Source: Myxococcota bacterium (GTDB lineage Bacteria; Myxococcota; B64-G9). Taken from it: a stretch of DNA of 53,546 bases. Positions within the stretch are counted from its first letter, which is position 1. Each line of letters opens with the position of its first letter. The stretch is taken from NCBI GenBank assembly GCA_022710975.1, contig JAKLGA010000009.1, positions 1-53,546 of the forward strand. The letters are read 5' to 3'. Below the pieces are notes generated by a model. That model saw only the letters and a list, made by a program, of their open reading frames with translations. It made no database searches and had not been told where the DNA came from. The position numbers and the translations under genes are program-made. Below are positions 1 through 53,546 of the stretch, piece by piece.

Positions 1-475
<475 letters not shown>

Positions 476-571
476 TCGGATCTACCTCCTGGAAGGTTTG
501 CCTTGCGCGTTCGGTGCACAGGGGTAACCATGTTGCGTGCAGTTGTCAAGGCATCGCGGGCAGTTGGATGA

Positions 572-1408
572 TTATTTCTTGAAGGCGCTCGCGCCAGCCA
601 GCAGCAGGCCTGCCACCAGGACCATGCTGGCGCCGGCCGGCAGCTCGAAGGCGAAGCTCAGGTAGTAGCCCAGGCCCGCCGACACGAGGCCGAACGCCGT
701 GGACAGGGCCAGGGCCTGGCCCATGCCGCGGGCCACCCGCAGGGCCGCCAGGGCCGGCAGCACGCACAGCCCGAAGGCCGGCAGCGCCCCCAGCGCCCGG
801 GTGGCCACCGACAGCATGAGCGCGAAGCCAGCGTACAGCAAGACCTCCAGGCGGTATACCCGCAGGCCGGCCGCGCCGGCCGCGGCCGGGTCGTGGGCGG
901 CGAACAGCAGGCGGCGGTGGCAGAGCAAGTGGCTCCCGAGCACCAGCAGCAGCGCGGCGGCCGTGGTCACCACCTGGCTGAGCTGGGCCAGCACGGCCTG
1001 GCCGAACAGCACACCCGAGATGTCGTGCAGATCCCGGCGCACGAAGGCGCCCAGCGTCAGCACCAGCGCGCTGCAGACCAGGTAGGCGACGCCGGTGGCG
1101 CGCTCGCCCCCGGCCTCGGTTCGGGCGAAGTAGAAGGCGCTCGCCACGGCGAACAGGAGTGCGATCCAGGACGGCTCGCACAGACAGTGCCAGCCGCTGT
1201 CGCCCGTGAGCCCGGCGGCCTCCTCGATCAGGAAGGCGACCACCACGCCCACCGCGGCCACCTGCGAGAGGGCCAGCGGCACGTACACCACCCGCTTGAG
1301 CACCACCCACACCCCGAGGTAGGCCAGCCCGGCGCCCGCGAGCAGCGCCACCAGCATGGCCTCCCACCAGATGGGCCAGTTCTCCCAGAAGGGGACGCCT
1401 TCGCTCAT
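572..1408 (-). CDS. znuB: Metal (Zn/Mn) ABC transporter permease, ZnuB/MntB family
   Basis: Polytopic hydrophobic protein starting MSEGVPFWENWPIWWEAMLVALLAG...; typical ZnuB length (~278 aa); ATG (complement 1406-1408) overlaps ATPase stop by 4 nt (ATGA). Upstream part of the 328-aa track ORF is read-through. Confidence 0.8.
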   Translation of the reverse strand: MSEGVPFWENWPIWWEAMLVALLAGAGLAYLGVWVVLKRVVYVPLALSQVAAVGVVVAFLIEEAAGLTGDSGWHCLCEPSWIALLFAVASAFYFARTEAGGERATGVAYLVCSALVLTLGAFVRRDLHDISGVLFGQAVLAQLSQVVTTAAALLLVLGSHLLCHRRLLFAAHDPAAAGAAGLRVYRLEVLLYAGFALMLSVATRALGALPAFGLCVLPALAALRVARGMGQALALSTAFGLVSAGLGYYLSFAFELPAGASMVLVAGLLLAGASAFKK

Positions 1409-2166
1409 GGACCCGGCTCCCTGAGGTGGACGTTCACCCGCTCCGCACAGCGGTCTATCTCCACCGGCTGGCCGTAGACCGCGGACAGGCGCTCCTCGGT
1501 CAGCATCTCGGCCAGTGGCCCGCACTCGAACAGCCCGGTCAGGTGGTTGACCAGGCACAGGTGGTCCGCCACGTTGACCACCTCGCCCAGGCGGTGCCCG
1601 ACCATCAGGGTGGTGAGCCGCCCCTCGCGGTGGAGGGAGCGCAGAAAGGCCAGGATGTCGGCCTCTCCCTGGAGGTCCAGCCCCTCGGTCGGCTCGTCGA
1701 GCACCAGCACGTCCGGCTCGGCCGTGAGCGCCCGGGCCAGCAGCACCCGCTGTTGCTGGCCGCTGGACAGGGTGGCGAAGGGTCGCCCGATGGAGGCCTG
1801 CATGCCCAGCCGCTCGAGCTGCTCCGCGGCCACGCGGCGATCCGCGGGGCCGGGTCCACGCCCCAGGCCGAGACGGTCGGTGCGCCCGAGCAGCACCACG
1901 TCGAGCACGCGCAGGGGGAAGTCGGGCTGCACGTGGTGGCGCTGTGGCACGTAGGCGAAGCGCGGGCGGGGCTCGGCCACCCGGCGCTCACCCCGGTGCG
2001 GCGGCAGCACCCCGAGCAGCGTCTTCACCAGCGTGGTCTTGCCGGCGCCGTTCGGGCCCGCGATCCCCCAGAAGTCGCCCTGCTCCACCCGCAGGGAGAT
2101 CGGCCCGAGCAGGGGCGTCCGATACCCCAGGATCACCCGTTCGAGCTCGAGCAGCGTGCGGCTCAT
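1405..2166 (-). CDS. znuC: Metal ABC transporter ATP-binding protein, ZnuC family
   Basis: 253 aa with Walker A GPNGAGKTTL, ABC signature LSSGQQQRV, Walker B VLVLDEPTEGLD; start MSRTLLELE at complement 2164-2166 overlapping znuA stop (ATGA). Longer 721-aa track ORF is a GC read-through artefact. Confidence 0.9.
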   Translation of the reverse strand: MSRTLLELERVILGYRTPLLGPISLRVEQGDFWGIAGPNGAGKTTLVKTLLGVLPPHRGERRVAEPRPRFAYVPQRHHVQPDFPLRVLDVVLLGRTDRLGLGRGPGPADRRVAAEQLERLGMQASIGRPFATLSSGQQQRVLLARALTAEPDVLVLDEPTEGLDLQGEADILAFLRSLHREGRLTTLMVGHRLGEVVNVADHLCLVNHLTGLFECGPLAEMLTEERLSAVYGQPVEIDRCAERVNVHLREPGP

Positions 2167-3071
2167 GGCCCGTTCGGCTCCCCTGCCACCAGCTCCACCA
2201 GCCGGTCGAACTTGGTCCACAGATGGTCCGTGCCGGGCAACGCGCCGACCATGGAGGGCAGCACCAGCAGGCGCGCCCCGGCCTTCTCGGCGAAGACCTT
2301 CGAGAGGCTGGTGGGGTGGTAGACCTCCTGCCAGACCTGGCGCACCCCGCGGCCCCGGGTCTCGGCCAGCAGCCGGGTGACGTGCGCCGCGGAGGGCGGG
2401 ATGCCGGGCTTGGGCTCGAGGGCGCCGGCCGAGGTCAGGCCGGCCCAGTCCAGCAGGTAGTCCCAGGATCGGTGGTAGACCGCCACCGGCATGCCCTGGA
2501 GCGGGGCCAGCCGCGCCCGCCAGGCGGCCGAGCGCTCGCGGTAGGTGGCCTCGAAGGTCCGCCAGCGGGCCGCGTAGCCTGCGCGGTCCTCGGGATCGAG
2601 CTCCAGCAGTTTCTCCTCGAGCAGCCGGGCCACCTGGAAGAGGGCCTCGGGCGAGGTGTAGTAGTGCGGGTTGCCGCCCGCGTGCACGTCGCCCATGGAC
2701 CGGTCGACCGCCGAGGGCACGTCCCGGGCCTGGATGGCCCGCGAGGCGTCCAGGTGGCCTCGGCCGCCGGGCAGCACCTCCGGGTTGCGCGCCTGGCGGA
2801 GCAGCGCGGGCAACCAGCCGTCCTCCAGGCCGAGCCCATTGCTGACCAGGAGGTCGGCCCGGTTGAGCGCCAGCACGAAGGACGGCTTGGCGTCCACGAA
2901 GTGGGGATCCTGGCTGCCGCGCACCATCGCCTCGGCCTGCACCCGATCGCCGCCCAGCTCGCGGGCGAGCTCGGCGAAGTCCGGCAGCGTGGTGACCACC
3001 CGCAACGCGGCGCCCGCCGCGGCGGGCGCGAGCAACAGGGCGAGTGCGGCGGCGATGGGGGCGAGTGCCAT
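2163..3071 (-). CDS. znuA: Metal ABC transporter periplasmic substrate-binding protein, ZnuA/TroA family
   Basis: 302 aa, signal peptide MALAPIAAALALLLAPAAAGAA, then LRVVTTLPDFAELAREL..., His-containing segments typical of cluster A-I SBPs; immediately upstream and overlapping znuC. Confidence 0.85.
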   Translation of the reverse strand: MALAPIAAALALLLAPAAAGAALRVVTTLPDFAELARELGGDRVQAEAMVRGSQDPHFVDAKPSFVLALNRADLLVSNGLGLEDGWLPALLRQARNPEVLPGGRGHLDASRAIQARDVPSAVDRSMGDVHAGGNPHYYTSPEALFQVARLLEEKLLELDPEDRAGYAARWRTFEATYRERSAAWRARLAPLQGMPVAVYHRSWDYLLDWAGLTSAGALEPKPGIPPSAAHVTRLLAETRGRGVRQVWQEVYHPTSLSKVFAEKAGARLLVLPSMVGALPGTDHLWTKFDRLVELVAGEPNGP

Positions 3072-3088
3072 GGCGATTTCCTCCGGGC

Positions 3089-4312
3089 CTAGAAGGCGTG
3101 GGCGCCGTGGGCGCCCGCGCTGATCTCGAGCTGCAGGAACACCGCGGCGTAGGGCCCGTCCATGCCCGGGGCCCGGCCCAGGTCCGCCTGCAGCCGCAGC
3201 TTGGAGAAGTGGGTGGGCAGGAAGCTGACCGCGGCCGAGCCACGCCAGGCCCAGGTCGCCAGCGCCGTGGTCCCCCAGGCCTCCCCCGGAAGCCGGGCGG
3301 TGTTGTCGGCCCGCAGCGCCACCAGCCAGCGGCGGTCGAGCTGCACGTCGAGCTGGACGTAGCCGCCGTGATCCAGCACGTGGCCCTCGGGGGAGTCGCT
3401 GTCGCGCAGCACGTACTCCAGGGTGAGCCCCACGGCCAGGGCGTCCTCGCCCTCGGACAGGGGCCGCCAGCGCAGGTACAGGTCGAGGCCATAGAGCGCA
3501 GCGCGCGTGTCGGCCAGCTCCACGCTCGGCCCCCAGGCGCCCGAGGCGCCGAGGGCGAGCGACCAGTCATCCCCGCCAGGCACGAAGGACTCGAGGCGGG
3601 TCAGGTAGACGAGCTGCCCCGGATCGCGGAGGTCCTCCCCCTCGGCCACGGCGGCGAAGGAGCTCGAGCGGAAGTCGGTCAGCGCGTGGGTGTCCAGCAC
3701 CTCCACCAGCAGGAGCAGGTACCAGGGCAGGGGCAGGAGCCAGCTCAGCTCGCCGCCCAGGCCGCCGAAGTGCTCCTCGGCCAGGAAACGCGCGTGCATG
3801 AGCGACGGGCTGGCCAGGTGCCAGGTGTGCAGGTGGCGGGGGTTCTCCCGGCCGAAGGCGGCGTTCAGCACGCCCAGCCGGGCTTGCAGGCTCCAGGGCA
3901 GCGCCAGGGTCGTGAGGTAGGCCTCCTCGAGCTCCAGGTGGGCGAGCTGGAAGCTGAGGTCGAAGCGGAAGTAGGGATCCACGGCGGCCGAGGCCACCCA
4001 CTCGAGCCCCTGCAGGGTGAAGCCGTTGTGGTCCGGGGCGTGGCCGCCCAGCCGCAGGTGGTCGTCCTGGGTGAACCAGCCCAGCGCCACGTCCAGGATG
4101 AGGCTCATGTCCAGGCCGAGCGAGGCCAGCAGGCCCACCGGCGCCTGCGGCGCGAGCAGGCTCACGGGCGGAGGAGGTGGACGGGTCGCCCCATCCTCGG
4201 CCTCGGCCGCGGCCAGGTCGGGATCCACCCCCTCGCCGTCCGCCTGTGCCCGGGGCGGCGAGAGCAGCAGGCTCAGGCCAGCCGCCAGCGCCAGCTTTGC
4301 CAGTCGCGGCAT
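3089..4312 (-). CDS. Outer-membrane beta-barrel protein (porin-like), probably co-transcribed with znuACB
   Basis: Signal peptide MPRLAKLALAAGLSLLLSPPRAQA (ATG complement 4310-4312), alternating amphipathic pattern, C-terminal ...GAHAF (aromatic terminal residue typical of OMPs); 17 bp upstream of znuA, 11 bp downstream of regulator gene. N-terminal 66 aa of track ORF are read-through. Confidence 0.6.
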   Translation of the reverse strand: MPRLAKLALAAGLSLLLSPPRAQADGEGVDPDLAAAEAEDGATRPPPPPVSLLAPQAPVGLLASLGLDMSLILDVALGWFTQDDHLRLGGHAPDHNGFTLQGLEWVASAAVDPYFRFDLSFQLAHLELEEAYLTTLALPWSLQARLGVLNAAFGRENPRHLHTWHLASPSLMHARFLAEEHFGGLGGELSWLLPLPWYLLLLVEVLDTHALTDFRSSSFAAVAEGEDLRDPGQLVYLTRLESFVPGGDDWSLALGASGAWGPSVELADTRAALYGLDLYLRWRPLSEGEDALAVGLTLEYVLRDSDSPEGHVLDHGGYVQLDVQLDRRWLVALRADNTARLPGEAWGTTALATWAWRGSAAVSFLPTHFSKLRLQADLGRAPGMDGPYAAVFLQLEISAGAHGAHAF

Positions 4313-4323
4313 GCCGTCCCTCC

Positions 4324-4644
4324 CTAGCCAGCCTTTGCGGTTCGCGCGCGCGCCGGCGCCCGGTGGCGCGCGGCGCGCTCGTGGTGGCCGTCGCACTCGC
4401 ACACCAGGTGCACGGCGTGGCAGGACTCGCACTCCCGCACCGAGTGATCCTCGAGGAAGCCCTTCCAGTGCTCGCGCTGCTCGAGGCTCAGGATGCCGGT
4501 GCCCTTGCACAACGGGCAGGCCCCGTCCAGCGCCGCCAGGATGGCCCCGCGGATGAACTCCGAGCGGTTCTGGACCCCGCGCATGGCCTCGGCCAGCGCC
4601 GCGTCCACCTTGAAGGTGATCATCTCCTGCTTGGGCGAGGGCAT
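4324..4644 (-). CDS. Ribbon-helix-helix (CopG/NikR-like) DNA-binding protein with C-terminal Cys/His-rich metal-binding tail; candidate metal-responsive regulator
   Basis: N-terminus MITFKVDAALAEAMRGVQNRSEFIRGAILAAL is a textbook RHH (beta-strand followed by two helices); C-terminus CPLCKGTG...CESCHAVHLVCECDGHH carries 6 Cys + several His. First gene of the OMP-znuACB string; GGAGG RBS 4 nt upstream of ATG 4644. Confidence 0.6.
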   Translation of the reverse strand: MPSPKQEMITFKVDAALAEAMRGVQNRSEFIRGAILAALDGACPLCKGTGILSLEQREHWKGFLEDHSVRECESCHAVHLVCECDGHHERAARHRAPARARTAKAG

Positions 4645-4650
4645 GGCGCC

Positions 4651-4679
4651 TCCACGGTGTTACGCGGTAACACCATGGA
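4651..4679. promoter_or_regulatory. 29-bp near-perfect palindrome (core GTGTTACgcgGTAACAC) overlapping RBS of the RHH-regulator/OMP/znu operon; candidate operator
   Basis: tccacGGTGTTACGCGGTAACACCatgga reads nearly identically on both strands (2 mismatches at the outer edge); located 7-35 nt upstream of the operon's first start codon. Confidence 0.4.
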
Positions 4680-4731
4680 GGTGATACGGCCTATCACCCG
4701 GACCTGTCAAGCGCAGGGGAGAGATCCGGGC

Positions 4732-7194
4732 TTAGAGCCCGCGGAAGGCCACGTTGTCGATGCGCCAGGTGCCGGCCGCGCCCTCGGCCAGGTAGCCGTA
4801 GACGCGGACGGTCACGCTGGCCTGGTTGTCCACCAGGGCCGAGAGGTCGAAGACCCAGGAGCGCCAGTTCGCGTCGTCGGGCAGCGGGGTGATCGAGCCG
4901 GGGACCGCCGTGAAGGTCGTGCCGTCCAGGCTGTAGGCCAGGTTGAGCTCCCGGACGCCGGTGTTCGAGCGGCGCTCGTCGAAGGAGAACAGGACCTGGG
5001 TGCGCCCGGTGAGATCCACGGCGAAGGCGAAGTAGTCGGTCACGTCCTCCGGGGTGGCGGTGGTCCAGCCGTCCCGGGTCCAGGAGAATCCCACGCCGCC
5101 GAAGCCCGTGGGGAACTCGCCGCTGCCCGGGACGGTCAGGCCCGCGCCGGCCGTGGCGGTGCCGGCGCCCACCGAGGGCGCCGTGCTGCTGGCCTCGAAG
5201 TCCCAGACCGTGATGTCCACGCGCTGGACGGCGGGCACGCAGGTCGGGGTGCCGCTCGAGGCGTCGCAGGCCTCGCCGGCGTTGCAGGCGGTGGTGGTGA
5301 GCTCGGTGCAGCCGTCGGCGTCGGTGTCGGCGCAGGTCTCGATGGCCAGGAGGTCGGCGGAGCAGGCCGGGAAGTTCGCCGCCACGCAGTCGTCCGCGCA
5401 GCCCGCCAGGCACTCGGCGCTGCCCGCCGCGCCCTGGCAGCTCAGGCCCGCCTCGCACGGGGTCGAGAACAGGTCCGTGCAGCCGTCGCCCTGCATCACG
5501 CAGGTGTCCAGGTTGCCGTTCGCGTTGCAGGCCGGGAACAGCGCCGGGTTGCAGTCGTTCGTGCAGCCGCCGCCAGCGCAGGTGATGAGCTGGACCACGT
5601 CCAGCATGACGCTGCCGCCCGCGCTCACGGTGCCGTGCAGCCGCAGCGTGTGGGCCGCGCCGTCGGCGTAGGCCGACACGTCCACCTCCATCAGGTGCCA
5701 GGTCTCACCGTAGATCGGGTCCTCCACCGCGTACTGCACCACCTGGGTCCCGTCCAGCGTCACCTCGAAGAAGTCGCCGGCCGTGGCCCCGCCCGCGTAC
5801 AGGTAGAACCACAGGGTGGCGATGTTCGCCGCCGGGATGGTCACCGCCTGCTCCACGTAGGCGTCGTCCGCGTCGCCGCCGCCCATCCAGATCCAGTACA
5901 CGCCCTCCACGGCCACGTTCGACTGGCCGCAGCCGGGGTAGGTGCACAGCGGCGTGCCGTAGGCCGAGCTGTACTCCGTCCAGGTGCCCCCGGTCTCGAA
6001 CGAGCCGTCCACGATGGCGTCCGGGCCGCCCGTGCAGTCGCAGCTCGCCTGGTCCTCGGCGCAGGTCTCGTCGGCGCCGCAGCTGCCGCAGCTCCCGCCG
6101 CAGCCGTCGTCGCCGCACACCTTGCCCGCGCAGTCCGGCACGCAGCCCTCGCAGGCCGTGCCGTCCGCGTTGCAGACCTGCGGGAGCACGCAGCCCGGGC
6201 CGCACTCGCCGCCGCAGCCGTCCGGCCCGCACACCTTGCCGGCGCAGTCCGGGGTGCAGGCGATGCACACCGGCGGCACGGCCGTGGCGTCGCAGATCTG
6301 GTTCGCCTCGCAGGGCGTGTTGACCACCGCGTTGCAGGCGTCGGCCACCGCGCTGCACACGTCCAGGGAGAAGCCGTCCGCGCCGCAGGCGGTCTCACCC
6401 AGGGTGCACTGGCCGGTGCAGTCCAGCACGCACGCGGGCGGGTCCAGGGCCGGGTCGCACACGTTCCCGGCGCCGCACGGGGTGGTGATGAGGTCGGTGC
6501 AGCCGTCGATCTGCGTGCTGCAGGTCAGGCGGGCGTTGTTGGCCACGTCGCACTGCGGGTACTCGGCCGCCACGCACTCGTCCTGGCAGTTCTCCGCGCA
6601 GGTCGGCTCGTCGTCCACGACCACGCAGGAGGCGTCCTCGGCCGCGCAGTCCTGCAGATCGATCCAGCCCAGGCAGCCGCTGGCCTCCTGGCCGCAGCCC
6701 TGGATCACGCCGGTCGCGCACCGGCGCGTGCCGGCCGGGCTGCAGGCGTCCGTGCAGGTGGCCGCGCACTGGGCGGCGCCGCTGCCCTCGTCGCACACCT
6801 GGCCGCCGGCCGCGCAGTCCTCGCCGTTCACCCAGGCCAGGCAGCCGGCCGCGCTGGCCTGGCAGGTGCGGATCACGGTGCCGTTGCACTCGGTGCCGCC
6901 GACCGCGCTGCAGGTGTTGCTGCAGCGGCACTGGCCATCGGCCTGGCTGCAGGTCTGGTCCGCGGCGCAGGGCACGCCCGCGCTCCACACCAGGCAGCCG
7001 TCGGCGTTCGGGGCGCACACCTCGGGGTCGGTCGCGCCGCAGCGCTGCAGCCCCGCGCCGGCGCACACGCTCGCCTCGGGCAGGTCCTTGCACTTGTCGG
7101 TCGAGAACTTGTCGCCGCAGCCCGCCGCCGCCAGGCCCAGCGCCAGGCAGGCGGACAGGACACCCAGCACAGCTCGCTTCGAGAAAGCCTTCAT
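4732..7194 (-). CDS. Large secreted cysteine-rich repeat lipoprotein (Myxococcus cysteine-rich repeat type), paralog 1
   Basis: Leader MKAFSKRAVLGVLSACLALGLAAAGC (lipobox); many repeats of the form C...DGC..W....C; conserved ~160-aa C-terminal domain (WTRDGW...RRSNTG...TWRIDNVAFRGL) shared with paralog 2. N-terminal 14 aa of track ORF are upstream read-through. Confidence 0.8.
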   Translation of the reverse strand: MKAFSKRAVLGVLSACLALGLAAAGCGDKFSTDKCKDLPEASVCAGAGLQRCGATDPEVCAPNADGCLVWSAGVPCAADQTCSQADGQCRCSNTCSAVGGTECNGTVIRTCQASAAGCLAWVNGEDCAAGGQVCDEGSGAAQCAATCTDACSPAGTRRCATGVIQGCGQEASGCLGWIDLQDCAAEDASCVVVDDEPTCAENCQDECVAAEYPQCDVANNARLTCSTQIDGCTDLITTPCGAGNVCDPALDPPACVLDCTGQCTLGETACGADGFSLDVCSAVADACNAVVNTPCEANQICDATAVPPVCIACTPDCAGKVCGPDGCGGECGPGCVLPQVCNADGTACEGCVPDCAGKVCGDDGCGGSCGSCGADETCAEDQASCDCTGGPDAIVDGSFETGGTWTEYSSAYGTPLCTYPGCGQSNVAVEGVYWIWMGGGDADDAYVEQAVTIPAANIATLWFYLYAGGATAGDFFEVTLDGTQVVQYAVEDPIYGETWHLMEVDVSAYADGAAHTLRLHGTVSAGGSVMLDVVQLITCAGGGCTNDCNPALFPACNANGNLDTCVMQGDGCTDLFSTPCEAGLSCQGAAGSAECLAGCADDCVAANFPACSADLLAIETCADTDADGCTELTTTACNAGEACDASSGTPTCVPAVQRVDITVWDFEASSTAPSVGAGTATAGAGLTVPGSGEFPTGFGGVGFSWTRDGWTTATPEDVTDYFAFAVDLTGRTQVLFSFDERRSNTGVRELNLAYSLDGTTFTAVPGSITPLPDDANWRSWVFDLSALVDNQASVTVRVYGYLAEGAAGTWRIDNVAFRGL

Positions 7195-7243
7195 GACTCC
7201 ACCCTCCGGGATTGGTTGCGGCGCAGTATAGCCCAAGATCCGG

Positions 7244-7280
7244 AAACGAAAAAGCCCGCCCCCGGGATCCGGGGGCGGGC
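7244..7280 (-). terminator. Rho-independent terminator-like hairpin between the two paralogs
   Basis: Perfect inverted repeat gcccgccccc-gggatcc-gggggcgggc (7254-7280) followed on the minus strand by TTTTTCGTTTCC; lies 25 nt downstream of paralog-2 stop. Confidence 0.5.
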
Positions 7281-7304
7281 CATGGGGTCAGGTCAGAGCA
7301 GGGC

Positions 7305-10300
7305 TCAGAACGAGCGGAAGGTCACGTTGTCGATGCGCCAGGTGCCCGTAGGTCCACTTGCGCCGTAGCCGTGGATGCGGAGGGTCACGTTGGCCTGATT
7401 GTCCAGGAGGGCTGACAGGTCGAAGGTGCTCGAACCCCAGGCGCCGCCAGCTGCCGTGGCGGTGACCGAGCCGGGGACCTGCGCGAAGTCCGTCCCGTTG
7501 ATGCTGTAGTACAGCTCGAAGGTCGTCGGGCCCGTGTTCGACCGGCGATGGTCGAAGGTGAAGAGCACGGAGGTCGCGCCGGTCAAGTCAGTCGAGAACT
7601 GGAAGTAGCGGGTCGCATCGAACGCCACGACGTTCCAGTCCACGAGGCTCCACGACGCCACGCTACCGTTGCCGGCCGGGAAGGTGGCCGCGGTCACGTT
7701 GCCAGCGCCAGCTACGGCCGCGCCGGTACCGATGTTCGGCACGAGCTGGTCGGGGGCGGCCGCCTCGAAGTTCCACTGGGTCACAGGGGCCCGGACGGTG
7801 GCGGTGACCGTCAGGTTCCAGGTCCCGCGGCTCGTGATCGAGTAGGGTTCGGAGACCACGAAGTAGGTGCCGGCCGGCAGGCGGCGGGCGATCACGGAGT
7901 AGGCCCCGGTGCCGTCGTCGTCGTCGCATTCGAGCTCGGTGCCGCCGCAGCCGTCGAACAGCGCCAGGACCGTGTCGGTCACCGTGCCCGGGCCCGAGGT
8001 CTCGATGACCACGTCGGCGTCCTCGGTCAGGGTGAATGTCTGCCACACGTCATAGCCGGTCCGGCTGCCGGAGCAGCTGTAGGCGCTGAAGTCGTCGACG
8101 GCGTTCGTGTTGTTGACCACGGTGGTGGCCGTGCCGGTCGTGAGGTCGAGCACCTGGGCGGTGGCGCAGGTGTCCGGAGTCAGACAGCCGAAGACGCCGC
8201 CGCCGAGGTCGCCGCAGCCGACGGGGCACACGGTCTCGACCCAGGCGGTGCCGATGGCGTTGCAGGTCTCGAGGTTGTTCCCGACGTTGCACTGGGTGGT
8301 CCCGGCCGGGCAGATGACCGGCGCGGCGGTGACGGTCAGGGTCCAGTCGCCGAGATCGAGGAGGGTGTAGGGATCCATGACCAGGTAGTAGGTGCCCGCG
8401 GTCAAGCCGATGTTGATCAGGGAGTAGAAGTCGGCCCCGCTGTCGTCGTCGCAGGCGACCTCGGCTCCGCCGCAGGCGCTGAACAGCGCCATGACCGTGT
8501 CGTCGATCAGGCCGGGCGCCGAGGTCTCGATGGTCACGCCCGCGTCCGCCGCGAGGGTGAAGCTGTACCACACGTCGGCGCCGGTCTGGCCGGGGTTGCA
8601 GCTGTACTCCGAGAAGGAGTCGGAGAACAGGGTGTTGTCCACCACCACGCTGGCGCTGCCCGAGCTGACGTCGAGGAAGATCGGGTCGGCGCAGGTGTCG
8701 CCTTGGAGGACCTGGACCACGCAGGTGGGCGCGCCCGCCACCAGCTCGCAGGCCTCGTTCGCGCCGCAGGCGGTGCTGGCGAGCTCGGTGCAGCCGTCGG
8801 CGTCGGTGTCGGCGCAGGTCTCGATGGCCAGGAAGTCGGCGGAGCAGGCCGGGAAGTTGGCCGCCACGCACTCGTCCACGCAGCCGACCACGCAGGTGGG
8901 CACGCCGGCCACCAGCTCGCAGGTCTCGCCGGCGTTGCAGGCGGTGCTGGCGAGCTCGGTGCAGCCGTCGGCGTCGGTGTCGGCGCAGGTCTCGATGGCC
9001 AGGAAGTCGGCGGAGCAGGCCGGGAAGTTCGCCGCCACGCAGTCGTCCGCGCAGCCGACCACGCAGGTGGGCACGCCGGCCACCAGCTCGCAGGCCTCGC
9101 CGGCGTTGCAGGCGGTGGTGGTGAGCTCGGTGCAGCCGTCGGCGTCGGTGTCGGCGCAGGTCTCGATGGCCAGGAGGTCGGCGGCGCAGGCCGGGAAGTT
9201 CGCCGCCACGCAGTCGTCCGCGCAGCCCGCCAGGCACTCGGCGCTGCCCGCCGCGCCCTGGCAGCTCAGGCCCGCCTCGCACGGGGTCGAGAACAGGTCC
9301 GTGCAGCCGTCGCCCTGCATCACGCAGGTGTCCAGGTTGCCGTTCGCGTTGCAGGCCGGGAACAGCGCCGGGTTGCAGTCGTTCGTGCAGCCGCCGCCAG
9401 CGCAGGTGATGAGCTGGACCACGTCCAGCATGACGCTGCCGCCCGCGCTCACGGTGCCGTGCAGCCGCAGCGTGTGGGCCGCGCCGTCGGCGTAGGCCGA
9501 CACGTCCACCTCCATCAGGTGCCAGGTCTCACCGTAGATCGGGTCCTCCACCGCGTACTGCACCACCTGGGTCCCGTCCAGCGTCACCTCGAAGAAGTCG
9601 CCGGCCGTGGCCCCGCCCGCGTACAGGTAGAACCACAGGGTGGCGATGTTCGCCGCCGGGATGGTCACCGCCTGCTCCACGTAGGCGTCGTCCGCGTCGC
9701 CGCCGCCCATCCAGATCCAGTACACGCCCTCCACGGCCACGTTCGACTGGCCGCAGCCGGGGTAGGTGCACAGCGGCGTGCCGTAGGCCGAGCTGTACTC
9801 CGTCCAGGTGCCCCCGGTCTCGAACGAGCCGTCCACGATGGCGTCCGGGCCGCCCGTGCAGTCGCAGCTCGCCTGGTCCTCGGCGCAGGTCTCGTCGGCG
9901 CCGCAGCTGCCGCAGCTCCCGCCGCAGCCGTCGTCGCCGCACACCTTGCCCGCGCAGTCCGGCACGCAGCCCTCGCAGGCCGTGCCGTCCGCGTTGCAGA
10001 CCTGCGGGAGCACGCAGCCCGGGCCGCACTCGCCGCCGCAGCCGTCCGGCCCGCACACCTTGCCGGCGCAGTCCGGGGTGCAGGCGATGCACACCGGCGG
10101 CACGGCCGTGGCGTCGCAGATCTGGTTCGCCTCGCAGGGCGTGTTGACCACCGCGTTGCAGGCGTCGGCCACCGCGCTGCACACGTCCAGGGAGAAGCCG
10201 TCCGCGCCGCAGGCGGTCTCACCCAGGGTGCACTGGCCGGTGCAGTCCAGCACGCACGCGGGCGGGTCCAGGGCCGGGTCGCACACGTTCCCGGCGCCGC

Positions 10301-11018
10301 ACGGGGTGGTGATGAGGTCGGTGCAGCCGTCGATCTGCGTGCTGCAGGTCAGGCGGGCGTTGTTGGCCACGTCGCACTGCGGGTACTCGGCCGCCACGCA
10401 CTCGTCCTGGCAGTTCTCCGCGCAGGTCGGCTCGTCGTCCACGACCACGCAGGAGGCGTCCTCGGCCGCGCAGTCCTGCAGATCGATCCAGCCCAGGCAG
10501 CCGCTGGCCTCCTGGCCGCAGCCCTGGATCACGCCGGTCGCGCACCGGCGCGTGCCGGCCGGGCTGCAGGCGTCCGTGCAGGTGGCCGCGCACTGGGCGG
10601 CGCCGCTGCCCTCGTCGCACACCTGGCCGCCGGCCGCGCAGTCCTCGCCGTTCACCCAGGCCAGGCAGCCGCCCGCGTCGGCCGTGCAGGTGCGGATCAC
10701 GGTGCCGTTGCACTCGGTGCCGCCGACCGCGCTGCAGGTGTTGCTGCAGCGGCACTGGCCGTCGGCCTCGCTGCAGGTCTGGCCCGCGGCGCAGGGCACG
10801 CCCGCGCTCCACACCAGGCAGCCGTCGGCGTTCGGGGCGCACACCTCGGGGCTGGTCGCGCCACAGCGCTGCAGCCCCGCGCCGGCGCACACGCTCGCCT
10901 CGGGCAGGTCCTTGCACTTGTCGGTCGAGAACTTGTCGCCGCAGCCCGCCGCCGCCAGGCCAAGTGCCAGGCAAGCGGCCAGGACTCCGAACACGGCCCG
11001 CTTCGAATTCATGTTCAT
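7305..11018 (-). CDS. Very large secreted cysteine-rich repeat lipoprotein, paralog 2 (adds 3 x 57-aa Cys modules, two PPC-like beta-sandwich domains and the shared C-terminal domain)
   Basis: Leader MNMNSKRAVFGVLAACLALGLAAAGC; first ~640 aa are near-identical to paralog 1 (exact 3824-bp offset in ORF track); two domains with pre-peptidase-C-terminal-like pattern (..YSFTL..DA.V.IETS......DTV.ALF..CGG.E..CDDD.G.......L.AGTYY.V..PY......G.W.LTVTA). Confidence 0.8.
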   Translation of the reverse strand: MNMNSKRAVFGVLAACLALGLAAAGCGDKFSTDKCKDLPEASVCAGAGLQRCGATSPEVCAPNADGCLVWSAGVPCAAGQTCSEADGQCRCSNTCSAVGGTECNGTVIRTCTADAGGCLAWVNGEDCAAGGQVCDEGSGAAQCAATCTDACSPAGTRRCATGVIQGCGQEASGCLGWIDLQDCAAEDASCVVVDDEPTCAENCQDECVAAEYPQCDVANNARLTCSTQIDGCTDLITTPCGAGNVCDPALDPPACVLDCTGQCTLGETACGADGFSLDVCSAVADACNAVVNTPCEANQICDATAVPPVCIACTPDCAGKVCGPDGCGGECGPGCVLPQVCNADGTACEGCVPDCAGKVCGDDGCGGSCGSCGADETCAEDQASCDCTGGPDAIVDGSFETGGTWTEYSSAYGTPLCTYPGCGQSNVAVEGVYWIWMGGGDADDAYVEQAVTIPAANIATLWFYLYAGGATAGDFFEVTLDGTQVVQYAVEDPIYGETWHLMEVDVSAYADGAAHTLRLHGTVSAGGSVMLDVVQLITCAGGGCTNDCNPALFPACNANGNLDTCVMQGDGCTDLFSTPCEAGLSCQGAAGSAECLAGCADDCVAANFPACAADLLAIETCADTDADGCTELTTTACNAGEACELVAGVPTCVVGCADDCVAANFPACSADFLAIETCADTDADGCTELASTACNAGETCELVAGVPTCVVGCVDECVAANFPACSADFLAIETCADTDADGCTELASTACGANEACELVAGAPTCVVQVLQGDTCADPIFLDVSSGSASVVVDNTLFSDSFSEYSCNPGQTGADVWYSFTLAADAGVTIETSAPGLIDDTVMALFSACGGAEVACDDDSGADFYSLINIGLTAGTYYLVMDPYTLLDLGDWTLTVTAAPVICPAGTTQCNVGNNLETCNAIGTAWVETVCPVGCGDLGGGVFGCLTPDTCATAQVLDLTTGTATTVVNNTNAVDDFSAYSCSGSRTGYDVWQTFTLTEDADVVIETSGPGTVTDTVLALFDGCGGTELECDDDDGTGAYSVIARRLPAGTYFVVSEPYSITSRGTWNLTVTATVRAPVTQWNFEAAAPDQLVPNIGTGAAVAGAGNVTAATFPAGNGSVASWSLVDWNVVAFDATRYFQFSTDLTGATSVLFTFDHRRSNTGPTTFELYYSINGTDFAQVPGSVTATAAGGAWGSSTFDLSALLDNQANVTLRIHGYGASGPTGTWRIDNVTFRSF
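8719..9231. repeat. Three tandem 171-bp coding repeats (57-aa module GCADDCVAANFPACSADFLAIETCADTDADGCTELASTACNAGETCELVAGVPTCVV)
   Basis: Unit starts at 8719, 8890, 9061 (acgcaggtggg...), units near-identical at DNA level; inside paralog 2; paralog 1 has a single copy. Confidence 0.85.
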
Positions 11019-11178
11019 CTGCGCTCCTCCCTGGTTTTGCGCGAGAGACGAAAAGCTCCGGGTAGTTGTGGGCCAACCCTCTGGCCAGGCGTGACACTTG
11101 CACAGGTCCCCTCGCGGCTTCAACCAAAATCTTTTCGGGGCAGGGTGATTCCAGGTGGGGACGAAGGGGAAGCGGGCG

Positions 11179-12678
11179 TCAGTATCGTCCGTACAGGTCT
11201 CCCTGGGGGGCGCGGCGCTCCATCAGCTCGGCCACTGCCCGGCCGAGCTCCACCTCGGGCTCCAGGGCGGGATCGGCCAGCGCCTCGGCGTCCTCGGCGA
11301 TGCGCCGGGCGGCCAGCCGGGCCAGCTCGGCCGCGCCGGCCGGGTCCTGCGGGTAGAGCTCGGCCGCGCGCCGGAGCCCGGACACCAGGATGGCCAGGGC
11401 CACGGCCTTCTCCACGCCGGGTTGCTCGAAGGCCATCCCGCGCTCGTCAGGCGCCATGGCCGGGTAGCCTTGCTCGACCGTCTGGGTGATCCGCTCGCCC
11501 GCCGGGGTCAGGTAGCCGAGCTCCCCGTGCACCCGGAGGTCGGCCCAGCGCGCGCCCTCCTCCGCGCCCAGGCGCACCAGCAGCGCGCCCTTGCGGCGGC
11601 TGAGGAAGACGGTGGCGGCCTGCAGGCCGAACTCGCCGTCCGGCTCGCCGGGGAAGCCGTAGGCCTCCTTCGCCCGGAACCCCTCGCTGGCCACCAGGTT
11701 CAGGCGCAGGTCGTAGGCGATGGGGCTGGCCAGCCAGGGCCAGGAGTCGCCCAGCAGCCGATCGGGATCCTCGCGCCCGAACAGGCTGAAGGCGTTGCCG
11801 CCGCGGAGCTGCACCAGCGCCTCCAGCACCTCGGCGCCCAGACCCACCCCCAGGGCGAACACGCTCAGCCCGACCCCCTGGTCCGCGCCGTCGGCCGCCA
11901 TGGCCTGGAACTCGCTGGGGCTGGTGGCGCCCACGTTGGGCTGCACGTCGGTGAACAGCATCACCCGCACCTCCTGGGTGCCCCCCTCGGCGCGGGCCTG
12001 GCGCGCCAGCTCGAAGGCCCGTCGCAGGCCGGCCTCCATGTTGGTGCTGCCGTCGGTGCCCAGCCCCGCGATGGCCGCGTCCACCCGCTCCCGGTCCTCG
12101 GCCGGTGTCCAGCCGAGCCGGGTGCTCACGTCAGTGCCGTAGGCGACGATGGCGATGCGATCGCCCGCCCCGAGCCGTCCGGCGATGCGGGTGAGCAGCA
12201 TGCGGGCCAGACAACCCGGGGTCGGGTACTCGGCCTCCTCGCTGGAGTAATCCCAGCCCATCGAACCGGACACGTCCACCACGGCCACCACGGCGAGCGA
12301 GGGCCGCACGAAGGTGTCCGGATCGATGAGCGAGGACATGCCCACCTGGAGCCAGGCGGCCGGTTCGCCCGCCAGCGTCGGGGCGGCCCCGGAGGCCGTG
12401 CGCAGGCACAGCAGGTTCTGGCAGGGGGCGCCGGTGAGCGGCAGGTCGTGCTCGGAGAACATGCCCTCGACCAGGAAGGCATCGGGAGGCGGGACCTGGC
12501 CGTTCTCCACCAGCTCCCGGGCGAACTGCATGTCCTGCACTCCGCCCTGGGTGGCACCGAACTCGCCGCCCCCCCCGCCCATGCCCGCGTCCGCGAGGCC
12601 ACAGCCGGCCGCACCCAGCATCCACAGGGCCAGCGCCCAGACCGCCCACCCTGACATCTCGATCCGGTTTCGTCCCAT
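11179..12678 (-). CDS. von Willebrand factor type A (VWA) domain lipoprotein
   Basis: Leader ...[14 protein letters not shown] (lipobox); MIDAS motif DVSGSM, downstream GTDGSTN.....G; strong AAGGAG RBS 7 nt before ATG (complement 12676-12678). Confidence 0.8.
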
Positions 12679-12831
12679 GGAATCGCTCCTTGGCTTGGTT
12701 TGACCGGATGCGAAGCAACGTGTGTGCCATGGGCCACAGTTGTTTATTTGCGTGGAGTTGAGATTAACCCAGCCCCCGCTGGCGCGGGATGGACCGGGGG
12801 GAGACCGCGATCCGAGTGCCCTGGTTTCAGA

Positions 12832-13422
12832 TCACGGGACCTGGATGTCGAATCGGGCCAGGAGGTCGACCACCCGCGTCAGCGGCAAGCCGATGATGCC
12901 GGTGAAGTCCTCGCCCTGCATGCGCTCGAACAGCGCGATGCCCGGGCCCTCGACCCTGTAGGAGCCTGCGCAGTCGAAGGGCCGGTCCAGGGCCACGTAG
13001 GCGCGCAGGCGCTCCTCCGCGAGCGGCCGCATGCTCATGCGCTGGACGTCGAGGGCCTGCTCGAGCCGTCCGCTGCGGGCCTCCAGCAGGCACACCCCGG
13101 TCAGCAGCCGGTGCGTGCGGCCGGCGAGCAGCCGCAGCTGCTCCACGGCCCGGGCCTCGTCGCCCGGCTTGGTCAGCACCCGGCCGTCCAGCTCGGCGAC
13201 CTGGTCGGCGGCCAGCAGCAGGGCGTCCGGGAACAGCGGCGCGAGCGAGCGGGCCTTCCCGCGGGCCAGGTGCAGCACCAGCTCCTCGGGCGGCAGCGGC
13301 AGGTCGTGCTGCTCCTGGTAGGGCGGCCGGGCTGCCTCGAAGGGCAGGCCCAGGCGCTCGAGCAGCGCGCTGCGGTAACGCGAGGTGGAGGCCAGGACGA
13401 GCTTGCGGAGGGGTGCGTCCAT
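12832..13422 (-). CDS. maf: Maf-like nucleoside triphosphate pyrophosphatase (septum formation protein Maf family)
   Basis: MDAPLRKLVLASTSRYRSALLERLGLPF...; Maf signature LILAS-like start, length ~196 aa; upstream 15 codons of track ORF lack RBS. Confidence 0.75.
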   Translation of the reverse strand: MDAPLRKLVLASTSRYRSALLERLGLPFEAARPPYQEQHDLPLPPEELVLHLARGKARSLAPLFPDALLLAADQVAELDGRVLTKPGDEARAVEQLRLLAGRTHRLLTGVCLLEARSGRLEQALDVQRMSMRPLAEERLRAYVALDRPFDCAGSYRVEGPGIALFERMQGEDFTGIIGLPLTRVVDLLARFDIQVP

Positions 13423-13461
13423 ACCCGCCGAGGTTAGCTCGAAGGGCTCTCTCGTTCCAGC

Positions 13462-13490
13462 TTGCATCCGGGTGGCCGGCCCGTTAAGCT
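13462..13490 (+). promoter_or_regulatory. Candidate sigma70-type promoter (TTGCAT-N17-TAAGCT) upstream of hybrid kinase gene
   Basis: -35 TTGCAT 13462-13467, 17-nt spacer, -10 TAAGCT 13485-13490, ~45 nt before the ATG. Confidence 0.3.
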
Positions 13491-13532
13491 TGGGCCCGTT
13501 GGGTGCCTGGGTTCGCGTCCACCGGGGGTGGC

Positions 13533-15452
13533 ATGAGGCCGAACTCTGAATCCCGCTACCGCGATGTCTTCGAGGGCCTCACGCTCGGCGTGGTCATCCA
13601 GGACGCGACCGGGGCGGTGGTGGCTGTCAACGCGGCCGCGGAGGACCTGCTGAGTCTTCCACGCGCCGCGCTCCTGGGTCGCGGCGCGGCTTCCACCGAC
13701 TGGCGCCCGCTCCGCCCCGACGGCAGCCCCTTCCCGATCGAGGAGCAACCGGCCTTTCGGGCGCTCCGGGAGGGCACCGTGATCCGCGGCGTGGTCATGG
13801 GGGTCTACCTCCCGGCCGAGGACCGCCATCGCTGGATCCGCATCGACGCCGTGCCGCTCTCCCCCCCCGGCGGCGGCGCGCCGCGCGAGGTGTTCACCGT
13901 GTTCGACGACGTGAGCCACCAGCGCGCGGACGAGCTGCTGCTCGAGACGGTGCTGGACGCCATCCCCGACGTGCTCGGCGTCCAGGACACCGCGCACCGT
14001 ATCCTGCGCTACAACAAGGCCGGCTACGACCTCCTGGGTCCGCCCGAGGCGGTCGATGGACGGCGCTGCCACGAGCTCATCGGGCACGAGGCGCCCTGCG
14101 CGGACTGCGCCACCCGGGAGGCGATCGCCACGGGTCGCGTGGCGCGCATCGAGCGGGAGAGCCCCGAGCTGGATCGGATCTACCAGGTGTCCGCCTACCC
14201 GATCCTGGAAGAGGGTGGCCGGGTGACGCGGGTGGTCGAGCACCTCAGGGACGTGACCGCCGAGCGACGGGCGCTCGCGGAGCGGGACCGGATGCGCGAG
14301 CAGCTCCTCCACGCGCAGAAGCTCGAGGCCATCGGGCGCCTGGCGGGCGGGGTGGCCCACGACTTCAACAACCTGTTGACGGCGATCGGCGGTTTCGCGG
14401 ATCTGCTCCAGACGGAGCTCCCGGCCGGCTCGCCTGGCCGTCAGGACCTGTGGGAGATCCGGCGCGCGGCCGAGCGGGCGGGCGAGCTGACCCGGCAGCT
14501 CCTGGCGTTTTCCCGCCAGCAGGTGATCGCGCCGCGCTCGCTGGACCTCAACGCGATCCTCGGCGGGGTGGAGCGCATGCTCCGCCGCCTGCTGGGAGAG
14601 GACGTGCGCGTCGAGCTCTCGCTGGGCCAGGAGCTGTGGAGGGTGTGGGCCGACGCGGGGCAGGTCGAGCAGGTGATCTTCAACCTGGTCACCAATGCGA
14701 GGGACGCCATGCCCGGGGGGGGCACGCTGCGGGTGTCGACCGGGAACGTGGTCCTCGACGAGGAGGCCGCCGGCCGGCTGCAAGGCGCGGCGCCCGGGGA
14801 GTGGGTCTACCTGAGCGTGGCCGACGACGGCGTGGGCATGGAGCCCGCGGTGCGCGCGCGGCTGTTCGAGCCCTTCTTCACCACCAAGCCCAAGGGCGTG
14901 GGCACCGGGCTGGGGCTCTCGACGGTGTACGGCATCGTCTCCCAGCACGGTGGCTTCATGGACGTCGCCTCCAGCCAGGGGAGCGGCTCGGAGTTCCGCG
15001 CCTACCTGCCGCACTCGACCCGGGCGGACGAGGTGCCCGCTGGCGACCGAAGGGCGCCAGCCCCCGCCCGGGGCCAGGAGCTCGTGCTGCTGGTGGAGGA
15101 CGAGCCGCAGGTCCGCGAGCTCACCCGGCGGTTCCTGGAAGCCCTGGGCTACAGGGTGCATGCCTGCGGGGACGCGGCCGCGGCCCTCGAGGCGCTGGAC
15201 GCCGAGCCCGCGCTGCAGCCCGACCTCTTGCTGACCGACGTGGTCCTGCCCGGCCTCTCGGGCCGGGAGCTCGCCGACCTCCTGCAGGCGCAGCGGCCGG
15301 GGCTCAGGGCCCTGCTGATGAGCGGTTGGTCCGAGGCGCTGGACGCCACCTCGACCCGCGCCGCGCGTGGCCTGCCCCTGCTGCCCAAACCCTTCGACAT
15401 GGCGTCGCTGGCGCGGGCGGTGCGCTCGGCCCTGGAACGGCCCACGCTCTGA
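13533..15452 (+). CDS. PAS-domain hybrid sensor histidine kinase / response regulator
   Basis: Two PAS-like regions, H-box AHDFNNLLTAIGG, N/G boxes (NLVTNARDAM, GTGLGLS), C-terminal receiver LLVEDEP....DLLLTDVVLPGLSG; GGGGGTGG RBS before ATG 13533. Confidence 0.85.
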   Translation: MRPNSESRYRDVFEGLTLGVVIQDATGAVVAVNAAAEDLLSLPRAALLGRGAASTDWRPLRPDGSPFPIEEQPAFRALREGTVIRGVVMGVYLPAEDRHRWIRIDAVPLSPPGGGAPREVFTVFDDVSHQRADELLLETVLDAIPDVLGVQDTAHRILRYNKAGYDLLGPPEAVDGRRCHELIGHEAPCADCATREAIATGRVARIERESPELDRIYQVSAYPILEEGGRVTRVVEHLRDVTAERRALAERDRMREQLLHAQKLEAIGRLAGGVAHDFNNLLTAIGGFADLLQTELPAGSPGRQDLWEIRRAAERAGELTRQLLAFSRQQVIAPRSLDLNAILGGVERMLRRLLGEDVRVELSLGQELWRVWADAGQVEQVIFNLVTNARDAMPGGGTLRVSTGNVVLDEEAAGRLQGAAPGEWVYLSVADDGVGMEPAVRARLFEPFFTTKPKGVGTGLGLSTVYGIVSQHGGFMDVASSQGSGSEFRAYLPHSTRADEVPAGDRRAPAPARGQELVLLVEDEPQVRELTRRFLEALGYRVHACGDAAAALEALDAEPALQPDLLLTDVVLPGLSGRELADLLQAQRPGLRALLMSGWSEALDATSTRAARGLPLLPKPFDMASLARAVRSALERPTL

Positions 15453-15678
15453 AGCCGGCTCCGGACGGGAGCGCCGTGAGGTCCTGTTCCAGCGCGAGCG
15501 GCCCCGATCCAGGCGGATGGCAGGTCTGAACACGGCCCGGGGCCCGCTCCGGGAGGGTTGGGTGGAGGAGAGACCGGGGCGGGCCCCGGGATGAGGTCAG
15601 GCTACCGCACCCGCCTCACGGGCGCGTCACGCGCGGGTCATGGTTTGGTCACGGGGCGGAGTGGCCGGAGGCGGTCGC

Positions 15679-16203
15679 TCAGTCGCAGTAGCGGTAGGGC
15701 GCGCAGTAGTCGCCGGTGCCCGTGTCGTAGCAGCAGTCGGTCAGGCAGTCCTCGTCGTAGGTGCACGGGTCGGAGCAGAAGAAGATGTCGTCCAGGCCCG
15801 AGTCGTCGTACAGGCAGGTCATGCCAGCCGCGCACTCGTGGCCCATGCCGGTCGAGCAGTCGTCCGCCCAGCGCCACACGCGACCGTCATCCACGTAGAA
15901 GCTGTGCGGCATGCACACCCAGCGGGTGTCGCCGGTGCCGCTGGGATCGTACCAGGTGCCCTGGTCGGTGAGCGGCACGCAGTCGTAGAGCGGCTCGCAG
16001 TCCAGGTCGCTGTAGCAGGGGTTGGCGCAGTAGAGCTGGGAGTAGTCGCCGTACACGCAGTACTCGGTGCGGTGCCACTCGTTCGTGTCCTGGATGCAGT
16101 CGTCACAGGAGTCCACCGTGCGCGCGCCGCCTTCGCAGCCCAGCGCGCCGAGGGCCAGCGCCAGCACCACCACGCCGCCGAGCAACTTGCCTAGGGTCTT
16201 CAT
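15679..16203 (-). CDS. Small cysteine-rich lipoprotein of unknown function
   Basis: Leader MKTLGKLLGGVVVLALALGALGC; 26 Cys in ~150 mature residues with several Cys-containing D-rich motifs; no recognisable family. Confidence 0.55.
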   Translation of the reverse strand: MKTLGKLLGGVVVLALALGALGCEGGARTVDSCDDCIQDTNEWHRTEYCVYGDYSQLYCANPCYSDLDCEPLYDCVPLTDQGTWYDPSGTGDTRWVCMPHSFYVDDGRVWRWADDCSTGMGHECAAGMTCLYDDSGLDDIFFCSDPCTYDEDCLTDCCYDTGTGDYCAPYRYCD

Positions 16204-16347
16204 GCTCCCTTGCCTCCTCTTGAAATATCCAATGGTTCCATGATTCTCGCGTCGAAGCCCGGCCAGACTATCCCTCCCCGGGACGCGGGTCAAGGCTCGC
16301 CGCACGGGATCTGAGACGCCCCGGCGGGGGAGGGCATTCAAGAAATC

Positions 16348-18036
16348 TCAGGGCAGCTGCAGCGTCATCCCCGGGGGCAGCGGCGAGGCGGTGGCCGCCT
16401 CGCAGGCGGCGGCGCGCTGCGCCTCCTCCACCACCAGGCGCAGCTCCACCGCCGGGCGCAGGTTCCGGCGCAGGAGGAGCGCGGGCGCGAGGGTCTGCTC
16501 GAGGCGGGCCACCTGGCCGAGCGGGATGCCCGGCACGACCGGCAGCTCCAGCGCCTCGGCCGGCCGTCGGCCCCCCGGGCCGAGGAGCAGGCGGATGGGC
16601 TCGCCGGAGGGCTCGACCCGGCCGACCTCCACGCCGGCCAGCCCGGCCGCCAGCGCCTGGGTGGCCTGGGCCGGGGTCAGGCCCAGCGCCGCCAGGCGCT
16701 CGCGCTCGAGCCGCAGGACGAGGCCGGGCGCGCGCTCCACCCCGCGCAGGCGCGCCGCGCGGACCCCGGGGACCCCCTTCAGCCGCTCGAGGAGCGCCCG
16801 GGCTGGCGCCTCGAGGGCGTCCCGGTCCGCGCCCGAGAGCCACAGCGTCAGCTCGCGGGCTCCGTCGCCGACCCGCCAGGCCGGCCCGAGCCCGGGGCAG
16901 CTCGCCAGCACCTGGAGCGCGGCCGCGGCATCCTGCGGGGTAGGCCGTCCTTGGGCCGGGTCCGCCTGCGGCAGCAAGCTGGCCTCCAGCTGGCGTGGGA
17001 GGCCGGGCGCTTCGGGTGGAGCGAGGCGCAGGAGCCAGGGCCCGCGCCCCGTCTCCTCGAGGGCCGCCTCCACGGCCTCGAGCAGGCGCGCGCGCCTGTC
17101 CTCCTCGGTCGGCGCGACCTCGGCCCGCAAGGCCAGGGCCTCCCCCGGCGACCAGGGACGAAGCTCCAGCCCGGCGGGCAGCGACCGGGGGAGCTCGGCC
17201 AGGGCCGCGCGGACCGGATCCGGGCTCGCACCGGCCGCGAGCCGGGCCTCTCCCTGCACGACCCAGCTCCCGCGAAGTCGCGCCAGGCAGCCCGTGGGCC
17301 GCTGGTCGTGAACGATCTGCGCCAGGTCGCGCAGGCGGATGGGCACGTCCTCCTGCCGGTGCACCACGAGATCCGCGAGCAGGTCGAGCCCGGTCCGCTG
17401 CGGGCGGGAGCCGCCGGGCAGGCCCGCGTTCAGCGAGGACAGGGCCGCCTGGACCTCCTCGAAGCGGACGCCCAGGGCCTGCAGCCGGCGCGGATCGATC
17501 TCGACGCGCACCTCGGGCAGCATGCCGCCACAGGCCTCCACACGGCGCACGCCGGCCACGGCCTCCAGCCGGCGACGGACCACCCGGTCCTGGATCTCGC
17601 GCAGCTCCGCGGGCGACAGGCGCTCGGCCCGCAGGAGCCAGGCCTGCCCGGCGCCGGCCTCGCCCGGCAGCACCTCGAGGACCGGCGCCCCGGCCGCGTC
17701 GGGCAGGGAGCTGACCGCCGAGATCAGGAGCTCCCGCGCGGCCTGAGCCGCGGAGAGGGGCTCGGTGCCCTTCGCCAGCTCCACCACCAGCCGGGCCTGC
17801 CCCTCGCGGGCCTCGCCCTCGAGCGCCGCCGCCGCCGGCAGCCTGGCCATGGTCTCCTCGAGCACCCGGAGGATCTGCGTCTCCACCTCCCCGGGCCCGA
17901 AGCCCGGAGCCTGGACCGAGACCTGGAGCCTGTCGGGCGCGGGCGGGGCCGGGGGCGAGGAGCGCGTGCAGCCAGCCGCCCAGAGGAGGGACAGACCCCA
18001 GACCAACCCTCGGATTCTCTGTGAGAATGGACTCAT
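16348..18036 (-). CDS. Lipoprotein consisting of RND-permease (AcrB-like) periplasmic porter-type repeats without transmembrane domains
   Basis: Leader MSPFSQRIRGLVWGLSLLWAAGC; two segments with the AcrB porter-subdomain signature (...VEVRVEIDPRRLQALGVRFEEVQAALSSLNAGLPGG... and ...LRLERERLAALGLTPAQATQALAAGLAGVEVG...); no hydrophobic TM stretches; only the last 562 codons of the 1625-aa track ORF are real. Confidence 0.55.
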   Translation of the reverse strand: MSPFSQRIRGLVWGLSLLWAAGCTRSSPPAPPAPDRLQVSVQAPGFGPGEVETQILRVLEETMARLPAAAALEGEAREGQARLVVELAKGTEPLSAAQAARELLISAVSSLPDAAGAPVLEVLPGEAGAGQAWLLRAERLSPAELREIQDRVVRRRLEAVAGVRRVEACGGMLPEVRVEIDPRRLQALGVRFEEVQAALSSLNAGLPGGSRPQRTGLDLLADLVVHRQEDVPIRLRDLAQIVHDQRPTGCLARLRGSWVVQGEARLAAGASPDPVRAALAELPRSLPAGLELRPWSPGEALALRAEVAPTEEDRRARLLEAVEAALEETGRGPWLLRLAPPEAPGLPRQLEASLLPQADPAQGRPTPQDAAAALQVLASCPGLGPAWRVGDGARELTLWLSGADRDALEAPARALLERLKGVPGVRAARLRGVERAPGLVLRLERERLAALGLTPAQATQALAAGLAGVEVGRVEPSGEPIRLLLGPGGRRPAEALELPVVPGIPLGQVARLEQTLAPALLLRRNLRPAVELRLVVEEAQRAAACEAATASPLPPGMTLQLP

Positions 18037-18165
18037 GGATCCGGGAGGATAACGCGCTTCTCTTCTGGAGGACAGTCCCTGGGAGAAGCTTCGGCCGCGC
18101 TTGCCGTCCAAGACCTGGGCGCGTAGAATGCCCGGCGAATGTCCACCCGGACCCTGGAGGTCGAC

Positions 18166-18978
18166 ATGCGTAGGAGTCTCATGCTCCCCGTGCTGTGCGC
18201 GCTGGCCCTCCTGCCGCTCGCGTCCTGGGCCGGGCCGTTCGACGACTTCGACGAGGCCGGCAAGGACCACGGCACGGTCCGCGACAACGCCGACTTCAAC
18301 TTCGACGAGGTCGAGGGCAAGCTCAGCCTGCGCTTCTACGACGCGCTGACCGGGAAACCCATCCAGGGTGGCAGGGTCACGCTCGGCGAGGAGACCGCCA
18401 CCACCGATCCGACCGGCAAGGCCATGTTCACCTTCCCGCGCATCGGCCGGGAGGAGGGCGACGTCACGGCCGTCTTCGAGCGGCAGGGCTACATCACCAG
18501 CGAGATCCGCATCCACATCATCCTCGACAGCGTGTTCCTGCACCGCTACTCGATCTCCCCGACGTTGCCCGCGGGCCGCTACCGGGTCGTGCTCGACTGG
18601 GGCACCAGCCCGGCGGACCTGGATCTGCACCTGGTCAAGCAGGGCCGCTACCACATCTCCTACCGCGACATGCGCAAGTACGAGGACCAGGCCTGGCTCG
18701 ACCGGGACGACACGGACGGCGAGGGGCCGGAGACCGTGACCCTCGCCCGGCTCGACCTCGCTGGCGCCTACACCTGCTACGTGCACGACTACACCCACCG
18801 GGCGGACAGCGGTTTCCAGGAGTTCGGCAAGAGCCGGGCACGGGTGATGGTGTTCAACGATCACGGGCTGGTCCAGAGCTTCGAGGTCGCCCCGGGCCCG
18901 GGCCGGGTGTGGAGGGTGTTCGAGATCCGCGACGCGCAGATCCAGCCCGCCAGCCAGATGCAGGATCAGACCGAGTAG
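18166..18978 (+). CDS. Secreted hypothetical protein
   Basis: Signal peptide MRRSLMLPVLCALALLPLASWAGP; 270 aa, beta-rich; 3' end overlaps convergent beta-helix gene by 13 nt. Confidence 0.6.
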   Translation: MRRSLMLPVLCALALLPLASWAGPFDDFDEAGKDHGTVRDNADFNFDEVEGKLSLRFYDALTGKPIQGGRVTLGEETATTDPTGKAMFTFPRIGREEGDVTAVFERQGYITSEIRIHIILDSVFLHRYSISPTLPAGRYRVVLDWGTSPADLDLHLVKQGRYHISYRDMRKYEDQAWLDRDDTDGEGPETVTLARLDLAGAYTCYVHDYTHRADSGFQEFGKSRARVMVFNDHGLVQSFEVAPGPGRVWRVFEIRDAQIQPASQMQDQTE

Positions 18979-21254
18979 AGCCGCCGCAGCCAGGCCAGGC
19001 CCACGAACAGCAGCAGGGCAGGGGAGCAGCCGCCCGCGGAGGCGCAGCCCCCGCAACCGGAGCCGTGGAGCGAGGCCGTCCCGTGGTCGTCTTGGACCCC
19101 GGAGTCCGGCCCGTCGGGATCCCCGGCGCCGTCCGATCCGTCGGATCCGTCCGATCCGTCGGATCCGTCCGACCCGTCGGCGCCGTCCGTCCCACCGTCC
19201 GATCCGTCCTGCGCCACCTCCCCCAGCGGCACCTCCACCGGGACCTCCGCCCGCCAGTCGATGCCCGAGGCCGCCAGGTAGGGCGGGTCGCTCGCCACGG
19301 GCGCGGCGGACACCAGCACCACGCTGCGGAAGGGCGCGAGCGGGACGCTCCCGCCCACGGGCGTGCCATCGGGCAGCGTCCAGACGCCGGCCAGGACCGG
19401 GACCTCGGCCTGCGCCTCCGTGTCGTTGAACACCAGGAAGGCGTTGGCGCGCACGATCAGGCTCCCGTCGGCGCGGGCCCAGGGCGCGGCCTGGGTCCAG
19501 GCCGCCAGCGTGTCGAGGTCTGCCCCTCCCTCCGGGCGGATCACCCCGGCGCCCTCGGCCGAGGCGATCAGGGTGGTCGCGGTCATCAGGCCGTAGTCGA
19601 GGTCGGGCTGGTACTGCAGGGCCACGGGCGTGGGCGGGGTGTAGGGCGGCAGCCACCACTGGTTCAGGTTCTCGGGCCGCACCAGCCGGCGGCTCGGCGA
19701 GAGCGCGGCCAGGGTGTTGCCCTCGATGGTGTGGCCCTGGGAGTCGCCCGCGTCGCCCGACAGCCCCAGCCCGGCCACGCGGTCGTCCACCGCGTGGTTG
19801 CCGCGCACGCTGCAGGTGAAGTTGTTGGGCAGGAAGATGCCCTGGCCGTTGCTGCCGTAGATGCTGTTGTCCTCGATCACCGAGTCGTGGAAGTCCTCGA
19901 GGAACTCGGGCCAGATGCCGTTCCCCAGCGGCCACCAGGGGTGCGAGGTCTCGAGGTCGCCGAGCGTGTCCAGGATGATGTTCTCGCGGATGATCGAGGC
20001 GTTGCAGTTGGTGTACACGGCCGCCCCGTCGTTCAACGTGCCCATGGTGCGCACGAACACGTTGCGCTCGACCGTCTGGCCGTCGCTGCCCAGGATGATG
20101 CCCGCGTAGCCCGTGTCCACCACCCGGTTCAGGCGGAAGGTGGCCGCGTTCGTCTGGCCCAGGATGACGCCCGCCGCGTGCCAGGAGCCGCTGCCCCCGT
20201 AGCCGCGCTCGTGGCCGATGCGCAGGAAGAGGTTGCGCTCGATGAGAGAGCCGGCCGGCCCGGCGGCGTCGGCCCAGCCCTGGATGGCGACGTTGCGCAC
20301 GTCGCGGAAGATCGAGCGCCGGATGGTGAAGGGCTGGCTGCTCCAGCCGTAGCCCACGGCGTTCGTCTCGATCTCGGCGAAAGTGCAGGCCTCGACCGTG
20401 GCCGGACCGTCGAGCTGCAGGGCCGGACCGGCGTAGCGCTGGAGCTGCAGGTGGCTGAGGCTCGTGCCGCGGGTGGTGAGCCCCGGCTCGTCGCGGGTGA
20501 GCACCTCGACCCGCATGCCCGCGGGGTCGGCCCAGGCGGGCGGGTAGAGGTACAGCGTGCCCGCCTCCCAGAACCACTCGCCGGGGGCGTCCAGCTCGTC
20601 GAGGTCGCCGTCGAGGAAGTAGCCCGAGCCCGGGTCGCTGAAGGGGTCCTGGAAGCGGCCCTCCGGGCCCAGCTCGAGGGTGTCCACCGCGGAGTGGCTG
20701 GTGACGGGCCGCGTCTCCCACCACCAGCTCCAGCGGCGCCAGCGCACCTGGGCTCCGGTCCAGCGGCCGGCCGCCACGCCCGGGCGCGCGCTCAGCTCGG
20801 CGTCCACGATGCGGTCCGGATCGTCGTCGTTGTCCACCCGCAGGAAGCCCTGGTTCGGCCAGCGCGCGAGCGGCACGAAGCGGCCGTCCACGTAGCAGGC
20901 CAGCACCGGCCCGGCCACCGCGGCCGTGCGCACGCGCTCGTCCGCGGCCCAGACGCCGGTGAGCGCCACCGGCTCGCTCGCGGTCAGCAGCGGATCGGCG
21001 CCCTGCCCGTAGGCGTCCAGCGCCAGGCCGCTGCCGAGGTCCAGGCCGCTGGCCGGGTAGGTCCCGCCGCGCTGGAGCAGGATGCGATCGCCCGCGCCCG
21101 CGCGGGTGAGGGCGTGGGCCAGGGAGGCGAGCGGCGCGGCCTCGCTCCCCGCGGCCCCGTCCACGCCGCCCGGGGCCACGTGCCAGTCGGCGGCGGTCGC
21201 GGCGGCGGGCAGGCACACGAGCCACGCGGCCATGCGGGTGATCGCGGTCCTCAT
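18966..21254 (-). CDS. Right-handed parallel beta-helix repeat surface protein with MYXO-CTERM-type sorting tail
   Basis: Signal peptide MRTAITRMAAWLVCLPAAATAA; many NxxxxN/GxxxxN turns typical of pectate-lyase fold (IIRENIILD, VIEDNSIYG, SVRGNHAVD); C-terminus (DGS)n linker then GSGCGGCASAGGCSPALLLFVGLAWLRRLYSV (Cys motif + TM + basic) = MYXO-CTERM pattern. Confidence 0.8.
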   Translation of the reverse strand: MRTAITRMAAWLVCLPAAATAADWHVAPGGVDGAAGSEAAPLASLAHALTRAGAGDRILLQRGGTYPASGLDLGSGLALDAYGQGADPLLTASEPVALTGVWAADERVRTAAVAGPVLACYVDGRFVPLARWPNQGFLRVDNDDDPDRIVDAELSARPGVAAGRWTGAQVRWRRWSWWWETRPVTSHSAVDTLELGPEGRFQDPFSDPGSGYFLDGDLDELDAPGEWFWEAGTLYLYPPAWADPAGMRVEVLTRDEPGLTTRGTSLSHLQLQRYAGPALQLDGPATVEACTFAEIETNAVGYGWSSQPFTIRRSIFRDVRNVAIQGWADAAGPAGSLIERNLFLRIGHERGYGGSGSWHAAGVILGQTNAATFRLNRVVDTGYAGIILGSDGQTVERNVFVRTMGTLNDGAAVYTNCNASIIRENIILDTLGDLETSHPWWPLGNGIWPEFLEDFHDSVIEDNSIYGSNGQGIFLPNNFTCSVRGNHAVDDRVAGLGLSGDAGDSQGHTIEGNTLAALSPSRRLVRPENLNQWWLPPYTPPTPVALQYQPDLDYGLMTATTLIASAEGAGVIRPEGGADLDTLAAWTQAAPWARADGSLIVRANAFLVFNDTEAQAEVPVLAGVWTLPDGTPVGGSVPLAPFRSVVLVSAAPVASDPPYLAASGIDWRAEVPVEVPLGEVAQDGSDGGTDGADGSDGSDGSDGSDGSDGAGDPDGPDSGVQDDHGTASLHGSGCGGCASAGGCSPALLLFVGLAWLRRLYSV
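19124..19210. repeat. Short tandem GATCCGTCN/GACGGATCN microsatellite-like repeat encoding (DGS)n linker
   Basis: gtccgatccgtcggatccgtccgatccgtcggatccgtccgacccgtcgg... inside beta-helix gene C-terminal linker. Confidence 0.7.
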
Positions 21255-21658
21255 GTCCCCAGCTTCTTCTGCACCCCGCGGGCGATCTCCTCGACGGTCA
21301 GGAGCTGGGCCAGGTGGCGGCGGGTGAGGCCGGGCTTCAGGAAGTCGCGGGCGTGGGGAAAGTGCTCCCGGAGCGCGACCAGGGCCCGCTCGGTGAGCAC
21401 CTCGTCCTTGTGGATCTCCTCCTCGGGGATGCCGAGCTGGGCCGAGAGGCTCATGTCCTCGCGGGAGAGCCGCAGGCCGAACTCCTGCTCCAGGAGGTAC
21501 ATCAGCTCGACCAGATCCAGGCTCTCGGCTCCGAGATCGTCCATCAGCCGGCTCTCGGGCCTGACCTCGGCGACCTGCAGGGCCAGCACCTCGGCCACGC
21601 GCTTGCGCACGCGCTCGAGGGTGTCGGTGGGGATGGGGACGGGCGTGGGGACGGGCAT
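21251..21658 (-). CDS. Acyl-carrier-protein-like protein with C-terminal extension
   Basis: Phosphopantetheine-attachment-like motif LGAESLDLVELMYLLEQEFG; 135 aa (ACP core ~80 aa + ~50 aa tail); stop overlaps start of beta-helix gene (ATGA at 21251-21254). Confidence 0.6.
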   Translation of the reverse strand: MPVPTPVPIPTDTLERVRKRVAEVLALQVAEVRPESRLMDDLGAESLDLVELMYLLEQEFGLRLSREDMSLSAQLGIPEEEIHKDEVLTERALVALREHFPHARDFLKPGLTRRHLAQLLTVEEIARGVQKKLGT

Positions 21659-21780
21659 GGGACCTCCTGCGCTCGGCCGGCGAGACTACCCAGCCCGCGG
21701 GCGAACTGCAAGCGCGTTGCCAAGCGGCGGGGGAGGGGTTAGGGTGCTCCCGGACCCCAACCCACCGGAGGTGTGCCCGC

Positions 21781-22983
21781 ATGAACACCCTGCTGTCCCT
21801 GGCTCTCCTGGCCCTGGCCGCGGCCCCGCCTGCGGCCGCGCTCGACGCGCTCGACTTCGACAACGGCGCCATCCTGCTCTCGGAGACCGGCAGCTACGGC
21901 GACGGGGTGGGCTCCTGGAGCGCCTGGCGCCTGACCGACGGCGACGAGGCCATGGGCTGGTGCTCGCCCGCGGAGGAGATCACCGGGGGGACGTTCGTGT
22001 GGGAGCTGGACACCACCTGGCGGCTCGACACCTTCGTGCTCTCGACCGCGAACGTCCAGGAGGACGGCTACCCGGGCATCTCGGCCAGGTCGGTCGATCT
22101 GTTCGTGTCCCCGGACGGCGCGGCCTGGCAGAAGCTGGGCGGCTTCGAGATCGCCAGGCTCACCCGCAAGGCCTTCCCCCTGCCCAAGGGGACCCAGGCC
22201 AGGCAGGTGAAGCTGGTGGTCACCGGGAACCACGGCCACAAGGAGTACACCGAGATCGCCGAGCTCGATCTCCTGGGCGCGCGCGTCGGGGCGGTGGCGA
22301 CGGCCCAGCTCGGCGGCGACTTCGCCACCAACTACGGCCCGATGCGCTTCGTGCAGGACGGCGAGGCGCTGTTCGGCTGCTACGACTGGGCCGCGGTCAC
22401 CTCCGCGGTGTGGGGCTCGGTGAGCGGGCGCATCGCGCGGGTGGTGTGGTTCGAGGCGAGCGAGGGCTCGACCCGCGAGGGCACGGCCACCTTCGCGGTC
22501 AAGGGCAGCGGCGAGCTGTGGGGCATCTGGTACGAGGGAGGTGAGCTCAAGGGCATCTGGGAGGGCCCGCGCGCGCCCAAGGACGAGGGCCCGACCTGCA
22601 CCCCGAGGAGGGAGGGCCAGCTCGGGGCGATGCTCAAGAAGAAGGGGCGCGCGGTTCTCTACGGCATCCACTTCGCGGTGAACGCGGACGTGCCGCTGCC
22701 CGAGTCGGAGCCCACCCTGGTGGAGCTCGCCGGCGCGCTCAAGGCCGACCCCGCGGTCAAGGTGCTCATCGAGGGGCACACGGACTCGACCAACACCGAC
22801 GCCTACAACCTGGGGCTGTCCGCGCGCCGGGCGAAGAGCGTGATGGGCTGGCTCACCAAGCACGGGGTGGAGCCGAAGCGACTGCAGGCCAAGGGCTTCG
22901 GCAAGGCCCGCCCGGTGGCCGACAACGCCACCGCCCAGGGCCGGGCGCTCAACCGCCGCGTCGAGGTGTCGGTGGTCAAGTAG
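21781..22983 (+). CDS. OmpA-family protein with N-terminal discoidin (F5/8 type C)-like domain
   Basis: Signal peptide MNTLLSLALLALAAAPPAAA; discoidin-like pattern (W.S....TDG.......GT.VWELD.......FVLSTAN.......SARSVDLFVS.DG..W); C-terminal OmpA motif HTDSTNTDAYNLGLSARRA...NRRVEV. Confidence 0.8.
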   Translation: MNTLLSLALLALAAAPPAAALDALDFDNGAILLSETGSYGDGVGSWSAWRLTDGDEAMGWCSPAEEITGGTFVWELDTTWRLDTFVLSTANVQEDGYPGISARSVDLFVSPDGAAWQKLGGFEIARLTRKAFPLPKGTQARQVKLVVTGNHGHKEYTEIAELDLLGARVGAVATAQLGGDFATNYGPMRFVQDGEALFGCYDWAAVTSAVWGSVSGRIARVVWFEASEGSTREGTATFAVKGSGELWGIWYEGGELKGIWEGPRAPKDEGPTCTPRREGQLGAMLKKKGRAVLYGIHFAVNADVPLPESEPTLVELAGALKADPAVKVLIEGHTDSTNTDAYNLGLSARRAKSVMGWLTKHGVEPKRLQAKGFGKARPVADNATAQGRALNRRVEVSVVK

Positions 22984-23004
22984 GCCGCGCCGGGTCCCCC
23001 GCGT

Positions 23005-23595
23005 TCAGCGAGGCAGCGACCGCAGGGCCTTCCTCGCGCCAGCCAGGCCGAGCTCGAAGGCCGGGACCTGCATCGCGTGTGCCCGCGGTTGCCCCGTGTC
23101 CTCCTCCCCCGCCAGCGCGTCCGGTTCGGGCTCCACCTCGTCCGGGGCCTTGCCCTCACGCAGGAAGGCCAGGAGCAGCCGGACCGCGCGCGACCTCGAC
23201 CCCGCGAGCTCTCGGGTGCTGCGCGCCTCGAAGGCCTTGATCCAGACCATCTCGGCCGTGGCCGGGTCCACCAGGCTCAGGTTCCACTGCACGTGGGCCG
23301 GCATGCACATGATCTCCGAGGACAGCAGCCAGCGAGCCTTGGCCTGCTCGTCCTGGACCTGGCGCACGGCCTTCAGCTCGGCCAGCCCGGCGAGCGTCTC
23401 GCGGCCGAGCCGCGCGCCCAATTCGGGCTGGTGGCCGGGGCAGCTCGGCGAGCGCGTCCAGGCCGTGGGGCACGGGCCGAGGCCCACGGTGGGCGGCTCG
23501 CCCGCGGCGGCCTGGCCTCCGCCCGCGATTGACGCGAAGCACACCCCCGCCAGCGCGACCGCCCTCAGCGCCCGGGAGAGATTCGTCGGCATCAT
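23005..23595 (-). CDS. Secreted hypothetical protein
   Basis: Signal peptide MMPTNLSRALRAVALAGVCFASIAGGGQAAAG; 196 aa; no recognisable domain. Confidence 0.5.
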   Translation of the reverse strand: MMPTNLSRALRAVALAGVCFASIAGGGQAAAGEPPTVGLGPCPTAWTRSPSCPGHQPELGARLGRETLAGLAELKAVRQVQDEQAKARWLLSSEIMCMPAHVQWNLSLVDPATAEMVWIKAFEARSTRELAGSRSRAVRLLLAFLREGKAPDEVEPEPDALAGEEDTGQPRAHAMQVPAFELGLAGARKALRSLPR

Positions 23596-23637
23596 GTCTT
23601 CCTCCTGACCTACCCTGGGAGGTCCTGGCCTTCCGGG

Positions 23638-24390
23638 TCACATCCCACCGGCGAAGCCACCGTCCGCGTCCAGCACCGCGCCGTGCACGTAGGCGGCCTC
23701 GTCCGAGGCCAGCCAGCACACCAGGGCCGCGATCTCGTCGGCGCTGGCGAAGCGCCGGAGCGGCACGCGCGCGCGCAGCTCCTCGCCCGCCAGCGCCCGC
23801 AGCGGCGCGGTCATGCCCGTCTCCACGATGCCCGGGGCCACCGCGTTCACCCGGATGCCCTTACGGCCCACCTCGACCGCCAGGGCGCGGGTGAAGGCCT
23901 CGGCGAAGCCCTTCGTGCCGGCGTACACCGCCCCGCCCCGGCTGGGCTTCCTGGCGAGCGTCGAGCTCAGGTTGACGATGCAGCCCGCGCGCGCCTTGAG
24001 CATGGGCTCGAGGGCCGCCCGGGCGAGCCACACCTGGCCCAGCACGTTGGTCTCCACCACCCGGCGGATCTCCTCGTCTGGCTGGGAGAGCAGCAGGTTC
24101 TCGGCCGCCACCCCGGCGTTGTTCACCAGCGTGTCCAGCCGCCCGTAGGCCTCGAGTGCCCGCGCCACCAGGAGCCCGGCCGTGGCCGGATCGGCCACGT
24201 CGCCGCGCACCACCTCGCAGGCGGCCCCGTCCGCGCGGCAGCCCTCGGCCACCTGCCGCATGGCCCCCTCGTCCGCGCGGTGGTTGAGCACCAGGCGCGC
24301 GCCCGCCCGGGCGAAGCGGCGCGCCACGGCCGCCCCGATGCCGCGCGAGGCCCCGCTCACCAGGATCACCCGTCCGCCCGTCATCACCAT
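23638..24390 (-). CDS. SDR-family oxidoreductase (FabG-like 3-oxoacyl-ACP reductase type)
   Basis: GASRGIG Rossmann motif, NNAG, catalytic YAGTK (YxxxK), PG motif; ~250 aa. Confidence 0.85.
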   Translation of the reverse strand: MVMTGGRVILVSGASRGIGAAVARRFARAGARLVLNHRADEGAMRQVAEGCRADGAACEVVRGDVADPATAGLLVARALEAYGRLDTLVNNAGVAAENLLLSQPDEEIRRVVETNVLGQVWLARAALEPMLKARAGCIVNLSSTLARKPSRGGAVYAGTKGFAEAFTRALAVEVGRKGIRVNAVAPGIVETGMTAPLRALAGEELRARVPLRRFASADEIAALVCWLASDEAAYVHGAVLDADGGFAGGM

Positions 24391-24515
24391 GCCCTGCCGC
24401 CTCCCGGGGAGTGTGTCCTCCTTGTACCCGCACCTGCAGGCGCCAGGCAAGCGCTGGCCCCGCGACCGGGGGCGTGGCATGCTGCCGCAGGGGGGTGAGC
24501 CATGGGAGGTGGTCC

Positions 24516-24887
24516 GTGCGGAGCACGTGGAGCGCCTGCGTGGGGCTGGTGATCCTCCTGCTGGCCGGCTGCGAGCGGCCGCCAGCCGAGCCGGCGCCGG
24601 CCGATGCCCAGGCCGTGGCCGCGCAGCGCGAACGCGAGGTGCGCCAGTGGTGGAAGGCTTGCCGGGCCGGCGGGCAGACGGACTGCGCCCGGCTCGAGGC
24701 GCTGCTCGCCAGCGACTCGGGTTTCAAGGCGCGCGTGGGCACCGACGCGGGGATCCTCGCCCAGGTGTGCCGGCTCGGGGATCCGGATCGCTGCCTGGAC
24801 CTCGGGCTCAAGCTCTTCTTCGGGGTGGGCGTGCCGCGGGATCCGGCCGCGGCCGACGCGGCCATGGCCAAGGCCCGGCTGGAGTGA
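24516..24887 (+). CDS. Possible small lipoprotein with Sel1-like repeat (GTG start)
   Basis: (V)RSTWSACVGLVILLLAGC lipobox-like leader; C-terminal LGLKLFFGVGVPRDPAAADAAMAKA resembles Sel1/TPR-like motif; on opposite strand inside the minus-strand lipid gene string, so weak. Confidence 0.3.
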   Translation: MRSTWSACVGLVILLLAGCERPPAEPAPADAQAVAAQREREVRQWWKACRAGGQTDCARLEALLASDSGFKARVGTDAGILAQVCRLGDPDRCLDLGLKLFFGVGVPRDPAAADAAMAKARLE

Positions 24888-24968
24888 GGCGGCTCACGCG
24901 GGCCGCGCGCCCCGCCCGCCAGGCGCCGGTCCAGGCGCACGCGGGGCCGGGCACGCACGGCAGCCGTC

Positions 24969-26267
24969 TCAGGCCGGGCTCCGGCTCACCACCAGGGCGG
25001 CGTTCTGGCCGCCGAAGCCGAACGAGTTGGACAGGCAGGTGCGCACCCGGGCCGAGCGCGGCGCGAGCGGCACGTGGCACAGGGCGCACTCGGGATCCGG
25101 ATCGGTCAGGTTCAGGGTGGCGGGCAGGAGCTGCGCCTCCAGGGCCCACAGCACGGCCACCAGCTCGACCGCGCCGGCCGCGCCGATCAGGTGGCCGAGC
25201 TGGCTCTTGGTCGAGGACACCGGCACCCGCGGGGCGGCCTGCCCCAGCACCTGGCGGATGGCGGCCGCCTCGGACGGATCGTTCTTGCGGGTGCCCGTGC
25301 CGTGGGCGTTGATGTAGTCGAGCTCGCCGGGCGCGATCCCGGCGCGCTCCAGCGCCAGCCGCATGGCGCGGGCGGCCTGGGCCTGGTCCGGGGCCGGGTC
25401 GGACACGCGGAAGGCGTCCAGCGTCGAGGCGTAGCCCCGCAGCTCGGCCAGGATGGGCGCCCCGCGGCGCCGGGCGGCCTCGCGCTCCTCCAGCACCAGC
25501 GCGGCCGCGCCCTCGCCCAGCACGAACCCGTCCCGGGCGCGGTCGAAGGGCCGCGAGGCGGCCGGGCCGAGCTCGTTCGAGCGCGACAGCGCCTCCAGCA
25601 TGCAGAAGCCGCCCACGCCCAGCGGGTTGACCATCGAGTCGTAGCCGCCGGTCAGCGCGCAGTCCAGGAGCCCGTCCTGCACGGCCAGGAAGGCCTCGCC
25701 GATGGCCTGGCTGCCGGCGGCGCAGGCCGACAGGTTGACCGCGAACAGGCCCTGGCCGCCCAGCTCCGCGGCCAGGCAGCGGGCGCCGAGATCGGCCGGG
25801 ATCTGCACCAGCGAGCGCTCGCGCTGGGCGCGCACGGCCTCGGCCAGGAGGGCGTAGTCGAGCCGCCCGGCGCGCACCTGCTCGGCCAGGTCCCCCAGGT
25901 TGAAGATCTCCAGGCCGGCGGCCAGGACCAGGCCCACCCGCCGCGGGGCGTGGTGCGCGCTCGCCCGGCTGCCGGGGAACGCCTGCGCCAGGGCCTCGCG
26001 TCCGGCCAGCAGCCCGAAGAGCGATTTGGGATCCCGGAGCAGCGCCGCGCGCTGGTCCGCCGGCAGGTCGAGCTCCGCGCGCGGCAGCGGCGGGACCTGG
26101 CCGGCGATGCGCGTCGGGAAGGTGGCCGCGTCGAAGCTGCGGATGGGCCCGATCCCGGAGCGCCCCTCGCGCAGGCCGGCGAAGAACTCCTGCCTGCCCA
26201 CGCCGATGGGCGAGACCACCCCGCAGCCGGTGACGACCACCCGGCGGCGCGCGCTCGACGAACTCAC
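24969..26267 (-). CDS. Beta-ketoacyl-ACP synthase (KAS II / FabF-like)
   Basis: GTG start with GGAGGTG RBS; RRVVVTGCGVVSPIG, active-site Cys in NLSACAAGSQAIG, His motifs INAHGTGT and GHLIGAAG; 432 aa. Confidence 0.9.
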   Translation of the reverse strand: MSSSSARRRVVVTGCGVVSPIGVGRQEFFAGLREGRSGIGPIRSFDAATFPTRIAGQVPPLPRAELDLPADQRAALLRDPKSLFGLLAGREALAQAFPGSRASAHHAPRRVGLVLAAGLEIFNLGDLAEQVRAGRLDYALLAEAVRAQRERSLVQIPADLGARCLAAELGGQGLFAVNLSACAAGSQAIGEAFLAVQDGLLDCALTGGYDSMVNPLGVGGFCMLEALSRSNELGPAASRPFDRARDGFVLGEGAAALVLEEREAARRRGAPILAELRGYASTLDAFRVSDPAPDQAQAARAMRLALERAGIAPGELDYINAHGTGTRKNDPSEAAAIRQVLGQAAPRVPVSSTKSQLGHLIGAAGAVELVAVLWALEAQLLPATLNLTDPDPECALCHVPLAPRSARVRTCLSNSFGFGGQNAALVVSRSPA

Positions 26268-27475
26268 GCGCCCACCTCCGGGGCGGCCAGCAGGGCCGCG
26301 GACAGGCCCCCGTCCGGGCCGACGGCCGTGACCAGCACCCGGTCGGGGGTAGGCGGCGAGGGGGGGCCGGCCTGCGGACCGTCGCCGGGCAGGGGCGCAC
26401 CCGCGGCCAGGCACAGGCTGGCCACGGCCAGGGCGGCGGGGAAGGCGGCCGGCTCGGAGAAGCCCAGCAGCCCGTCCAGGCTCAGGAGTGCGGGCGGCCG
26501 GGCGGGCCACAGCCGCGCGCACAGCGACACCAGGGCCGCGTCCCCGGCCGCGTCCGGGCTGCCCGTCACCAGCAGGACCGGGGGCGGCGGTCCCCCGCTC
26601 GCGTCCCGCAGGACCTCCGCGAGCAGGTCCGTCGCGCCCGCCGCCTGCCGGGGGCCCCAGGCGACGCTGACGCGCTCGAGCGCGGCCAGGGGGCGCGCCC
26701 CGCGCGCCCGGGCGGCCGGCTCCTGCTCGAGCACCAGCGCCGCGCCCTGATCGGCCGGGGCCAGGCCGCGGTGGCCGGGCGCGAAGGGCCGGGCGGCCTC
26801 GGCCGTGGTGGGCACCTGGTCCGCCCGCAGCGCGGTGCACAGGGGCAGCAGCGACAGCGCCTGGCCGCTGCCGCCGACCAGGGCGCAGCCGGCGCGGCCA
26901 CGGCGGAGGCCGCGCAGGGCGGCCTCCAGCGCGGCGCCGGCCTGGCCGGCGCCCGGGTACAGGATGGCGTTCTCGCCCCGCAGGCCGAGGGCGATGCTGG
27001 CGAGCCCGAGCGGCATGTTGAGCAGCATCTTGAAGGGCATGAGCGGGTTGCAGCGGCGGATGCCCTCGGCGCCCATGTAGGCGTAGTCCGGCCGTCCGTC
27101 CGCCGTCAGGCCCGCGGCCATGGTCGGGTAGACCGCGGCGAGGTCGAAGGCGATCAGCCCGGTGGCCAGGTAGAGCGAGGTGTCCTCGGGCGGGGAGGAG
27201 AGCGCCGCGGCGGCCAGCGCCCGCGCGCAGACCACCACGGCCAGCTCGGCGGTGGGGCTCATGTACTTCTGCAGCTTGCGATCCGCCAGGAACCCGGACG
27301 TGGGCGGGGGCGGGCAGGGGGCCCCGGGCAGCGCGGGGAAGCCCGGCGCCCCGGCCAGCTCGAAGGCGCGGAGCGCGCGCCGGCCCGCCTGCAGCGCCGC
27401 GAGGCTCTCGGGCCCGTCGCCGAAGGCGGTGTGCAACCCGGCGCCGGTGACGAGGGTGCGCCCAGGTGCGCTCAC
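26264..27475 (-). CDS. Beta-ketoacyl synthase-like protein lacking the Cys-His-His triad (chain-length-factor / KS-beta-like)
   Basis: KS-fold length and N-terminus (RTLVTGAGLHTAFG) but active-site positions read ATGLIA / GGSGQ instead of xACxxG / HGTGT; stop overlaps KAS start (4 nt) and start overlaps dehydratase stop. Confidence 0.7.
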   Translation of the reverse strand: MSAPGRTLVTGAGLHTAFGDGPESLAALQAGRRALRAFELAGAPGFPALPGAPCPPPPTSGFLADRKLQKYMSPTAELAVVVCARALAAAALSSPPEDTSLYLATGLIAFDLAAVYPTMAAGLTADGRPDYAYMGAEGIRRCNPLMPFKMLLNMPLGLASIALGLRGENAILYPGAGQAGAALEAALRGLRRGRAGCALVGGSGQALSLLPLCTALRADQVPTTAEAARPFAPGHRGLAPADQGAALVLEQEPAARARGARPLAALERVSVAWGPRQAAGATDLLAEVLRDASGGPPPPVLLVTGSPDAAGDAALVSLCARLWPARPPALLSLDGLLGFSEPAAFPAALAVASLCLAAGAPLPGDGPQAGPPSPPTPDRVLVTAVGPDGGLSAALLAAPEVGA

Positions 27476-27984
27476 TCGATGAACCTCGCCTCGCGGGTGA
27501 GGATCTCCAGGTAGCCCTCGCGGGCCTCCTGCAGGCGCTTGTCCTCGATCTTGAGGAACACGTACAGGATCTCGGCCTGGGCCACCCGGCGCTCGCCGCG
27601 CCTGGTGAGCACCTTGACCAGGGCCGAGTCCTCGTGGGCCGAGACGATCTCCGCCCGCAGGCGTAGCAGGTCGCCTGGCTTCACGAAGTCGCGGAACTTG
27701 GCCTTGACCGAGCTCAGCACGCAGCGCGGGCTGTAGCCGAGCTCGCCCTTCAGCGACAGCTCGAGCAGCGCCCCGCCGAGCTGGGCCATGCTCTCGATGA
27801 GCAGCGCGCCGGGGTAGACCGGTTGACCGGGGAAGTGGTGCTCGAAGCAGTCCTCGCTCAGCGCCACGGCCTTGAGGCCCTCGGCGTACTCCCCCCGCTT
27901 GACCTCCTCGATGCGATCGAGCAGCACGTAGCGCACGTCGTCACCCTCCCTCGCGCGGGCCGTCTTCCCCGTCGTCCCCGGCAT
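27472..27984 (-). CDS. FabZ/FabA-like 3-hydroxyacyl-ACP dehydratase (hotdog fold)
   Basis: EHHFPGQPVYPGALLIESMAQ motif (FabZ HxxxG..P..PG.L..E); ~165 aa; start may be ATG 27984 or GTG 27933 (track start overlaps nitroreductase 3' end by 44 nt). Confidence 0.8.
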   Translation of the reverse strand: MPGTTGKTARAREGDDVRYVLLDRIEEVKRGEYAEGLKAVALSEDCFEHHFPGQPVYPGALLIESMAQLGGALLELSLKGELGYSPRCVLSSVKAKFRDFVKPGDLLRLRAEIVSAHEDSALVKVLTRRGERRVAQAEILYVFLKIEDKRLQEAREGYLEILTREARFIE

Positions 27985-28621
27985 CCAGGACGCGCAGCAG
28001 CCGCTCGGCGGCCCGGCGCGGGGGCGCCGCGGGCGCCTCGGCCGGGTAGCCCACGGGCACCAGCGCGGCCACCTCCCAGCTGTCTTGAAGACCGAGCAGA
28101 CGGCCGAGCGCCGGCGCGGCCACCAGCGGGCCGGTCATCCAGCAGGCCCCCAGCCCGAGCGCGTGGGCGGCCAGGAGCAGGTTCTCGACGGCGGCCGCCA
28201 CCGAGGCCAGCGAGTCCTCGGCCTGGCGGCCGGCCGGGCTGCCCGCGGGCCGGGCCCGGCGCTGTTGGCTGGCGGCCAGGAGATCGGGCCCCGGGCGGTG
28301 GGCGAAGGCCAGCACCAGCGGGGCCTGGTCGAAGAAGCAGAAGGCGTCCAGGTAGCGGTTGGCGTCCTCCGCGGCCTCGGGCCGGAGCCCGGCCCGGAAG
28401 GGGGCCAGCGCCTCGTCCACCGCGGCCCGCAGGGCGGCCCGCCGCCCGGGCGCGCTCACCGCGAGGAGCCGCCAGGCCTGGCGGTTTCCGGCCGAGGGCG
28501 CCCAGCGCGCCGCCTCGGCCAGCTTCGAGACCAGCTCCGCCGGCACCGGCTCGGGCCGGAAGCGCCGGATCGAGCGCCGCCCGCGCAGGAGCTCGAGCAG
28601 CCGGGCGTAGCTCTCGGACAT
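27941..28621 (-). CDS. Nitroreductase-family flavoprotein
   Basis: RRSIRRFRPEPVPAELVSKLAEAARWAPSAGNRQAWRLL is the nitroreductase N-terminal signature; 226 aa; first gene of the minus-strand arm, GGGGAGG RBS. Confidence 0.8.
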   Translation of the reverse strand: MSESYARLLELLRGRRSIRRFRPEPVPAELVSKLAEAARWAPSAGNRQAWRLLAVSAPGRRAALRAAVDEALAPFRAGLRPEAAEDANRYLDAFCFFDQAPLVLAFAHRPGPDLLAASQQRRARPAGSPAGRQAEDSLASVAAAVENLLLAAHALGLGACWMTGPLVAAPALGRLLGLQDSWEVAALVPVGYPAEAPAAPPRRAAERLLRVLDAGDDGEDGPREGG

Positions 28622-28695
28622 GGCGCCTCCCCGCGGCGTGGTTGCCGACCGCCGCGGCGTGTGGGATCATCCCCGGCCTGCGAGGAGGAGTCAAC

Positions 28696-29445
28696 GTGGC
28701 CGAAGACGGAACGCTCCGGGGCATGCGGGTGCTGGTGACCGGCGGGACGGGCTCCATCGGCCGGGCCATGTGCCGGGCCTTCGCCCGGGAGGGGGCGGAT
28801 CTCGCCTTCACCTGGAACCGGCGCGAGGCGGAGGCCGGGGCGCTGGCGGCCGAGCTCCAGGGCCGGGGCGTGCGCGCGCTGCACGGCCGGGTGGGCGCCA
28901 CCGACGGGCCGGCCATCCAGGCCTTCTGCGAGCGGGTGGAGACGGAGCTCGGCGCGCTGGACGCGCTGGTGAACAACCTCGGCGGCACCCAGGTGCTGCC
29001 CTTCGCGCTGATCGACGAGCCCGACTGGGACGAGACCCTGGCGCTCAACCTCAAGTCGATGTTCCTGTTCTCCAAGGCGGTGGTGCGGGGCATGATCCGC
29101 CGCAAGGCGGGGGTGATCCTCAACCTGGGCTCCCTGGCCGGCCGGCGCATGCTGGAGGTGCCGGTGCACTACGCCACCGCCAAGGCCGGGGTGACCGGGT
29201 TCACCATCTCGCTGGCCAAGGAGCTGGCCCGCTACGGCATCCGCGTGCTGGAGCTGACGCCGGGGCTCATCCAGGGCGGCATCGGCGACAACGTCAGCGA
29301 GCGCCAGCTCGCCGAGTACAACCGCTACTGCGCCCTCGGCCGACCGGGCACGGCCGAGGAGGTGGCCGAGCTGGCCGCCTTCCTGATCTCCCCGCGCGCC
29401 GGCTACATGAACGCGGTCAGCGTCCAGCTCGACGGGGGGCTGTGA
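28696..29445 (+). CDS. SDR-family 3-oxoacyl-ACP reductase-like (FabG-like)
   Basis: GTG start after GGAGGAG RBS; TGGTGSIGRAM, NNLG, YATAKAG (YxxxK); 249 aa; first gene of plus-strand arm, divergent from nitroreductase. Confidence 0.85.
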   Translation: MAEDGTLRGMRVLVTGGTGSIGRAMCRAFAREGADLAFTWNRREAEAGALAAELQGRGVRALHGRVGATDGPAIQAFCERVETELGALDALVNNLGGTQVLPFALIDEPDWDETLALNLKSMFLFSKAVVRGMIRRKAGVILNLGSLAGRRMLEVPVHYATAKAGVTGFTISLAKELARYGIRVLELTPGLIQGGIGDNVSERQLAEYNRYCALGRPGTAEEVAELAAFLISPRAGYMNAVSVQLDGGL

Positions 29446-29448
29446 GGA

Positions 29449-30915
29449 ATGCCCGTGGCGCCCGGTGAGCTGCCCATCTACCTGGGCCTGTCCCAGGGCC
29501 TGTGCCGCGAGTGCCGGCGCGTGGTGCCGGCCCGCTACCTGGCCGACGCGCAGGGGGTGTGGCTGGAGCGGCTGTGCCCCGAGCACGGCCCGGCCCGGGC
29601 CCGGGTGGCCGAGAGCCTGGCCTGGTTCCAGGACGCGCTGCGGGCCCCCATGGCCCCGCGCCCGCCGGCGCAGGCCCGGCCGCGCAGCGCCGGCTGCCCG
29701 GAGAGCTGCGGGCCGTGCAGCTTCCACGCCCAGGCCTGCCACCTGCCGGTCTTCTCCATCACCAACGCCTGCGATCTGCGCTGCCCGATCTGCTTCACCT
29801 ACAACCGCGCCGACCGCCTGTACTTCATGCCGCCCGAGGAGTTCCAGCGCCAGATCGAGTTCGTGGTCCGGGCCACCGGCGGGACGCACCTGGTCAACGT
29901 GACCGGCGGCGAGCCGTTCATGCATCCGCGGCTCTTCGAGCTCCTGGCGCTCGCGCGGCGGCCCGAGATCGGACGCGTCACGGTGAACACCAACGGGCTG
30001 GCCATCGCCGCCGACCCGTCTCTGGCCCGGCGCCTGGCCGGGGTGGGCGCCTACGCCATCCTGTCGCTCGACACGCTCGACCGGGAGCGCAGCCTGCGGC
30101 TGCACGGGCGGGACATCGTGGACGAGAAGCGCCGCGCGCTCGACGCGCTCGAGGCGGCGGGCGTGCCCACGACGCTGCTGATGGTGCTGGCCGGCGGGAT
30201 CAACGAGGCCGACCTGGCCCCCGTCCTCGAGCTGGCCATGCGCCGCGAGCACGTGCGCTCCTTGACCATCCAGTGCATGACCTACACCGGCCAGGGCGGC
30301 GGCGCCTTCCTGCCGCGCCGGCACCTGCCGGTGGAGAGCGTCGAGCGCATGCTGGCCGAGGCCAGCGGCGGTTGGCTGCGCCCGGGCGACTTCATGCCGC
30401 TGCCCTCGGCCCACCCGCTGTGCTACGGGGTGAGCTACCTGGTGTGCGAGCCCCGGGCCGGGCTGCACCCCTTCGCCCGGCTGCTCAGCCGCGAGGTGCT
30501 GGCGCGTAGCCTGGTGGGAGGGTACCTGCTCGAGCCGACCGCGGAGCTCGAGACCTCGCTGCGGGACGCCATCGACCGGCTGTGGTCCGAGGGGGCCGAG
30601 CCCGGCCTCTTGCGGGCGCTGAAGAGCATGCTGACCACCATCTACCCGACCGGGCAGTCGCTGGGCGTGGCCGAGCGCCAGCGCCGGGCCGAGTCCACGG
30701 TCAAGACGCTGTACGTGCACGCGCACATGGACGAGGACACCTGGGAGGTGGGCCGGGCCATGCGCTGTCCGGACCAGGTGCCGGTGGACGCCGAGCGGCT
30801 GATCGGCGCCTGCAACTACAACCTGTTCTACCGCATGCGGGATGAGCGCTTCTGGGTGGAGCCCGGCTGCGCCGGCCGCGAGGCCGGGGGTTGCGGGCAG
30901 GAGCCAGCGCCATGA
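29449..30915 (+). CDS. Radical SAM enzyme with N-terminal rubredoxin-like Cys3His module and second Cys cluster, paralog 1
   Basis: N-term CRECRR...WLERLCPEHG (CxxC / CPxHG knuckles), then GCPESCGPCSFHAQAC, then rSAM core CDLRCPICF (CxxxCxxC) and GGEPF; C-terminal RAMRC...ACNYN; 488 aa. Confidence 0.85.
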   Translation: MPVAPGELPIYLGLSQGLCRECRRVVPARYLADAQGVWLERLCPEHGPARARVAESLAWFQDALRAPMAPRPPAQARPRSAGCPESCGPCSFHAQACHLPVFSITNACDLRCPICFTYNRADRLYFMPPEEFQRQIEFVVRATGGTHLVNVTGGEPFMHPRLFELLALARRPEIGRVTVNTNGLAIAADPSLARRLAGVGAYAILSLDTLDRERSLRLHGRDIVDEKRRALDALEAAGVPTTLLMVLAGGINEADLAPVLELAMRREHVRSLTIQCMTYTGQGGGAFLPRRHLPVESVERMLAEASGGWLRPGDFMPLPSAHPLCYGVSYLVCEPRAGLHPFARLLSREVLARSLVGGYLLEPTAELETSLRDAIDRLWSEGAEPGLLRALKSMLTTIYPTGQSLGVAERQRRAESTVKTLYVHAHMDEDTWEVGRAMRCPDQVPVDAERLIGACNYNLFYRMRDERFWVEPGCAGREAGGCGQEPAP

Positions 30916-32327
30916 GCGCCCGGCCGCTCCCCCCGCCGGTGGAGACCTTCGCCGCCACCCGGGCGCTGTGCAACCTGTGCGGCCGGTTGACCGACGCGCG
31001 CATCGCCTTCCAGGGCGAGGAGGTCTGGCTGGAGAAGCACTGCCTGGAGCACGGCCCGAGCCGCACGCTCGTCTCCACCGACCGGGCTGGCTACCTGCTG
31101 TCGCTCGGCTTCGTGAAGCCCGGCCAGGATCCGCGCGCGCGAGCCGTACGGGACTACCGGGGCTGCCCGGGCTCGTGCGGGCTGTGCCCGGCCCACCAGC
31201 AGCACACCTGCGTGCCCATCCTCGAGCTCACCGGGCGCTGCGACCTCGACTGCCCCGTGTGTCTGGTGCACGGCCAGGCCCAGCCCGAGCTCGGCCTGGA
31301 GGACGTGCGCCGGGTGGTGGCGGCGCTGCTCGGCTACGAGGGGCGGCTGCACATGCTGAACCTCTCGGGCGGCGAGCCCACCGCCCACCCCCGCTTCCTG
31401 GAGATCGTCGAGGAGCTCGCGGCCCGGCCGGAGATCGGCGTGCTCAGCGTGTCCACCAACGGCCTGCGGCTGGGCGAGGACGAGCGCCTGGCCCGGCGGC
31501 TGGCGGAGCTCAAGGTGGTGGTCTCGCTGCAGGTGGACGGGCTGGCCGGGGAGGGCGACCTCGCGCTGCGCGGGCGGCCGGGGCTGGCCGCGCTGAAGCG
31601 CCGGGCGCTGGAGCGGGTGCTCGCGGCCGGAGGGCGGCTGTCCCTGGTCTACACCCTGGAGCGCGGAGTGAACGAGGCCGGGCTCGCCGAGGTGCTCGCG
31701 CTGCTCTTCTCGAACGACGCCATCCTGAGCCTGATGGTCCAGCCCCTGGCCCACGCCCGGCGCGCCCCGGCGGGCGATCTGCGCGAGGTGCGCGCTGGCC
31801 TGACCACCCCCGAGGTGGTGGGGCTGCTGGTGGCCGCCTCCGGCGGGGTGCTCGAGCCGCGGGACCTCACCCCGCTGCCCTGCTCGCACCCGGCCTGTTT
31901 CTCCCTCACCTACCTGCTGCGCGCCCGGGGCGGCAAGCTGGTGTCGCTGCCCAGGCTGGTGGACGCGGACACCTACCTGGACGCCATCAAGAACCAGGCC
32001 CTGCTGCGCACCGACCCCGAGGGGCTGCAGGCCGTCAAGGACGCGCTCTACAAGCTGTGGTCGTCGAGCGGGGTGATACCGGACCGGGAGGACGTGCTGG
32101 CGACGGTCAAGCAGCTCCTGCTCGATCTCCAGCGGGTGGATCCGCGCGGCCCGCTGCGGGACGGCCTGGAGCTCGGGCTGACGAACGTGAAGTCGATCTT
32201 CATCCACAGCTTCATGGACCGCTACACCTTCGACCTGTCGCGGGCCATGAAGTGCTGCAACCACTACCCGCAGGCTGATGGCCGGATGCTGCCGGCCTGC
32301 ATGCGCAACGTCGGGCTGGCCCGCTGA
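30912..32327 (+). CDS. Radical SAM enzyme with N-terminal rubredoxin-like Cys3His module, paralog 2
   Basis: CNLCGR...WLEKHCLEHG, GCPGSCGLCPAHQQHTC, rSAM CDLDCPVC, GGEPT, C-terminal RAMKCC...ACMRN; AGGAG RBS 8 nt before ATG 30912, which overlaps paralog-1 stop (ATGA). Confidence 0.85.
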   Translation: MSARPLPPPVETFAATRALCNLCGRLTDARIAFQGEEVWLEKHCLEHGPSRTLVSTDRAGYLLSLGFVKPGQDPRARAVRDYRGCPGSCGLCPAHQQHTCVPILELTGRCDLDCPVCLVHGQAQPELGLEDVRRVVAALLGYEGRLHMLNLSGGEPTAHPRFLEIVEELAARPEIGVLSVSTNGLRLGEDERLARRLAELKVVVSLQVDGLAGEGDLALRGRPGLAALKRRALERVLAAGGRLSLVYTLERGVNEAGLAEVLALLFSNDAILSLMVQPLAHARRAPAGDLREVRAGLTTPEVVGLLVAASGGVLEPRDLTPLPCSHPACFSLTYLLRARGGKLVSLPRLVDADTYLDAIKNQALLRTDPEGLQAVKDALYKLWSSSGVIPDREDVLATVKQLLLDLQRVDPRGPLRDGLELGLTNVKSIFIHSFMDRYTFDLSRAMKCCNHYPQADGRMLPACMRNVGLAR

Positions 32328-32361
32328 ACAATCTCGCCCAGGCGGCGGGGGGAGGCGCTCC

Positions 32362-33414
32362 ATGGACGTCGATCTGTTCGGGCTGGAGATGAGCTGGGCG
32401 GACTTCGCCCAGGCGCTGGGGCTGGGCTTCCTGGCCTGGTTCTTCGTGCGCCACGTGCTGCTCGGGTTCATCGTGGTCGACCAGAACGAGCGCGCGGTGA
32501 AGACGAGCTTCGGGCGGGCCCTGCGCCTGGGGCAGACCACCACGCTGGCGCTGCCCATCGCCGAGGTCCTGAGCCCGGACCAGCGCAAGCGCTACTCGTT
32601 TCCCCAGGTGCGGGTCATGGGCCCGGGCTGGTACTTCAAGTGGCCCTGGCAGCGGGTGCACAAGGTGAGCATCGCCACCCGCACGGTGAACATGGCCTGG
32701 GATCCGGAGACCCCGTCCGCCAACCACAACGGCACCATGCTGGAGGCGGTCACCAAGGACCAGCTCAACACCGGGCTCACGGGCGACATCCGCTGGCGGG
32801 TGAGCGAGCAGAACCTGTACGCCTACCTGTTCGGGGTCAAGCGGCCCATCGCCCACGTCATGGGCTACTTCGTGTCCGTGCTGCGCGAGCGCATCGCCAA
32901 CTTCGAGGCCCCCAAGACCGCGGCCGCCCCGGCCGCCCAGGCGGGTCCGGGCGCGCTGCCTGGCTTGCCCATGGACGCCTCCATGGTGCAGGGGGTGAGC
33001 ATCAACGATCTGCGCAAGAACCTGCGCGACATCAACGACCACATGGACCGCGAGTGCCGCTCGTCCGAGGCGCGCTACGGCATCCTGCTGGACGCCTCGC
33101 TGATCACCGGCATCGATCCGCCGCCCGAGGTGGAGTCGGCCCTGGCGGCCATCAACACCGCCCACAACCAGGTGTCCTCCGACATCAGCCTGGCCCAGGC
33201 CGGGGCCGACCAGAAGATCGTCCAGTCCCGCCGGGCGGTGGAGATCGAGACCATGCGGGCCCAGGCCGAGGTGTCGCCGCTGACCGCCCAGGCCGAGCAG
33301 CTCGCGGCGCTGAAGGCGGCCGGGGGCAAGGAGGCGCTGGCCGCGTACCGGCGCTTCGTGCGCCTGGAGCTCTTCAAGCAAGCCGGCCAGGTGGTGCAGG
33401 AGGTGCGGTCATGA
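32362..33414 (+). CDS. SPFH/band-7 (stomatin/flotillin/HflK-like) membrane protein 1
   Basis: N-terminal TM LGLGFLAWFFVRHVLLGFIVV followed by VDQNERAVKTSFGR (SPFH start motif), long C-terminal coiled-coil-like Ala/Gln-rich region; GGGGGGAGG RBS. Confidence 0.8.
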   Translation: MDVDLFGLEMSWADFAQALGLGFLAWFFVRHVLLGFIVVDQNERAVKTSFGRALRLGQTTTLALPIAEVLSPDQRKRYSFPQVRVMGPGWYFKWPWQRVHKVSIATRTVNMAWDPETPSANHNGTMLEAVTKDQLNTGLTGDIRWRVSEQNLYAYLFGVKRPIAHVMGYFVSVLRERIANFEAPKTAAAPAAQAGPGALPGLPMDASMVQGVSINDLRKNLRDINDHMDRECRSSEARYGILLDASLITGIDPPPEVESALAAINTAHNQVSSDISLAQAGADQKIVQSRRAVEIETMRAQAEVSPLTAQAEQLAALKAAGGKEALAAYRRFVRLELFKQAGQVVQEVRS

Positions 33415-34376
33415 GCGAGAACGGCTGGCTGCTCACCGGGATCGCCTTCGGCGGCTTCTTCCTGGCCGTGCCCATCTTCCTGGGGTTCCTGCGCTTCCTC
33501 GGCTTCTACGCCGTGGTCCAGGAGCGCACCTGCCAGGTGTACGTGCTGTTCGGCAAGGTGGTCACGGTGATCGAGGAGCCCGGGCTCCACTTCCTGTGGC
33601 TCAAGATGGGCCTGAAGGCCCCGGTGGTGCGCTGGATCGGCAAGCTGTACGTGGTGGACATGCGGCTCGACCAGACCTACATGCGCTCCCAGCCGGTCAA
33701 CTCCGAGGAGGGCGCCCCCATGGGCATCGGCATCTGGTACGAGATGTACATCTCGGACCCGCTGGCCTTCCTGTTCAAGAACACCGACCCGCGCGGGTCG
33801 CTCCGGGCCAACGTGTCCAACGCCACGGTGCGCTGCCTGTCGAACATGAAGCTCGGCGAGATGCTCCAGACCCGGCACCTCATGTCCGAGACGGTGCGCA
33901 ACGAGGTCTCGCCCAAGAGCCACGAGTGGGGCTACCGGCTGGGCTCGGTGTACATCCGCAAGGTGCACTTCCGCGACGCGGGCATGATCGCGCAGATCGA
34001 GGAGAAGGTGGTGAACCGCCTGCGCCAGGTCACCTCGGCCATCCGGCAGGAGGGCCAGAACCAGGTCAGCCTCATCTCCAGCGCGGCCGAGCGCGAGGCG
34101 GCCGTGGACTTCGCCAAGGCCGCGGCGCTCCGGCCGGAGATCGTGGGCGCGGCGCTCCGGCGCATCGGCCAGGATGCGGAGGTGAGCGAGGCGCTGTTCG
34201 AGGTGCTGGAGAACCAGGCGCTGGTGGCGAGCGGCGCCCGGCTCACCCTGGTGCCACCCGGCCAGGCGGTGTTGCCGGCGCTCCTGGCGGCCCGCGCCGC
34301 GCCGGCGTCCGGCCCGGCGCCCGCGGGCCGTCCCGTCCCGGCCCCGGGTAGGTTCCCCGTGCCCACCCAGCCGTGA
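33411..34376 (+). CDS. SPFH/band-7 membrane protein 2
   Basis: TM LLTGIAFGGFFLAVPIFLGFL, SPFH motif VVQERTCQVYVLFGKVVTVIEEPGLHF; start overlaps paralog-1 stop (ATGA). Confidence 0.8.
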   Translation: MSENGWLLTGIAFGGFFLAVPIFLGFLRFLGFYAVVQERTCQVYVLFGKVVTVIEEPGLHFLWLKMGLKAPVVRWIGKLYVVDMRLDQTYMRSQPVNSEEGAPMGIGIWYEMYISDPLAFLFKNTDPRGSLRANVSNATVRCLSNMKLGEMLQTRHLMSETVRNEVSPKSHEWGYRLGSVYIRKVHFRDAGMIAQIEEKVVNRLRQVTSAIRQEGQNQVSLISSAAEREAAVDFAKAAALRPEIVGAALRRIGQDAEVSEALFEVLENQALVASGARLTLVPPGQAVLPALLAARAAPASGPAPAGRPVPAPGRFPVPTQP

Positions 34377-34473
34377 CCCGCCGATCGAGCTGCGGCCCGG
34401 GCTCCACTCAGGGTTGACTACGGAGTCGAACGGGTTCAGATTTTCTTAAGAAGTGAGGAGATAGGCTTCGGGG

Positions 34474-34932
34474 TTGGCGAGGGCGCACTTGGATTCTGTC
34501 TGCCATATCGAGGGCTTCGAGCCCAGGCTCCTGGGCATCCTGTGCCACTGGTGCTCCTATACCGGCGCGGACCAGGCCGGCGCGGCGAAGCTGCCCTGCC
34601 CGCCGAACCTGCGCATCGCGCGGGTGATGTGCAGCGGGCGGGTCGAGCCCGAGCTCATCCTGCGCGCCTTCCTGCAGGGGGCGGACGGGGTGCTGGTGTG
34701 CGGGTGCCACCCGGGCGACTGCCACTACCTGGGAGGCAACTGCAAGGCCGCCCTGCGCGTCGGCCTGCTGCGACGGGTGCTCGCGCAGCTCGGCATCGCG
34801 CCGGGCCGGCTGCGGCTCGAGTGGGTCAGCGCCAGCGAGGGGGAGCGTTTCTCGCGCGTCGCCCAGGAGGCGGTGGACGCGATGCGCGCGCTCGGCCCGC
34901 TGGGGCTCGGCGGCGGGCAGGTGGCGCCATGA
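34474..34932 (+). CDS. MvhD-like iron-sulfur protein (methyl-viologen-reducing hydrogenase delta subunit family)
   Basis: ILCHWCSYTGADQAG...RVMCSGRVEPELILRAFLQGADGVLVCGCHPGDCHYLGGN is the MvhD/FlpD signature; TTG start, GAGGAG upstream. Confidence 0.75.
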   Translation: MARAHLDSVCHIEGFEPRLLGILCHWCSYTGADQAGAAKLPCPPNLRIARVMCSGRVEPELILRAFLQGADGVLVCGCHPGDCHYLGGNCKAALRVGLLRRVLAQLGIAPGRLRLEWVSASEGERFSRVAQEAVDAMRALGPLGLGGGQVAP

Positions 34933-36884
34933 GCCGGCCGGACGCCGCCCCGGTGCGGGTCTACCTGTGCGAGTGCGGGCCCATCCTCCGGGAGGCCCTG
35001 GATCTCGCCGCCCTGGGCCACGCCCTGGCCGGCGCGCCCGGGGTCGAGGCCGTCGAGCGGCAGGCCACCCTGTGCTCGCCCGAGGGCCAGGCCTGGCTCG
35101 GGCGCGAACTCGCGGCCCACCCGGGCTGCCGCCCGGTGGTGGTGGCCTGCTCGCCCCGCGAGCACGGCCGGACGTTCATGGACGTCTGCCGCAGGGCCGG
35201 GACCAACCCCTACCTGCTGGCCATCGCCAACGTCCGCGAGCAGTGCGCCTGGGTCACGCGGGAGCCGGCCCGGGCGCTGGAGAAGGCGATCGCGCTCGGC
35301 CGGGCGGCCATCGCCAGGGCCAGGCTGCAGCAGGAGCTCGAGGAGCAGGAGATCGATTGCTGCCCGGACGCCCTGGTCCTCGGCGCGGGCGTGGCCGGGC
35401 TCACCGCGGCGCTGCTGCTGGCCCGGGCCGATCGGCGGGTCGTCCTGGTGGAGCGCGCCCCGGCCATCGGCGGCCGGACCGTGCTGCTGTCCGAGCTGTT
35501 CCCGCACCTCGAGTGCGCCTCCTGCGCCCTGGTGCCCCTGATGGACGAGGTGCTGCACCACCCGAACATCGAGGTGCTGACCTCGAGCCAGGTCGAGCGT
35601 GTGCTGGGCTCGTTCGGCAACTTCCAGGTCGGCATCCGCCGGCGGGCCCGGTTCGTCGATCCGGCCGCCTGCTATGGCTGCGGGACCTGCCACGCGGCCT
35701 GCCCGGTCGAGGGGCCCAACGAGCACCAGCAGGGCCTGGGGCGGCGCAAGGCGATCTACCTGCCCTACGCCGGAGCGCTGCCCAACGTCTCCACGCTGGA
35801 CGCCGAGCGCTGCCTGCGCCGGACCGGCCAGGCCTGCGACGCCTGCCAGAAGGCCTGCCCCTTCGGCGCCATCGACCTGCAGGCCCAGGAGGCGGTGCTC
35901 GAGCGGCGGGTGGGCGGGATCGTGGTGGCCACGGGCGCCGACACCCCCCTGCGGGGCGCGGCCGCGCGGATGCCCCGGGTGATCACCGCCGCCGCCCTGG
36001 AGCGCATGCTCGACCCGGCCGGGCCCACCGGCGGGGAGCTCCGCCCGGCCGGGTTGCCGCCGCCGCGCTCGGTGGCGCTGGTGCACTGCGCCACCGCGGA
36101 TGGCCGGGCGCCCGCACCGACCTGCTCCAAGGTGTGCTGCCAGGCCCTGGCCAAGTACGCCCACGCGCTGCGCGCGCGGCTGCCGGACGCCAAGCTCACG
36201 CGCCTGGTCTGGGACGAGTGCGCGGGCGGCAAGGGGGCGCGCGAGTTCGTGCGCGACGCCTTCAGGGCGCCGGGCGTCGAGAGCGTGCGCCTGCTGCCGG
36301 GCGAGCGGCTCGAGGGGCTCGAGGAGCGTGGGGACTCGGTCTGGCTGAAGCTGCGGCGCGGCCGGCGGCTGGAGGTGGTGCAGGCCGAGCTGGTGGTGCT
36401 GGCCACGGCCATGGAGGGGGCGAGCCAGGTCGAGGCGCTGGCCGGGCGGATGCGCCTCGGGCTGGATCCGGCCGGCTTCGTGGTCGAGGAGAACGACCGG
36501 CTGGCCTCCTACCGCACGCGGGTGGAGGGGATCTTCGTGGCCGGCTGCGCCCAGGGGCCCAAGGACGTGCAGGAGTCGAGCGCCCAGGCGGCCGGGGCGA
36601 GCGGGGCCCTGCTGTCCGCGCTGGTGCCGGGGCGGAAGCTCAAGCTGGAGCCCGCGGTGGCCCGCGTGGACCCGGCCCTGTGCGGCGGGTGCCGCGCCTG
36701 CGTGGGCGCCTGCCCCTTCCAGGCGGTGCGCTACGACCAGGAGCGGCGCGCGGCCCAGGTGACGGAGGTGCTGTGCCGGGGCTGCGGGACCTGCGCCGCG
36801 GGCTGCCCGGCCGGGGCCATCCAGGCCCTGCACTTCACGGCGGAGCAACTGGGCGGAGAGATCTCCGCGTTACTGGAGGGATGA
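34929..36884 (+). CDS. HdrA-like FAD-dependent iron-sulfur flavoprotein (heterodisulfide reductase subunit A family)
   Basis: FAD motif LVLGAGVAGLTAALLLA, ferredoxin-type motifs CYGCGTCHAACP and CGGCRACVGACP, further CxxC clusters; 651 aa; start overlaps MvhD stop. Confidence 0.8.
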   Translation: MSRPDAAPVRVYLCECGPILREALDLAALGHALAGAPGVEAVERQATLCSPEGQAWLGRELAAHPGCRPVVVACSPREHGRTFMDVCRRAGTNPYLLAIANVREQCAWVTREPARALEKAIALGRAAIARARLQQELEEQEIDCCPDALVLGAGVAGLTAALLLARADRRVVLVERAPAIGGRTVLLSELFPHLECASCALVPLMDEVLHHPNIEVLTSSQVERVLGSFGNFQVGIRRRARFVDPAACYGCGTCHAACPVEGPNEHQQGLGRRKAIYLPYAGALPNVSTLDAERCLRRTGQACDACQKACPFGAIDLQAQEAVLERRVGGIVVATGADTPLRGAAARMPRVITAAALERMLDPAGPTGGELRPAGLPPPRSVALVHCATADGRAPAPTCSKVCCQALAKYAHALRARLPDAKLTRLVWDECAGGKGAREFVRDAFRAPGVESVRLLPGERLEGLEERGDSVWLKLRRGRRLEVVQAELVVLATAMEGASQVEALAGRMRLGLDPAGFVVEENDRLASYRTRVEGIFVAGCAQGPKDVQESSAQAAGASGALLSALVPGRKLKLEPAVARVDPALCGGCRACVGACPFQAVRYDQERRAAQVTEVLCRGCGTCAAGCPAGAIQALHFTAEQLGGEISALLEG

Positions 36885-36912
36885 CGGGGCCCCCACGGAA
36901 AGGAGCTGACCG

Positions 36913-37134
36913 ATGGCCGAGATCAAGATGGACACCAAGGGAATGCGTTGCCCGCAGCCCGTGCTCAAGGTCGCCGCGCGCGCGCCGGAGCTGAAGGCCG
37001 GCGACCTGCTGGAGGTGATCGGCGACTGCCACACCTTCGAGGACGACATCCGCAAGTGGTGCCAGCGCATGGGCAAGACCCTGCTGGCGGTGAACCGGGA
37101 CGGCGCGGTGGTGACCGTGCGCATCCAGTTCTGA
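36913..37134 (+). CDS. TusA-family sulfurtransferase-like protein
   Basis: 73 aa with CPxP motif DTKGMRCPQPVLK at the canonical position. Confidence 0.8.
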   Translation: MAEIKMDTKGMRCPQPVLKVAARAPELKAGDLLEVIGDCHTFEDDIRKWCQRMGKTLLAVNRDGAVVTVRIQF

Positions 37135-37153
37135 GGCGGGGAGGACCCAGGCG

Positions 37154-38002
37154 ATGAGCAAGGACAAGCAGGCAGGCGACCTCCAGACCGCGCACCGGAC
37201 CTGCGCGGCGCTGGCGAAGGCGCTGGACGGTCTGGCCCAGGGGACCCTGGACGTCCCGGTGCCGTCGGCGGCCGGCGTCGAGGGGCTGGACCCGGTGTGC
37301 CTGGCGGCCAAGCGGCTGCAGGCGGAGCTGCGGCGCGCGGCCGGGGAGCTCGAGCAGGAGCGGAGCCAGAACCACCAGTCGAGCATGGAGATGGCCCTCG
37401 GGCTGTCCGAGAGCTTCGAGGTGCTGACCAAGGTCTGCCAGGGCAACCTCGACGCGCGGGTGGGCAAGCAGGTGGAGGAGTCACCCGAGGAGCTGATCGC
37501 CCAGCTGGCCAAGCTGCTGAACGCCACCATCGAGAACATCAGCCGCCAGCAGAACGTGATCCACGAGCTGTCGACTCCGGTGCTGCAGCTCTGGGACGAC
37601 ATCCTGGTGCTGCCGGTGATCGGCCTGGTGGACTCGCGCCGCAGCCTGGACATCATGGAGCGGCTGCTGCACCAGATCGTCGAGAAGCAGGCGCGCTACG
37701 TGATCATGGACATCACCGGCGTGGACCTGGTGGACACCAAGACCGCCGACCACTTCATCAAGGTGATCAAGGCGGCCGAGCTGCTGGGGACCACCTGCGT
37801 CCTGTCAGGCATCCAGCCCGCGGTGGCGCAGACCCTGGTCGAGATCGGGGTCGACCTGACCTCGATCCTGACGCTGCGCGATCTGTCGGAGGGGCTCAAG
37901 GAGTGCCTGCGGCTGAAGGAGGTCCAGGCCATTTCGGAGATGAAGATCCAGACGCAAGCGAGCGTGCGCGATGCCGGGTCTCGGCAACCTGCAGGTCGTT
38001 AG
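37154..38002 (+). CDS. RsbR-like stressosome sensor (N-terminal sensing domain + C-terminal STAS)
   Basis: C-terminal half ...VLPVIGLVDSRRSLDIMERLLHQIVEKQARYVIMDITGVDLVDTKTADHFIKVIKAAELLGTTCVLSGIQPAVAQTLVEIG is a STAS domain in RsbR arrangement. Confidence 0.7.
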   Translation: MSKDKQAGDLQTAHRTCAALAKALDGLAQGTLDVPVPSAAGVEGLDPVCLAAKRLQAELRRAAGELEQERSQNHQSSMEMALGLSESFEVLTKVCQGNLDARVGKQVEESPEELIAQLAKLLNATIENISRQQNVIHELSTPVLQLWDDILVLPVIGLVDSRRSLDIMERLLHQIVEKQARYVIMDITGVDLVDTKTADHFIKVIKAAELLGTTCVLSGIQPAVAQTLVEIGVDLTSILTLRDLSEGLKECLRLKEVQAISEMKIQTQASVRDAGSRQPAGR

Positions 38003-38396
38003 GCTGCGCGGCAACCTGCTCCTCTCGCTGCAGGGCGAGCTGAGCGACGCCGCGGTGAACGCGCTCAAGGAGACGGTGGCCGAGAAGGTCTCGCGCTCCC
38101 AGGGCGTGACCGGCCTGATCATCGACGTGTCCGGCATCGACGTGATGGACAGCTACATCTCCAGGACCATCCGGGATCTGAGCGTGATCTGCAAGCTGAT
38201 GGGGGTGACCACGGTGCTCGCCGGCATGGATCCCCATGTGGCCATGACCCTGGTCGAGATGGGCCTGGACTTCTCCGGTGTCCACACCGCGCTGAACCTC
38301 GACGTGGCGCTGGACCGGTTGAACGAGGTGGCCGCGCGGCCACGGCGCAGGCGGGGACAGCGGAGGGCGGCGCCGCGCGCGGGCAGGGCGGGCTGA
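37971..38396 (+). CDS. RsbS-like STAS-domain protein (anti-sigma-factor antagonist family)
   Basis: VVRLRGNLLLSLQGELSDAAVNALKETV...GLIIDVSGIDVMDSYISRTI...TVLAGMDPHVAMTLVEMGLD; ~140 aa. Confidence 0.7.
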   Translation: MPGLGNLQVVRLRGNLLLSLQGELSDAAVNALKETVAEKVSRSQGVTGLIIDVSGIDVMDSYISRTIRDLSVICKLMGVTTVLAGMDPHVAMTLVEMGLDFSGVHTALNLDVALDRLNEVAARPRRRRGQRRAAPRAGRAG

Positions 38397-38426
38397 GGCT
38401 GAGGCGGGGGCGGAGGGCGGATCGCA

Positions 38427-38996
38427 GTGGGCATGGCGTTCGAGATCGGCTCCATCCAGCGGCCGGCCGCGGGCCAGCTCGTGTGCGGTGACTCGCTCAC
38501 CGTCGTGGACGGGCCGAGCCTGTTCATCGCCCTGGCGGACGGGCTGGGCCACGGCCCGGCCGCGGCCGAGGCCGCCCGGCCGTTCTGCGAGTTCGCCGCG
38601 GCCCATCGGGCCGAGCCGCTGGACCAGATCCTGGTGAAGGCCTCGGAGGCCCTGGCGCACACGCGCGGGGCGGCTGGGGCGCTGGTGCGCATCGACAGCC
38701 AGGCCAGGAGCCTCGAGTTCTCCGGGATCGGGAACATCGAGCTGAAGAGCCTGCTGAACAGCGCGATCCAGCCCTTCTGCCGACCGGGCATCCTCGGGCG
38801 CGGCAGGCCGCGGGTCAGGGTGGACGCCTTCCCCGTGGCCGCGGGCGAGCTGCTGGCCCTGTTCTCGGACGGGGTGTCCAGCCGTTTCAGCCTGGACCAG
38901 TACCGCCACCTGCGGCCCCATGACCTCGCCCGGGCCCTGCTGGCGGAGCACGGCAAGCGGCACGACGACGCCACCTGCGTGGTGGTGCGCTGCTAG
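38427..38996 (+). CDS. PP2C-type serine phosphatase (RsbX/SpoIIE family)
   Basis: CGDSLTVVDG....IALADGLGHG ... LLALFSDGV: metal-binding Asp/Gly motifs of PP2C phosphatases; 189 aa. Confidence 0.7.
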   Translation: MGMAFEIGSIQRPAAGQLVCGDSLTVVDGPSLFIALADGLGHGPAAAEAARPFCEFAAAHRAEPLDQILVKASEALAHTRGAAGALVRIDSQARSLEFSGIGNIELKSLLNSAIQPFCRPGILGRGRPRVRVDAFPVAAGELLALFSDGVSSRFSLDQYRHLRPHDLARALLAEHGKRHDDATCVVVRC

Positions 38997-39021
38997 GCCC
39001 CCGGGTGAGGGAGGAGGCGAG

Positions 39022-39489
39022 GTGCGAGAGTCCTGGCGCATCCAGTGTCCGGCCGACGCCCTGTGGCTCGGCGGGTGCGCGCGGCGCTTCGCCGAGGAGC
39101 AGGGCTTCCCGGGGGAGGACCCCTCGCGGATCGGCCTGGCGGTGAGCGAGCTGGTGAACAACGTGCTCAAGTACGCCGGCCTGGGGCGGCTCGTGCTCGA
39201 GCTCGACGAGGCGGAGCCGGACCTGCTGGTGATCGTGGTGGAGGACGAGGGCGCGGGCATCCAGGATCTGCCGACGGCGCTGCAGGACGGCGTCTCGGAA
39301 GGGCGCAGGGTGAGCGGCGCGGCCGGCCAGGTGGCAGGCCGACGCGGCCTCGGTTGCGGGCTGGGCGCGGTGCAGCGCCTGATGGATGGGGTGGAGATCT
39401 CGAACCGGCCCGAGGGCGGGGTCAGGATCCGGGCGACCAAGCGGCGCGTGCGGGGCCGGTGGCCCGGACGTTCGGCGCAGGAGGGTTGA
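39022..39489 (+). CDS. RsbT/RsbW-like anti-sigma regulatory serine kinase (GHKL ATPase)
   Basis: GTG start after GGAGGAGG; AVSELVNNVLKYAG (N-box), VEDEGAGI (G1), GCGLGAVQRLMD (G2). Confidence 0.7.
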   Translation: MRESWRIQCPADALWLGGCARRFAEEQGFPGEDPSRIGLAVSELVNNVLKYAGLGRLVLELDEAEPDLLVIVVEDEGAGIQDLPTALQDGVSEGRRVSGAAGQVAGRRGLGCGLGAVQRLMDGVEISNRPEGGVRIRATKRRVRGRWPGRSAQEG

Positions 39490-39494
39490 ACCCG

Positions 39495-40166
39495 ATGGAA
39501 GACGTCAGAACGCTGGACGAGCTGTCGAAGAAGCTCACGCTGGTCCTGTCCGATTACCTGTCGCAGGTCATCGTCCCGGCGGTGCTGCGGACGGCCGTGC
39601 GCCGCGCCGTCCCGGACCCCAAGGTGGTGACGATGGCCGATCGGAAGAACCTCCTGCAGCAGCTCCAGCGCAGCGTGAACCTCTACATGGCCAACCGCAC
39701 CGCCTTCGAGAAGTGCAGCCAGCAGCTCGAGGACGTGCTGCTCGGCGACCTGCCCGCGCCCAGGCCCGAGGACCGGCTGCGCACCGTCCAGGTCAAGATC
39801 GACGCCGACATCGTGACCGCGCGGGCCGTGGTCCGCGACATGTGCCGCACCGAGGGCGTGGCGCGGGCGCTCGAGGTGACGCTCGCCACGGTCATCTCGG
39901 AGCTCGCGCGCAACATCGTCCTGTACGCGGGCTCCGGGGTCTTGACCCTGACCGTGCTCGAGGGCAAGCCGAGCGTGCTGCAGATCCAGTCCATCGACTC
40001 GGGCCCCGGGATCCGGGACCTGGCGTCCGTCCTGGACGGCAGCTACCGCTCCAAGACCGGCATGGGCCTGGGCCTGGCCTACGTGCGCAAGGTGATGGAC
40101 GAGGTGGTGATCGACTCCAGCCCGGGCAAGGGCACCTCGATCACCGCCAGGAAACGGCTGGATTAG
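39495..40166 (+). CDS. Second GHKL-type regulatory kinase with N-terminal extension
   Basis: VISELARNIVLYAG, QSIDSGPGI, GMGLGLAYVRKVMD; 223 aa. Confidence 0.65.
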   Translation: MEDVRTLDELSKKLTLVLSDYLSQVIVPAVLRTAVRRAVPDPKVVTMADRKNLLQQLQRSVNLYMANRTAFEKCSQQLEDVLLGDLPAPRPEDRLRTVQVKIDADIVTARAVVRDMCRTEGVARALEVTLATVISELARNIVLYAGSGVLTLTVLEGKPSVLQIQSIDSGPGIRDLASVLDGSYRSKTGMGLGLAYVRKVMDEVVIDSSPGKGTSITARKRLD

Positions 40167-40203
40167 GCTCGGGAATCCTGGAAAGCTCCGCGCGCCTCCG
40201 TCG

Positions 40204-40233
40204 TTGACCTCGGTCGCGGGAAGCGGTTAGCAT
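40204..40233 (+). promoter_or_regulatory. Candidate sigma70-type promoter TTGACC-N18-TAGCAT upstream of FGE-domain gene
   Basis: -35 TTGACC 40204-40209, -10 TAGCAT 40228-40233; CCAGGAGG RBS at 40253-40260; ATG 40270. Confidence 0.35.
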
Positions 40234-40269
40234 GGGCCCCGAACCCCGCTCCCCAGGAGGCCTGCTCCG

Positions 40270-41646
40270 ATGAGATGCGCGCCCTGGATCGCCCTCCTCC
40301 CGTGTCTGGTCGCCGCGGGCGCCCAGGCGGCCGACAACCGCCCGGTGCTGGCCGTCTTCAACGTGGAGGGCAAGCGCATCAAGCTGGACAAGGATCTGGC
40401 CGACGCGCTGGCGGACCACGCCGCCGCCCTGCTGACCGAGGCCGGGAGCTTCCAGGTCGTGCCGCGCGATCAGCTCAAGGAGCGGCTCACCCAGCAGAAG
40501 AGCGCCTCTTACCAGGCCTGCTACGACCAGAGCTGCCAGCTCGAGATCGGCAAGGAGCTGGCGGCCGAGAAGAGCCTGGCCATCCAGGTGATCAAGATAG
40601 GCTCCTACTGCACGGTGAACGCCACCCTGTACGACCTGAAGAAGTCCACCACCGAGAAGGCGGCCACCTCCGAGAAGGCGAACTGCAAGGACGAGGACGC
40701 GCTGCTGACCGCCCTGGAGAGGGCCATCCACAAGCTGGCCCTGCCCTCCGGCGCGCCGCCGCCCGAGCCCGTCAAGGCGCGCGGGCCGGACGTGGCCGCG
40801 CTGCCCAGGCCCGTGCCCGAACCCCCCAGGCCCGCGCCCGCCGCGCCCGCCGCGCCCGGCGTGGAGATGATCGACGTGCCCGGGGGCTTCGCCTGGCGAG
40901 GGTGCAACAAGGGCATCGATCCCGACTGCCCCGAGGACGAGCAGCCGGGGAAGCTCCTCGAGCTCAAGGCCTTCGCCATCGACAAGACCGAGGTGACGGT
41001 CGCCCAGTACATGCAGTGCGTGTCCGCCGGGCGCTGCAGCCAGCCCGATCCCGCGGCTATGCAGGCGGCCTCGTCCTACGGCTTCGGCTACGCCTACAGC
41101 TTCGGCGGGGCGGCGGGCGGCTCGGGCGGCGTGGGCCTCAACTTCCAGCAGCCCGGCCGCGAGAACCACCCGATGAACGGGGTCACCTGGCGCCAGGCGC
41201 GCGAGTACTGCGCTTACGCAGGCAAGCGCCTGCCGACCGAGGCCGAGTGGGAGAAGGCCGCCCGCGGCCCGAAGGGCGTGCTCTACGCCTGGGGCATGGA
41301 TCCACCCACCTGTGAGCGGGCGGTCATGAGCGACGACGAGAACGGGGAGGGCTGCGGCCAGGGCGGCACCGCCGAGGTCTGCTCCCGGCCCGAGGGCAAC
41401 AGCCCCTTCGGGCTGTGCGACATGGCGGGCAACGTGTGGGAGTGGGTCGAGGACATGTACGCCGAGGACTACTACACCAAGAGCCCGGGCGCGGACCCGA
41501 CCGGCCCCAGGAGCGGCAGCCAGCGCTCGCTGCGCGGCGGCTCGTACAAGTACGGGATCAAGGAGATGCGCGCCTCCTCCCGCTCGCAGTACGGCGAGGA
41601 GCAGGTGGCGGACGACATCGGCTTCCGCTGCGCCAAGAGCCTGTAG
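40270..41646 (+). CDS. Secreted protein with N-terminal ~125-aa domain of unknown function plus C-terminal formylglycine-generating-enzyme (FGE/SUMF1)-like domain
   Basis: Signal peptide MRCAPWIALLPCLVAAGAQA; FGE-like motifs HPMNGVTWRQAREYCAYAGKRLPTEAEWEKAARG, GNVWEWVEDMY, RGGSY; N-domain shared with next gene. Confidence 0.8.
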   Translation: MRCAPWIALLPCLVAAGAQAADNRPVLAVFNVEGKRIKLDKDLADALADHAAALLTEAGSFQVVPRDQLKERLTQQKSASYQACYDQSCQLEIGKELAAEKSLAIQVIKIGSYCTVNATLYDLKKSTTEKAATSEKANCKDEDALLTALERAIHKLALPSGAPPPEPVKARGPDVAALPRPVPEPPRPAPAAPAAPGVEMIDVPGGFAWRGCNKGIDPDCPEDEQPGKLLELKAFAIDKTEVTVAQYMQCVSAGRCSQPDPAAMQAASSYGFGYAYSFGGAAGGSGGVGLNFQQPGRENHPMNGVTWRQAREYCAYAGKRLPTEAEWEKAARGPKGVLYAWGMDPPTCERAVMSDDENGEGCGQGGTAEVCSRPEGNSPFGLCDMAGNVWEWVEDMYAEDYYTKSPGADPTGPRSGSQRSLRGGSYKYGIKEMRASSRSQYGEEQVADDIGFRCAKSL

Positions 41647-41781
41647 CCTGCCTACCAGCGCCCGCTTTTGCACGTCTCCGGTTTTCGTGATTTGCTGGGC
41701 GGCGTCCCTGCGAACATGCATGTTTCAGCGCTTGGATCTGCCGCCCTTCCCGGAGAGGGCGGCGCAGCCGGGGAGGCGGGC

Positions 41782-43644
41782 ATGAGGCTGTGGTCGAATC
41801 GATGGATGTGGGTCGTCCTGGTGTGCGGCGCGGCCCTGGGGGCGTGCGCGCCGCCGCTCGAGTGGGCCGTGGTGCGCGACAGCGCCGACCGCTCGCTGTG
41901 GCAGCAGTGCGTGGAGGGTCGGGCCTGTCAGGACGTGGCCTACGCGGCGCAGGACGGCCGGTTGCCGAAGGCCCTGACGAAGCTGCTGCGCGAGACCCTC
42001 ATGGCCTCTCAGCTGAACCCCGACCTGGTGGCCTACCTGCTCCAGCAGGGCGCGGATCCGAACTCGGAGTATAGCGGTCTGCCGGTGGCCACCTACCTGC
42101 TCGGCCCGTCGGATGGCCGCAGACCATCCTCTGGCCTGGTTCTCCCCACGCCCGCGGGCAGCGGTGGCTCCTTGCGAGACGAAGCCAGCATTATCAAAGT
42201 GCTGGGGGTGCTCGTCCAGGGCGGGCTCGACCTCAAGGCCGACTTCGATGCATCCTTCAAGTCACTCCTCTTCCTGGCTGTTCAGGGAGGGATGGCTCAG
42301 GTCGTGGGCTACCTGGTCGACCACGGCGCCAGGCTGAAGTCGAGCCAGTGGGACAGCCAGCCCATCGATGAGGCCATGCGACTTCGGAATCAGGCCATCA
42401 TCGCCAAGCTCTCGGGTGTCGGTGCCGTCGGCCCTGGACAACTTGCGCAGGCAATTCAGCAGGGGCAGTGGGATCTACTCCCTGGCCTGTGTGAGAAGGT
42501 GGATGGCGGACAACGATTCAACCCGAATCCCAATGTCAACGTATCCGCGCTGTACCTCGTGGTCTCCCGCCTGGCTTCGAATCGGGAAAAGAGGGCGGTG
42601 GCGGAGGCGTGTATCGAGACCCTCATGCGGCGTGGATTCGATCCCAACGAGGTTTATGCGGGCGGGTTCACTCCCTTCACCTACTGCTGCTACTCCAAGC
42701 TGTGCATCGAGTCCCCGCGCGCCATGAAGGCCTTCCTCGGGAAGGTGGATCCGGACGTCCTGTACGGTGGCATGGGAAGAGTCGCGCTCCACAATGCGGT
42801 CGAAGCCGGACAGACCGAGGTGGTGGGCCTCCTGCTCGCCGACGGCATCAACACGAACCTGCAGGACTCCCAGGGCTCGACGCCTCTGCACCTGGCGGTG
42901 GACCGCGGGGATGCCAACATCGTGAGGATGTTGCTGGAGCACGGCGCGAATCCGGCCCTCAAGGACACCGTCGGCCGGACACCGCTGGAGCAGGCCGTGG
43001 CCGCGAAGCGGAAAGATCTGGTCGCGTTGCTGGCGAGCAAGGTCAAGGCCTCTGAGGTGAGGGATGCTCAGCTCCGGGCGGAGCAGGCGCGCAACAAGGC
43101 CGAGGCGGACAAGGTGCTGGCCGACGCGAAGATCGCGGCCGCGCGCATCGAGGCTGCTCCGGCTGTAGGTGGGACAGCCAGTGGCGGAGAGGGTGTGGAC
43201 GACTGGGTGCCGCCCGGGCCCCGGCGCGAGAAGCCGGCCAAGTTGCCCGTGGTTGCGGTGTTCGACGTGGAGCTCAAGGGCGCCAGCATGGGCAAGGCCA
43301 CCCAGGCCAACCTGAGCGAACTGCTCTCCATCCAACTCGTGGAGACCGGTTACTTCCAGGCTGTGCCGCGGGAGGATCTCAAGAAGCGCCTGACCGACGT
43401 GAAGGCCGGCTCCTACAAGCCATGCTACGATCAGTCCTGCCAGATCGAGCTGGGCCGCGAGCTGGCCGCGGAGCAGACGCTCTCAGTCAAGGTGATGAAG
43501 ATCGGCGACGAGTGCTCCTCGACGCTGACCCTCTTCGACCTCAAGAAGGGCACTGCCGTCGGCGCGGTGACGGCCATGAGCCGGTGCGCCGAGGGCGAGG
43601 TGGTCAAGACCCTACGAAGGCTCGTGGATCGCTTGACGTACTAG
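41782..43644 (+). CDS. Ankyrin-repeat lipoprotein with C-terminal copy of the same ~125-aa unknown domain
   Basis: Leader MRLWSNRWMWVVLVCGAALGAC; ankyrin repeats (GSTPLHLAVDRGDANIVRMLLEHGANP..., GRTPLEQAV...); C-terminus VVAVFDVELKG...SYKPCYDQSCQIELGRELAAEQTLSVKVMKIGDECSSTLTLFDLKKG aligns with N-terminus of preceding gene. Confidence 0.8.
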   Translation: MRLWSNRWMWVVLVCGAALGACAPPLEWAVVRDSADRSLWQQCVEGRACQDVAYAAQDGRLPKALTKLLRETLMASQLNPDLVAYLLQQGADPNSEYSGLPVATYLLGPSDGRRPSSGLVLPTPAGSGGSLRDEASIIKVLGVLVQGGLDLKADFDASFKSLLFLAVQGGMAQVVGYLVDHGARLKSSQWDSQPIDEAMRLRNQAIIAKLSGVGAVGPGQLAQAIQQGQWDLLPGLCEKVDGGQRFNPNPNVNVSALYLVVSRLASNREKRAVAEACIETLMRRGFDPNEVYAGGFTPFTYCCYSKLCIESPRAMKAFLGKVDPDVLYGGMGRVALHNAVEAGQTEVVGLLLADGINTNLQDSQGSTPLHLAVDRGDANIVRMLLEHGANPALKDTVGRTPLEQAVAAKRKDLVALLASKVKASEVRDAQLRAEQARNKAEADKVLADAKIAAARIEAAPAVGGTASGGEGVDDWVPPGPRREKPAKLPVVAVFDVELKGASMGKATQANLSELLSIQLVETGYFQAVPREDLKKRLTDVKAGSYKPCYDQSCQIELGRELAAEQTLSVKVMKIGDECSSTLTLFDLKKGTAVGAVTAMSRCAEGEVVKTLRRLVDRLTY

Positions 43645-43685
43645 ACCGCCTCGACTCGAAGGAACCAGTCCAGGGAGGACTTACC

Positions 43686-44111
43686 ATGCCGAAGATCGTC
43701 GCCCTCGTTGCCTGCGCCCTGTGTGCTGTGTGCCTGGCCGCCTGCGTGCCGGGCCCGAAGATGAACTACACCGCCGCCCAGGTGAAGGACATCGACGACA
43801 TCCACGAGCTGATGCGCTACGCCTACGCCGAGACGAAGGGCATCTGGGGGCTGGAGGGCCAGGAGGCCCTGGCCGAGCCGGACTACGCGCTCCTGGTCAA
43901 GGTGGGCGAGGAGCTGGAGGCGGTCGGCACGGTGCTCGGGGACAAGCTGGGCGCCGAGCGTGCCGAGGGCTTCCGGGTGATCTCGAGGGCCCTGGCCGCC
44001 GAGGGGGGGAAGATGCGCGACGCGGCCAAGGGCCAGGACGCCGCCGGGGCCAAGGCCGCCATCAAGGCGATCGGCGAGAGCTGCGACGCCTGCCACAAGC
44101 AGTTCAAGTAA
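43686..44111 (+). CDS. Cytochrome c-prime-like (class II c-type cytochrome) lipoprotein
   Basis: Leader MPKIVALVACALCAVCLAAC; ~125-aa helical protein ending ...IGESCDACHKQFK (C-terminal CxxCH heme site typical of cytochrome c-prime/b562 fold). Confidence 0.65.
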   Translation: MPKIVALVACALCAVCLAACVPGPKMNYTAAQVKDIDDIHELMRYAYAETKGIWGLEGQEALAEPDYALLVKVGEELEAVGTVLGDKLGAERAEGFRVISRALAAEGGKMRDAAKGQDAAGAKAAIKAIGESCDACHKQFK

Positions 44112-44133
44112 AAGGCGCGGGGGAGGAACGTCC

Positions 44134-46029
44134 ATGCAACACATCGCCTTGCTGGTGCTGGCCGGCTGCCTGTTCGGGATCGCGCTCGGCCCGTCGCCCG
44201 CCTCCGCCCAGGACGCCTGCCTGGCCGGGGTGAAGAGCTCACTCGATGGCATCGAGCGGAAGGTGCCCGCGCTGAAGAAGGGCGACGGCAAGACGGCCAA
44301 CTCGCTCATCAAGGAGATCAACGAGGCCAAGGCCAAGCTGAACACCTGCGATCGCTCCCAGCCCGGCTGGGCGGAGCAGGGCCAGCGCGCCAACTGGCTG
44401 GACGCCTGGACTCGGGCGCAGGCCCTGGGCCAGCCCAGGCCGGCCGCGGCCGGGCCGGACGAGTGGACGCCCAAGGCGGTGGCCGAGCTGGATCTGGTCG
44501 AGAAGGATCTCGCGGCGCTGAAGCCCGGCGACGCGGCCACCACCAACGCCCTGGTGCTGCGCCTCAACGGGGTGCGCGACCTGCTGCGCAAGTCGCTGGA
44601 CCGCTCGCAGCCCGCCTGGAAGGAGGCCGCGGCCCGGGCCGACGCGCTGGACAAGGCCGCGCGCGCGCGTTACGCCGAGGGCCAGCCGGCCGCGCCCGGC
44701 GCCGCGGGCGGCCTGCCCACCGTGGCCATGCTGCCAGAGGACTTGGGCAAGGGCCTGGACATCAACGACAAGTACGTCTTCACCTCGGAGCTCGAGCCGA
44801 CCTTCAAGGACACCGCGCGCATGGTCAACGCCTCGGACCCGCGCGCCTGGGCCGACGACTGGCAGGCCGGCAAGGTCACCGGCCCGCTCGAGCGCATGCA
44901 GAAGTCGCTGGCCAGGATCAAGAACCAGACCCACCCCGGCGTGCAGCAGGCGCGGGCCGCGCTGGTCGAGCTGGAGAGGGTCTTCGGCGTGCGTCAGGCC
45001 GAGGGCCGGCGCCTGGTGGCCGCGGAGAAGGCCGCGGCCACGGCCGAGGCAGGAGAGGTCGACACGCAGCTGGCCGAGATCGAGACCTTCTTCAACCCCG
45101 AGACCTTCAGCTGCAAGCTGGAGCCGCCCTTCACCGGCGAGCGCGTGGGGGAGTGGATCGCGCAGCTCAAGGAGTACGACCAGCTCAAGCAGAAGGGGCT
45201 CAACCTGCTCGACAAGGTGGTCCATGAGCACCCCGGCTACGCCCAGAACCAGCGCATCAAGAACCTGCGCTACTGGTTCACCCAGGCCATGCCCAAGCGC
45301 ATGGCCCGGGACATCGGCCTGACCACCCTGCACTACCAGGACGGCCCGAGCGGCTACCAGGGCAAGATGGCCTTCCACCTCGAGCGGGCCCAGCGGTACC
45401 TGAAACCCGGGGTGATCACCGAGGAGATGCTCTCCAGGGACCAGCTCATGGAGGACAAGCTCGCCGAGGCCGAGCTCGGGGTGCAGGCCGCCGAGGCGCT
45501 GGCGCTGTTCACCAAGGAGTACCTCGGCCAGGACGACGCGGACTACCGCAAGGCAGCGGCCGACTGCCACGCGCTGCTCGATCGCCTGCAGACCGGGGCC
45601 ACCAAGGCCATGGCCAACGTGCGCATGCCGGCGGCCAAGTCCAGCGACGCCGGCCTGCTGCAGGTGGCCAAGGGCGTGGTGGCGAAGTGCGGGGTGGGAC
45701 CCTACGAGCGCATGGTGATCAACTACGGCCCGGCCCACAAGACGGAGCGCAAGAGCGAGGCCAAGGTCGAGGGCGAGTACCTGCGCATCTGGCACTGGAC
45801 CGAGGAGTGGGACGAGTTCCAGGTGACCCTGGCCGAGAGGTTCGACGCCAGCCCCTTCGGCCCGTCGAAGGTCGCGGGTGCGAAGGCCGACGCGGGCCCC
45901 CACCACCGGCTGGTGTTCTACACCCTCAAGAAGCTGACCGTGGGCCCGAAGTGGAAGACCCTGGGCAAGTGGGTGTGCGCCGACCGCATCGTCAGCAAGA
46001 AGATCGCCAAGGAGAACATCCAGAAGTGA
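44134..46029 (+). CDS. Large secreted hypothetical protein
   Basis: Signal peptide MQHIALLVLAGCLFGIALGPSPASA; 631 aa, helical/charged; no recognisable domain. Confidence 0.6.
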   Translation: MQHIALLVLAGCLFGIALGPSPASAQDACLAGVKSSLDGIERKVPALKKGDGKTANSLIKEINEAKAKLNTCDRSQPGWAEQGQRANWLDAWTRAQALGQPRPAAAGPDEWTPKAVAELDLVEKDLAALKPGDAATTNALVLRLNGVRDLLRKSLDRSQPAWKEAAARADALDKAARARYAEGQPAAPGAAGGLPTVAMLPEDLGKGLDINDKYVFTSELEPTFKDTARMVNASDPRAWADDWQAGKVTGPLERMQKSLARIKNQTHPGVQQARAALVELERVFGVRQAEGRRLVAAEKAAATAEAGEVDTQLAEIETFFNPETFSCKLEPPFTGERVGEWIAQLKEYDQLKQKGLNLLDKVVHEHPGYAQNQRIKNLRYWFTQAMPKRMARDIGLTTLHYQDGPSGYQGKMAFHLERAQRYLKPGVITEEMLSRDQLMEDKLAEAELGVQAAEALALFTKEYLGQDDADYRKAAADCHALLDRLQTGATKAMANVRMPAAKSSDAGLLQVAKGVVAKCGVGPYERMVINYGPAHKTERKSEAKVEGEYLRIWHWTEEWDEFQVTLAERFDASPFGPSKVAGAKADAGPHHRLVFYTLKKLTVGPKWKTLGKWVCADRIVSKKIAKENIQK

Positions 46030-46035
46030 GCTGGC

Positions 46036-46236
46036 TCAGGCGCTGCATTCGCTCGGAACGTCGGAGGCCTCCCCCTCCAGCCCCTCGATCTTCAGCGCGC
46101 CCTCTGCGCTCAGGGCGCCGCTGAGCACCTTGCCGTCGAGCTTCAGCTCGATGCGGGTGTCCTCCACCTTGAAGGTGCCCCTCTTCTCGTATGGGGTCAT
46201 GGCGTCCTCGACGAACTCCTTGCCCTTCAGGACCAC
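46036..46236 (-). CDS. Small ORF, possibly 3' part of a frameshifted secreted-protein gene
   Basis: 66 aa with non-ATG start; an upstream out-of-frame signal-peptide-like segment (ISLISAALATCLALAASAWA) suggests disruption; weak. Confidence 0.2.
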   Translation of the reverse strand: MVLKGKEFVEDAMTPYEKRGTFKVEDTRIELKLDGKVLSGALSAEGALKIEGLEGEASDVPSECSA

Positions 46237-46434
46237 CTTGCCGTCCTCGCTGAAGTCCAGCTCGAACAGCGGCCCGTAGGCGCCGGGGGCCGGGTGTTCC
46301 GCGCCGCGGCTTCCTTGCGCCCCGCCGCCGGCTCGCCGGCCCAGGCCGAGGCGGCCAGGGCCAGGCAGGTGGCGAGCGCGGCCGAGATCAGGGAGATTGG
46401 CCGGGTCGAGTTCGACGTGATCGGCCTCCTCGCT

Positions 46435-47892
46435 TCAGCGGCGTCGCAGGCGGCGCAGGAGTCCGGACACCTTCTCGAGCCTCGGCAGGGCCTTGAGCGC
46501 GAGCTGGGTCAGGCGATCGCCGGGCCTGCCCGCCTCGGCCCCCAGGTCGGGCGGGGTGCCCTCGGGGCCGTACATGGCCTCCAGCATCCGCAGCACGTTC
46601 TTCTTCACCATGCCCCGCAGCGGCACGTGGGCGACGAGTCCGTACATGGCCGCCTCCCCCTGGGTGGCCAGCTCGGGCCGGCCCTTGACCTCGGCCACGG
46701 CCGTGCGCAGATCCGCCAGGTACGCGTCCACCACCCCGGCGTGGGCCTGGGTGACCATGGCGTGCAGGCAGGCCGGGTGCTGCTGGCGATCGATGTGCCA
46801 GCCGCGCGCGGTCATGCGATCCCCGACCGCGTAGATGTTCACCTGGGGATCCCGGGCGCGGTAGGCGAAGATGGTGGCGTCGGGCGCTCCGAGCACCTCC
46901 AGCTCGGGGATGGCGGCGATCCCCTCGAGCAGCCGGCGGGTGGCGTCCAGCGCCCGGCCGTGGAGCTCGAGGTAGCCGCGCTCGCCGAGCGACTGCAGGG
47001 CGGCCCAGGCCGCGGCGTAGGCCCCGCCCGGGCGGGTGCCCAGGAGGCCGGGCGAGGCGAACACCCCGCCGCACCAGTCCGTGGTGGCGAAGAACTGGTG
47101 CTTCATCAGCTCCATGTCGCGGTACAGCAGCAGCGAGGCGCCCTTGGCCGCGTAGCCGTACTTGTGCACGTCGGCCGAGATCGAGCTCACCCCCGGCACG
47201 CGGAAGTCCCAGGCCGGGATCGGCCGGCCCAGCCGCTCGACGAACGGCAGCAGGAAGCCGCCCACGCAGGCGTCCACGTGCAGCGGCAGGCCCCTGGCCT
47301 GGCACAGCCCCGAGAGCTCCTCGATCCCGTCCACCACCCCGTAGGGGTAACAGGGCGCCGAGCCCACCACCAGGATGGTGCGCGCGGAGAGCATGCGCCG
47401 GACGGCCTTCACGTCCACGCGCATGTCGGCCCGGAGCGGGGCGCGCCGGAGCCTGAGGTCGAAGTACTCGGCCGCCTTGTCGAAGGCCACGTGCACCGAC
47501 TCGGGCGCGATGACCACCGCCCGGCCCGGCAGGCGGAGCCGGCGCCTGGCCCGATCGCGGTAGGTCTTCATGGCCAGCAGGATGCTCTCGGTCCCGCCCG
47601 AGGTGAGCAGCCCGACCGTGCCCGGCCCGCCGTGGAGCAGGCCGGCGCCCATCTGCACCACCTCGGTCTCCAGGCGCTTGAGGCTCTTGAAGGCCATGGG
47701 GTTCAGCCCGTTCTCGCTGAAAAACCGCCCGTAGGCCTCGCGCAGCAGCCGGGTGTGCTCCTCGCCCGCGTGGTAGACCAGGCTCCAGGTGTGCGCCCCG
47801 CGCCAGTCGGCGTCTCCCCGGCCCATGGCGTCCAGCTCGGCCAGCACCTCGGCGCGGGGCCGGCCCTCGGTCGGCAAGCTCAGGCGGGTCAT
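46435..47892 (-). CDS. PLP-dependent group-II decarboxylase/lyase (sphingosine-1-phosphate-lyase-like)
   Basis: HVDACVGGFLLPF and SISADVHKYGYAAKG (PLP-Lys) motifs, ~485 aa, fold-type I decarboxylase family pattern. Confidence 0.75.
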   Translation of the reverse strand: MTRLSLPTEGRPRAEVLAELDAMGRGDADWRGAHTWSLVYHAGEEHTRLLREAYGRFFSENGLNPMAFKSLKRLETEVVQMGAGLLHGGPGTVGLLTSGGTESILLAMKTYRDRARRRLRLPGRAVVIAPESVHVAFDKAAEYFDLRLRRAPLRADMRVDVKAVRRMLSARTILVVGSAPCYPYGVVDGIEELSGLCQARGLPLHVDACVGGFLLPFVERLGRPIPAWDFRVPGVSSISADVHKYGYAAKGASLLLYRDMELMKHQFFATTDWCGGVFASPGLLGTRPGGAYAAAWAALQSLGERGYLELHGRALDATRRLLEGIAAIPELEVLGAPDATIFAYRARDPQVNIYAVGDRMTARGWHIDRQQHPACLHAMVTQAHAGVVDAYLADLRTAVAEVKGRPELATQGEAAMYGLVAHVPLRGMVKKNVLRMLEAMYGPEGTPPDLGAEAGRPGDRLTQLALKALPRLEKVSGLLRRLRRR

Positions 47893-47905
47893 GCGCGATC
47901 CCTCC

Positions 47906-49063
47906 TCACGGGGTCCAGCCCCGGAGCGCGTAGGCCAGGCCGATGCCCAGGTAGTTGCCCACGGCGTAGCCGATGATGCCGGTGGTGATGCCGGCCGGGA
48001 GCAGCTCGGGGTTCTTCAGCCCGGCCGTGACCACCGGCACGAAGGGCGGGGAGCAGATGGCGGACACGTGGGTCACCAGGCAGGTATCCACGTCCAGCCG
48101 GGCCAGACGGCAGAGCAGCGCCTGCACCAGTAGCGAACCGAAGATCACCAGGGCGACGAAGCCGGCCAGCTCCCACTGCACCGTGACCAGGGAGTCCAGG
48201 CGCGCCTGGGTGCCCACCGCCAGGCAGAAGACCAGCAGGATGTAGAAGCCGAGCTGGAAGGTGCGCTGGATGCGGTGCAGCGCGGGCACGAGCGAGGCGG
48301 CGATGCCCAGCGTGGTGAGCGTCAGGATGGAGACGGCGGTGCGGGCGTCCGTGGACACCTGCTGGCCGGCCAGGAAGGCGATGGCCATCATCCCGGCCGC
48401 CGCGAGCAGCGCCAAGGCCAGCCAGGCCGCCCGCCGTGGGCGCAGCATGTCCTGGAAGGCCGAGAGCGACTCCACCTCGAGGCCGGCCGCGTCGGCGCCA
48501 GCGCCGCGCGGCCGGTAGGCCCGGAGCAGGCCGAGCTTCAGGAACAGCCGCTGGGCCAGGGAGGCCATGAACAGGATGTACACCAGCGAGACCACGGTGT
48601 CGTAGGTGTGGAACACGATGAAGGTGTCGTTGGGCACCTGCAGCGCCTTGGAGATGGCCGCCAGGTTGGGGGTGCCCCCGGTGTACACCCCAAAGCTCAT
48701 GCCGGCGAGCTGCCAGGCGTCGGGCCGATCGCGCAGCAAGAGCCAGCCCGCCGCGGTGATCAGGCCCACCGCCAGCACGGCGAAGCCGAAGGCCAGCAGC
48801 GCCCGCCCCGCCGTGGGCACCCAGCGGCGCACGTTCGAGCTGAGCAGCAGCAGCGGCAACGCCAGCGCCACGGCCACGTCCTGCAGGGTGCCCAGCGCGG
48901 GTTTCAGGCCCGCCGGCGCCAGGCCGCTGTTGCCGACCGCGATGCCGATCAGGTAGCACAGGATGACCGCGCCCACCTTGCGGGCCAGGGTGAAGCGGGC
49001 GCACAGCCACAGCACCAGCGCGGGCGCCAGCAGGTAGGCCGCGAGCAGCAGGGCGATCGCCAA
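47906..49063 (-). CDS. Polytopic inner-membrane protein (DUF819-like)
   Basis: 385 aa, ~10 predicted hydrophobic helices, no soluble domains. Confidence 0.6.
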   Translation of the reverse strand: MAIALLLAAYLLAPALVLWLCARFTLARKVGAVILCYLIGIAVGNSGLAPAGLKPALGTLQDVAVALALPLLLLSSNVRRWVPTAGRALLAFGFAVLAVGLITAAGWLLLRDRPDAWQLAGMSFGVYTGGTPNLAAISKALQVPNDTFIVFHTYDTVVSLVYILFMASLAQRLFLKLGLLRAYRPRGAGADAAGLEVESLSAFQDMLRPRRAAWLALALLAAAGMMAIAFLAGQQVSTDARTAVSILTLTTLGIAASLVPALHRIQRTFQLGFYILLVFCLAVGTQARLDSLVTVQWELAGFVALVIFGSLLVQALLCRLARLDVDTCLVTHVSAICSPPFVPVVTAGLKNPELLPAGITTGIIGYAVGNYLGIGLAYALRGWTP

Positions 49064-49067
49064 GGGC

Positions 49068-51599
49068 TCACTCTCCGCCCGGCGCCAGGGTCAGCACGCC
49101 GCGGGCGCGCTTGCCGAGCTCGCGCCAGTCCGAGAGCATGGGCACGTACTCCCCCCGCAGCCAGCGGGCGTGCTGGTCGGCGTAGTGGGGCGAGCCGGGC
49201 CAGCCCGAGGCGCCGGTGTCCAGGATCCACAGGCTGCGGCCGAGGTCGTTCAGGTCCGCCAGCATGCGGTGCACCGGCCCGGCCACCACCTTGTAGGGGT
49301 CGCGGCCGTCGCCGATGTCGAAGTGGGCCTTCCACACCGTGTCCAGCGCGCCCGGCATGGGCTGGCGGGGCAGGTTGACCAGCTCGGCCAGGGCCGCCTT
49401 GCCGCCGAAGGGGTGGCGCAGCTCGAGGTAGTGCACCCGGCCCCAGGCCCAGCCCGCGGGCGCCGGGCCGAGCCGCTCGCCCAGCTCGGCCACCGTCTTC
49501 TGGAAGGCCGCCTGCACCACCTCGCGCCGGGTCTCGCGCCGCGGGGTCGACAGATCGTCCCAGACCGGGTGCTCGGGCTCGAAGAACCACACGTCCATCA
49601 TGTGGGTCGAGTAGCGCTGCTGCAGCACGAACTCGCGCTGGGCCTCGGGCAGCTCGTCGCTCAGGGCGGCCAGGCCGGCCTGGCGGTAGGTCTCGAAGAA
49701 GAGGGTCGGGGCCGCGGCCTCGGACCTGGCCTCGAGGTCCCAGGCGATCAGCAACCCCAGGGCCTCGTCCTCGGCCTCGCTGCGCGGGGTGAGGGCCAGG
49801 AGGTCCTCCAGCAGGCAGGGCAGCACGCGCTCGGCGCGCTTCACCTTCACGTCGCGCTGGATGCGGGCGAAGGTGCTGAGGTCGTGCTTCGGGGTGGCGC
49901 GCAGCAACTCGACGATGCGATCCAGGCGGTAGGAGGGTGCGCTGTCGACGTGGAAGGGCACGGTCGCCCGCGCGGGATCCCAGAGCAGGTTGTTGGCGTG
50001 GCCCACCAGGGCGTCGGCGCCGCCGGTGAGCGCGGGCAGCTCCTCCGGCGCGGCGAAGCGCTTCCACTGGTAGTCGTCCAGCCAGCCCGGGGCCGGGAAG
50101 GTGCCCAGGTGCCGCTCGCGCACGGGGATGCGCCCGCAGGCGAACAGCTCCACCCCGCCCTGCGCGTCGGCGGCGGTGTACACGCTGGAGGGCGCGGCCA
50201 CCCCGGCCAGCAGGGCGCGCAGCTCCGCGGCGCTCTTGGCCGACTGGCTGCGCCGCAGGCGCGCCAGGCTGTCCACCATGGAGCCCGGGTCCTGGTGCAG
50301 GGCCACGAGCGGGGCGCCCTGCGGCAGCTTGCCCGGGTACACGTCCTGGAGGATCGGCCCGTTGCGGCTGGCGCGCAGGACGAACTTGCGCGGCTGGAGC
50401 TCGTCGCCGTCCCGCACCAGGATCTCCACCTCGCGCCGGGCGAGCGGCTGGAAGCCCGCGGGGGTCTGCACCCGGCCCGGGTCGGCCGGATCGACGGACT
50501 CGAGGTAGAAGTCGACCACGTCCGCCACGGCCGAGGTCATGCCCCAGGCCACCTGCTGGTTGTGCCCGATCAGCACGTAGGGCAGGCCGGGCACGCTGAT
50601 GCCGATCACGTCGAACTCCGGGCAGGCGAGCTGCATCTGCATCATCATCGAGGGCAGGAGGTGCGACAGGTGCGGGTCGCTGGCGAGCAGCGGCTTGCCC
50701 GAGCGGGTGCGGGCCCCGCCCACGGCGAAGGCGTTGCTGCCCAGTCCGAAGGCGCCGGGGGAGGGGAGCCAGGCGGCGTGCTCCGCCGGGCGCGGGTCCG
50801 CCGCGGGCGGCAGGGCGCCCGGGCCCGTGGGCAGGAGCGCGCGCACCTCCGGCGCGACGGCCGGCGGCAACGCCCGGAGCTCGCCCGTGAGCGGTACGCT
50901 CACCCCGCCGTCCCAGGGGCGCGAGGGGTACAGGGCCTCGGCCCGGTCCGGGCCCTGGTGCAGCGCGATCATCAGGCGCGACAGCTCCTGGGACCAGTTG
51001 TGGGTCACGCTCCAGGCCGTCAGCCGGCCCACGGCGAACGTGTCGGACGGCCGCCAGGGCTCGGGCGTGAGGCCCAGCAGGCGGTGCTCCAGGGGCGTCT
51101 GGTGGGCCAGGGCCGCGTTCACCCCGTCGGCGTATGCCTGGAGCAGCGCGCCCGCCTCCTCGTCCACCGCGGCCGCGTCCGCCTCGGCCGCCTCGTCGAG
51201 GCCCCAGCCGCGCATGGCCAGGTCGAACTCCACCGTGGTGCTGCCGAGCAGCGGCTGCTCGCCGACCAGCGCGCTCACCCGGCCGCGGGCGATGCGCCGG
51301 ATCATGTCCATCTCGAAGAAGCGTTCGCGGGCCTGCACGTAGCCGGTGGCCCGCGCCAGGTCGCGCTCGCTCCTGGCCCGCACGTGCGGCACGCCCTGGG
51401 GATCGAGCAGCACCTCCACCGGCGCCTCCAGGCCCGGCAGGCGCAGCGTCTCGGTGTCCGGGCGCGGGTAGTCGGGGCTCATCTGGTAGCCCAGGAAGGC
51501 GGACAGGGCGCAGCTCGCGGACCCGAGCGAGGCCAGGCCCAGCAGGGCCGAGGCGGCGAGCAGGCGGAGCGAGCGCGTGGCGCGTGCGGTCGGGGACAT
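49068..51599 (-). CDS. Penicillin-acylase-family Ntn-hydrolase (penicillin amidase / acyl-homoserine-lactone acylase type)
   Basis: Signal peptide, 843 aa; internal GLGSNAFAV (Ser-Asn N-terminal nucleophile of beta subunit after autoproteolysis), family-typical length. Confidence 0.8.
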   Translation of the reverse strand: MSPTARATRSLRLLAASALLGLASLGSASCALSAFLGYQMSPDYPRPDTETLRLPGLEAPVEVLLDPQGVPHVRARSERDLARATGYVQARERFFEMDMIRRIARGRVSALVGEQPLLGSTTVEFDLAMRGWGLDEAAEADAAAVDEEAGALLQAYADGVNAALAHQTPLEHRLLGLTPEPWRPSDTFAVGRLTAWSVTHNWSQELSRLMIALHQGPDRAEALYPSRPWDGGVSVPLTGELRALPPAVAPEVRALLPTGPGALPPAADPRPAEHAAWLPSPGAFGLGSNAFAVGGARTRSGKPLLASDPHLSHLLPSMMMQMQLACPEFDVIGISVPGLPYVLIGHNQQVAWGMTSAVADVVDFYLESVDPADPGRVQTPAGFQPLARREVEILVRDGDELQPRKFVLRASRNGPILQDVYPGKLPQGAPLVALHQDPGSMVDSLARLRRSQSAKSAAELRALLAGVAAPSSVYTAADAQGGVELFACGRIPVRERHLGTFPAPGWLDDYQWKRFAAPEELPALTGGADALVGHANNLLWDPARATVPFHVDSAPSYRLDRIVELLRATPKHDLSTFARIQRDVKVKRAERVLPCLLEDLLALTPRSEAEDEALGLLIAWDLEARSEAAAPTLFFETYRQAGLAALSDELPEAQREFVLQQRYSTHMMDVWFFEPEHPVWDDLSTPRRETRREVVQAAFQKTVAELGERLGPAPAGWAWGRVHYLELRHPFGGKAALAELVNLPRQPMPGALDTVWKAHFDIGDGRDPYKVVAGPVHRMLADLNDLGRSLWILDTGASGWPGSPHYADQHARWLRGEYVPMLSDWRELGKRARGVLTLAPGGE

Positions 51600-51623
51600 G
51601 TGCGTGGCCTCCCTTCCCCCGGG

Positions 51624-52847
51624 TCAGAAGAGCTTGAACGGGCCGCGGAGGCCGACGCTCAGCGAATCCGTGGCCCGGCTGTTGCGCCCGGGGATCCAGG
51701 ACAGGTTGCTGTAGGTGAGCGAGAGCTGCAGCGGCGCCCCCACCCGGAGCAGCGACACCACCAGCTCGGCGGTCAGCCGGTTCTTGTAGCCCGGCCGCCA
51801 CAGCTTCTCCTGGGTCCAGTCCCAGAGCTCCGACTCGGACTCCCAGTCGGACTGGAACAGCCAGGTGAAGGCGTAGCCCACGCTCAGGCTGACGAGCGGA
51901 GGCAGGCTGTCCGGGTCGGCCACCTGCCCGCTCAGCCAGGTCTCGAGCACCGGCCCGCGCCAGGCCACCACGTCCAGCACGAGCTGGAAGCCGAGGAAGT
52001 CACCCGGGTCCAGCGAGTAGCGCTCCCCGGTGTAGGGCGCCAGGTCCAGGATGAGCGGGTTCTTGCGGCCCGTGGGCGCGTCGTAGGTGTGCTCGAACAG
52101 CGCCTCGTAGAAGAGATCCAGGCCCACGGTCAGGCGCTCGTCGAGCTCGCGCGGGCGGTAGTCCAGGGCCAGGTGGAGCCCGAGCTCCCCCTGGGCGTGC
52201 AGCTCCCAGCTCGTGGTGCCCGAGGCGACGATCTCCTCGGGATCCTTGGGCCGACCCGTGGGCAGCGCCCCCTGCACGGTCAGCGCCAGCCCCACGCCCT
52301 GATCGGTGAGCGCCGGCAGGTAGTCGGACAGGCGGTAGCGCAGCCCGAGGATGATGTCGGCCAGCACTCCGCGGTTGCCCACCCAGGTGCCGGGCCGGGG
52401 CTGGCCCATGCTCTGGGCCCACTCCCAGAAGTCCTCCTCGGTGTAGGTCCGCCCCAGCCACCACATGTAGTCCCCGGGCACCCAGGACAGGCGCGGCTCC
52501 ACCGTGGTCCGCAGCACCACCGGCACGCCCAGCCCGAGGGTCAGGTTGTCCAGGATGCCGTACTGCAGCTTGGCGATCAGCACCTGGTAGGTCACCGAGG
52601 CGTCCGGGATGATGATGCCCTGCAGCCCGCCCCCCGGCTCGTAGCGGTAGAGCTTGTCGAGGAGCTGGGTGCGCCCGCCCTCGTCGTCGTAGGCGTTCGT
52701 CAACCAGGAGTGCAGGTAGGCCACGTCGACCAGGAAGGTCTCGGCCGGCAGCGTCTCGGTGGGCCGCCCGGCCCGGGCCGGCGGCGCGGCGGCCAGCAGG
52801 CCCGCGGCGAGCAGCGCCGCGGCGGGCAGCGCGTGGCGCGGGCTCAT
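51624..52847 (-). CDS. Outer-membrane beta-barrel protein
   Basis: Signal peptide MSPRHALPAAALLAAGLLAAAPPARA; alternating beta pattern, terminal ...LRGPFKLF (C-terminal Phe); start overlaps upstream gene stop by 4 nt. Confidence 0.6.
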   Translation of the reverse strand: MSPRHALPAAALLAAGLLAAAPPARAGRPTETLPAETFLVDVAYLHSWLTNAYDDEGGRTQLLDKLYRYEPGGGLQGIIIPDASVTYQVLIAKLQYGILDNLTLGLGVPVVLRTTVEPRLSWVPGDYMWWLGRTYTEEDFWEWAQSMGQPRPGTWVGNRGVLADIILGLRYRLSDYLPALTDQGVGLALTVQGALPTGRPKDPEEIVASGTTSWELHAQGELGLHLALDYRPRELDERLTVGLDLFYEALFEHTYDAPTGRKNPLILDLAPYTGERYSLDPGDFLGFQLVLDVVAWRGPVLETWLSGQVADPDSLPPLVSLSVGYAFTWLFQSDWESESELWDWTQEKLWRPGYKNRLTAELVVSLLRVGAPLQLSLTYSNLSWIPGRNSRATDSLSVGLRGPFKLF

Positions 52848-53546
52848 CGGGCCGCCTCCCCGGGAGGCGCGCGCAGGTCGAGGGTGCGGAACGCTCCGTC
52901 CGTGGCGGGCACCTGGCCGAGGGCGTAGTGCAGCAGCCCCGCGGCCGGCTCCATGATCGCGGCGTTCATGCTGTCGCGCGAGTCCACCAGCTCCGGGACC
53001 GCCAGCAGCTCCTCGGCCGCGGCCGCGTCCAGGCCGCCCAGCCGCGCCCGCACGGCCTGGCCCAGCAGGTGGCCGGAGCGCACCGAACGGAAGTAGTAGT
53101 TGGTCCAGTAGCGCTGGGGGCGCAGCGTCCAGTTCAGCAGGCGCAGGTCGAGATCCTCCGGGTTCAGCCGGAAGTGGACGTTCAGCCGCAGATCGTCCGG
53201 GCCCTCGCCGCCCAGGCGCCGGCCGTGCGCGTCGAAGCCGGCGGGCTCCTGGGACTCGGGCCGCAGCACGCGGAAGCCCGTGCCGTCCCCGAGGATGTCG
53301 CTGTCGGCCTCGACCAGGGCGAGGTCGCCCCCCGCGTCCGCGAGCAGGAAGCACCAGCCGAAGGTGTAGGGCGCCCCCCGCAGGCGCTCGAGCGCCTCGG
53401 CCACGCTGGTCGCGTGGGTGAGGATGTCGCGGCCGAGCAGCCCCATGGGGACGCCGCTGGACACGAGCCTGGCCAGGATGAGGTGCTCCCGGAGCTCGGC
53501 CACCAGCGGGTTGTCCAGGCTGTCGCACGGGTTGGCCGCGAAGGCC
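52844..53546 (-). CDS. Hypothetical protein, C-terminal part (gene starts beyond window end)
   Basis: Open frame continuing past 53546; no recognisable motif; translationally coupled to OMP gene. Confidence 0.4.
   Translation of the reverse strand, partial: AFAANPCDSLDNPLVAELREHLILARLVSSGVPMGLLGRDILTHATSVAEALERLRGAPYTFGWCFLLADAGGDLALVEADSDILGDGTGFRVLRPESQEPAGFDAHGRRLGGEGPDDLRLNVHFRLNPEDLDLRLLNWTLRPQRYWTNYYFRSVRSGHLLGQAVRARLGGLDAAAAEELLAVPELVDSRDSMNAAIMEPAAGLLHYALGQVPATDGAFRTLDLRAPPGEAAR

Follow-up and report, generated by a model that had tools for sequence, protein, structure and literature searches.

This locus raises the question of how two adjoining genes came to share near-identical 5' blocks while their 3' ends differ. 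An earlier note on the same DNA had proposed a recent tandem duplication by unequal crossover, with an exact 3824-bp period and without ancient paralogy. Having analysed the window, by which we mean the whole stretch of 53.5 kb, we consider it likely that the identical block is due to gene conversion, recent and recurrent, between two tandem paralogs of ancient origin, here called g1 and g2.

Both genes lie on the minus strand and are called genes, in the case of g1 on the source contig. The g1 gene (4732-7194) encodes a Cys-rich lipoprotein of 820 aa with 78 Cys, and g2 (7305-11018), whose gene call begins at MNMNSKRAV, one of 1237 aa with 108 Cys. GC3 in their minus-strand frame is 0.96-0.97 (0.97 for g1). 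Both genes are complete, and each has its own start codon and a Shine-Dalgarno-like sequence. The leaders (7117-7194 in g1, MKAFSKRAVLGVLSACLALGLAAAG followed by Cys; 10941-11018 in g2) are as the earlier note gave them: MKAFSKR or MNMNSKR, then a hydrophobic run, then LAAAG ahead of the Cys. G25 and C26 are invariant in 6/6 homologues, and position -3 of the lipobox is Ala, not Leu, Val or Ile. By inspection, both leaders qualify as those of predicted bacterial lipoproteins, that is, as putative signal peptidase II substrates. The upstream regions of the two genes do not align to each other, as had been said before. In the interval between the g2 stop and the g1 start there is a terminator-like hairpin (7253-7281, minus strand) with a 13-bp stem, 12 G-C pairs and a T-rich tail. 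This is a consensus match only, the single one in 7.2 kb against a shuffle mean of 1.2, and it suggests that g1 and g2 may be separate transcription units.

Behind the leader and lipobox, g1 has a Cys-rich N-block and a central jelly-roll, followed by a pair of 57-aa Cys modules (171 bp each) and, at the C-terminus, by a beta jelly-roll (aa 655-820; 4735-5232). In g2, after the 643 codons shared with g1, come two further 57-aa modules and a pair of GBD/PPC-like domains with a Cys spacer; a jelly-roll homologous to that of g1 forms the C-terminal domain (7308-7802). The three 171-bp modules that stand in tandem in g2 (8715-9227) are 95% alike. The central beta-sandwich domain (aa 386-542; 5569-6039, partner 9393-9863) lies inside the identical tract and is predicted from a model with a pLDDT of 68, its CBM61/MAM-like matches being weak. 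PF23759 (GBD_T9SS_assoc) is found in two stretches of g2 with 76.6 bits against a gathering cutoff of 27, and the Pfam scan did not find it in g1. Choice-of-anchor J (NF038128) stayed below its cutoff (20.2 bits versus 30, E 5e-4) and was seen in g1 only. Distant relatives of the domain carry alternative anchors, namely a PEP-CTERM-like tail recognised by eye in P0128 and a T9SS tail in P0129. The Cys-rich N-block, the central domain and, in g1, the C-terminal domain have no match in Pfam or NCBIfam, nor has a conserved downstream gene of 407 aa, and a 106-aa gene has sub-threshold matches only. A PDB sequence search with g1 returned no match, and scanning the window for Rfam families and tRNAs gave nothing. 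We infer a surface location and a binding role for both proteins.

Comparing the sequence with itself at an offset of 3824 bp delimits the repeat. Positions 5264-7182 match 9088-11006 without gaps and with 21 mismatches in 1919 bp, which bears out the near-identical blocks of about 1.9 kb described earlier; they correspond to codons 5-643 of each gene. Outside the repeat (below 5264 and above 7182) identity at this offset is at background level. The ORF pairs at 5705/9529, 5841/9665 and 5984/9808 that had revealed the offset are present, and they are other-frame ORFs inside the real minus-strand genes. The period itself has to be read differently: 3824 bp separate the start of one 1919-bp copy from that of the other, with 1905 bp of unique sequence in between (7183-9087), and are not a unit repeated head to tail. 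Read along the minus strand, this spacer holds the 3' part of g2, the terminator, the g1 upstream region and the first g1 codons. As the earlier note stated, identity begins inside a Cys module: the edge of the repeat falls 31 nt short of the end of a 171-bp module, and in g2 the edge at 9088 lies inside the first of the three modules. Since a check of repeated 25-mers found this pair to be the sole long repeat of the window, next to a trivial pair spaced by 18 bp at 19129/19147, it is not a product of chance.

The divergence between the copies is a mosaic. Only one mismatch, at 5361 (S612A), falls in the first 1584 bp (5264-6847, partner 9088-10671), which we regard as the youngest conversion tract in g1, and positions 5362-6847 form a run of 1486 bp with no mismatch at all. 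The remaining 20 are crowded into the 335 bp at 6848-7182 (partner 10672-11006), the 5' zone of the repeat, which is about 94% identical. Such clustering has a binomial P of 1.2e-14, and none of 200,000 permutations produced a mismatch-free run as long as 1486 bp. At synonymous sites the contrast is sharper: dS is 0.43 in leader codons 5-26, 0.03 in codons 27-116 (dN 0.045), 0 in codons 117-643 and 0.65 in the C-terminal domain, and the tract at 5264-6847 has no difference at about 378 synonymous sites. A single duplication cannot produce divergence that is so uneven along the genes. Both flanks are old. The C-terminal domains share about 72% of their nucleotides and 50-52% of their amino acids, and beyond the 3' tract edge the last 29 nt of the Cys module still match at 16/29 positions with the C..PTCV frame kept. 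Because homology continues at low identity past both tract edges, g1 must have been a homologous gene already before the event, and the former exclusion of ancient paralogy is not supported.

Comparison with relatives, which covers two lineages only, points the same way. Over aa 117-542 the window pair is 100% identical mutually and 38-60% identical to the relatives. The C-terminal domain of g2, by contrast, has 62% identity to that of A_1225 from another genome and 52% to that of g1. The paralogs are thus closer to each other than to their orthologues inside the tract and not outside it, the tract is far less diverged than its homologous flanks, and the segment-wise similarities among the homologues are incongruent. 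An independent parallel case is found in the syntenic relative L004, whose proteins are about 45-50% identical to those of the window. Of its three paralogs in tandem, A_1225 and A_830 are identical to each other along 1623 bp of the equivalent region, while their leaders and 3' ends have diverged. The number of paralogs at the syntenic locus is two in the window, three in L004 and one in L007, and the tree of flanking genes is (W,(A,B)), W being the window. The domain at the end of the short paralog is not the same in W and in A, and an ancestral short copy is therefore only hypothetical. In each of two lineages whose proteins are about 45-50% identical we observe a long and a short gene, about 1.5-1.6 kb of identical stalk-coding sequence, and distinct leaders and heads.

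The history that we propose would begin with g1 and g2 as old tandem paralogs, adjoining surface-type lipoprotein genes of an uncultured Myxococcota bacterium. Codons 117-643 of one gene, about 1.6 kb, would recently have been replaced by those of the other through non-reciprocal homologous recombination, and an earlier event probably extended further 5', to about codon 27. The recombination pathway and the direction of transfer are matters that we infer; the conversion was presumably RecA-dependent and took place between sister chromosomes or within one chromosome. The tract ends within a repeated 57-aa Cys module on one side and close to codon 116 on the other. Conversion would have spared the leaders, the upstream regions and the C-terminal domains, which would have kept their old divergence. 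The outcome would be two proteins with the same lipid-anchored Cys-rich stalk and central domain, different C-terminal binding-type jelly-rolls and probably separate transcription.

How do other histories compare with gene conversion? A recent tandem duplication by unequal crossover, with the differing 3' ends as its junction, would account for the constant exact offset and the near-zero divergence across 1.58 kb. It would also suit the repeat edge inside a 171-bp module, which could itself mediate unequal exchange, and the differing paralog number among relatives. We nevertheless hold it to be very unlikely. The repeated part makes up only 1919 of the 3824 bp, divergence is uneven even within it, and the g1 C-terminal domain is further from that of g2 than the latter is from another genome's. 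Both flanks are homologous and old (dS 0.43 and 0.65), and a single crossover cannot leave different homologous flanks on both the 5' and the 3' side. What stands of the earlier reading on this point is that something very recent happened, namely the homogenisation of the 5' block of two paralogous genes. A partial duplication that replaced a homologous segment is formally inseparable from conversion. Purifying selection alone, keeping old duplicates identical without recombination, is scarcely conceivable: the shared region does encode a scaffold that is rich in Cys and has numerous invariant Cys and Gly residues, but selection on the protein leaves synonymous differences, of which the tract has none. 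The region is not unusually constrained either, as it is only 38-60% identical between genomes.

A different kind of doubt concerns the assembly. All our data are metagenome assemblies, apparently from short reads, judging by the k141_ contig name of L008. An assembler might have duplicated or mis-threaded a collapsed repeat, so that the block exists in a single copy or in two clearly diverged ones. If a de Bruijn assembler passed twice through a single collapsed repeat node, both copies would come out identical. The source is a metagenome contig, other assemblies have contigs that break off at the edges of the repeat, and the module counts are 1, 2 or 3. Two protein variants differ at residues 195 and 236, and they do so in both paralogs together, which fits either concerted change or arbitrary bubble resolution. 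The mismatches that remain can all be linked to a unique flank through gaps of less than 100 nt. This is what a collapse would leave, so the interior may hide a few copy-specific differences, and its exact identity could be inflated by the short-read consensus. Even so, we see only a very small chance that the structure is an artefact. All four junctions (g2 upstream/repeat, repeat/g2 3', g2 3'/g1 leader and repeat/g1 3') are present in other assemblies, which means that two entries and two exits of the block exist. L008 and L009 link g2 to the g1 leader, and the NCBI MAG fragments P0125 and P0126, which begin 7-17 codons into the repeat, continue to the 3' end specific to g1. Where reads allow, the copies are told apart, as the 94% zone of g1 and the mismatch at 5361 show. 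A second lineage, whose assembly draws on several samples, has the same structure, and an interior divergence above about 1% would have blocked collapse. L008 and L009 start at 11638 and 11651, where there is no repeat, pass unbroken through the g2 copy and stop at 7040 and 6934, inside the 94% zone of g1 and not at the start of the exact repeat. This course is not accounted for if the repeat is exact in those samples, and the end points may reflect population heterogeneity in g1.

Gene conversion is well known from bacterial duplicates such as tufA/tufB, omp2a/omp2b of Brucella and babA/babB of Helicobacter, in which non-reciprocal exchange leaves part of the sequence identical and the flanks diverge. 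The g1/g2 pair resembles these in its mosaic divergence and sharp tract ends. As a rule, the members of conversion pairs such as tufA/tufB are alike in architecture and lie dispersed or inverted, whereas g1 and g2 differ in their domain sets and adjoin each other as direct repeats, which makes deletion or duplication by unequal crossover possible as well. Closer in arrangement is the lpl cluster of S. aureus, tandem lipoprotein-like genes in which a stretch conserved in every ORF is the site of homologous recombination (Tsuru & Kobayashi 2008, PMC2568036). It too has variable 5' and 3' regions and a varying copy number, and the spacer of our window matches its unit of 3'-variable, intergenic and 5'-variable sequence. 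The differences are that our genes belong to another phylum and another protein family, for which no relationship to lpl in sequence is expected, number only 2-3, and have a far longer (1.6-1.9 kb) and essentially identical conserved stretch. They are also known from metagenome contigs, in contrast to the many complete genomes available for lpl. Within Myxococcota, TraA of Myxococcus xanthus combines a long Cys-rich repeat region, proposed to be a rigid stalk, with a beta-sandwich lectin-like head (PMC3325183). Like TraA, g1 and g2 would be envelope proteins joining a Cys-rich stretch to a binding-type domain, the jelly-rolls here being predicted. The topology is reversed, with an N-terminal lipobox and C-terminal heads in g1 and g2 against an N-terminal PA14 head and a C-terminal MYXO-CTERM tag in TraA. 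We found no PA14 domain in g1 or g2, and NCBIfam/Pfam scans at E <= 0.01 gave no match to TIGR04201 (TraA-type) or TIGR02232/DUF4215, models whose presence in the releases is unconfirmed.

Long direct repeats are substrates for unequal crossover, and this would explain why paralog and module numbers vary among relatives. Near-identical strains have 1-3 copies of the 171-bp module, contigs from other samples carrying two or one. The expectation of copy-number or phase variation is therefore borne out for copy number (1, 2 or 3 paralogs, 1-3 modules), and no phase-switch feature was found. A programmed phase or antigenic variation locus is not supported, with no simple-sequence tract in the 5' regions, both genes complete and no recombinase among the called neighbours. 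A diversity-generating retroelement was discarded: the mismatch spectrum is not adenine-specific, and there is no reverse transcriptase among the called neighbours. A contig scan with an alignment of the six proteins found no orthologous loci, only distant Myxococcota proteins sharing the CxPDCxGKxCGxDGCGGxCG module. Self-BLAST of these 78 distant loci gave no further long identical tracts, which MAG contigs are biased against showing. It did give short module repeats and, in L035 and L080, inter-gene repeats of 304 bp (98%) and 592 bp (89%). Metagenome contigs searched with g1 and with the exact 41-mer at the repeat edge gave no match, the source contig included.

We think it unlikely, but worth stating, that the identical block is actively maintained by frequent conversion together with selection for a gene pair with one stalk and alternative heads. 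If this were true, both products possibly must fit a common partner or lattice, and the direct repeats would double as a recombination switch, in which a deletion gives a hybrid of g2 leader, stalk and g1 head and a duplication gives a third copy.

For annotation and binning, the warning of an assembly hazard was justified: a real intragenomic repeat of 1.9 kb breaks or distorts short-read assemblies, and long reads are needed before the exact identity, the number of modules and perhaps the number of paralogs found here can be trusted. Gene conversion is a well-known process: the mechanism is ordinary, the lineage new. The value of the locus is that of a well-delimited example and of a caution against equating an identical block with a recent duplication. 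Uncultured Myxococcota gain a clear case of concerted evolution in a tandem surface-lipoprotein family, with a pattern that recurs in a second lineage: the shared Cys-rich stalk is made uniform, and the binding heads drift apart and are shuffled.

The two adjacent minus-strand genes g1 (4732-7194, 820 aa) and g2 (7305-11018, 1237 aa) carry a direct repeat that is almost free of differences over most of its length. In a self-comparison of the window (72.8% G+C), 5264-7182 in g1 matches 9088-11006 in g2 at an offset of 3824 bp, ungapped and with 21 mismatches in 1919 bp. The near-identical 5' blocks described in the earlier note are therefore real, and the ORF pairs it named are present, although these are other-frame ORFs within two real minus-strand genes (GC3 0.96-0.97 across both gene frames). 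Both genes are called identically on the 319-kb JGI metagenome contig 3300025706 Ga0209507_1000032, whose first 53.5 kb are the window, and partial g1 copies in NCBI are assigned to Myxococcota MAGs. The 3824 bp are not a repeated unit, as had been proposed, but the spacing of two 1919-bp copies around 1905 bp of unique DNA; on both sides of the repeat, identity at this offset drops to background. Except for a trivial pair spaced 18 bp apart (19129/19147), it is the sole 25-mer repeat in the 53.5-kb window.

Within the repeat the mismatches are strongly clustered (binomial P = 1.2e-14). The first 1584 bp hold a single mismatch, at 5361, and the other 20 are confined to 6848-7182. The longest mismatch-free run, 1486 bp at 5362-6847, was matched in 0 of 200,000 permutations. 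Compared codon by codon, g1 and g2 differ at 16 codons between 7 and 116, eight of them purely synonymously, and at one codon between 117 and 643 (S612A); divergence sets in at codon 644. Nei-Gojobori estimates between the genes give dS 0.43 and dN 0.046 for the leader (codons 5-26), 0.03 and 0.045 for codons 27-116, 0 (0 of ~378 synonymous sites) and 0.001 for codons 117-643, and 0.65 and 0.44 for the C-terminal domain, where identity is ~72% in nucleotides and 50-52% in amino acids. Past both ends of the near-identical tract the genes are still homologous, at low identity; beyond its 3' end, the final 29 nt of the Cys module have 16 matches of 29 and keep the C..PTCV frame. The regions upstream of the two genes do not align. 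We also observed that at 6848-6861 (codons 112-116), abutting the edge of the perfect tract, five nucleotide differences in 14 nt are all nonsynonymous (Q112T, S114D, A116G), and that codons 27-116 carry nine nonsynonymous and two synonymous changes, a dN/dS of ~1.4 based on few changes. Either an older short patch or diversifying selection close to the lipid anchor could account for this.

The locus is best read as a pair of ancient tandem paralogs that have undergone gene conversion. By a recent, non-reciprocal homologous recombination, ~1.6 kb (5264-6847 and its partner) would have been replaced, and an older event probably extended to about codon 27; we infer both the direction of transfer and the pathway (RecA-dependent, acting between sister chromosomes or within one chromosome). 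A single recent duplication predicts one age along the unit, but at least three are seen. Selection on the protein is ruled out as the cause of the differing ages, because they show at synonymous sites. The suggestion of a recent duplication instead of ancient paralogy was right in that the homogenisation is recent; the paralogy, however, is ancient, and with dS running 0.43, 0.03, 0 and 0.65 along the genes the mechanism is most likely conversion and not duplication.

The closest homologues of g1 and g2 occupy this locus in two further uncultured lineages, A (locus L004) and B (locus L007). The window lineage, W, has its two paralogs (1237 and 820 aa) downstream of Maf and VWA genes and upstream of 106-aa, 407-aa and ZnuA genes. 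Lineage A has three (A_1303, A_1225 and A_830, named by length in aa), followed by 105-aa, 411-aa and ZnuA genes, and B has one (B_1261, 1261 aa) between VWA and 103-aa, 414-aa and ZnuA genes. The tree from the flanking proteins is (W,(A,B)), with 81-82% identity for A-B and 62-70% for W-A and W-B, and one, two or three paralogs on this tree imply repeated copy-number change. The direct repeats at this locus should also allow unequal crossover, which could either lose the 3824-bp interval, joining the g2 leader and the stalk to the g1 head, or gain an extra copy, and this fits the paralog numbers among the relatives. The remark in the earlier note on copy number was justified, whereas phase variation, which it also proposed, has none of the hallmarks of a programmed system that we looked for at the locus.

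In a segment identity matrix, amino acids 117-542 are 100% identical within the W pair and likewise between A_1225 and A_830, but just 38-60% identical between genomes. The C-terminal domain of g2 is closer to that of A_1225 (62%) than to that of g1 (52%), and the g1-g2 value equals the divergence of the old paralogs A_1225 and A_1303 (53%), which argues that the 3' ends of g1 and g2 parted earlier than the lineages split. These segment-wise identities show the signature of concerted evolution. A_1225 and A_830 (L004:13913-20550, JGI 3300037043) have a perfect 1623-bp DNA run in common, with 66-75% identity on its 5' side and values dropping through 98, 90, 92, 81 and 46% on its 3' side. The run covers the equivalent part of the protein, and the phenomenon has thus arisen independently in A. 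A_830 ends in a PPC/GBD-like domain and lacks the g1-type C-terminal domain. By central domain A_1303 goes with B_1261 (71%), by GBD1 g2 goes with A_1225, and by GBD2 g2, A_1303 and A_1225 fall together; such mosaic groupings suggest that segments have long been exchanged within the family.

Some features of the neighbourhood deserve mention in their own right. In each of the three lineages, the 103-106-aa and 407-414-aa genes always come after the last lipoprotein gene and before znuA (window 3089-4644, minus strand; L004:20550-22111; L007:7040-8627), with 74-79% and 62-81% amino acid identity respectively. They have no above-threshold Pfam match, and may act together with the lipoproteins. 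Upstream of the A array, L004:9779 to 5574 (minus strand) encodes a 1401-aa Peptidase_C25 (gingipain-family) protein with a BACON domain; its place is taken by Maf and VWA genes in the window (11179-13400) and in B.

A repeat of this kind is an assembly hazard, as the earlier note warned with good reason: contigs and partial MAG proteins break near its edges. The two-copy structure is nevertheless well supported. In L008 and L009, near-identical contigs that derive from other samples, g2 is followed by the intergenic region and the g1-specific leader, and partial NCBI MAG proteins starting 7 and 17 codons within the repeat run into the g1-specific 3' end; starts just inside a repeat are expected at de Bruijn graph branching. 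Contigs of relative A from two other samples break off after entering the identical run, in the second or third paralog, by ~115-130 nt. It is less certain that the interior identity is exact. All retained mismatches are chained to unique flank by gaps of <100 nt, the pattern near the flanks that bubble collapse would leave. Cluster representatives from another assembly (P0001 and P0002), compared with window g2 and g1, have D195G and I236V in both paralogs (codons at 6610-6612 and 6487-6489 in g1, 10434-10436 and 10311-10313 in g2), a joint switch that reflects either concerted change or the double use of one collapsed consensus. Interior divergence above ~1% would block collapse; the interior therefore still stands out against the 6% zone and the ~28% flanks. 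L008 and L009 come from different samples and assemblers, yet their starts in the VWA gene are only 13 bp apart (11638 and 11651), and no repeat accounts for them. Both are unbroken across the g2 copy and end at 7040 and 6934, within the 94% zone of g1 and not where the exact repeat begins, which may reflect population heterogeneity in g1. The contigs also differ in a minus-strand tandem array of 171-bp (57-aa) Cys modules in g2 (8715-9227), which has 3.0 copies in the window, including g2's two extra modules. L009 has two copies (L009:2425-2766; protein of 1180 aa) and L008 one (L008:2412-2582; 1123 aa), and elsewhere both match the window at 99.5-99.8% identity. Either the copy number really varies or assembly has collapsed some copies.

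By inspection, the products of g1 and g2 are predicted lipoproteins: each N-terminus has a basic n-region and a hydrophobic stretch followed by LAAAG|C, and the lipobox Gly-Cys does not vary among six homologues. The g1 product has 78 cysteines and the g2 product 108. The shared part (g1 aa 27-654) consists of a Cys-rich N-block, a central beta-sandwich (model pLDDT 68, weak CBM61/MAM-like matches) and 57-aa Cys modules. In g1 a 166-aa C-terminal domain follows directly, and in g2 two further modules, two GBD_T9SS_assoc/PPC-like domains (PF23759, 76.6 bits) and a homologous C-terminal domain. The C-terminal domain is confidently modelled as a jelly-roll (pLDDT 88) resembling CBM4/CBM22 modules, MAM domains and gingipain 'cleaved adhesin' domains (TM ~0.5-0.58), with a sub-threshold choice-of-anchor J score. 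The sequence relatives of the g1 domain (4735-5232) are few, all small secreted proteins; after the domain, P0129 has a T9SS Por_Secre_tail (precomputed Pfam hit) and P0128 a PEP-CTERM-like tail, read by eye. The domain thus appears to occur with alternative anchors, in g1 and g2 with an N-terminal lipid anchor. We infer that both products are putative envelope- or surface-anchored stalk-and-head binding proteins. In architecture they recall TraA-type myxobacterial receptors (PMC3325183), which combine a Cys-rich stalk with a lectin-like head, but their own anchor is at the opposite end and they have no PA14 domain. TIGR04201, TIGR02232 and DUF4215 gave no match in our scans, the presence of these models in the releases used being unconfirmed. 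Many Myxococcota MAGs carry the motif CxPDCxGKxCGxDGCGGxCG (g2 aa 313-390), frequently at several loci in one genome (L010-L087). Its fusion partners in a protein search are agmatine deiminase, lamin-tail, peptidase M43/CAP and FGE-sulfatase domains, and it has the appearance of a common scaffold module for extracellular proteins. Between the stop codon of g2 and the start codon of g1, at 7253-7281, is a hairpin with a 13-bp G+C-rich stem and a T tail, and because of this terminator-like element and the unalignable upstream regions the two genes probably retain separate transcription.

Several duplicated genes of bacteria are known to evolve in concert through gene conversion. Among described systems, the tandem lipoprotein cluster lpl of S. 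aureus (PMC2568036) comes closest, and window 7183-9087 is exactly an lpl-type unit, made of a 3' region, an intergenic region and the 5' region of the next gene. The g1/g2 locus is a fresh example of a known process, of modest significance.

Follow-up and report, generated by a model that had tools for sequence, protein, structure and literature searches.

A widely dispersed, uncharacterised gene cluster with paired Tes-like radical-SAM paralogs in a Myxococcota genome, and its neighbours

Introduction

The described enzymes closest to the radical-SAM pair considered here are the archaeal tetraether synthases (Tes/GDGT-MAS) and, to our knowledge, C–C coupling is the sole chemistry demonstrated for the Tes fold. 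Catalysis by Tes runs via a substrate–S(cluster) adduct (PMC9433317; PMC13459092, section 2.1), Met439 is invariant among 1000 archaeal Tes sequences (PMC9433317), and a role in brGDGT formation has been proposed for Tes homologs from bacteria (PMC8941075; PMC11868695). ‘Ladderane’ BGC calls, of unknown function, have been reported in Myxococcota, Verrucomicrobiota and Planctomycetota (PMC9902471).

We analysed a window of 53.5 kb (the whole stretch of DNA under study) from a Myxococcota bacterium, in which a preliminary description had read the genes between 23638 and 37134 as one candidate lipid-modification system. Our preferred reading, to which we give a probability of roughly 0.6, is that this region is pieced together from three independent units, the first being an acyl-chain cluster built around a Tes-like pair, with thiolation as the favoured chemistry. 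Unit 1, which spans 23638–32327 and includes a displaced ACP gene, represents an uncharacterised kind of biosynthetic cluster that is widely dispersed; unit 2 is an SPFH pair and unit 3 is a module beginning with MvhD, HdrA and TusA. The side-by-side placement of the three is specific to this lineage.

Results

Every gene named in the preliminary description was found where it had been placed (Table 1), the gene models agreed between a GC3 frame analysis and an independent public gene call on the same contig, and Pfam bore out all the families that had been named. Overlaps of 4 nt hold for DH/CLF, CLF/KS, rSAM-1/rSAM-2, SPFH-1/SPFH-2 and MvhD/HdrA; of those claimed for the minus arm, the DH/CLF and CLF/KS overlaps stand, but NTR and DH are separated by a 4-nt gap. 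The intergenic region between the divergent arms is 74 bp. Because a small lipoprotein-like ORF on the plus strand (24516–24887) intervenes after KS, SDR_B lies outside the tight minus-arm operon. The rSAM-2/SPFH junction, with a spacing of 35 nt, is present in the independent assemblies of JGI, Logan and ENA, which excludes misassembly.

Table 1. Features of the region, with positions in the window.
Feature	Position	Strand	Family evidence and remarks
Extended ACP, 135 aa	21251–21658	−	Pfam PP-binding; cognate carrier, displaced from the cluster here
SDR_B, FabG/FabL-like short-chain reductase	23638–24390	−	Pfam adh_short_C2, adh_short, KR
KS, FabF-like beta-ketoacyl-ACP synthase	24969–26267	−	Pfam ketoacyl-synt N and C domains
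CLF-like (chain-length-factor-like) KS paralog	26264–27475	−	Weak Pfam match, N-terminal KS domain only
DH, FabZ/ApeI-like 3-hydroxyacyl-ACP dehydratase	27472–27936	−	Pfam FabA; ApeI-like in precomputed Pfam matches
NTR, nitroreductase-family flavoprotein	27941–28621	−	Pfam Nitroreductase, 131 bits; first minus-arm gene
SDR_G, FabG-like ketoreductase	28696–29445	+	Pfam adh_short, KR; first plus-arm gene
rSAM-1, Tes-fold radical-SAM enzyme	29449–30915	+	Pfam Zn_ribbon_HMPTM and Radical_SAM
rSAM-2, Tes-fold radical-SAM paralog	30912–32327	+	Pfam Zn_ribbon_HMPTM and Radical_SAM; four metal sites kept
SPFH-1	32362–33414	+	Pfam Band_7; outside core cluster
SPFH-2	33411–34376	+	Pfam Band_7; outside core cluster
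MvhD	34474/34489–34932	+	Pfam, NCBIfam
HdrA	34929–36884	+	Pfam, NCBIfam
TusA	36913–37134	+	Pfam, NCBIfam
MvhD-HdrA-TusA-STAS-STAS-PP2C-HATPase-HATPase module	34474–40166	+	Pfam, NCBIfam; outside core cluster

Within the cluster, a private FAS/PKS-like set of type II comprises KS, the CLF-like protein, DH, two SDRs, NTR and the extended ACP. The KS has a complete Cys-His-His triad and, as judged from its sequence, is an active beta-ketoacyl-ACP synthase; its score against the NCBIfam fabF model was 392 bits, short of the cutoff of 494. In its CLF-like paralog, by contrast, the active-site Cys and both His are all replaced, in agreement with the earlier proposal that this protein is catalytically dead, and its gene is found together with KS in relatives. 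The DH (92 bits against fabZ, under the cutoff) carries an HFPGQPVYPG...ESMAQ motif, and SDR_B a YAGTK catalytic motif, both read from the translations. SDR_B, a possible second KR or enoyl reductase, often occurs in relatives' clusters, where it is placed between KS and ACP, while SDR_G (181 bits against the NCBIfam 3-oxoacyl-ACP reductase model, cutoff not reached) always directly precedes rSAM-1. The top NCBIfam match of NTR, also below cutoff, was BluB-like, and the protein might be a reductase acting on enoyl or other groups.

The preliminary description had noted the lack of an ACP gene, which is correct from 23638 to 37134; the cognate ACP, however, lies about 2 kb to the left, with OmpA and a 196-aa gene between it and SDR_B. 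It has a DLGAESLD phosphopantetheine-attachment motif and a C-terminal extension of about 60 residues, which a family alignment showed to be common to the family. NCBIfam ACP models match it, each below its cutoff, and it shares 55% identity with the in-cluster ACP of an acidobacterial locus (L068).

The two radical-SAM paralogs (32–33% identical) have the four-domain, four-metallocofactor architecture of archaeal Tes/GDGT-MAS. In rSAM-1 we identified a rubredoxin-like Zn/Fe ribbon, an N-terminal [4Fe-4S] site, the CX3CX2C motif and the C-terminal cluster Cys, and ligand positions are kept across both families for the rubredoxin-like site, [4Fe-4S]N, the RS motif and the three C-terminal Cys. 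PDB entry 7TOL was the top PDB match of both (E = 3.6e-32 for rSAM-1 and 2.6e-41 for rSAM-2), and an AlphaFold model of rSAM-2 (pLDDT 81) aligned over its full length in Foldseek with 7TOM and 7TOL (TM 0.79 and 0.75). The comparison with MJ0619/Tes suggested in the preliminary description thus came out positive, both paralogs being Tes/GDGT-MAS-superfamily enzymes. Their NCBIfam scores were 184 and 218 bits for TrsS (cutoff 490) and 155 and 179 bits for Tes (cutoff 450), for rSAM-1 and rSAM-2 respectively, whereas an archaeal control reached 681 bits on the Tes model. CofG/CofH and lipoyl-synthase-type families were not found among the best 25 of the 33/26 NCBIfam families matched. Likeness to NirJ/AhbC was confined to the radical-SAM core. 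The labile Met439 of Tes is replaced by an invariant His in both families, and Tyr459 by Val in rSAM-1. In its CCxxY motif, rSAM-2 retains the Tyr found invariantly in archaeal Tes, an observation that counts against our preferred reading. In a tree, rSAM-1 and rSAM-2 formed sister clades whose internal topologies match, a pattern that points to co-inheritance.

Scanning genomes (species representatives) with two peptide patterns, a sampling biased towards rSAM-2-like sequences, gave 64 loci, 28 of which contain both paralogs. Among these 28, many of which sit on truncated contigs, the SDR family is present in 26, DH in 22, ACP in 21, KS in 18 and NTR, at the tblastn thresholds used, in 11. 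The recurring core is NTR-DH-CLF-KS(-SDR), the divergent SDR-rSAM1-rSAM2 arm and the extended ACP, and it spans at least eight phyla, the loci being labelled Myxococcota/‘Deltaproteobacteria’, Acidobacteriota, Elusimicrobia, Planctomycetota, Verrucomicrobiota, Firmicutes, Victivallis/Victivallaceae and Rokubacteria. Contexts sampled from homologs of the ACP (194 in 5.8 billion proteins), rather than of the rSAMs, led to an identical divergent layout, and in one of them (L077) the ACP is followed by a dedicated ACPS-type PPTase. Some related loci contain ICMT/PEMT-type membrane methyltransferases and only three a B12-rSAM; none was seen to contain an acyltransferase for assembling glycerolipids. 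We found no published description of the cluster, and the core is real, uncharacterised and orphan.

A rhodanese-bearing gene is present in 20/28 loci, encoding either a rhodanese membrane protein, with the active-site loop CQGGVRS in L068 and its Cys kept in aligned homologs, or a NifS-like cysteine desulfurase–rhodanese fusion (436 bits against the NifS model). The window contains no rhodanese, cysteine desulfurase, alpha/beta-hydrolase or either of two smaller rSAMs (rSAM-3 and rSAM-4), which accompany the pair in most relatives, and this lack counts against our preferred reading. The genes concerned could be at another place in the genome, or the pathway of this genome could be a shorter one.

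No match to SPFH, MvhD, HdrA or TusA was found within 10 kb of the rSAM pair at the 64 related loci. The SPFH pair is a widespread two-gene unit of the conserved, resident chromosomal backbone: its homologs are about 70% identical across phyla, with more than 8000 matches, and its neighbours in two other loci (L075 and L076) are unrelated. A sister genome (L073) has only 52 bp, and none of the FAS/rSAM genes, between OmpA and SPFH1-SPFH2; this genome aligns to the window at 18224–21202, 21781–22983, 32351–34368 and 40187–41633, lacks the sequence between these blocks and has a different 2.9-kb segment in place of the MvhD-HdrA-TusA block. In the present genome the SPFH pair is probably co-transcribed with rSAM-2, and local functional recruitment is conceivable.

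An AT-rich gap of about 100 nt (34377–34473) separates SPFH-2 from MvhD and, to judge from the sequence, probably holds a promoter of the block's own. All eight gene families of the block also occur in L069 and L072, with slightly different PP2C/HATPase order and 53–70% identity for MvhD, HdrA and TusA, and the MvhD-HdrA(-TusA) part occurs in L070 and L071; rSAM, KS and SPFH genes were not found near the HdrA block in any of these four. The block forms a partner-switching module in its own right, linked to redox or sulfur, in which MvhD-HdrA-TusA is joined to STAS/PP2C/HATPase genes.

Discussion

The earlier interpretation is thus supported in part. The link between FAS/PKS-like genes and two rSAM paralogs is upheld by synteny kept across phyla, whereas membership of the SPFH pair, MvhD, HdrA and TusA in the same system is not. 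It is quite improbable that everything from the SDR gene at 23638 to TusA at 37134 acts together, with an SPFH microdomain, low-potential electrons for the rSAMs from HdrA/MvhD and sulfur from TusA. Radical-SAM enzymes do require a reductant, the genes from rSAM to TusA follow closely on each other on one strand, with ATGA overlaps within pairs, the arrangement recurs in the independent assemblies, and sulfur-transfer genes do occur in orthologous clusters; against this are the count of 0/64 for these partners, the OmpA–SPFH adjacency in the sister genome, the ubiquity of the SPFH unit, the gap upstream of MvhD and the retention of MvhD-HdrA-TusA with STAS/PP2C/HATPase, apart from rSAMs, on four other contigs. 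Nor do we think it at all likely that the cluster here is incomplete or in decay, its ‘back end’ lost, its ACP displaced, foreign genes inserted and the family product no longer made. The missing rSAM-3, rhodanese, hydrolase and rSAM-4, the genes lying between ACP and SDR_B and between KS and SDR_B, and the lack of the whole cluster in the sister genome would fit such decay, but its nine genes are all intact, with a strong GC3 coding signal and with catalytic residues and metal ligands kept, and the missing genes could sit on another part of the 319-kb contig or of the genome. Moreover, L013, L014, L017, L027 and L029 also lack rSAM-3/4 despite ample flanks, and the set in the window therefore fits a common minimal core.

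The rSAM pair might be a true equivalent of Tes, coupling acyl tails through C–C bonds into diabolic-acid-like or brGDGT-type lipids, with the FAS-like genes supplying a special (e.g. branched) chain. This is possible, although we consider it unlikely. The complete Tes fold with all its metal-ligand positions, the retained Tyr of rSAM-2, the brGDGT role proposed for bacterial homologs, the membrane-embedded rhodanese protein of relatives and the methyltransferases in some loci all favour it. However, the Tes-model scores are far under the cutoff, Met439 and, in rSAM-1, Tyr459 are replaced, and Tes chemistry needs no obligate pair of paralogs; the pair usually occurs with a private ACP, KS and DH, whereas the substrates of Tes are finished membrane lipids. 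The rare and patchy distribution is a better fit to an accessory metabolite than to a bulk lipid, glycerolipid-assembly acyltransferases were not seen in the loci, and the conserved rhodanese and cysteine desulfurase would be left unaccounted for. A ladderane-type cluster, as antiSMASH reports in non-anammox bacteria and homologous to the anammox candidate cluster, would share the logic of a private ACP, a FabZ variant, a KS/CLF-like FabF pair and rSAM enzymes, and such calls include Myxococcota; we nevertheless regard it as very improbable. The rSAM of anammox Cluster I is B12-dependent and accompanied by a phytoene-dehydrogenase-like gene, whereas here the rSAMs have the Tes fold, a PDH-like gene is missing from the window and B12-rSAMs are confined to the three loci noted above; descriptions of the anammox clusters lack the nitroreductase and rhodanese, and ladderanes are known from anammox bacteria only.

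We prefer thiolation to Tes-type C–C coupling because most orthologous clusters carry rhodanese or cysteine desulfurase–rhodanese genes. The sulfur idea of the preliminary description stands on these genes, and not on the TusA of the window, to which it had pointed; even so, it may be that the rhodanese and cysteine desulfurase do no more than assemble or mend the many Fe-S clusters and donate no sulfur to the substrate. We infer the chemistry from gene content, and by analogy with known enzymes thiolation is our leading guess, with C–C coupling or cyclisation as the main alternative. On the thiolation reading, the KS/CLF set would assemble, with the extended ACP as carrier, a dedicated chain, either acyl or a partly reduced polyketide, and rSAM-1 and rSAM-2 would each abstract a hydrogen from one of its unactivated carbons. 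The substrate radical would be trapped, as in Tes, by a sulfide belonging to the auxiliary [4Fe-4S] cluster at the C terminus, and the thiolated carbon would then be released with a new C–S bond, one position per paralog, in the manner of LipS1/LipS2 and LipA.

Gene models and gene families

With a G+C content of about 73%, the window yields raw ORF lists crowded with false frames. Genes were called from third-position GC and frame continuity, and in the related loci they were chosen by GC3-guided selection instead of by clustering of six-frame ORFs, which is noisy because the antisense ORFs of GC-rich loci also cluster. The GC3-based models agree with those called publicly for this contig (JGI Ga0209507_1000032 of sample 3300025706, 319 kb, Myxococcota MAG). 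Every gene family named in the preliminary description is backed by Pfam, and the KS-like partner (CLF) is indeed catalytically dead, having lost all three triad residues, while the KS retains its Cys-His-His triad. The 4-nt overlaps and the divergent intergenic region of 74 bp are also as described, except that the nitroreductase (NTR) and dehydratase (DH) genes are separated by a 4-nt gap instead of overlapping. The view that the cluster has no carrier protein had to be given up, as an ACP gene lies just beyond the region originally reported. A promoter/terminator scan, otherwise uninformative in GC-rich DNA, picked out a single promoter-like site, between the two divergent arms, and an AT-rich gap of about 100 nt lies upstream of MvhD. 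The genes at 4.7-21 kb, upstream of the cluster, encode unrelated secreted or regulatory proteins.

Features of the window (coordinates are those of the contig, 1-53546) and of related loci
Feature	Sequence	Position (strand)	Remarks
Putative 569-aa ORF	Window	16315-18024 (+)	First-position GC 0.94 (extreme); very long antisense ORF overlaps; no Pfam match
Extended ACP	Window	21251-21658 (-)	
ACP and OmpA segment	Window	21251-23595	Compared with L073 8523-9990
Small lipoprotein-like ORF	Window	24516-24887 (+)	Opposite strand, between KS and SDR_B; lipobox LLLAGC, Sel1-like tail; no Pfam match; not in related clusters
NTR	Window		Nitroreductase (Pfam)
DH	Window		FabZ/FabA-like dehydratase (Pfam)
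CLF	Window		Weak KS-like protein (Pfam)
KS	Window		Full KS (Pfam)
SDR_B, SDR_G	Window		Two SDRs (Pfam)
rSAM-1	Window	29449-30915 (+)	Radical-SAM protein with N-terminal 'HMPTM zinc ribbon' (Pfam)
rSAM-2	Window	30912-32327 (+)	Radical-SAM protein with N-terminal 'HMPTM zinc ribbon' (Pfam)
SPFH pair	Window	32362-34376 (+)	Two Band 7/SPFH proteins (Pfam)
MvhD to HATPase block	Window	34474-40166	MvhD (FlpD), HdrA-like flavo-Fe-S protein and TusA (Pfam), then two STAS, PP2C/SpoIIE phosphatase, two HATPase_c (anti-sigma-kinase-like)
ACPS-family 4'-phosphopantetheinyl transferase	L077	10390-11175	Directly after extended ACP
431-aa rhodanese protein	L068	12458-13753	
Cysteine desulfurase-rhodanese fusion	L017	12376-13851	
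Cysteine desulfurase-rhodanese fusion	L034	11637-13514	
Third Tes-like paralog	L029	~12800-14200	Near the rSAM pair
Third Tes-like paralog	JGI sample 3300072015 contig	14623-16077	Near the rSAM pair

A conserved cluster with its own carrier protein

A scan for relatives of the two radical-SAM proteins, with one genome per species, gave 64 loci, 28 of which hold both paralogs. When the proteins of the window, and after them those of the neighbouring genes in the loci, were mapped onto these loci, a recurrent cluster appeared, NTR-DH-CLF-KS-(SDR)-ACP, either collinear with or divergent from SDR-rSAM1-rSAM2. As labelled in the records, the loci come from Myxococcota/'Deltaproteobacteria', Acidobacteriota, Elusimicrobia, Planctomycetota, Verrucomicrobiota, Firmicutes, Victivallis/Victivallaceae and Rokubacteria, and from unclassified MAGs; the cluster is distributed over at least eight non-anammox phyla. 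As regards its fatty-acid and radical-SAM genes, the arrangement picked out in the preliminary description is thus not peculiar to the window, since linkage of the KS, CLF, DH, NTR and ACP genes to the rSAM pair recurs in other genomes. The window itself holds the full core, SDR-rSAM1-rSAM2 adjoining KS, CLF, DH and NTR, plus the extended ACP at a distance of about 2 kb, and this gene set is the minimal one, as also found in, for example, loci L013, L014, L027 and L029. No published description of the gene combination was found in the literature searched, and the surveys of brGDGT there are without this cluster. We conclude that it is a genuine, conserved and undescribed type of cluster, assembled from known enzyme superfamilies.

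A variant with one rSAM-2-like enzyme and two or three KS, and without rSAM-1, is present in four Myxococcales MAGs (L026, L030, L031 and L037); rSAM-3 (see below) and a rhodanese are nearby in L026, L030 and L037, and rSAM-4 as well in L026.

The carrier protein belongs to a small family (194 matches in 5.8 billion proteins) of 125-153 aa, in which the canonical DLGA(D/E)S(L/I)D motif is followed by about 60 further residues that form a conserved C-terminal extension, and contexts sampled from ACP homologs return the same cluster. At one such locus (L077) the phosphopantetheinyl transferase gene directly following the ACP suggests that in some genomes the extended protein needs its own activating enzyme; no such transferase was seen in the window. 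In the window, OmpA, a gene of the chromosomal backbone, separates the ACP from the rest of the cluster, and both are absent from a sister genome (L073), which requires two deletions, or else an insertion and a later rearrangement. A closer relative, with an ACP 95% identical, keeps the OmpA-ACP-beta-helix order of the window.

rSAM-1 and rSAM-2 are members of the Tes/TrsS superfamily

Among the curated NCBIfam families, TrsS and Tes were the best matches for both proteins, and both fell under the cutoff of each. Against TrsS (NF045646, cutoff 490), rSAM-1 and rSAM-2 scored 184 and 218 bits in a full-length match that included the C-terminal domain; against the Tes equivalog model (NF045702, cutoff 450) they scored 155 and 179 bits, and an archaeal Tes control (L060) scored 681 bits, above the cutoff. 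None of the bacterial relatives scored reached the TrsS cutoff, the others giving 210-359 bits. The sole full-length relative in the PDB is GDGT-MAS (7TOL), with E-values of 4e-32 for rSAM-1 and 3e-41 for rSAM-2. NirJ/AhbC, MoaA, PqqE and the SPASM maturases, which match in the radical-SAM core only with at most 71 bits, were rejected.

The AlphaFold model of rSAM-2 (pLDDT 81, pTM 0.85) matches 7TOM and 7TOL with TM scores of 0.79 and 0.75, respectively, over its full length (491 columns), while its remaining structural matches are to the radical-SAM core alone (TM about 0.37). The four-domain fold of Tes is thus assigned to rSAM-2 by model and to rSAM-1 by sequence alone.

We aligned 17 rSAM-1 and 19 rSAM-2 orthologs with the 7TOL sequence, as rebuilt from the printed PDB-search alignments. 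Conserved in both families are a rubredoxin-like CX2C...CX2H site, of which the fourth ligand is variable (His, Cys or Asp, and Gly in one protein), an N-terminal [4Fe-4S] site corresponding to Cys73/77/80 of Tes plus a His, a CX3CX2C motif and three C-terminal cluster cysteines. Among 1000 archaeal homologs, two Tes residues are reported as 'completely conserved' (PMC9433317): Met439, the labile ligand of the C-terminal cluster, and Tyr459. In both paralog families a His invariably replaces Met439, whereas Tyr459 is retained in rSAM-2 but is Val in rSAM-1 and Thr in one divergent extra paralog. Both proteins are therefore members of the Tes/TrsS superfamily that we do not file as Tes, because they score below both curated cutoffs and one Tes residue signature is missing. 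In a distance tree they form sister clades with matching internal branching, so that they stem from a single duplication and have been inherited as a pair from then on.

In loci L041-L064 (mostly Alphaproteobacteria, with some Gammaproteobacteria and 'Flavobacteriaceae' MAGs), rSAM-2-like genes of about 30% identity stand alone, without KS or ACP neighbours. Their scores (about 300 bits for TrsS and 260 for Tes) are above those of the window paralogs yet under both cutoffs, and they represent a separate, uncurated clade. A third Tes-like paralog was found near the pair on two contigs, in one case adjoining an S-adenosylhomocysteine hydrolase gene.

Accessory genes of the related clusters

Most relatives have extra genes downstream of rSAM-2. 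A 348-aa radical-SAM protein (rSAM-3) and an alpha/beta-hydrolase are each present in 13 of the 28 loci with both paralogs, and a SPASM-type radical-SAM protein (rSAM-4) in 15. The pair is also frequently linked to sulfur-mobilising genes: a 431-aa rhodanese protein (13/28) or a NifS-like cysteine desulfurase-rhodanese fusion (7/28), so that 20 of the 28 loci have one or the other. Further extras are variable and include hexapeptide acyltransferases, ICMT/PEMT-type and class-I methyltransferases, B12-rSAM and a GH3-type ligase. Within the 53.5-kb window there are no homologs of rSAM-3, rSAM-4, the rhodanese or cysteine desulfurase-rhodanese proteins or the alpha/beta-hydrolase.

The 431-aa protein is polytopic and membrane-embedded; it bears a rhodanese active-site loop, which reads CQGGVRS in the Acidobacteriota cluster (L068), and its membrane domain has conserved Cys motifs. 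This domain, which has no Pfam match, conserves GE..CA, C-x5-C-x2-C-x7-C and WEE.TE, and the protein is also found in L006, L012, L016, L002 and L005. In Firmicutes- and Victivallis-type clusters it is replaced by the fusion, a cysteine desulfurase with a C-terminal rhodanese domain (L017 and L034, and also L020, L022, L023, L035 and L036). L034 and L035 are from MAGs assigned to Victivallis vadensis.

The SPFH pair and the HdrA block are separate modules

The preliminary description joined the radical-SAM, SPFH, HdrA/MvhD and TusA genes into a single system. The genes are as observed, but the interpretation as one system is only partly borne out: SPFH, MvhD, HdrA and TusA are found in none of the 64 loci, and the modules occur independently. 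The SPFH pair belongs to a two-gene unit that is found very widely, at about 70% identity across phyla, beside unrelated neighbours. The sister genome L073, which has 83-88% nucleotide identity to the window over the backbone blocks flanking the cluster, shows the same backbone (u283, a beta-helix protein, OmpA, SPFH1, SPFH2 and, later, an FGE-sulfatase and an Ank-repeat protein), with 52 bp between OmpA and SPFH-1, a distance that in the window is 9.4 kb. Instead of the 5.8-kb block from MvhD to HATPase, L073 has a different segment of 2.9 kb.

MvhD-HdrA-TusA recurs in four unrelated metagenomic contigs, the only loci given by the HdrA metagenome scan and a small but mutually consistent sample, in which the three proteins are 53-70% identical to those of the window and STAS, PP2C and HATPase genes are present too in two; no rSAM, KS or SPFH genes lie near them in the four contigs. 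Only MvhD-like and HdrA-like genes of an electron-bifurcating HdrABC-MvhAGD complex are present in the window, and the HdrA2 score is 530 bits against a cutoff of 1100. In the block, a flavo-Fe-S protein resembling HdrA is coupled to a sulfur carrier and to partner-switching proteins, while HdrBC are absent; its eight gene families recur together in two unrelated contigs (L069 and L072).

Because of the count of none in 64 loci, the arrangement in L073 and the recurrence of the HdrA block alone, we regard the region as a mosaic of three parts: the cluster itself, an SPFH pair of the backbone, and an HdrA/TusA partner-switching module that is independent. We put at roughly 0.6 the probability of the joint reading, that the region is such a mosaic and that its orphan cluster has a Tes-like pair acting on the product of its own assembly line. 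For cluster calling this is a caution, as tight same-strand packing (gaps of 35 nt and about 100 nt) had joined three unrelated modules.

Proposed chemistry and its consequences

In the Tes reaction, hydrogen abstraction at a terminal sp3 carbon gives a substrate radical that is held as a C-S adduct with a sulfide of the C-terminal auxiliary cluster until a second radical completes the C-C bond; under limiting SAM, a sulfur-bearing lipid has been recovered (PMC9433317; PMC13459092). In the cluster described here, where a co-inherited pair of Tes architecture is linked to a private ACP and KS/CLF, the KS/CLF/DH/KR set, possibly with NTR, would build a dedicated chain on the extended ACP, and both paralogs would functionalise unactivated carbons of that chain by the same capture on cluster sulfide. 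C-C coupling or cyclisation by the pair is a serious alternative for what follows. We favour release of a thiolated product over coupling, because persulfide-generating genes (rhodanese and cysteine desulfurase-rhodanese) are the most consistent accessory, because both paralogs have a changed ligand at the auxiliary cluster's unique iron, because two obligate paralogs would fit two positions and because a dedicated ACP usually goes with chemistry of the cofactor or metabolite type. The first of these arguments is open to another explanation, since the sulfur genes could serve cluster repair. That a Tes-fold pair has switched from C-C coupling to the insertion of sulfur, at one unactivated acyl carbon per paralog and with sulfur replenished by a relay of rhodanese or cysteine desulfurase, is put forward as a tentative proposal that may well prove wrong. 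If it is true, anaerobes of at least eight phyla would make a new fatty acid carrying one or two thiols, which would be a lipid or a cofactor similar to lipoate. As a route to new chemistry the cluster is plausible though unproven. Enzymologists would have in it a natural system for asking whether the C-S(cluster) intermediate of Tes could become product-forming.

Bacterial 'Tes homologs' are counted in metagenomes as indicators of brGDGT or membrane-spanning lipids (PMC8941075, PMC11868695). One sizeable bacterial clade of such homologs has the private ACP/KS/CLF link, lacks the Met of Tes and frequently has sulfur-relay genes. The member from Firmicutes shares 31.5% identity with GDGT-MAS (pairwise E-value 2e-77); some members of the clade therefore pass common BLAST thresholds and could inflate brGDGT inferences. 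For genome mining, we provide a concrete definition of a conserved cluster that is a candidate for part of the 'ladderane-like' BGC calls. Such 'ladderane' calls in Myxococcota, Verrucomicrobiota, Planctomycetota and others have been reported as unexplained, and the cluster may account for some of those outside anammox bacteria.

Comparison with known systems

The assembly-line genes resemble those of aryl-polyene and highly reducing type-II PKS-like systems (ishigamide Iga11/12), which share a KS with a dead partner, a discrete ACP, an ApeI-like FabZ-type dehydratase and FabG-like reductases. However, those systems are without Tes-like radical-SAM proteins, nitroreductase and the extended ACP, and the present cluster is without aryl starter or adenylation genes.

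The anammox candidate ladderane 'Cluster I' (amxACP, amxFabZ, amxFabF2/amxFabFmut, a PDH-like gene and a B12-rSAM), whose product is likewise unproven, is similar in having a private ACP, a FabZ variant and a heterodimer of KS and dead, CLF-like KS with radical-SAM tailoring, the likeness being one of gene kinds. [quoted passage not shown] The nitroreductase, second SDR and rhodanese or cysteine desulfurase found here or in relatives are not in the anammox cluster. Identity with the anammox or Desulfotalea 'ladderane' clusters was rejected on radical-SAM class and gene content, and the Kuenenia/Desulfotalea clusters of Rattray et al. differ again. Producers of the bacterial membrane-spanning-lipid synthase Mss (the enzyme of T. 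maritima and T. ethanolicus) are reported to be without Tes homologs, which suggests that Mss and Tes are distinct proteins.

In mode of action, the pair would be likened to LipA, LipS1/LipS2, BioB and MiaB/RimO, which have an auxiliary [4Fe-4S] cluster beside the substrate radical. The two distinct paralogs recall how LipS1 and LipS2 divide their work, and sulfur-mobilising genes are co-located in the relatives. There is, however, no sequence relationship to the sulfur-inserting enzymes past the radical-SAM core, none of them being among the best 25 NCBIfam matches listed, and we know of no sulfur insertion by a Tes-fold enzyme.

TrsS, a radical-SAM (seleno)protein family reportedly defined by Haft and Tolstoy in 2025, is the best-scoring curated relative over the whole length, although at scores below its cutoff. 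With Tes/GDGT-MAS (MJ0619, MA_1486; 7TOL/7TOM), the pair shares the four-domain fold, the metal-ligand sites and the Pfam HMPTM zinc ribbon, but it is only 22-26% identical, scores far under the Tes cutoff and has the replacements at Met439 in both paralogs and at Tyr459 in rSAM-1. Tes acts alone on finished archaeal diether lipids, whereas here a pair of paralogs lies inside a private ACP/KS/CLF/DH/KR cluster, often with sulfur-relay genes, and this context argues for a candidate substrate other than the membrane diether lipids, two of whose saturated tails Tes joins at their termini by a C-C bond.

Follow-up and report, generated by a model that had tools for sequence, protein, structure and literature searches.

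The window analysed here, a stretch of 53,546 nucleotides from a Myxococcota bacterium, carries on its minus strand a head-to-tail array of four genes (24969-28621) in which an active ketosynthase adjoins one that has lost its catalytic residues. This arrangement poses a question: is the array a small polyketide or aryl-polyene system, as the initial annotation had proposed, or part of something else? The four annotated genes are real, since third-position GC frame analysis and Pfam support each of them: a nitroreductase-family flavoprotein (NR), a FabZ/FabA-like hotdog dehydratase (DH), a dead chain-length-factor (CLF)-like ketosynthase (dKS) and an active FabF-like ketosynthase (KS). The junction sequences contain GTGA start/stop overlaps between DH and dKS and between dKS and KS. 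The annotated ATG of DH overlaps the NR gene by 44 nt; an alternative start, GTG 27936, follows a GGGAGGG, lies 5 nt past the NR stop and would give a homologue-like product of 154 aa. The divergent intergenic region between NR and a plus-strand reductase gene, SDR-B (28622-28722), holds a sigma-70-like sequence, TTGACT-17-GATGAT (28694-28666, minus strand), which is a consensus match only and the sole one in 11.6 kb (1 against 0.1 expected).

KS (24969-26267, 432 aa) matches both Pfam ketosynthase domains and has Cys182, His322, Lys354 and His359. It scored higher against FabF (292 bits) than against the actinorhodin KS-alpha (230) or the ishigamide KS (205), and its NCBIfam fabF score of 391.8 is under the cut-off of 493.75. 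In dKS (26264-27475, 403 aa), only the N-terminal Pfam domain scores (39 bits), and in the alignment Ala176, Gly305, Asp334 and Phe339 occupy the columns of the four KS residues. The initial annotation had described a protein of thiolase-fold length without the catalytic Cys, His and His; the alignment agrees (Ala, Gly and Phe) and adds that Lys is also replaced, by Asp. Its view of the pair as an active KS translationally coupled, through the GTGA overlap, to a catalytically dead paralogue holds as well. Across the 21 members of the dKS family, the first catalytic column is A, P or G, the second almost invariantly G, the third invariantly D and the fourth variable (H/Y/V/G/F). Over the same 21 sequences 39 columns are invariant, as is the motif PLxPFKxLLNMPLG...YPGxxQ, and every subtype keeps the FabF interface motif PFxxLxNMPLG..SI..GL.G.N. 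Third-position GC of the dKS gene is 0.97. Its AlphaFold model (pLDDT 87.4) has the full thiolase fold, with TM scores of 0.80-0.84 to FabF and 0.80 to the actinorhodin CLF. A dKS-KS fusion on record, P0029, also fits a pairing of the two proteins, but it may have arisen as a frameshift artefact in the GTGA overlap.

DH (27472-27984, minus strand) is 170 aa as called and probably 154 aa from the GTG start. It matches Pfam FabA (67 bits), contains the motifs HHFPGQP and LIESMAQ, and scores 92 with NCBIfam FabZ, under the cut-off of 155. NR (27941-28621, minus strand, 226 aa), the first gene of the operon, matches PF00881 (130.6 bits) and scores 88.5 with NCBIfam BluB, under the cut-off of 150; the solved structures most closely related to it are 9exv, 4dn2, albonoursin synthase (8uc3) and FbiB (4xom). 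The nitroreductase fold has precedents for both C=C reduction, in FbiB, and C-alpha/C-beta dehydrogenation, in albonoursin synthase; we know of no enoyl-ACP reductase with this fold. The flavoprotein had already been flagged, and it is an integral, conserved part of the unit, with orthologues in 10 of 12 close loci and in a remote subtype.

We wondered which carrier protein serves this unit. The initial annotation reported no cognate ACP and named an atypical 135-aa ACP (21251-21658, minus strand) as one candidate. That candidate is the predicted carrier: it is 55-69% identical to ACPs that directly follow KS, or KS and one reductase (SDR-A), in all eight related loci that cover the region (L003-L007, L010, L015 and L016). 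In the window, its order and strand are as in the relatives, with three genes interposed (a small lipoprotein, a 196-aa secreted protein and an OmpA-like protein). The protein has a PP-binding match (39.9 bits), with Ser46 in GAESLD, and scores 51 with NCBIfam AcpP-type, under the cut-off of 70.45. Its model (pLDDT 87.5) shows the ACP fold plus an insert, a conserved extra helical segment of ~50-60 aa, and its family has 194 members of 125-153 aa. SDR-A (23638-24450, minus strand, 270 aa), a FabG-like ketoreductase (adh_short_C2, 195.8 bits; SGASRGIG and S...YAGTK), has orthologues between KS and ACP in four of these loci (L004, L007, L010 and L016) and is a facultative member. The second of the two FabG-like reductases in the initial annotation is equally real: SDR-B (28723-29445, plus strand, 240 aa, with a start possibly at GTG 28696; adh_short, 158.7 bits). 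NCBIfam FabG scores of the two are 209 and 182, under the cut-off of 297.75. SDR-B orthologues, 59-67% identical, occur in all close loci, always directly upstream of the same radical SAM gene.

That gene is the first of a pair. The products, rSAM1 (29449-30915, plus strand, 488 aa; Zn_ribbon_HMPTM and Radical_SAM; 7tol at E=3.6e-32) and rSAM2 (30912-32327, plus strand, 471 aa; 7tol at E=2.6e-41), are paralogous enzymes related to Tes/GDGT-MAS, the tetraether lipid synthase of archaea, and the rSAM2 start overlaps the rSAM1 stop. Both are full-length homologues of MJ0619 (7tol), with the rubredoxin-like 3Cys+His site and the N-terminal, radical SAM and C-terminal cluster motifs; the rSAM2 alignment extends to the C-terminal M-K-C-C...P-x-C. 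All four Tes metal-site motifs are kept in each: CxxC...CPEH, CPx3CGxCxxH, CxxxCxxC and C...M(R/K)C(C/P)...C. They differ from Tes in scoring far under the NCBIfam Tes cut-off of 450 (155 and 178.9; rSAM2 also scores 218 with TrsS, under 490), in always forming a paralogous pair, and in their place within an ACP-based acyl-chain operon: archaeal Tes acts, as far as known, on complete isoprenoid membrane lipids and not on ACP-bound chains. The kind of system is defined by rSAM1, rSAM2 and SDR-B (28723-32327, divergent strand), invariant partners that the initial annotation missed. The cysteine motifs match the Tes architecture (PMC13459092, section 2.1), and bacterial Tes homologues are uncharacterised (PMC8941075, PMC11868695).

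Judged by sequence, the four genes make up the half of a conserved cassette that builds the chain; the cassette has at least nine members: NR, DH, dKS, KS, (SDR-A), long ACP, SDR-B, rSAM1 and rSAM2. In tblastn searches with the window proteins, this set was found, colinear or divergent, in the same eight loci, whose MAGs belong to Myxococcota, Polyangia, Anaeromyxobacter and Acidobacteriota. With more than 15 independent metagenomic loci sharing it, the arrangement lies far outside what chance would produce. It is also rare: one peptide pattern matched 6 of 185,579 species genomes. A remote subtype (L032, L053, L068, L069 and L077) has the same nine families at 30-45% identity in a different order, with NR moved to between SDR-A and ACP and dKS shortened to ~195 aa. 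The rSAM pair is syntenic in essentially every locus, this rearranged subtype included. L014 has NR and SDR-B-rSAM1-rSAM2 but lacks a KS block within 10 kb, and L008 has DH-dKS without NR or KS, so the halves can separate, at least in assemblies. Most relatives also carry two further radical SAM enzymes, a rhodanese-domain protein and an alpha/beta-hydrolase. All four are absent from the window, whose pathway may be incomplete or split. An acyltransferase and a thioesterase, which the initial annotation had found lacking, are absent from the whole window, as is a PPTase.

The explanation we favour, with moderate confidence, is that in this nine-member cassette KS/dKS elongates a chain on the long ACP, and NR and the Tes-like pair act on that chain, giving a modified lipid or fatty acid. 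Beyond the family level, all catalytic roles are inferred. KS and dKS would form a heterodimer, like KS/CLF pairs, with dKS contributing a dimer-interface and acyl-pocket segment rather than catalysis. Together with a FabG-like SDR and the FabZ-like DH, they would extend a malonyl-derived chain carried by the long ACP, with housekeeping FabD and AcpS supplying malonyl loading and phosphopantetheinylation. NR would act at the alpha,beta position of the thioester, either as the enoyl reductase that the set otherwise lacks or, in the opposite direction, as a desaturase. Afterwards or concurrently, the Tes-like pair may activate unactivated carbons of the ACP-borne chain and form C-C bonds, ring-forming or tail-to-tail, by way of the kind of cluster-sulfur intermediate that Tes uses. 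In most relatives, the two further radical SAM enzymes, the rhodanese-domain protein and the alpha/beta-hydrolase, a likely release enzyme, would complete the pathway. Counting against this explanation are the complete membrane lipids on which archaeal Tes works, the loci in which the two halves lie apart, the four genes that the window lacks, and the want of a known enoyl-ACP reductase with the nitroreductase fold.

In overall design, the cassette parallels the candidate anammox ladderane cluster, with amxACP, amxFabZ, FabF/FabF2, a phytoene-desaturase-like enzyme and a B12 radical SAM enzyme (PMC13459092, section 5). Both join a special ACP and FabZ to two FabF-type proteins, and both add a flavoprotein redox enzyme and radical SAM enzymes; each set is proposed to tailor an ACP-bound fatty chain, although the ladderane pathway is unproven. 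The cassette differs in that its radical SAM enzymes are Tes-like with auxiliary clusters rather than B12-dependent, its flavoprotein has the nitroreductase rather than a phytoene-desaturase-like fold, one of its two KS proteins is dead, and it occurs in Myxococcota and Acidobacteriota rather than Brocadiia.

A narrower form of the favoured explanation, possible but doubtful, is that the cassette makes a defined acyl chain, which the Tes-like pair couples tail to tail into a long alpha,omega-dicarboxylic, membrane-spanning lipid of the diabolic-acid or brGDGT type. Terminal C(sp3)-C(sp3) coupling is Tes-family chemistry (PMC13459092), a part in making brGDGTs has been proposed for bacterial Tes homologues (PMC8941075), the cassette is found in Acidobacteriota and anaerobic Myxococcota, and SPFH/Band7 membrane-scaffold genes follow rSAM2 in the window. 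However, Mss are the only bacterial enzymes experimentally shown to couple chains in this way (PMC13459092, section 2.2), the cluster has no ether-lipid or glycerolipid genes, and the rarity of the cassette also counts against such a role. The presence of a dedicated ACP, a rhodanese-domain protein, a hydrolase and as many as four radical SAM enzymes points to heavy tailoring on the carrier more than to a single coupling step.

We consider it improbable that the Tes-like enzymes instead go no further than the C-S(cluster) stage and donate sulfur, like LipA or BioB, to give a thiolated or thioether fatty acid or a cofactor-like molecule. To our knowledge no Tes-family enzyme is a sulfur donor, which counts against this route. 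The observations that suggest it are gene context throughout: the rhodanese-domain protein conserved in the extended cassette, which has no counterpart gene in the window; TusA and an HdrA/FlpD-like pair 2-5 kb downstream of rSAM2, of which TusA and the HdrA-like gene are not kept in other loci; and a weak BioH-like match of the alpha/beta-hydrolase. A Tes substrate-sulfur adduct does form under limiting SAM (PMC13459092, section 2.1).

Slightly less probable again is the system suggested by the initial annotation: a minimal aryl-polyene (APE) or type II PKS-like KS/CLF system making a polyene or aromatic polyketide, with the radical SAM genes as unrelated neighbours. As in the actinorhodin (1tqy) and ishigamide Iga11/Iga12 (6kxd) systems, an active KS is coupled to a full-length thiolase-fold paralogue without a nucleophile, the ACP, KR and DH are discrete, and the acyltransferase would come from primary metabolism. 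The APE cluster of E. coli CFT073 (ApeA-R) is likewise FAS-like and type II, with a KS and a non-catalytic CLF, FabZ-like dehydratases, a FabG-like KR and dedicated ACPs. In addition, a canonical enoyl reductase is absent, DH has a precomputed Pfam ApeI-like match on record, the actinorhodin CLF ranks 12 among the structural matches of dKS, and the remote-subtype dKS, at ~195 aa, is near the 240 aa of ApeC. Yet the likeness stops at the KS/dead-KS pairing. dKS has no BLAST similarity to ApeC and no phmmer match to the actinorhodin CLF at E<=0.01, has Ala instead of Gln in the position of Cys, and has lost the His and Lys residues too. FabF, not KS-alpha, is the closest match of KS, which shares only 39% identity with half of ApeR. 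DH matched ApeP or ApeI by BLAST only at E>=0.037, and no homology to ApeC, ApeP or ApeI is detectable. The ApeH, K, D, J, L, M and B types and cyclases are absent from the window and related loci, and the cassette has no ligase, thioesterase, acyltransferase, glycosyltransferase, LolA/MMPL or methyltransferase genes. Its ACP, at 135 aa, contains an insert, whereas APE ACPs have 83-85 aa. Finally, the cassette has the nitroreductase and Tes-like enzymes as obligatory partners, and the synteny of the rSAM pair, in the rearranged subtype too, argues against unrelated neighbours.

Scarcely credible, and already contradicted, is the reading that the genes belong to ordinary housekeeping or paralogous type II fatty-acid synthesis and that dKS is a decayed pseudo-paralogue of FabF: FabF, FabZ, FabG and AcpP are the best family matches, but all fall under the NCBIfam equivalog cut-offs, FabD, FabH, FabI and Acc genes are absent, and dKS, rare and tied in distribution to the cassette, is not decaying, as its invariant columns, third-position GC and confident fold show.

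We found no description of the nine-gene cassette in the literature. What these uncultured Myxococcota and Acidobacteriota appear to share is a private fatty-acid-type assembly line joined to two Tes relatives, and our best guess is that its product would be an acyl chain carried on ACP and altered by radical C-C (or C-S) chemistry.

Because the G+C content of the window is ~73%, its ORF list is full of spurious frames. Genes were called from third-position GC, and the calls were checked against those of the public contig JGI Ga0116154_10000048, whose proteins NCBI also lists under a Myxococcota MAG. The minus strand carries a nitroreductase (NR, 28621–27941), a hotdog dehydratase (DH, 27984–27472), a dead ketosynthase (dKS, 27475–26264) and an active FabF-like ketosynthase (KS, 26267–24969), followed by the FabG-like reductase SDR-A (24450–23638), a 196-aa secreted protein (23595–23005), a 135-aa ACP (21658–21251) and a 762-aa secreted right-handed beta-helix protein (21254–18966). 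Divergent from NR, the plus strand encodes a second FabG-like reductase, SDR-B (28723–29445), and two paralogous radical SAM enzymes, rSAM1 (29449–30915) and rSAM2 (30912–32327). We refer to NR, DH, dKS, KS, SDR-A, the long ACP, SDR-B, rSAM1 and rSAM2 as the cassette.

Two plus-strand genes interrupt the minus-strand series. The first, in the 518-bp gap between KS and SDR-A (24540–24887), encodes a small lipoprotein (115 aa in the JGI call; signal ending VILLLAGC, lipobox LLAGC) and agrees with the third-position GC frame; its product had no Pfam match. Because the gene is absent from orthologous loci, it looks like an operon-breaking insertion. The product of the second (21781–22983) has an OmpA domain and an F5/8 type C domain. 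Together with the 196-aa secreted protein, which belongs to no known family, it fills the interval between SDR-A and the ACP (21781–23595), and neither gene occurs in related cassettes. The stop codon of the ACP gene overlaps the start of the beta-helix gene (ATGA); this partner is not conserved elsewhere, and L003, a related metagenomic locus, has an unrelated 377-aa protein in its place. Further along the minus strand, an AcrB/AcrD/AcrF-family ORF of ~512–552 aa (16348–18006) covers only the first third of a ~1020-position profile. This ORF, whose first-position GC of 0.87 is unusually high, may be an efflux gene that is truncated or split. Two very large minus-strand genes (4732–11018; 820 and 1237 aa, the second with T9SS-associated galactose-binding-like domains) have nearly equal first- and second-position GC and long open frames on the opposite strand.

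The initial annotation had described NR, DH, dKS and KS as a translationally coupled unit, and this observation largely held. Pfam agreed with all four family assignments (NR: PF00881, 130.6 bits against a gathering cut-off of 23.5), and the genes are joined by GTGA start/stop overlaps at DH/dKS and dKS/KS. The annotated ATG of DH gives a 44-nt overlap with NR. An alternative GTG at 27936 lies 5 nt past the NR stop, has GGGAGGG in front of it and yields a protein of 154 aa, the same length as its homologues. Whichever DH start holds, the four genes are tightly packed.

The same annotation had found no cognate ACP for this unit, which proved wrong. We fetched loci encoding relatives of dKS or rSAM2 and searched them with the window proteins. 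An ACP of 128–144 aa directly follows KS in L003, L005, L006 and L015, and an ACP directly follows KS–SDR-A in L004, L007, L010 and L016. These eight orthologues are 55–69% identical to the 135-aa ACP over ~90% of its length, and the aligned region covers a conserved segment of ~50–60 residues that is missing from ordinary ACPs. The window keeps the order and strand KS, SDR-A, ACP seen in the relatives, with three additional genes inserted among them. Matches to the long ACP number 194, all of 125–153 aa, and form a family of their own. A model of the protein (pLDDT 87.5) matched ACP structures at helices I–II and the last helix, with additional helices between them. The phosphopantetheine serine lies in GAESLD in the window protein and in GADSLD in its relatives.

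KS aligned with FabF structures over its full length and retains the catalytic residues Cys182 (SACAAGS), His322 (NAHGTGT), Lys354 and His359 (both in STKSQLGHL). At the matching columns dKS has Ala176, Gly305, Asp334 and Phe339. Across the 21 members of its family these columns read A/P/G for Cys, Gly for the first His, an invariant Asp for Lys, and a variable H/Y/V/G/F at the second His, so the dead ketosynthase called by eye was correct. Two residues downstream of the Cys column the family has an invariant Gln (Gln178 in dKS). The dKS gene is not in decay: GC at third positions is 0.97, 39 columns are invariant among the 21 sequences, and its AlphaFold model (pLDDT 87.4) is a complete thiolase fold, with TM scores of 0.80–0.84 against FabF and 0.80 against the actinorhodin chain-length factor (CLF). 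Every subtype, including a 195-aa mini version, keeps the segment PFKxLxNMPLG...SI..GL.G.N. It aligns to the FabF motif sPFfvpgsiiNMvsGflSihlGlqGpN, and we take it to be the dimer-interface and acyl-pocket helix. Searching 1.84 billion representative proteins with a profile gave ~60–70 clusters with scores above 250 bits; below them came a tail of diverse FabF-like proteins, which matched no curated family. NCBIfam FabF-like matches to dKS and its remote relatives were all sub-threshold (best, PRK06519 at 56 bits), and weak matches to cispentacin AmcE, AmcF and AmcB fell far under the cut-offs. The dKS family is without a name.

Both radical SAM enzymes contain Zn_ribbon_HMPTM and Radical_SAM domains. 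They are ~31% identical to each other, and orthologues of each are 55–70% identical. Their sole strong solved relative was GDGT-MAS/Tes (7tol; E=3.6e-32 for rSAM1 and 2.6e-41 for rSAM2). Across eight orthologues of each enzyme the motifs CxxC...CPEH, CPx3CGxCxxH and CxxxCxxC are invariant, as are three C-terminal Cys and a Met at position −2 relative to the second Cys, and the HMMER alignment to 7tol continues through the C-terminal M-(R/K)-C-C...P-x-C motif. Tes has four domains with metal sites: a rubredoxin-like Fe, [4Fe-4S]N, the radical SAM CxxxCxxC cluster, and [4Fe-4S]C, ligated by three Cys and Met, which carries a C–S intermediate (PMC13459092, section 2.1). The motifs of rSAM1 and rSAM2 correspond to all four centres, and the two enzymes share the Tes-family architecture. 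They are not Tes equivalogs by the curated NCBIfam cut-offs (NF045702, 154.9 and 178.9 bits against 450). The function-unknown TrsS model scored slightly higher (184.5 and 218.3 bits), still below its cut-off of 490; in the literature, TrsS appears only as a family of selenoproteins to which no function is assigned.

In all close loci, SDR-B is directly followed by the two paralogous radical SAM genes. L016 presents the set as one colinear 13-gene operon, in the order NR, DH, dKS, KS, SDR-A, ACP, SDR-B, rSAM1, rSAM2, rSAM3, rhodanese-domain protein, alpha/beta-hydrolase, rSAM4. The four genes from rSAM3 onwards are conserved in most relatives (L003, L005–L008, L010, L014–L016; for example, L016:11024–15456) and comprise two radical SAM proteins of ~346 aa, a rhodanese-domain protein of 430–445 aa and an alpha/beta-hydrolase of 319–340 aa. 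None of the four was found in the window. A scan of metagenome contigs for the rSAM3 family gave 80 further loci, the window contig not among them.

Directly past rSAM2, the plus strand of the window (32362–37134) encodes two SPFH/Band7 proteins, an MvhD/FlpD-like protein, a 651-aa HdrA-like flavoprotein with ferredoxin domains, and TusA. In relatives the rhodanese-domain protein lies on the corresponding side of the cassette, and a sulfur-relay link of these genes to the cassette is conceivable. They are followed (37154–40166, plus strand) by a partner-switching style module of two STAS proteins, a SpoIIE/PP2C phosphatase and two HATPase_c_2 anti-sigma-type kinases.

A remote subtype, seen among the longer loci (L032, L053, L068, L069 and L077), has the same nine families at 30–45% identity to the window proteins. 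Its order is DH, short dKS, KS, SDR-A, NR, ACP, SDR-B, rSAM1, rSAM2; the dKS is only ~195 aa, equivalent to the N-terminal half of the fold, and NR has moved between SDR-A and the ACP. NR goes with the KS/ACP half of the cassette and not with the radical SAM half. The gene set stays together despite rearrangement, which is strong evidence for one pathway. Two loci depart from the pattern: L008, a contig of a Polyangia metagenome-assembled genome, has DH–dKS with no NR, and no KS in the following 2.7 kb; L014 has NR and SDR-B–rSAM1–rSAM2 with no KS block within 10 kb. A contig scan with a single peptide pattern returned 6 loci, an underestimate of the distribution because only that one pattern was used.

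The cassette belongs with the discrete acyl-chain systems of KS/CLF type, with an unusual and conserved set of partners. The earlier reading as an aryl-polyene (APE)- or type II PKS-like unit stands in part. What it captures is the adjacent KS/dead-KS pair: as in type II PKSs, a KS with its Cys (Cys182) is co-translated, through a GTGA overlap, with a KS-like partner without it (Ala176). Sequence affiliation, the Gln signature and the accessory genes speak against it. CLFs of the actinorhodin type have Gln at the Cys position and retain the His residues used for malonyl-ACP decarboxylation, whereas the dKS family has A/P/G at the Cys column, Gly for the first His and Asp for Lys. KS scored 292 bits to FabF (1e5m) against 230 to the actinorhodin KS-alpha (1tqy_A), and FabF also outscored ishigamide Iga11. 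Between dKS and the actinorhodin CLF (1tqy_B) there was no sequence match at E<=0.01, and the structural match was no better than that to FabF; neither search singled out CLFs, and we reject type II PKS CLF identity for dKS. No PKS cyclases were found.

For the APE systems, the reference was the E. coli CFT073 cluster, against which all proteins were run in BLASTP. KS was 39% identical to ApeR over half its length and 32% identical to ApeO; dKS did not match ApeC. DH had a precomputed Pfam ApeI-like match, yet its BLASTP E-values were 0.037 to E. coli ApeI and 0.52 to ApeP, and FabZ HMMs fit it better. The accessory set (acyl-ACP/CoA ligase, thioesterase, LPLAT, GT2, LolA/MMPL export, methyltransferase) was found neither in the window nor in the called genes of L003–L005 and L014–L016. 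On this comparison, APE membership is rejected.

A housekeeping type II FAS would explain the FabF-, FabZ- and FabG-like families, but every component fell below its NCBIfam equivalog cut-off (fabF 391.8 against 493.75; fabZ 92 against 155; 3oxo_ACP_reduc 209 and 181.7 against 297.75; acyl_carrier 51.4 against 70.45), and the window contains no fabD, fabH, fabI or acc genes. NR is not a BluB equivalog (88.5 against 150).

The nearest analogue is the anammox ladderane candidate cluster, itself unproven, and the likeness is one of logic only: in both, a specialised ACP and FabZ go with two FabF-type proteins, a flavoprotein and radical SAM chemistry. The enzyme classes differ. In the ladderane cluster, the neighbours of amxACP, amxFabZ and FabF are a radical SAM enzyme that depends on B12 and an enzyme resembling phytoene desaturase; no B12-binding or amine-oxidase/phytoene-desaturase domains were found in the cassette genes. 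Full-text literature searches returned no description of a cluster combining KS/CLF, nitroreductase and radical SAM genes.

Our scheme for the pathway builds on what is directly observed: the gene content, the translational coupling, an active KS with a dead partner, the private ACP and the Tes-like metal sites. KS and dKS would form a heterodimer, as suggested by the GTGA coupling, by an 834-aa sequence that fuses dKS to KS and matches the window KS at 62% identity in its C-terminal half, and by the conserved PFKxLxNMPLG segment. With a FabG-like SDR and the FabZ-like DH at work, the chain would grow while bound to the long ACP; the His and Glu motifs of DH are HHFPGQP and LIESMAQ. A flavin-dependent reaction at the alpha,beta position may fall to NR. 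Among the better solved relatives of NR are FbiB, which reduces a C=C next to a carbonyl, and albonoursin synthase, which creates one; we favour enoyl reduction, with desaturation as the alternative, because the cassette has no canonical enoyl reductase. The reaction of the Tes family is C(sp3)–C(sp3) coupling of lipid tails, and the Tes-like pair would then form C–C bonds by radical chemistry on the ACP-borne chain. Such coupling may be intramolecular, giving rings, or intermolecular, giving long diacids, or the reaction may stop at sulfur insertion. The alpha/beta-hydrolase of most relatives is the likely release enzyme.

Counts of bacterial Tes homologues run to hundreds of genomes, and a role as brGDGT enzymes has been put forward for them; they are functionally untested, with no substrate assigned (PMC8941075, PMC11868695). 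Among ketoacyl lipids, a 2026 review names ladderanes and jawsamycin alone as presumed targets of modification by radical SAM enzymes (PMC13459092). The interest of the cassette rises once its Tes-like partners are included. It links such a pair to an ACP of its own, a KS with its dead partner, a dehydratase, reductases and a flavoprotein, and the link persists in two rearranged subtypes and in at least two phyla. Tentatively, and with somewhat more doubt than confidence, we propose that the cassette is the first genomic evidence of the substrate of a bacterial Tes-family clade: a fatty-acyl chain that a KS/dead-KS pair assembles on a dedicated long ACP, where it stays bound, with a nitroreductase-fold enzyme serving as enoyl reductase or desaturase. 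As a compact target of 9–13 genes for heterologous expression, it could reveal the function of the bacterial Tes family and would allow a test of the nitroreductase fold as an enoyl-ACP reductase or desaturase. If the proposal is true, uncultured Myxococcota and Acidobacteriota would make ketoacyl lipids of a new class, which radical SAM enzymes cross-link, cyclise or thiolate, and the cassette would be a possible source of orphan bacterial membrane-spanning or cyclic lipids.

Follow-up and report, generated by a model that had tools for sequence, protein, structure and literature searches.

Which reaction do two adjacent radical SAM genes of a Myxococcota bacterium serve, and are their products, as an initial annotation of this DNA tentatively suggested, bacterial relatives of the archaeal tetraether synthase (Tes, or GDGT-MAS) that act on acyl chains? 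We addressed this question in a window of 53,546 nucleotides, the whole of the stretch analyzed (contig JAKLGA010000009.1 of assembly GCA_022710975.1, positions 1 to 53,546 of the forward strand), and in related loci from other genomes.

A tandem pair of paralogous radical SAM genes

Both open reading frames lie exactly where the initial annotation had placed them, and every motif that it listed was found.

29449..30915, + strand: rSAM1, 488 aa; radical SAM protein of the Tes/GDGT-MAS fold, "rSAM1" clade; Pfam PF23545 and PF04055
30912..32327, + strand: rSAM2, 471 aa; radical SAM protein of the Tes/GDGT-MAS fold, "rSAM2" clade; start inside the rSAM1 stop

The start of rSAM2 is the ATG at 30912, as given both by public gene calls and by a database protein with 100% identity; it supersedes the TTG at 30891 given in the initial list of open reading frames. 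Because this ATG (30912-30914) overlaps the TGA of rSAM1 (30913-30915) in an ATGA sequence and is preceded by a GGAG 8 nt upstream, the translational coupling claimed for the pair is confirmed in the window. Only 3 nt separate the stop codon of the preceding gene, SDRb, from the ATG of rSAM1. BLASTP aligned the two proteins at 34% identity over 454 columns (E = 2e-73), which upholds their paralogy and puts the value slightly under the 35 to 40% previously estimated by eye. Across the related loci, rSAM2 was recovered in 70 of the 73 informative loci with rSAM1, spanning >10 phyla. Orthologs from Myxococcota and Acidobacteriota are 57 to 61% identical for each paralog, compared with 31 to 32% across paralogs, and the two are an ancient pair that has been retained together. 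Their coupling is not universal, since they are adjacent in tandem in only 33 of 70 loci. A heteromeric complex, which the initial annotation raised as one option, is possible.

Full-length homology to GDGT-MAS

By phmmer, Foldseek, and Pfam, rSAM1 and rSAM2 are full-length homologs of GDGT-MAS. Both exceed the Pfam cut-offs for PF04055 (Radical_SAM; 88.7 and 60.2 bits, respectively, versus 29.5) and PF23545 (Zn_ribbon_HMPTM; 43.6 and 47.5 bits versus 27). Phmmer comparison with the GDGT-MAS structure 7TOL gave E values of 4e-32 (rSAM1) and 3e-41 (rSAM2), BLASTP aligned rSAM2 with GDGT-MAS over its full length at 26% identity (E = 2e-48), and the identity of the two paralogs to GDGT-MAS is 23 to 26%. 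[quoted passage not shown] The next matches cover the core only with E values of 2e-9 or worse, leaving 7TOL ahead by ~20 orders of magnitude. Alignment with Tes/GDGT-MAS and AlphaFold modeling, both of which the initial annotation had proposed as checks, thus agree over the full length of the proteins, and its tentative statement that the archaeal tetraether synthase carries a rubredoxin-like iron site along with auxiliary clusters is correct (PMC9433317). The pair are distant bacterial relatives of this archaeal enzyme, which joins lipid tails.

Predicted metal sites and their conservation

Mapping onto the crystallographic ligands of GDGT-MAS (PMC9433317) predicts the full Tes-like architecture in both proteins, with four metal sites each: a Cys3His rubredoxin-like knuckle, an N-terminal Cys3His [4Fe-4S] cluster, the CX3CX2C site, and a C-terminal cluster with three Cys. 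The earlier count of at least three sites was right as to their multiplicity, and this mapping corrects the number to four. The CxxC...CxxH motif corresponds to C9/C12/C33/H36 of GDGT-MAS, and GCPxxCGxC..H corresponds to C73/C77/C80 plus a His. RAM(R/K)C and AC(N/M)(Y/R)N belong to the C-terminal cluster, where they map to C455 and C470; this site is completed by the invariant Cys of an HPxC motif, equivalent to C338.

29503..29586, + strand: rSAM1 knuckle, C19-x2-C22...C43-x2-H46; three Cys in 73/73 orthologs
29695..29727, + strand: rSAM1 N-terminal auxiliary [4Fe-4S] site, C83, C87, C90, and H93; 73/73
29770..29793, + strand: rSAM1 radical SAM cluster, C108-x3-C112-x2-C115; 73/73
30421..30813, + strand: rSAM1 C-terminal auxiliary cluster region, C325, H424, C440, and C455; H424 at the Met439 position
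30969..31052, + strand: rSAM2 knuckle, C20, C23, C44, and H47; Cys in 67-68/68 orthologs
31164..31262, + strand: rSAM2 N-terminal cluster, C85, C89, C92, and H95, and radical SAM cluster, C110, C114, and C117; 68/68
31896..32300, + strand: rSAM2 C-terminal cluster region, C329, H432, C448-C449, Y452, and C463; all invariant

We scored these columns in 73 rSAM1-type and 68 rSAM2-type orthologs, which are 42 to 69% identical overall. The ligand columns are 100% conserved in both sets, with the sole exception of the fourth knuckle ligand, and this conservation is well above chance. That position shows a His/Cys switch: it is His or Cys in 69/73 rSAM1-type proteins (Cys in 51, His in 18, Gly in 3, Gln in 1) and in 65/68 rSAM2-type proteins (His in 63, Asp in 3, Cys in 2). 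Variation of the N-terminal Cys and His residues among orthologs had been named beforehand as an argument against the metal-site reading; the knuckle Cys residues are kept across the 73 and 68 orthologs. The GGEP SAM motif (residues 153 to 156 of rSAM1) is likewise kept in both paralogs, and C325, C440, and C455 of rSAM1 are essentially invariant. The rSAM2 clade has extras of its own, namely, H98 and C100 beside the N-terminal cluster (68/68) and an invariant C324 that accompanies C329. At the position of Met439 in GDGT-MAS, His is present in 73/73 rSAM1-type and 68/68 rSAM2-type proteins (H424 and H432, respectively). The rSAM2 clade keeps Cys456 and Tyr459 of Tes, positions at which the rSAM1 clade has Pro/Gly and Val.

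Two clades distinct from Tes and TrsS

Tes orthology was rejected: rSAM1 and rSAM2 score 154.9 and 178.8 bits against the NCBIfam model NF045702 (cut-off, 450), and the best-matching stretch comprises profile positions 2 to 321 of 486, i.e., mainly the N-terminal two-thirds, while a control from the Tes clade (P0265) reaches 480.6 bits. The top-scoring curated model is TrsS (NF045646), which aligns end to end (profile positions 2 to 431 of 441). Membership in this family was also rejected, with 184.5 and 218.2 bits against a cut-off of 490 and 567.7 and 494.9 bits for the controls P0217 and P0227. In an approximate neighbor-joining tree of 110 sequences, built without bootstrap, rSAM1 and rSAM2 fall in two separate, unnamed, and individually monophyletic clades with His at position 439, outside the MAS/Tes and TrsS clades.

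Met439 is a labile cluster ligand that is strictly conserved in 1000 archaeal homologs, and GDGT-MAS retains activity in its M439A variant; therefore, the His at this position counts against orthology and not against the chemistry. Tyr459 is also strictly conserved in the archaeal homologs, and the Y459F/L variants are active (all from PMC9433317). As the cut-offs were failed and Met439 is changed, along with Cys456 and Tyr459 in rSAM1, the chemistry of the pair may have diverged from that of Tes. The proposal of bacterial Tes-like enzymes acting on acyl chains hence survives in its homology and in the acyl-gene context described below; scores, clades, and the His in place of Met439 speak against reading them as Tes orthologs.

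A conserved acyl-chain cassette around the pair

The genes surrounding the pair in the window are as follows.

21251..21658, - strand: cluster-type long ACP, 135 aa; Ser in DLGAESLD; Pfam PP-binding
23638..24390, - strand: SDRa, second SDR reductase; ortholog in 33/80 loci
24969..26267, - strand: FabF-like ketosynthase (KS); Cys-His-His triad intact
26264..27475, - strand: CLF-like inactive ketosynthase paralog; N-terminal KS domain only detected by Pfam
27472..27936, - strand: FabZ/FabA-type (ApeI-like) 3-hydroxyacyl-ACP dehydratase (DH)
27941..28621, - strand: nitroreductase-fold flavoprotein (PF00881, 8.5e-38); divergent from the rSAM operon
28696..29445, + strand: SDRb, SDR/FabG-like ketoreductase (KR); Pfam adh_short/KR; first gene of the rSAM operon
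32362..34376, + strand: two SPFH/Band-7 membrane-scaffold genes; directly 3' in the rSAM operon
34489..34932, + strand: FlpD/MvhD-like protein; lineage-specific
34929..36884, + strand: HdrA-like flavo-FeS oxidoreductase; lineage-specific
36913..37134, + strand: TusA sulfur carrier; lineage-specific, 4.6 kb downstream

These genes are predicted to encode a KS-CLF type II FAS/PKS-like cassette with an active KS, a triad-less paralog, an ACP, a DH, and a KR. At the Cys-His-His positions the CLF of the window has Ala/Thr/Phe, and its ortholog family has Glu/Ala, Ala/Ser, and Asp/Asn. The nitroreductase-fold protein falls under all NCBIfam cut-offs (at best, BluB with 88 bits versus 150). The long ACP has a C-terminal extension of ~60 aa and is 55% identical to the ACP of an Acidobacteriota cluster (tblastn, E = 5e-39). 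The cluster showed no gene for an enoyl reductase. Action on an acyl chain fits the context because KS, CLF, DH, KR, and ACP genes surround the pair.

We gathered 80 loci by similarity to rSAM1 (orthologs 42 to 69% identical), nearly all from MAG contigs; 38 of them, flanked by 8 kb or more on each side, were treated as full loci. Acidobacteriota, Planctomycetota, and many other, uncultured phyla of bacteria are among the hosts, and the cluster is also carried by MAG contigs of Kuenenia and Brocadiaceae (loci L078 and L062). It recurrently comprises the KS, the CLF-like KS, one or more FabZ/ApeI-like dehydratases, two SDRs, the nitroreductase-fold protein, and the long ACP. Among the 38 full loci, SDRb lies next to rSAM1 in all 38; rSAM2 is found in 35, the dehydratase in 34, the KS in 31, the nitroreductase-fold protein in 28 (51 of all 80 loci), and the ACP and the CLF in 26 each. 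The window keeps this gene content in a rearranged order, with two operons that diverge from each other and an ACP gene that lies ~3 kb off the cluster. Frequent additions elsewhere are two smaller radical SAM genes and genes for rhodanese or cysteine desulfurase: 36 loci encode a rhodanese-domain protein, mostly directly 3' of rSAM2, and 14 encode a cysteine desulfurase-rhodanese fusion, for a union of 49/80. The two smaller radical SAM genes, the rhodanese, and a hydrolase, though present in most other loci, were not found in the window. Conversely, the SPFH/Band-7 genes are lineage-specific and were not found in any of the 80 related loci, and the FlpD/MvhD-like, HdrA-like, and TusA genes are not conserved among the other loci; these last three might possibly provide a local electron or sulfur supply linked to the radical SAM pair. 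Our literature searches found no paper characterizing the cluster with the rSAM pair.

Proposed role and alternative readings

The reading that we favor, at roughly even probability, is that rSAM1 and rSAM2 perform two Tes-type radical tailoring steps on an acyl chain from the dedicated cassette. The KS and its CLF-like partner, the dehydratase(s), the two SDRs, the nitroreductase-fold flavoprotein, and the long ACP would build this chain. By analogy with GDGT-MAS, each radical SAM protein would cleave SAM reductively, the 5'-deoxyadenosyl radical would take H from an unactivated sp3 acyl carbon, and the resulting substrate radical would be stored at the C-terminal [4Fe-4S] cluster (three Cys plus the invariant His that replaces the labile Met439) through a C-S bond. 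A second radical would then resolve the adduct to a C-C bond by ring closure or chain-chain coupling, and the two paralogs would carry out two different, probably consecutive, bond formations. C-C coupling or cyclization is the likeliest outcome and sulfur insertion is possibly another; by analogy we infer the substrate, the order of the steps, and the choice of C-C over C-S. The only demonstrated chemistry of the superfamily is Csp3-Csp3 coupling via a cluster S-C intermediate (PMC9433317, PMC13459092). Sulfur consumption is at least as well indicated, because a rhodanese or desulfurase gene is present in 49/80 loci and TusA is encoded in the window.

These sulfur genes bear most directly on a rather unlikely but substantial alternative, sulfur insertion, in which the C-S(cluster) adduct would be kept to yield a thiolated, thioether, or dithiolane-type acyl product in the manner of LipA/BioB or RimO/MiaB, with rhodanese, cysteine desulfurase, or TusA resupplying sulfur. 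The position of most rhodanese genes just after rSAM2, the TusA gene downstream, the exchange of the labile Met439 for an invariant His in both clades, and the release of a sulfur-containing lipid by GDGT-MAS under limiting SAM (PMC9433317) are all consistent with it. However, the same genes could just serve Fe-S assembly, for which demand is high, with three clusters per Tes-like protein and two more radical SAM proteins in most loci; moreover, ~40% of the loci, many of them truncated, have no such gene, and there is no rhodanese within the 53-kb window. We also know of no sulfur-retaining member of the Tes superfamily. It is improbable that the pair are true Tes equivalents that join phospholipid tails into membrane-spanning lipids of the iso-diabolic acid or brGDGT type, even though the fold and every cluster are conserved, the operon includes two SPFH membrane-scaffold genes, Acidobacteriota and Planctomycetota are among the hosts, and brGDGT synthesis has been suggested as a role of bacterial Tes homologs (PMC8941075, PMC11868695, PMC11214058). 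In addition to the scores well under the Tes cut-off, the mainly N-terminal match, the placement outside a clade whose control passes that cut-off, and the unconserved Met439, a private KS/CLF/DH/KR/ACP linkage would be superfluous for coupling bulk iso-C15 chains, two distinct paralogs are required compared with one Tes in archaea, and most iso-diabolic-acid-producing Acidobacteria have no Tes homologs (PMC13159169).

Gene logic resembling anammox "Cluster I" (bioRxiv 10.64898/2026.05.19.726425) invites the thought that the KS-CLF/DH/KR set makes a polyunsaturated acyl-ACP that the radical SAM proteins cyclize to a ladderane-type or other polycyclic product. The apparent lack of an enoyl reductase gene, the occurrence in Kuenenia and Brocadiaceae, and the "ladderane-like" gene clusters of unassigned function in Myxococcota, Verrucomicrobiota, and Planctomycetota (PMC9902471) agree with this. 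We nevertheless deem it very doubtful: the anammox cluster has a B12-dependent radical SAM protein and a phytoene-desaturase homolog rather than Tes-like enzymes, the cluster described here is spread over >10 phyla, and the nitroreductase-fold protein could serve as a reductase. To our knowledge, ladderanes come from anammox bacteria only. As for 7,8-dihydro-6-hydroxymethylpterin dimethyltransferase (methanopterin biosynthesis), the legacy JGI name on many family members, echoed in the Pfam domain name "HMPTM zinc ribbon," its likelihood is negligible, since the MJ0619 assignment was uncorroborated, MJ0619 was shown to be GDGT-MAS (PMC9433317), and the neighbors are fatty-acid-like, not pterin-related.

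Comparison with known systems

GDGT-MAS/Tes (MJ0619; PDB codes 7TOL/7TOM; NF045702) shares its fold and domain order with rSAM1 and rSAM2 and its Cys455-Cys456 pair and Tyr459 with rSAM2, whereas rSAM1 lacks the latter Cys and the Tyr and both proteins have His for Met439. A ~20-residue insertion before the SHxxC motif of GDGT-MAS is absent from both. Tes, moreover, is a single enzyme of archaeal ether lipids, while rSAM1 and rSAM2 form an obligatory pair within an ACP/KS cluster. TrsS, a radical SAM (seleno)protein of the same superfamily (NF045646), differs in that its cut-off-passing representatives constitute a Met439-bearing clade adjoining Tes; we found no published function for it, only a listing in PMC13188914. 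For the radical SAM enzyme Mss of Thermotoga, formation of a Csp3-Csp3 bond between two acyl tails of fatty-acid-based lipids has been proposed (PMC13159169, PMC13459092), and the enzyme is described as only remotely related to Tes (PMC13159169); compared by description only, it is not a paralog pair and has no reported dedicated KS/CLF/ACP cassette.

On the side of the cassette, anammox "Cluster I" (amxACP, amxFabZ, amxFabF2/amxFabFmut, PDH, and B12-rSAM), the putative ladderane cluster (bioRxiv 10.64898/2026.05.19.726425), likewise combines a private ACP, a FabZ-type dehydratase, a KS with a dead KS as CLF, and radical SAM tailoring. It differs in its cobalamin-dependent, non-Tes-like radical SAM protein, its phytoene-desaturase homolog, its lack of a nitroreductase-fold protein, and its restriction to anammox bacteria. 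The highly reducing type II PKS cassettes (aryl polyene ApeO/ApeC/ApeI, ishigamide Iga11/12, and cispentacin AmcE/F) have the KS-CLF heterodimer, ApeI-/FabZ-like DH, FabG-like KR, and discrete ACP, also without an obvious enoyl reductase; nonetheless, all matches of the cluster to them fall under curated cut-offs, and those systems have no Tes-like radical SAM protein. Finally, LipA, BioB, and MiaB-RimO have unrelated auxiliary domains, so that the radical SAM core alone aligns (Foldseek E values of about 1e-5 to 1e-6); still, they resemble rSAM1 and rSAM2 in an auxiliary Fe-S cluster whose ligand set includes a non-Cys or open position, in an S-C bond with the substrate radical, an analogy also drawn for GDGT-MAS in PMC9433317, and in a genomic association with sulfur-transfer proteins like that of the rSAM1/rSAM2 loci.

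Affinities of the tandem radical SAM proteins

The two tandem radical SAM genes of the window encode paralogs, rSAM1 (488 aa) and rSAM2 (471 aa) (34% identity; E = 2e-73), each with the Pfam domains Zn_ribbon_HMPTM and Radical_SAM. Their sole strong match among solved structures is the archaeal tetraether synthase Tes, or GDGT-MAS (MJ0619; PDB codes 7TOL and 7TOM; E = 4e-32 for rSAM1 and 3e-41 for rSAM2), and BLASTP aligns them end to end with the 7TOL sequence at 23% and 26% identity. GDGT-MAS contains a mononuclear rubredoxin-like iron (ligands C9x2C12x20C33x2H36), a [4Fe-4S]N cluster (ligands C73, C77, C80, and a His), an RS cluster (ligands CX3CX2C), and a [4Fe-4S]C cluster with a labile Met439 ligand (PMC9433317). 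The Cys/His motifs that the initial annotation had singled out in both proteins are exactly these crystallographic metal sites; therefore, its tentative statement that archaeal tetraether synthase carries a rubredoxin-like iron site proves correct (PMC9433317). AlphaFold2 models built without cofactors (pLDDT 82 and pTM 0.85 for rSAM1; pLDDT 75 and pTM 0.81 for rSAM2) match 7TOL/7TOM over 486 to 507 columns, with TM scores of 0.78 and 0.72 (E = 1e-30 and 1e-28), and every other structure is matched in the radical SAM core only (E = 2e-9 or worse). The ligand loops of the N-terminal cluster are of low confidence in these models, as expected for metal-free models. We regard the homology and the four metal-site ligand sets as secure.

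The proposal that the pair is Tes-like holds at the level of the superfamily but does not extend to either named family within it: the top NCBIfam model, TrsS, gives 184 and 218 bits against a cut-off of 490, and the second, Tes, gives 155 and 179 bits against 450, both far short, and the proteins fall in clades separate from these families. An exhaustive HMMER search of 1.84 billion representatives recovered 250 clusters at E <= 1e-30, and a neighbor-joining distance tree of 110 full-length members, computed without support values, placed the rSAM1-type proteins in one clade of their own and the rSAM2-type proteins in another. GDGT-MAS lies in a group bearing Met at position 439 (GDGT-MAS numbering here and below), and several other groups have His, Lys, or another residue there. 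Proteins representing the Met439 group score above the cut-off for Tes (P0265) or for TrsS (P0217 and P0227), whereas those representing seven other clades reach neither; the window proteins are therefore superfamily members in two unnamed subfamilies.

Conservation and variation of the metal ligands

In an alignment of the window proteins and 7TOL with 72 rSAM1-type and 67 rSAM2-type orthologs from 80 related loci (see below), both clades conserve, in 100% of sequences or nearly so, the three Cys of the knuckle, all four [4Fe-4S]N ligands, the RS motif, and the residues equivalent to C338, C455, and C470. The initial annotation had made its reading depend on conservation of the N-terminal Cys and His residues among orthologs, and this is borne out, the fourth knuckle ligand being mostly His or Cys. 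It is His in both window proteins (H46 of rSAM1, positions 29584-29586), Cys in 51 of 73 members of the rSAM1 clade, and His in 63 of 68 members of the rSAM2 clade, a switch that constitutes a natural Cys3His/Cys4 series. His occupies this site in Myxococcota/Acidobacteriota-type rSAM1, most rSAM2, and GDGT-MAS; Gly, Gln, or Asp occurs in a few sequences.

At the Met439 position, both clades have His without exception. Cys456 and Tyr459 are kept in rSAM2 and are replaced by Pro/Gly and Val in rSAM1; further invariant residues are C97 in rSAM1 and H98, C100, and C324 in rSAM2 (471-aa numbering). Elsewhere in the superfamily, some clades (representatives P0153, P0169, P0173, P0189, P0196, P0212, and P0215) have lost the C338/C455/C470 equivalents while keeping the N-terminal sites; they appear to be Tes-like proteins devoid of the cluster bearing the S-C intermediate.

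A conserved FAS/PKS-like gene cluster

The window (GC, ~73%) matches the first 53.5 kb of a 319-kb metagenomic contig, JGI 3300025706 Ga0209507_1000032, whose record coordinates coincide with those of the window, and NCBI assigns the proteins to a Myxococcota MAG. Independent public gene calls were concordant with our own frame and GC3 analysis. In the window the cluster is split between two divergent operons, with the acyl carrier protein (ACP) 3 kb off, beside an OmpA-family gene.

Genes of the cluster and its downstream extension in the window
21251-21658, minus: cluster ACP, 135 aa, ortholog of the Acidobacteriota cluster ACP
23638-24390, minus: SDR
24969-26267, minus: FabF-like ketosynthase (KS)
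26264-27475, minus: KS-like protein (CLF partner)
27472-27936, minus: FabZ/ApeI-like dehydratase
27941-28621, minus: nitroreductase-fold protein
28696-29445, plus: SDR, divergent from the minus-strand set
29449-30915, plus: rSAM1
30912-32327, plus: rSAM2
32362-34376, plus: two tandem SPFH/Band-7 (flotillin/stomatin-like) genes
34489-37134, plus, same strand as the rSAM and SPFH genes: FlpD/MvhD, HdrA-like flavo-FeS oxidoreductase, and TusA (73 aa)

rSAM1 starts 3 nt past the SDR stop, and rSAM2 starts on the rSAM1 stop through an ATGA overlap with GGAG upstream. The Cys-His-His triad is intact in KS but not in its partner, which marks the two as a KS-CLF-type pair. None of the cluster proteins reached an NCBIfam equivalog cut-off.

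A colinear cluster in an Acidobacteriota MAG encodes, in order, nitroreductase, FabA/ApeI-like protein, KS-like protein, KS, ACP, SDR, rSAM1, rSAM2, a further radical SAM, rhodanese, hydrolase, and another radical SAM, and its proteins are 45-63% identical to those of the window. With its ACP as the query, we recovered the displaced window ortholog, which is separated from the cluster by the OmpA-family gene and a hypothetical gene. The ACP has an unusual C-terminal extension of ~60 residues, kept in other phyla (median ORF length, ~138 aa). The 24480-24969 gap, where the ACP stands in the colinear cluster, contains no ACP, only a small plus-strand ORF (24516-24887) between the oppositely oriented SDR and KS genes; called as a gene in the public record, it encodes 123 aa (158 aa from an upstream GTG) with a lipoprotein-like signal (LLLAGC) and no Pfam match.

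Scanning one genome per GTDB species with an rSAM1 alignment as the query yielded 80 loci, nearly all on MAG contigs, from Myxococcota, Acidobacteriota, Elusimicrobiota, Riflebacteria, Planctomycetota (including Kuenenia and Brocadiaceae MAGs), Verrucomicrobiota, Bacillota, Ignavibacteriales, Nitrospirota, Desulfobacterales, Muiribacteriota, and others. The recurring order in tblastn searches was DH, CLF, KS, SDRa, nitroreductase, ACP, SDRb, (second DH), rSAM1, (hexapeptide transferase), (rSAM3, rSAM4), rSAM2, rhodanese, where rSAM3 and rSAM4 are two smaller radical SAM proteins. Among the 38 loci flanked by 8 kb or more on either side, SDRb was detected in all 38, rSAM2 in 35, dehydratase in 34, KS in 31, the nitroreductase-fold protein in 28, ACP and CLF in 26 each (the tblastn thresholds give too low a count for short or divergent genes like these), rSAM3 and rSAM4 in 24 each, and rhodanese in 23. 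Of the 80 loci, 33 have rSAM2 next to rSAM1, another 33 have it on the same strand but apart, and 4 have it on the opposite strand; 3 complete loci and 7 truncated ones lack it. Long tblastn matches and ORFs at some loci were considered as possible inteins; none contained an internal insertion, and the long ORFs proved to be over-extended at the N terminus in DNA of high GC content.

Further accessory genes emerged when all ORFs were clustered without bias: a second FabZ-like dehydratase (~45 loci), a hexapeptide-repeat transferase (41), a cysteine-desulfurase-rhodanese fusion (14), a PEMT-like methyltransferase (12), and a class III aminotransferase (6). A rhodanese or the desulfurase fusion occurs at 49 of the 80 loci. 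The gene usually directly 3' of rSAM2 encodes a ~420-aa protein with an N-terminal rhodanese domain and a ~290-aa C-terminal part without assignment (sulfur-transfer genes follow rSAM2 in L018, L021, L025, L042, L053, and others; further examples are L032, 7324-8814, and L079, 16201-17679). The ~190-aa hexapeptide-repeat (left-handed beta-helix) transferase, which the window lacks, lies between rSAM1 and the next radical SAM gene (L042, 11396-11986; L079, 11397-11957; and 39 others) and might serve to release the product, as an acyl-ACP-dependent acyltransferase. Most related loci carry rSAM3, rSAM4, the rhodanese protein, and an alpha/beta-hydrolase, but orthologs of these from five Myxococcota-type loci had no counterpart in the 53-kb window at E <= 1. 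We regard the ancient, co-retained duplication and the conserved FAS/PKS-like cluster as secure.

After rSAM2 the window operon runs on into the two SPFH genes, FlpD/MvhD, the HdrA-like protein, and TusA; the first SPFH gene begins 35 nt past the rSAM2 stop, and the two SPFH genes overlap. As conserved partners, SPFH, MvhD, and HdrA were rejected: none has a match at any of the 80 loci, and they are therefore lineage specific; the FlpD/MvhD, HdrA-like, and TusA trio likewise occurs at none of the 80. SPFH proteins are membrane scaffolds, and their presence in the operon, though lineage specific, hints that the product is a membrane lipid. A stressosome-like partner-switching module follows TusA (37154-40166: two STAS-domain proteins, an SpoIIE/PP2C phosphatase, and two HATPase_c serine-kinase-like proteins). 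The minus-strand genes at 46435-53545 (a PLP-dependent decarboxylase, a DUF819 membrane protein, a penicillin-amidase-family protein [851 aa; E = 3e-184], and, at the window edge, an AAT-family acyltransferase fragment) are unrelated to the radical SAM pair.

Possible functions of the pair

The sole chemistry known in the Tes superfamily is the formation of a Csp3-Csp3 bond through two SAM-dependent H-abstractions and a cluster-S-C intermediate (PMC9433317). For this reason we favor, as roughly an even prospect, that the two proteins would perform two Tes-type bond-forming steps on the acyl chain of the cassette. The frequency and tight placement of the rhodanese and desulfurase genes make sulfur retention in the product a serious rival, though we consider it rather unlikely. 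In the window itself, TusA with the Hdr-like module might, speculatively, be a local stand-in for a rhodanese-type sulfur relay or a low-potential electron source. A genuine tetraether or diabolic-acid synthase is less likely again, indeed improbable, since both proteins fall short in the family tests, two paralogs are needed, and the cassette has ACP/KS genes of its own.

A broader, tentative proposal, for which we see somewhat less than an even chance, is that the two clades are a new branch of Tes-type chemistry acting on purpose-built ACP-tethered acyl chains rather than finished membrane lipids, to make an undescribed cross-linked, cyclised, or sulfur-bearing lipid or cofactor of many uncultured bacteria, mostly of anoxic habitats. 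Its producers would include Planctomycetota, Verrucomicrobiota, Myxococcota, Acidobacteriota, Elusimicrobiota, Riflebacteria, Nitrospirota, and Bacillota. If this is true, many of the "bacterial Tes homologs" now taken as brGDGT markers reflect another, undescribed pathway, as may many of the orphan "ladderane-like" BGC calls, and the cluster could lie behind an orphan class of sedimentary lipids. The compact, expressible set of 8-12 genes in the cluster offers a route to the product, and the two clades supply natural variation in the unusual metallocofactors of GDGT-MAS that could be used in mechanistic studies (Met439 to His, the His/Cys swap at the mononuclear site, and Cys456 and Tyr459 either present or absent).

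Comparison with known systems

Bacterial Tes homologs were noted in 2022 (456 in IMG) and hypothesized to make brGDGTs (PMC8941075), a role still hypothetical in later papers (PMC11868695, PMC11214058, PMC13459092). Thermotoga diabolic acids are made by Mss, not Tes, and only 3 of 14 iso-diabolic-acid-producing Acidobacteria have Tes homologs (PMC13159169). The mere presence of bacterial Tes homologs has already been taken in environmental genomics to infer brGDGT producers (PMC8941075, PMC11868695, PMC11214058). In our literature search they appeared only as hypothetical brGDGT enzymes, in no case with a KS/CLF context, and we found no description of paired Tes-like genes with KS/CLF/ACP. A large and phylogenetically broad subset of bacterial Tes homologs forms two distinct, co-inherited clades linked to a KS/CLF/ACP assembly line of their own and, in many cases, to genes for sulfur transfer, and we advise caution in reading members of these clades as tetraether synthases.

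Two anammox-assigned MAG contigs, L078 ("Ca. Kuenenia stuttgartiensis") and L062 (Brocadiaceae), carry the cluster as DH, KS, SDR, nitroreductase, ACP, SDR, and rSAM1, with or without rSAM2, and show no obvious correspondence to published candidate ladderane clusters. The Kuenenia ladderane clusters of Rattray and Javidpour (kuste3603-3608, 3335-3352, and 2802-2805) were considered and set aside, their published gene lists containing neither a nitroreductase nor a recognizable Tes-like pair. "Ladderane-like" BGCs without an assigned role have been described in Myxococcota, Verrucomicrobiota, Planctomycetota, and others (PMC9902471), and may be this cluster. Anammox "Cluster I" follows a logic analogous to that of the window cluster but with a B12-rSAM.
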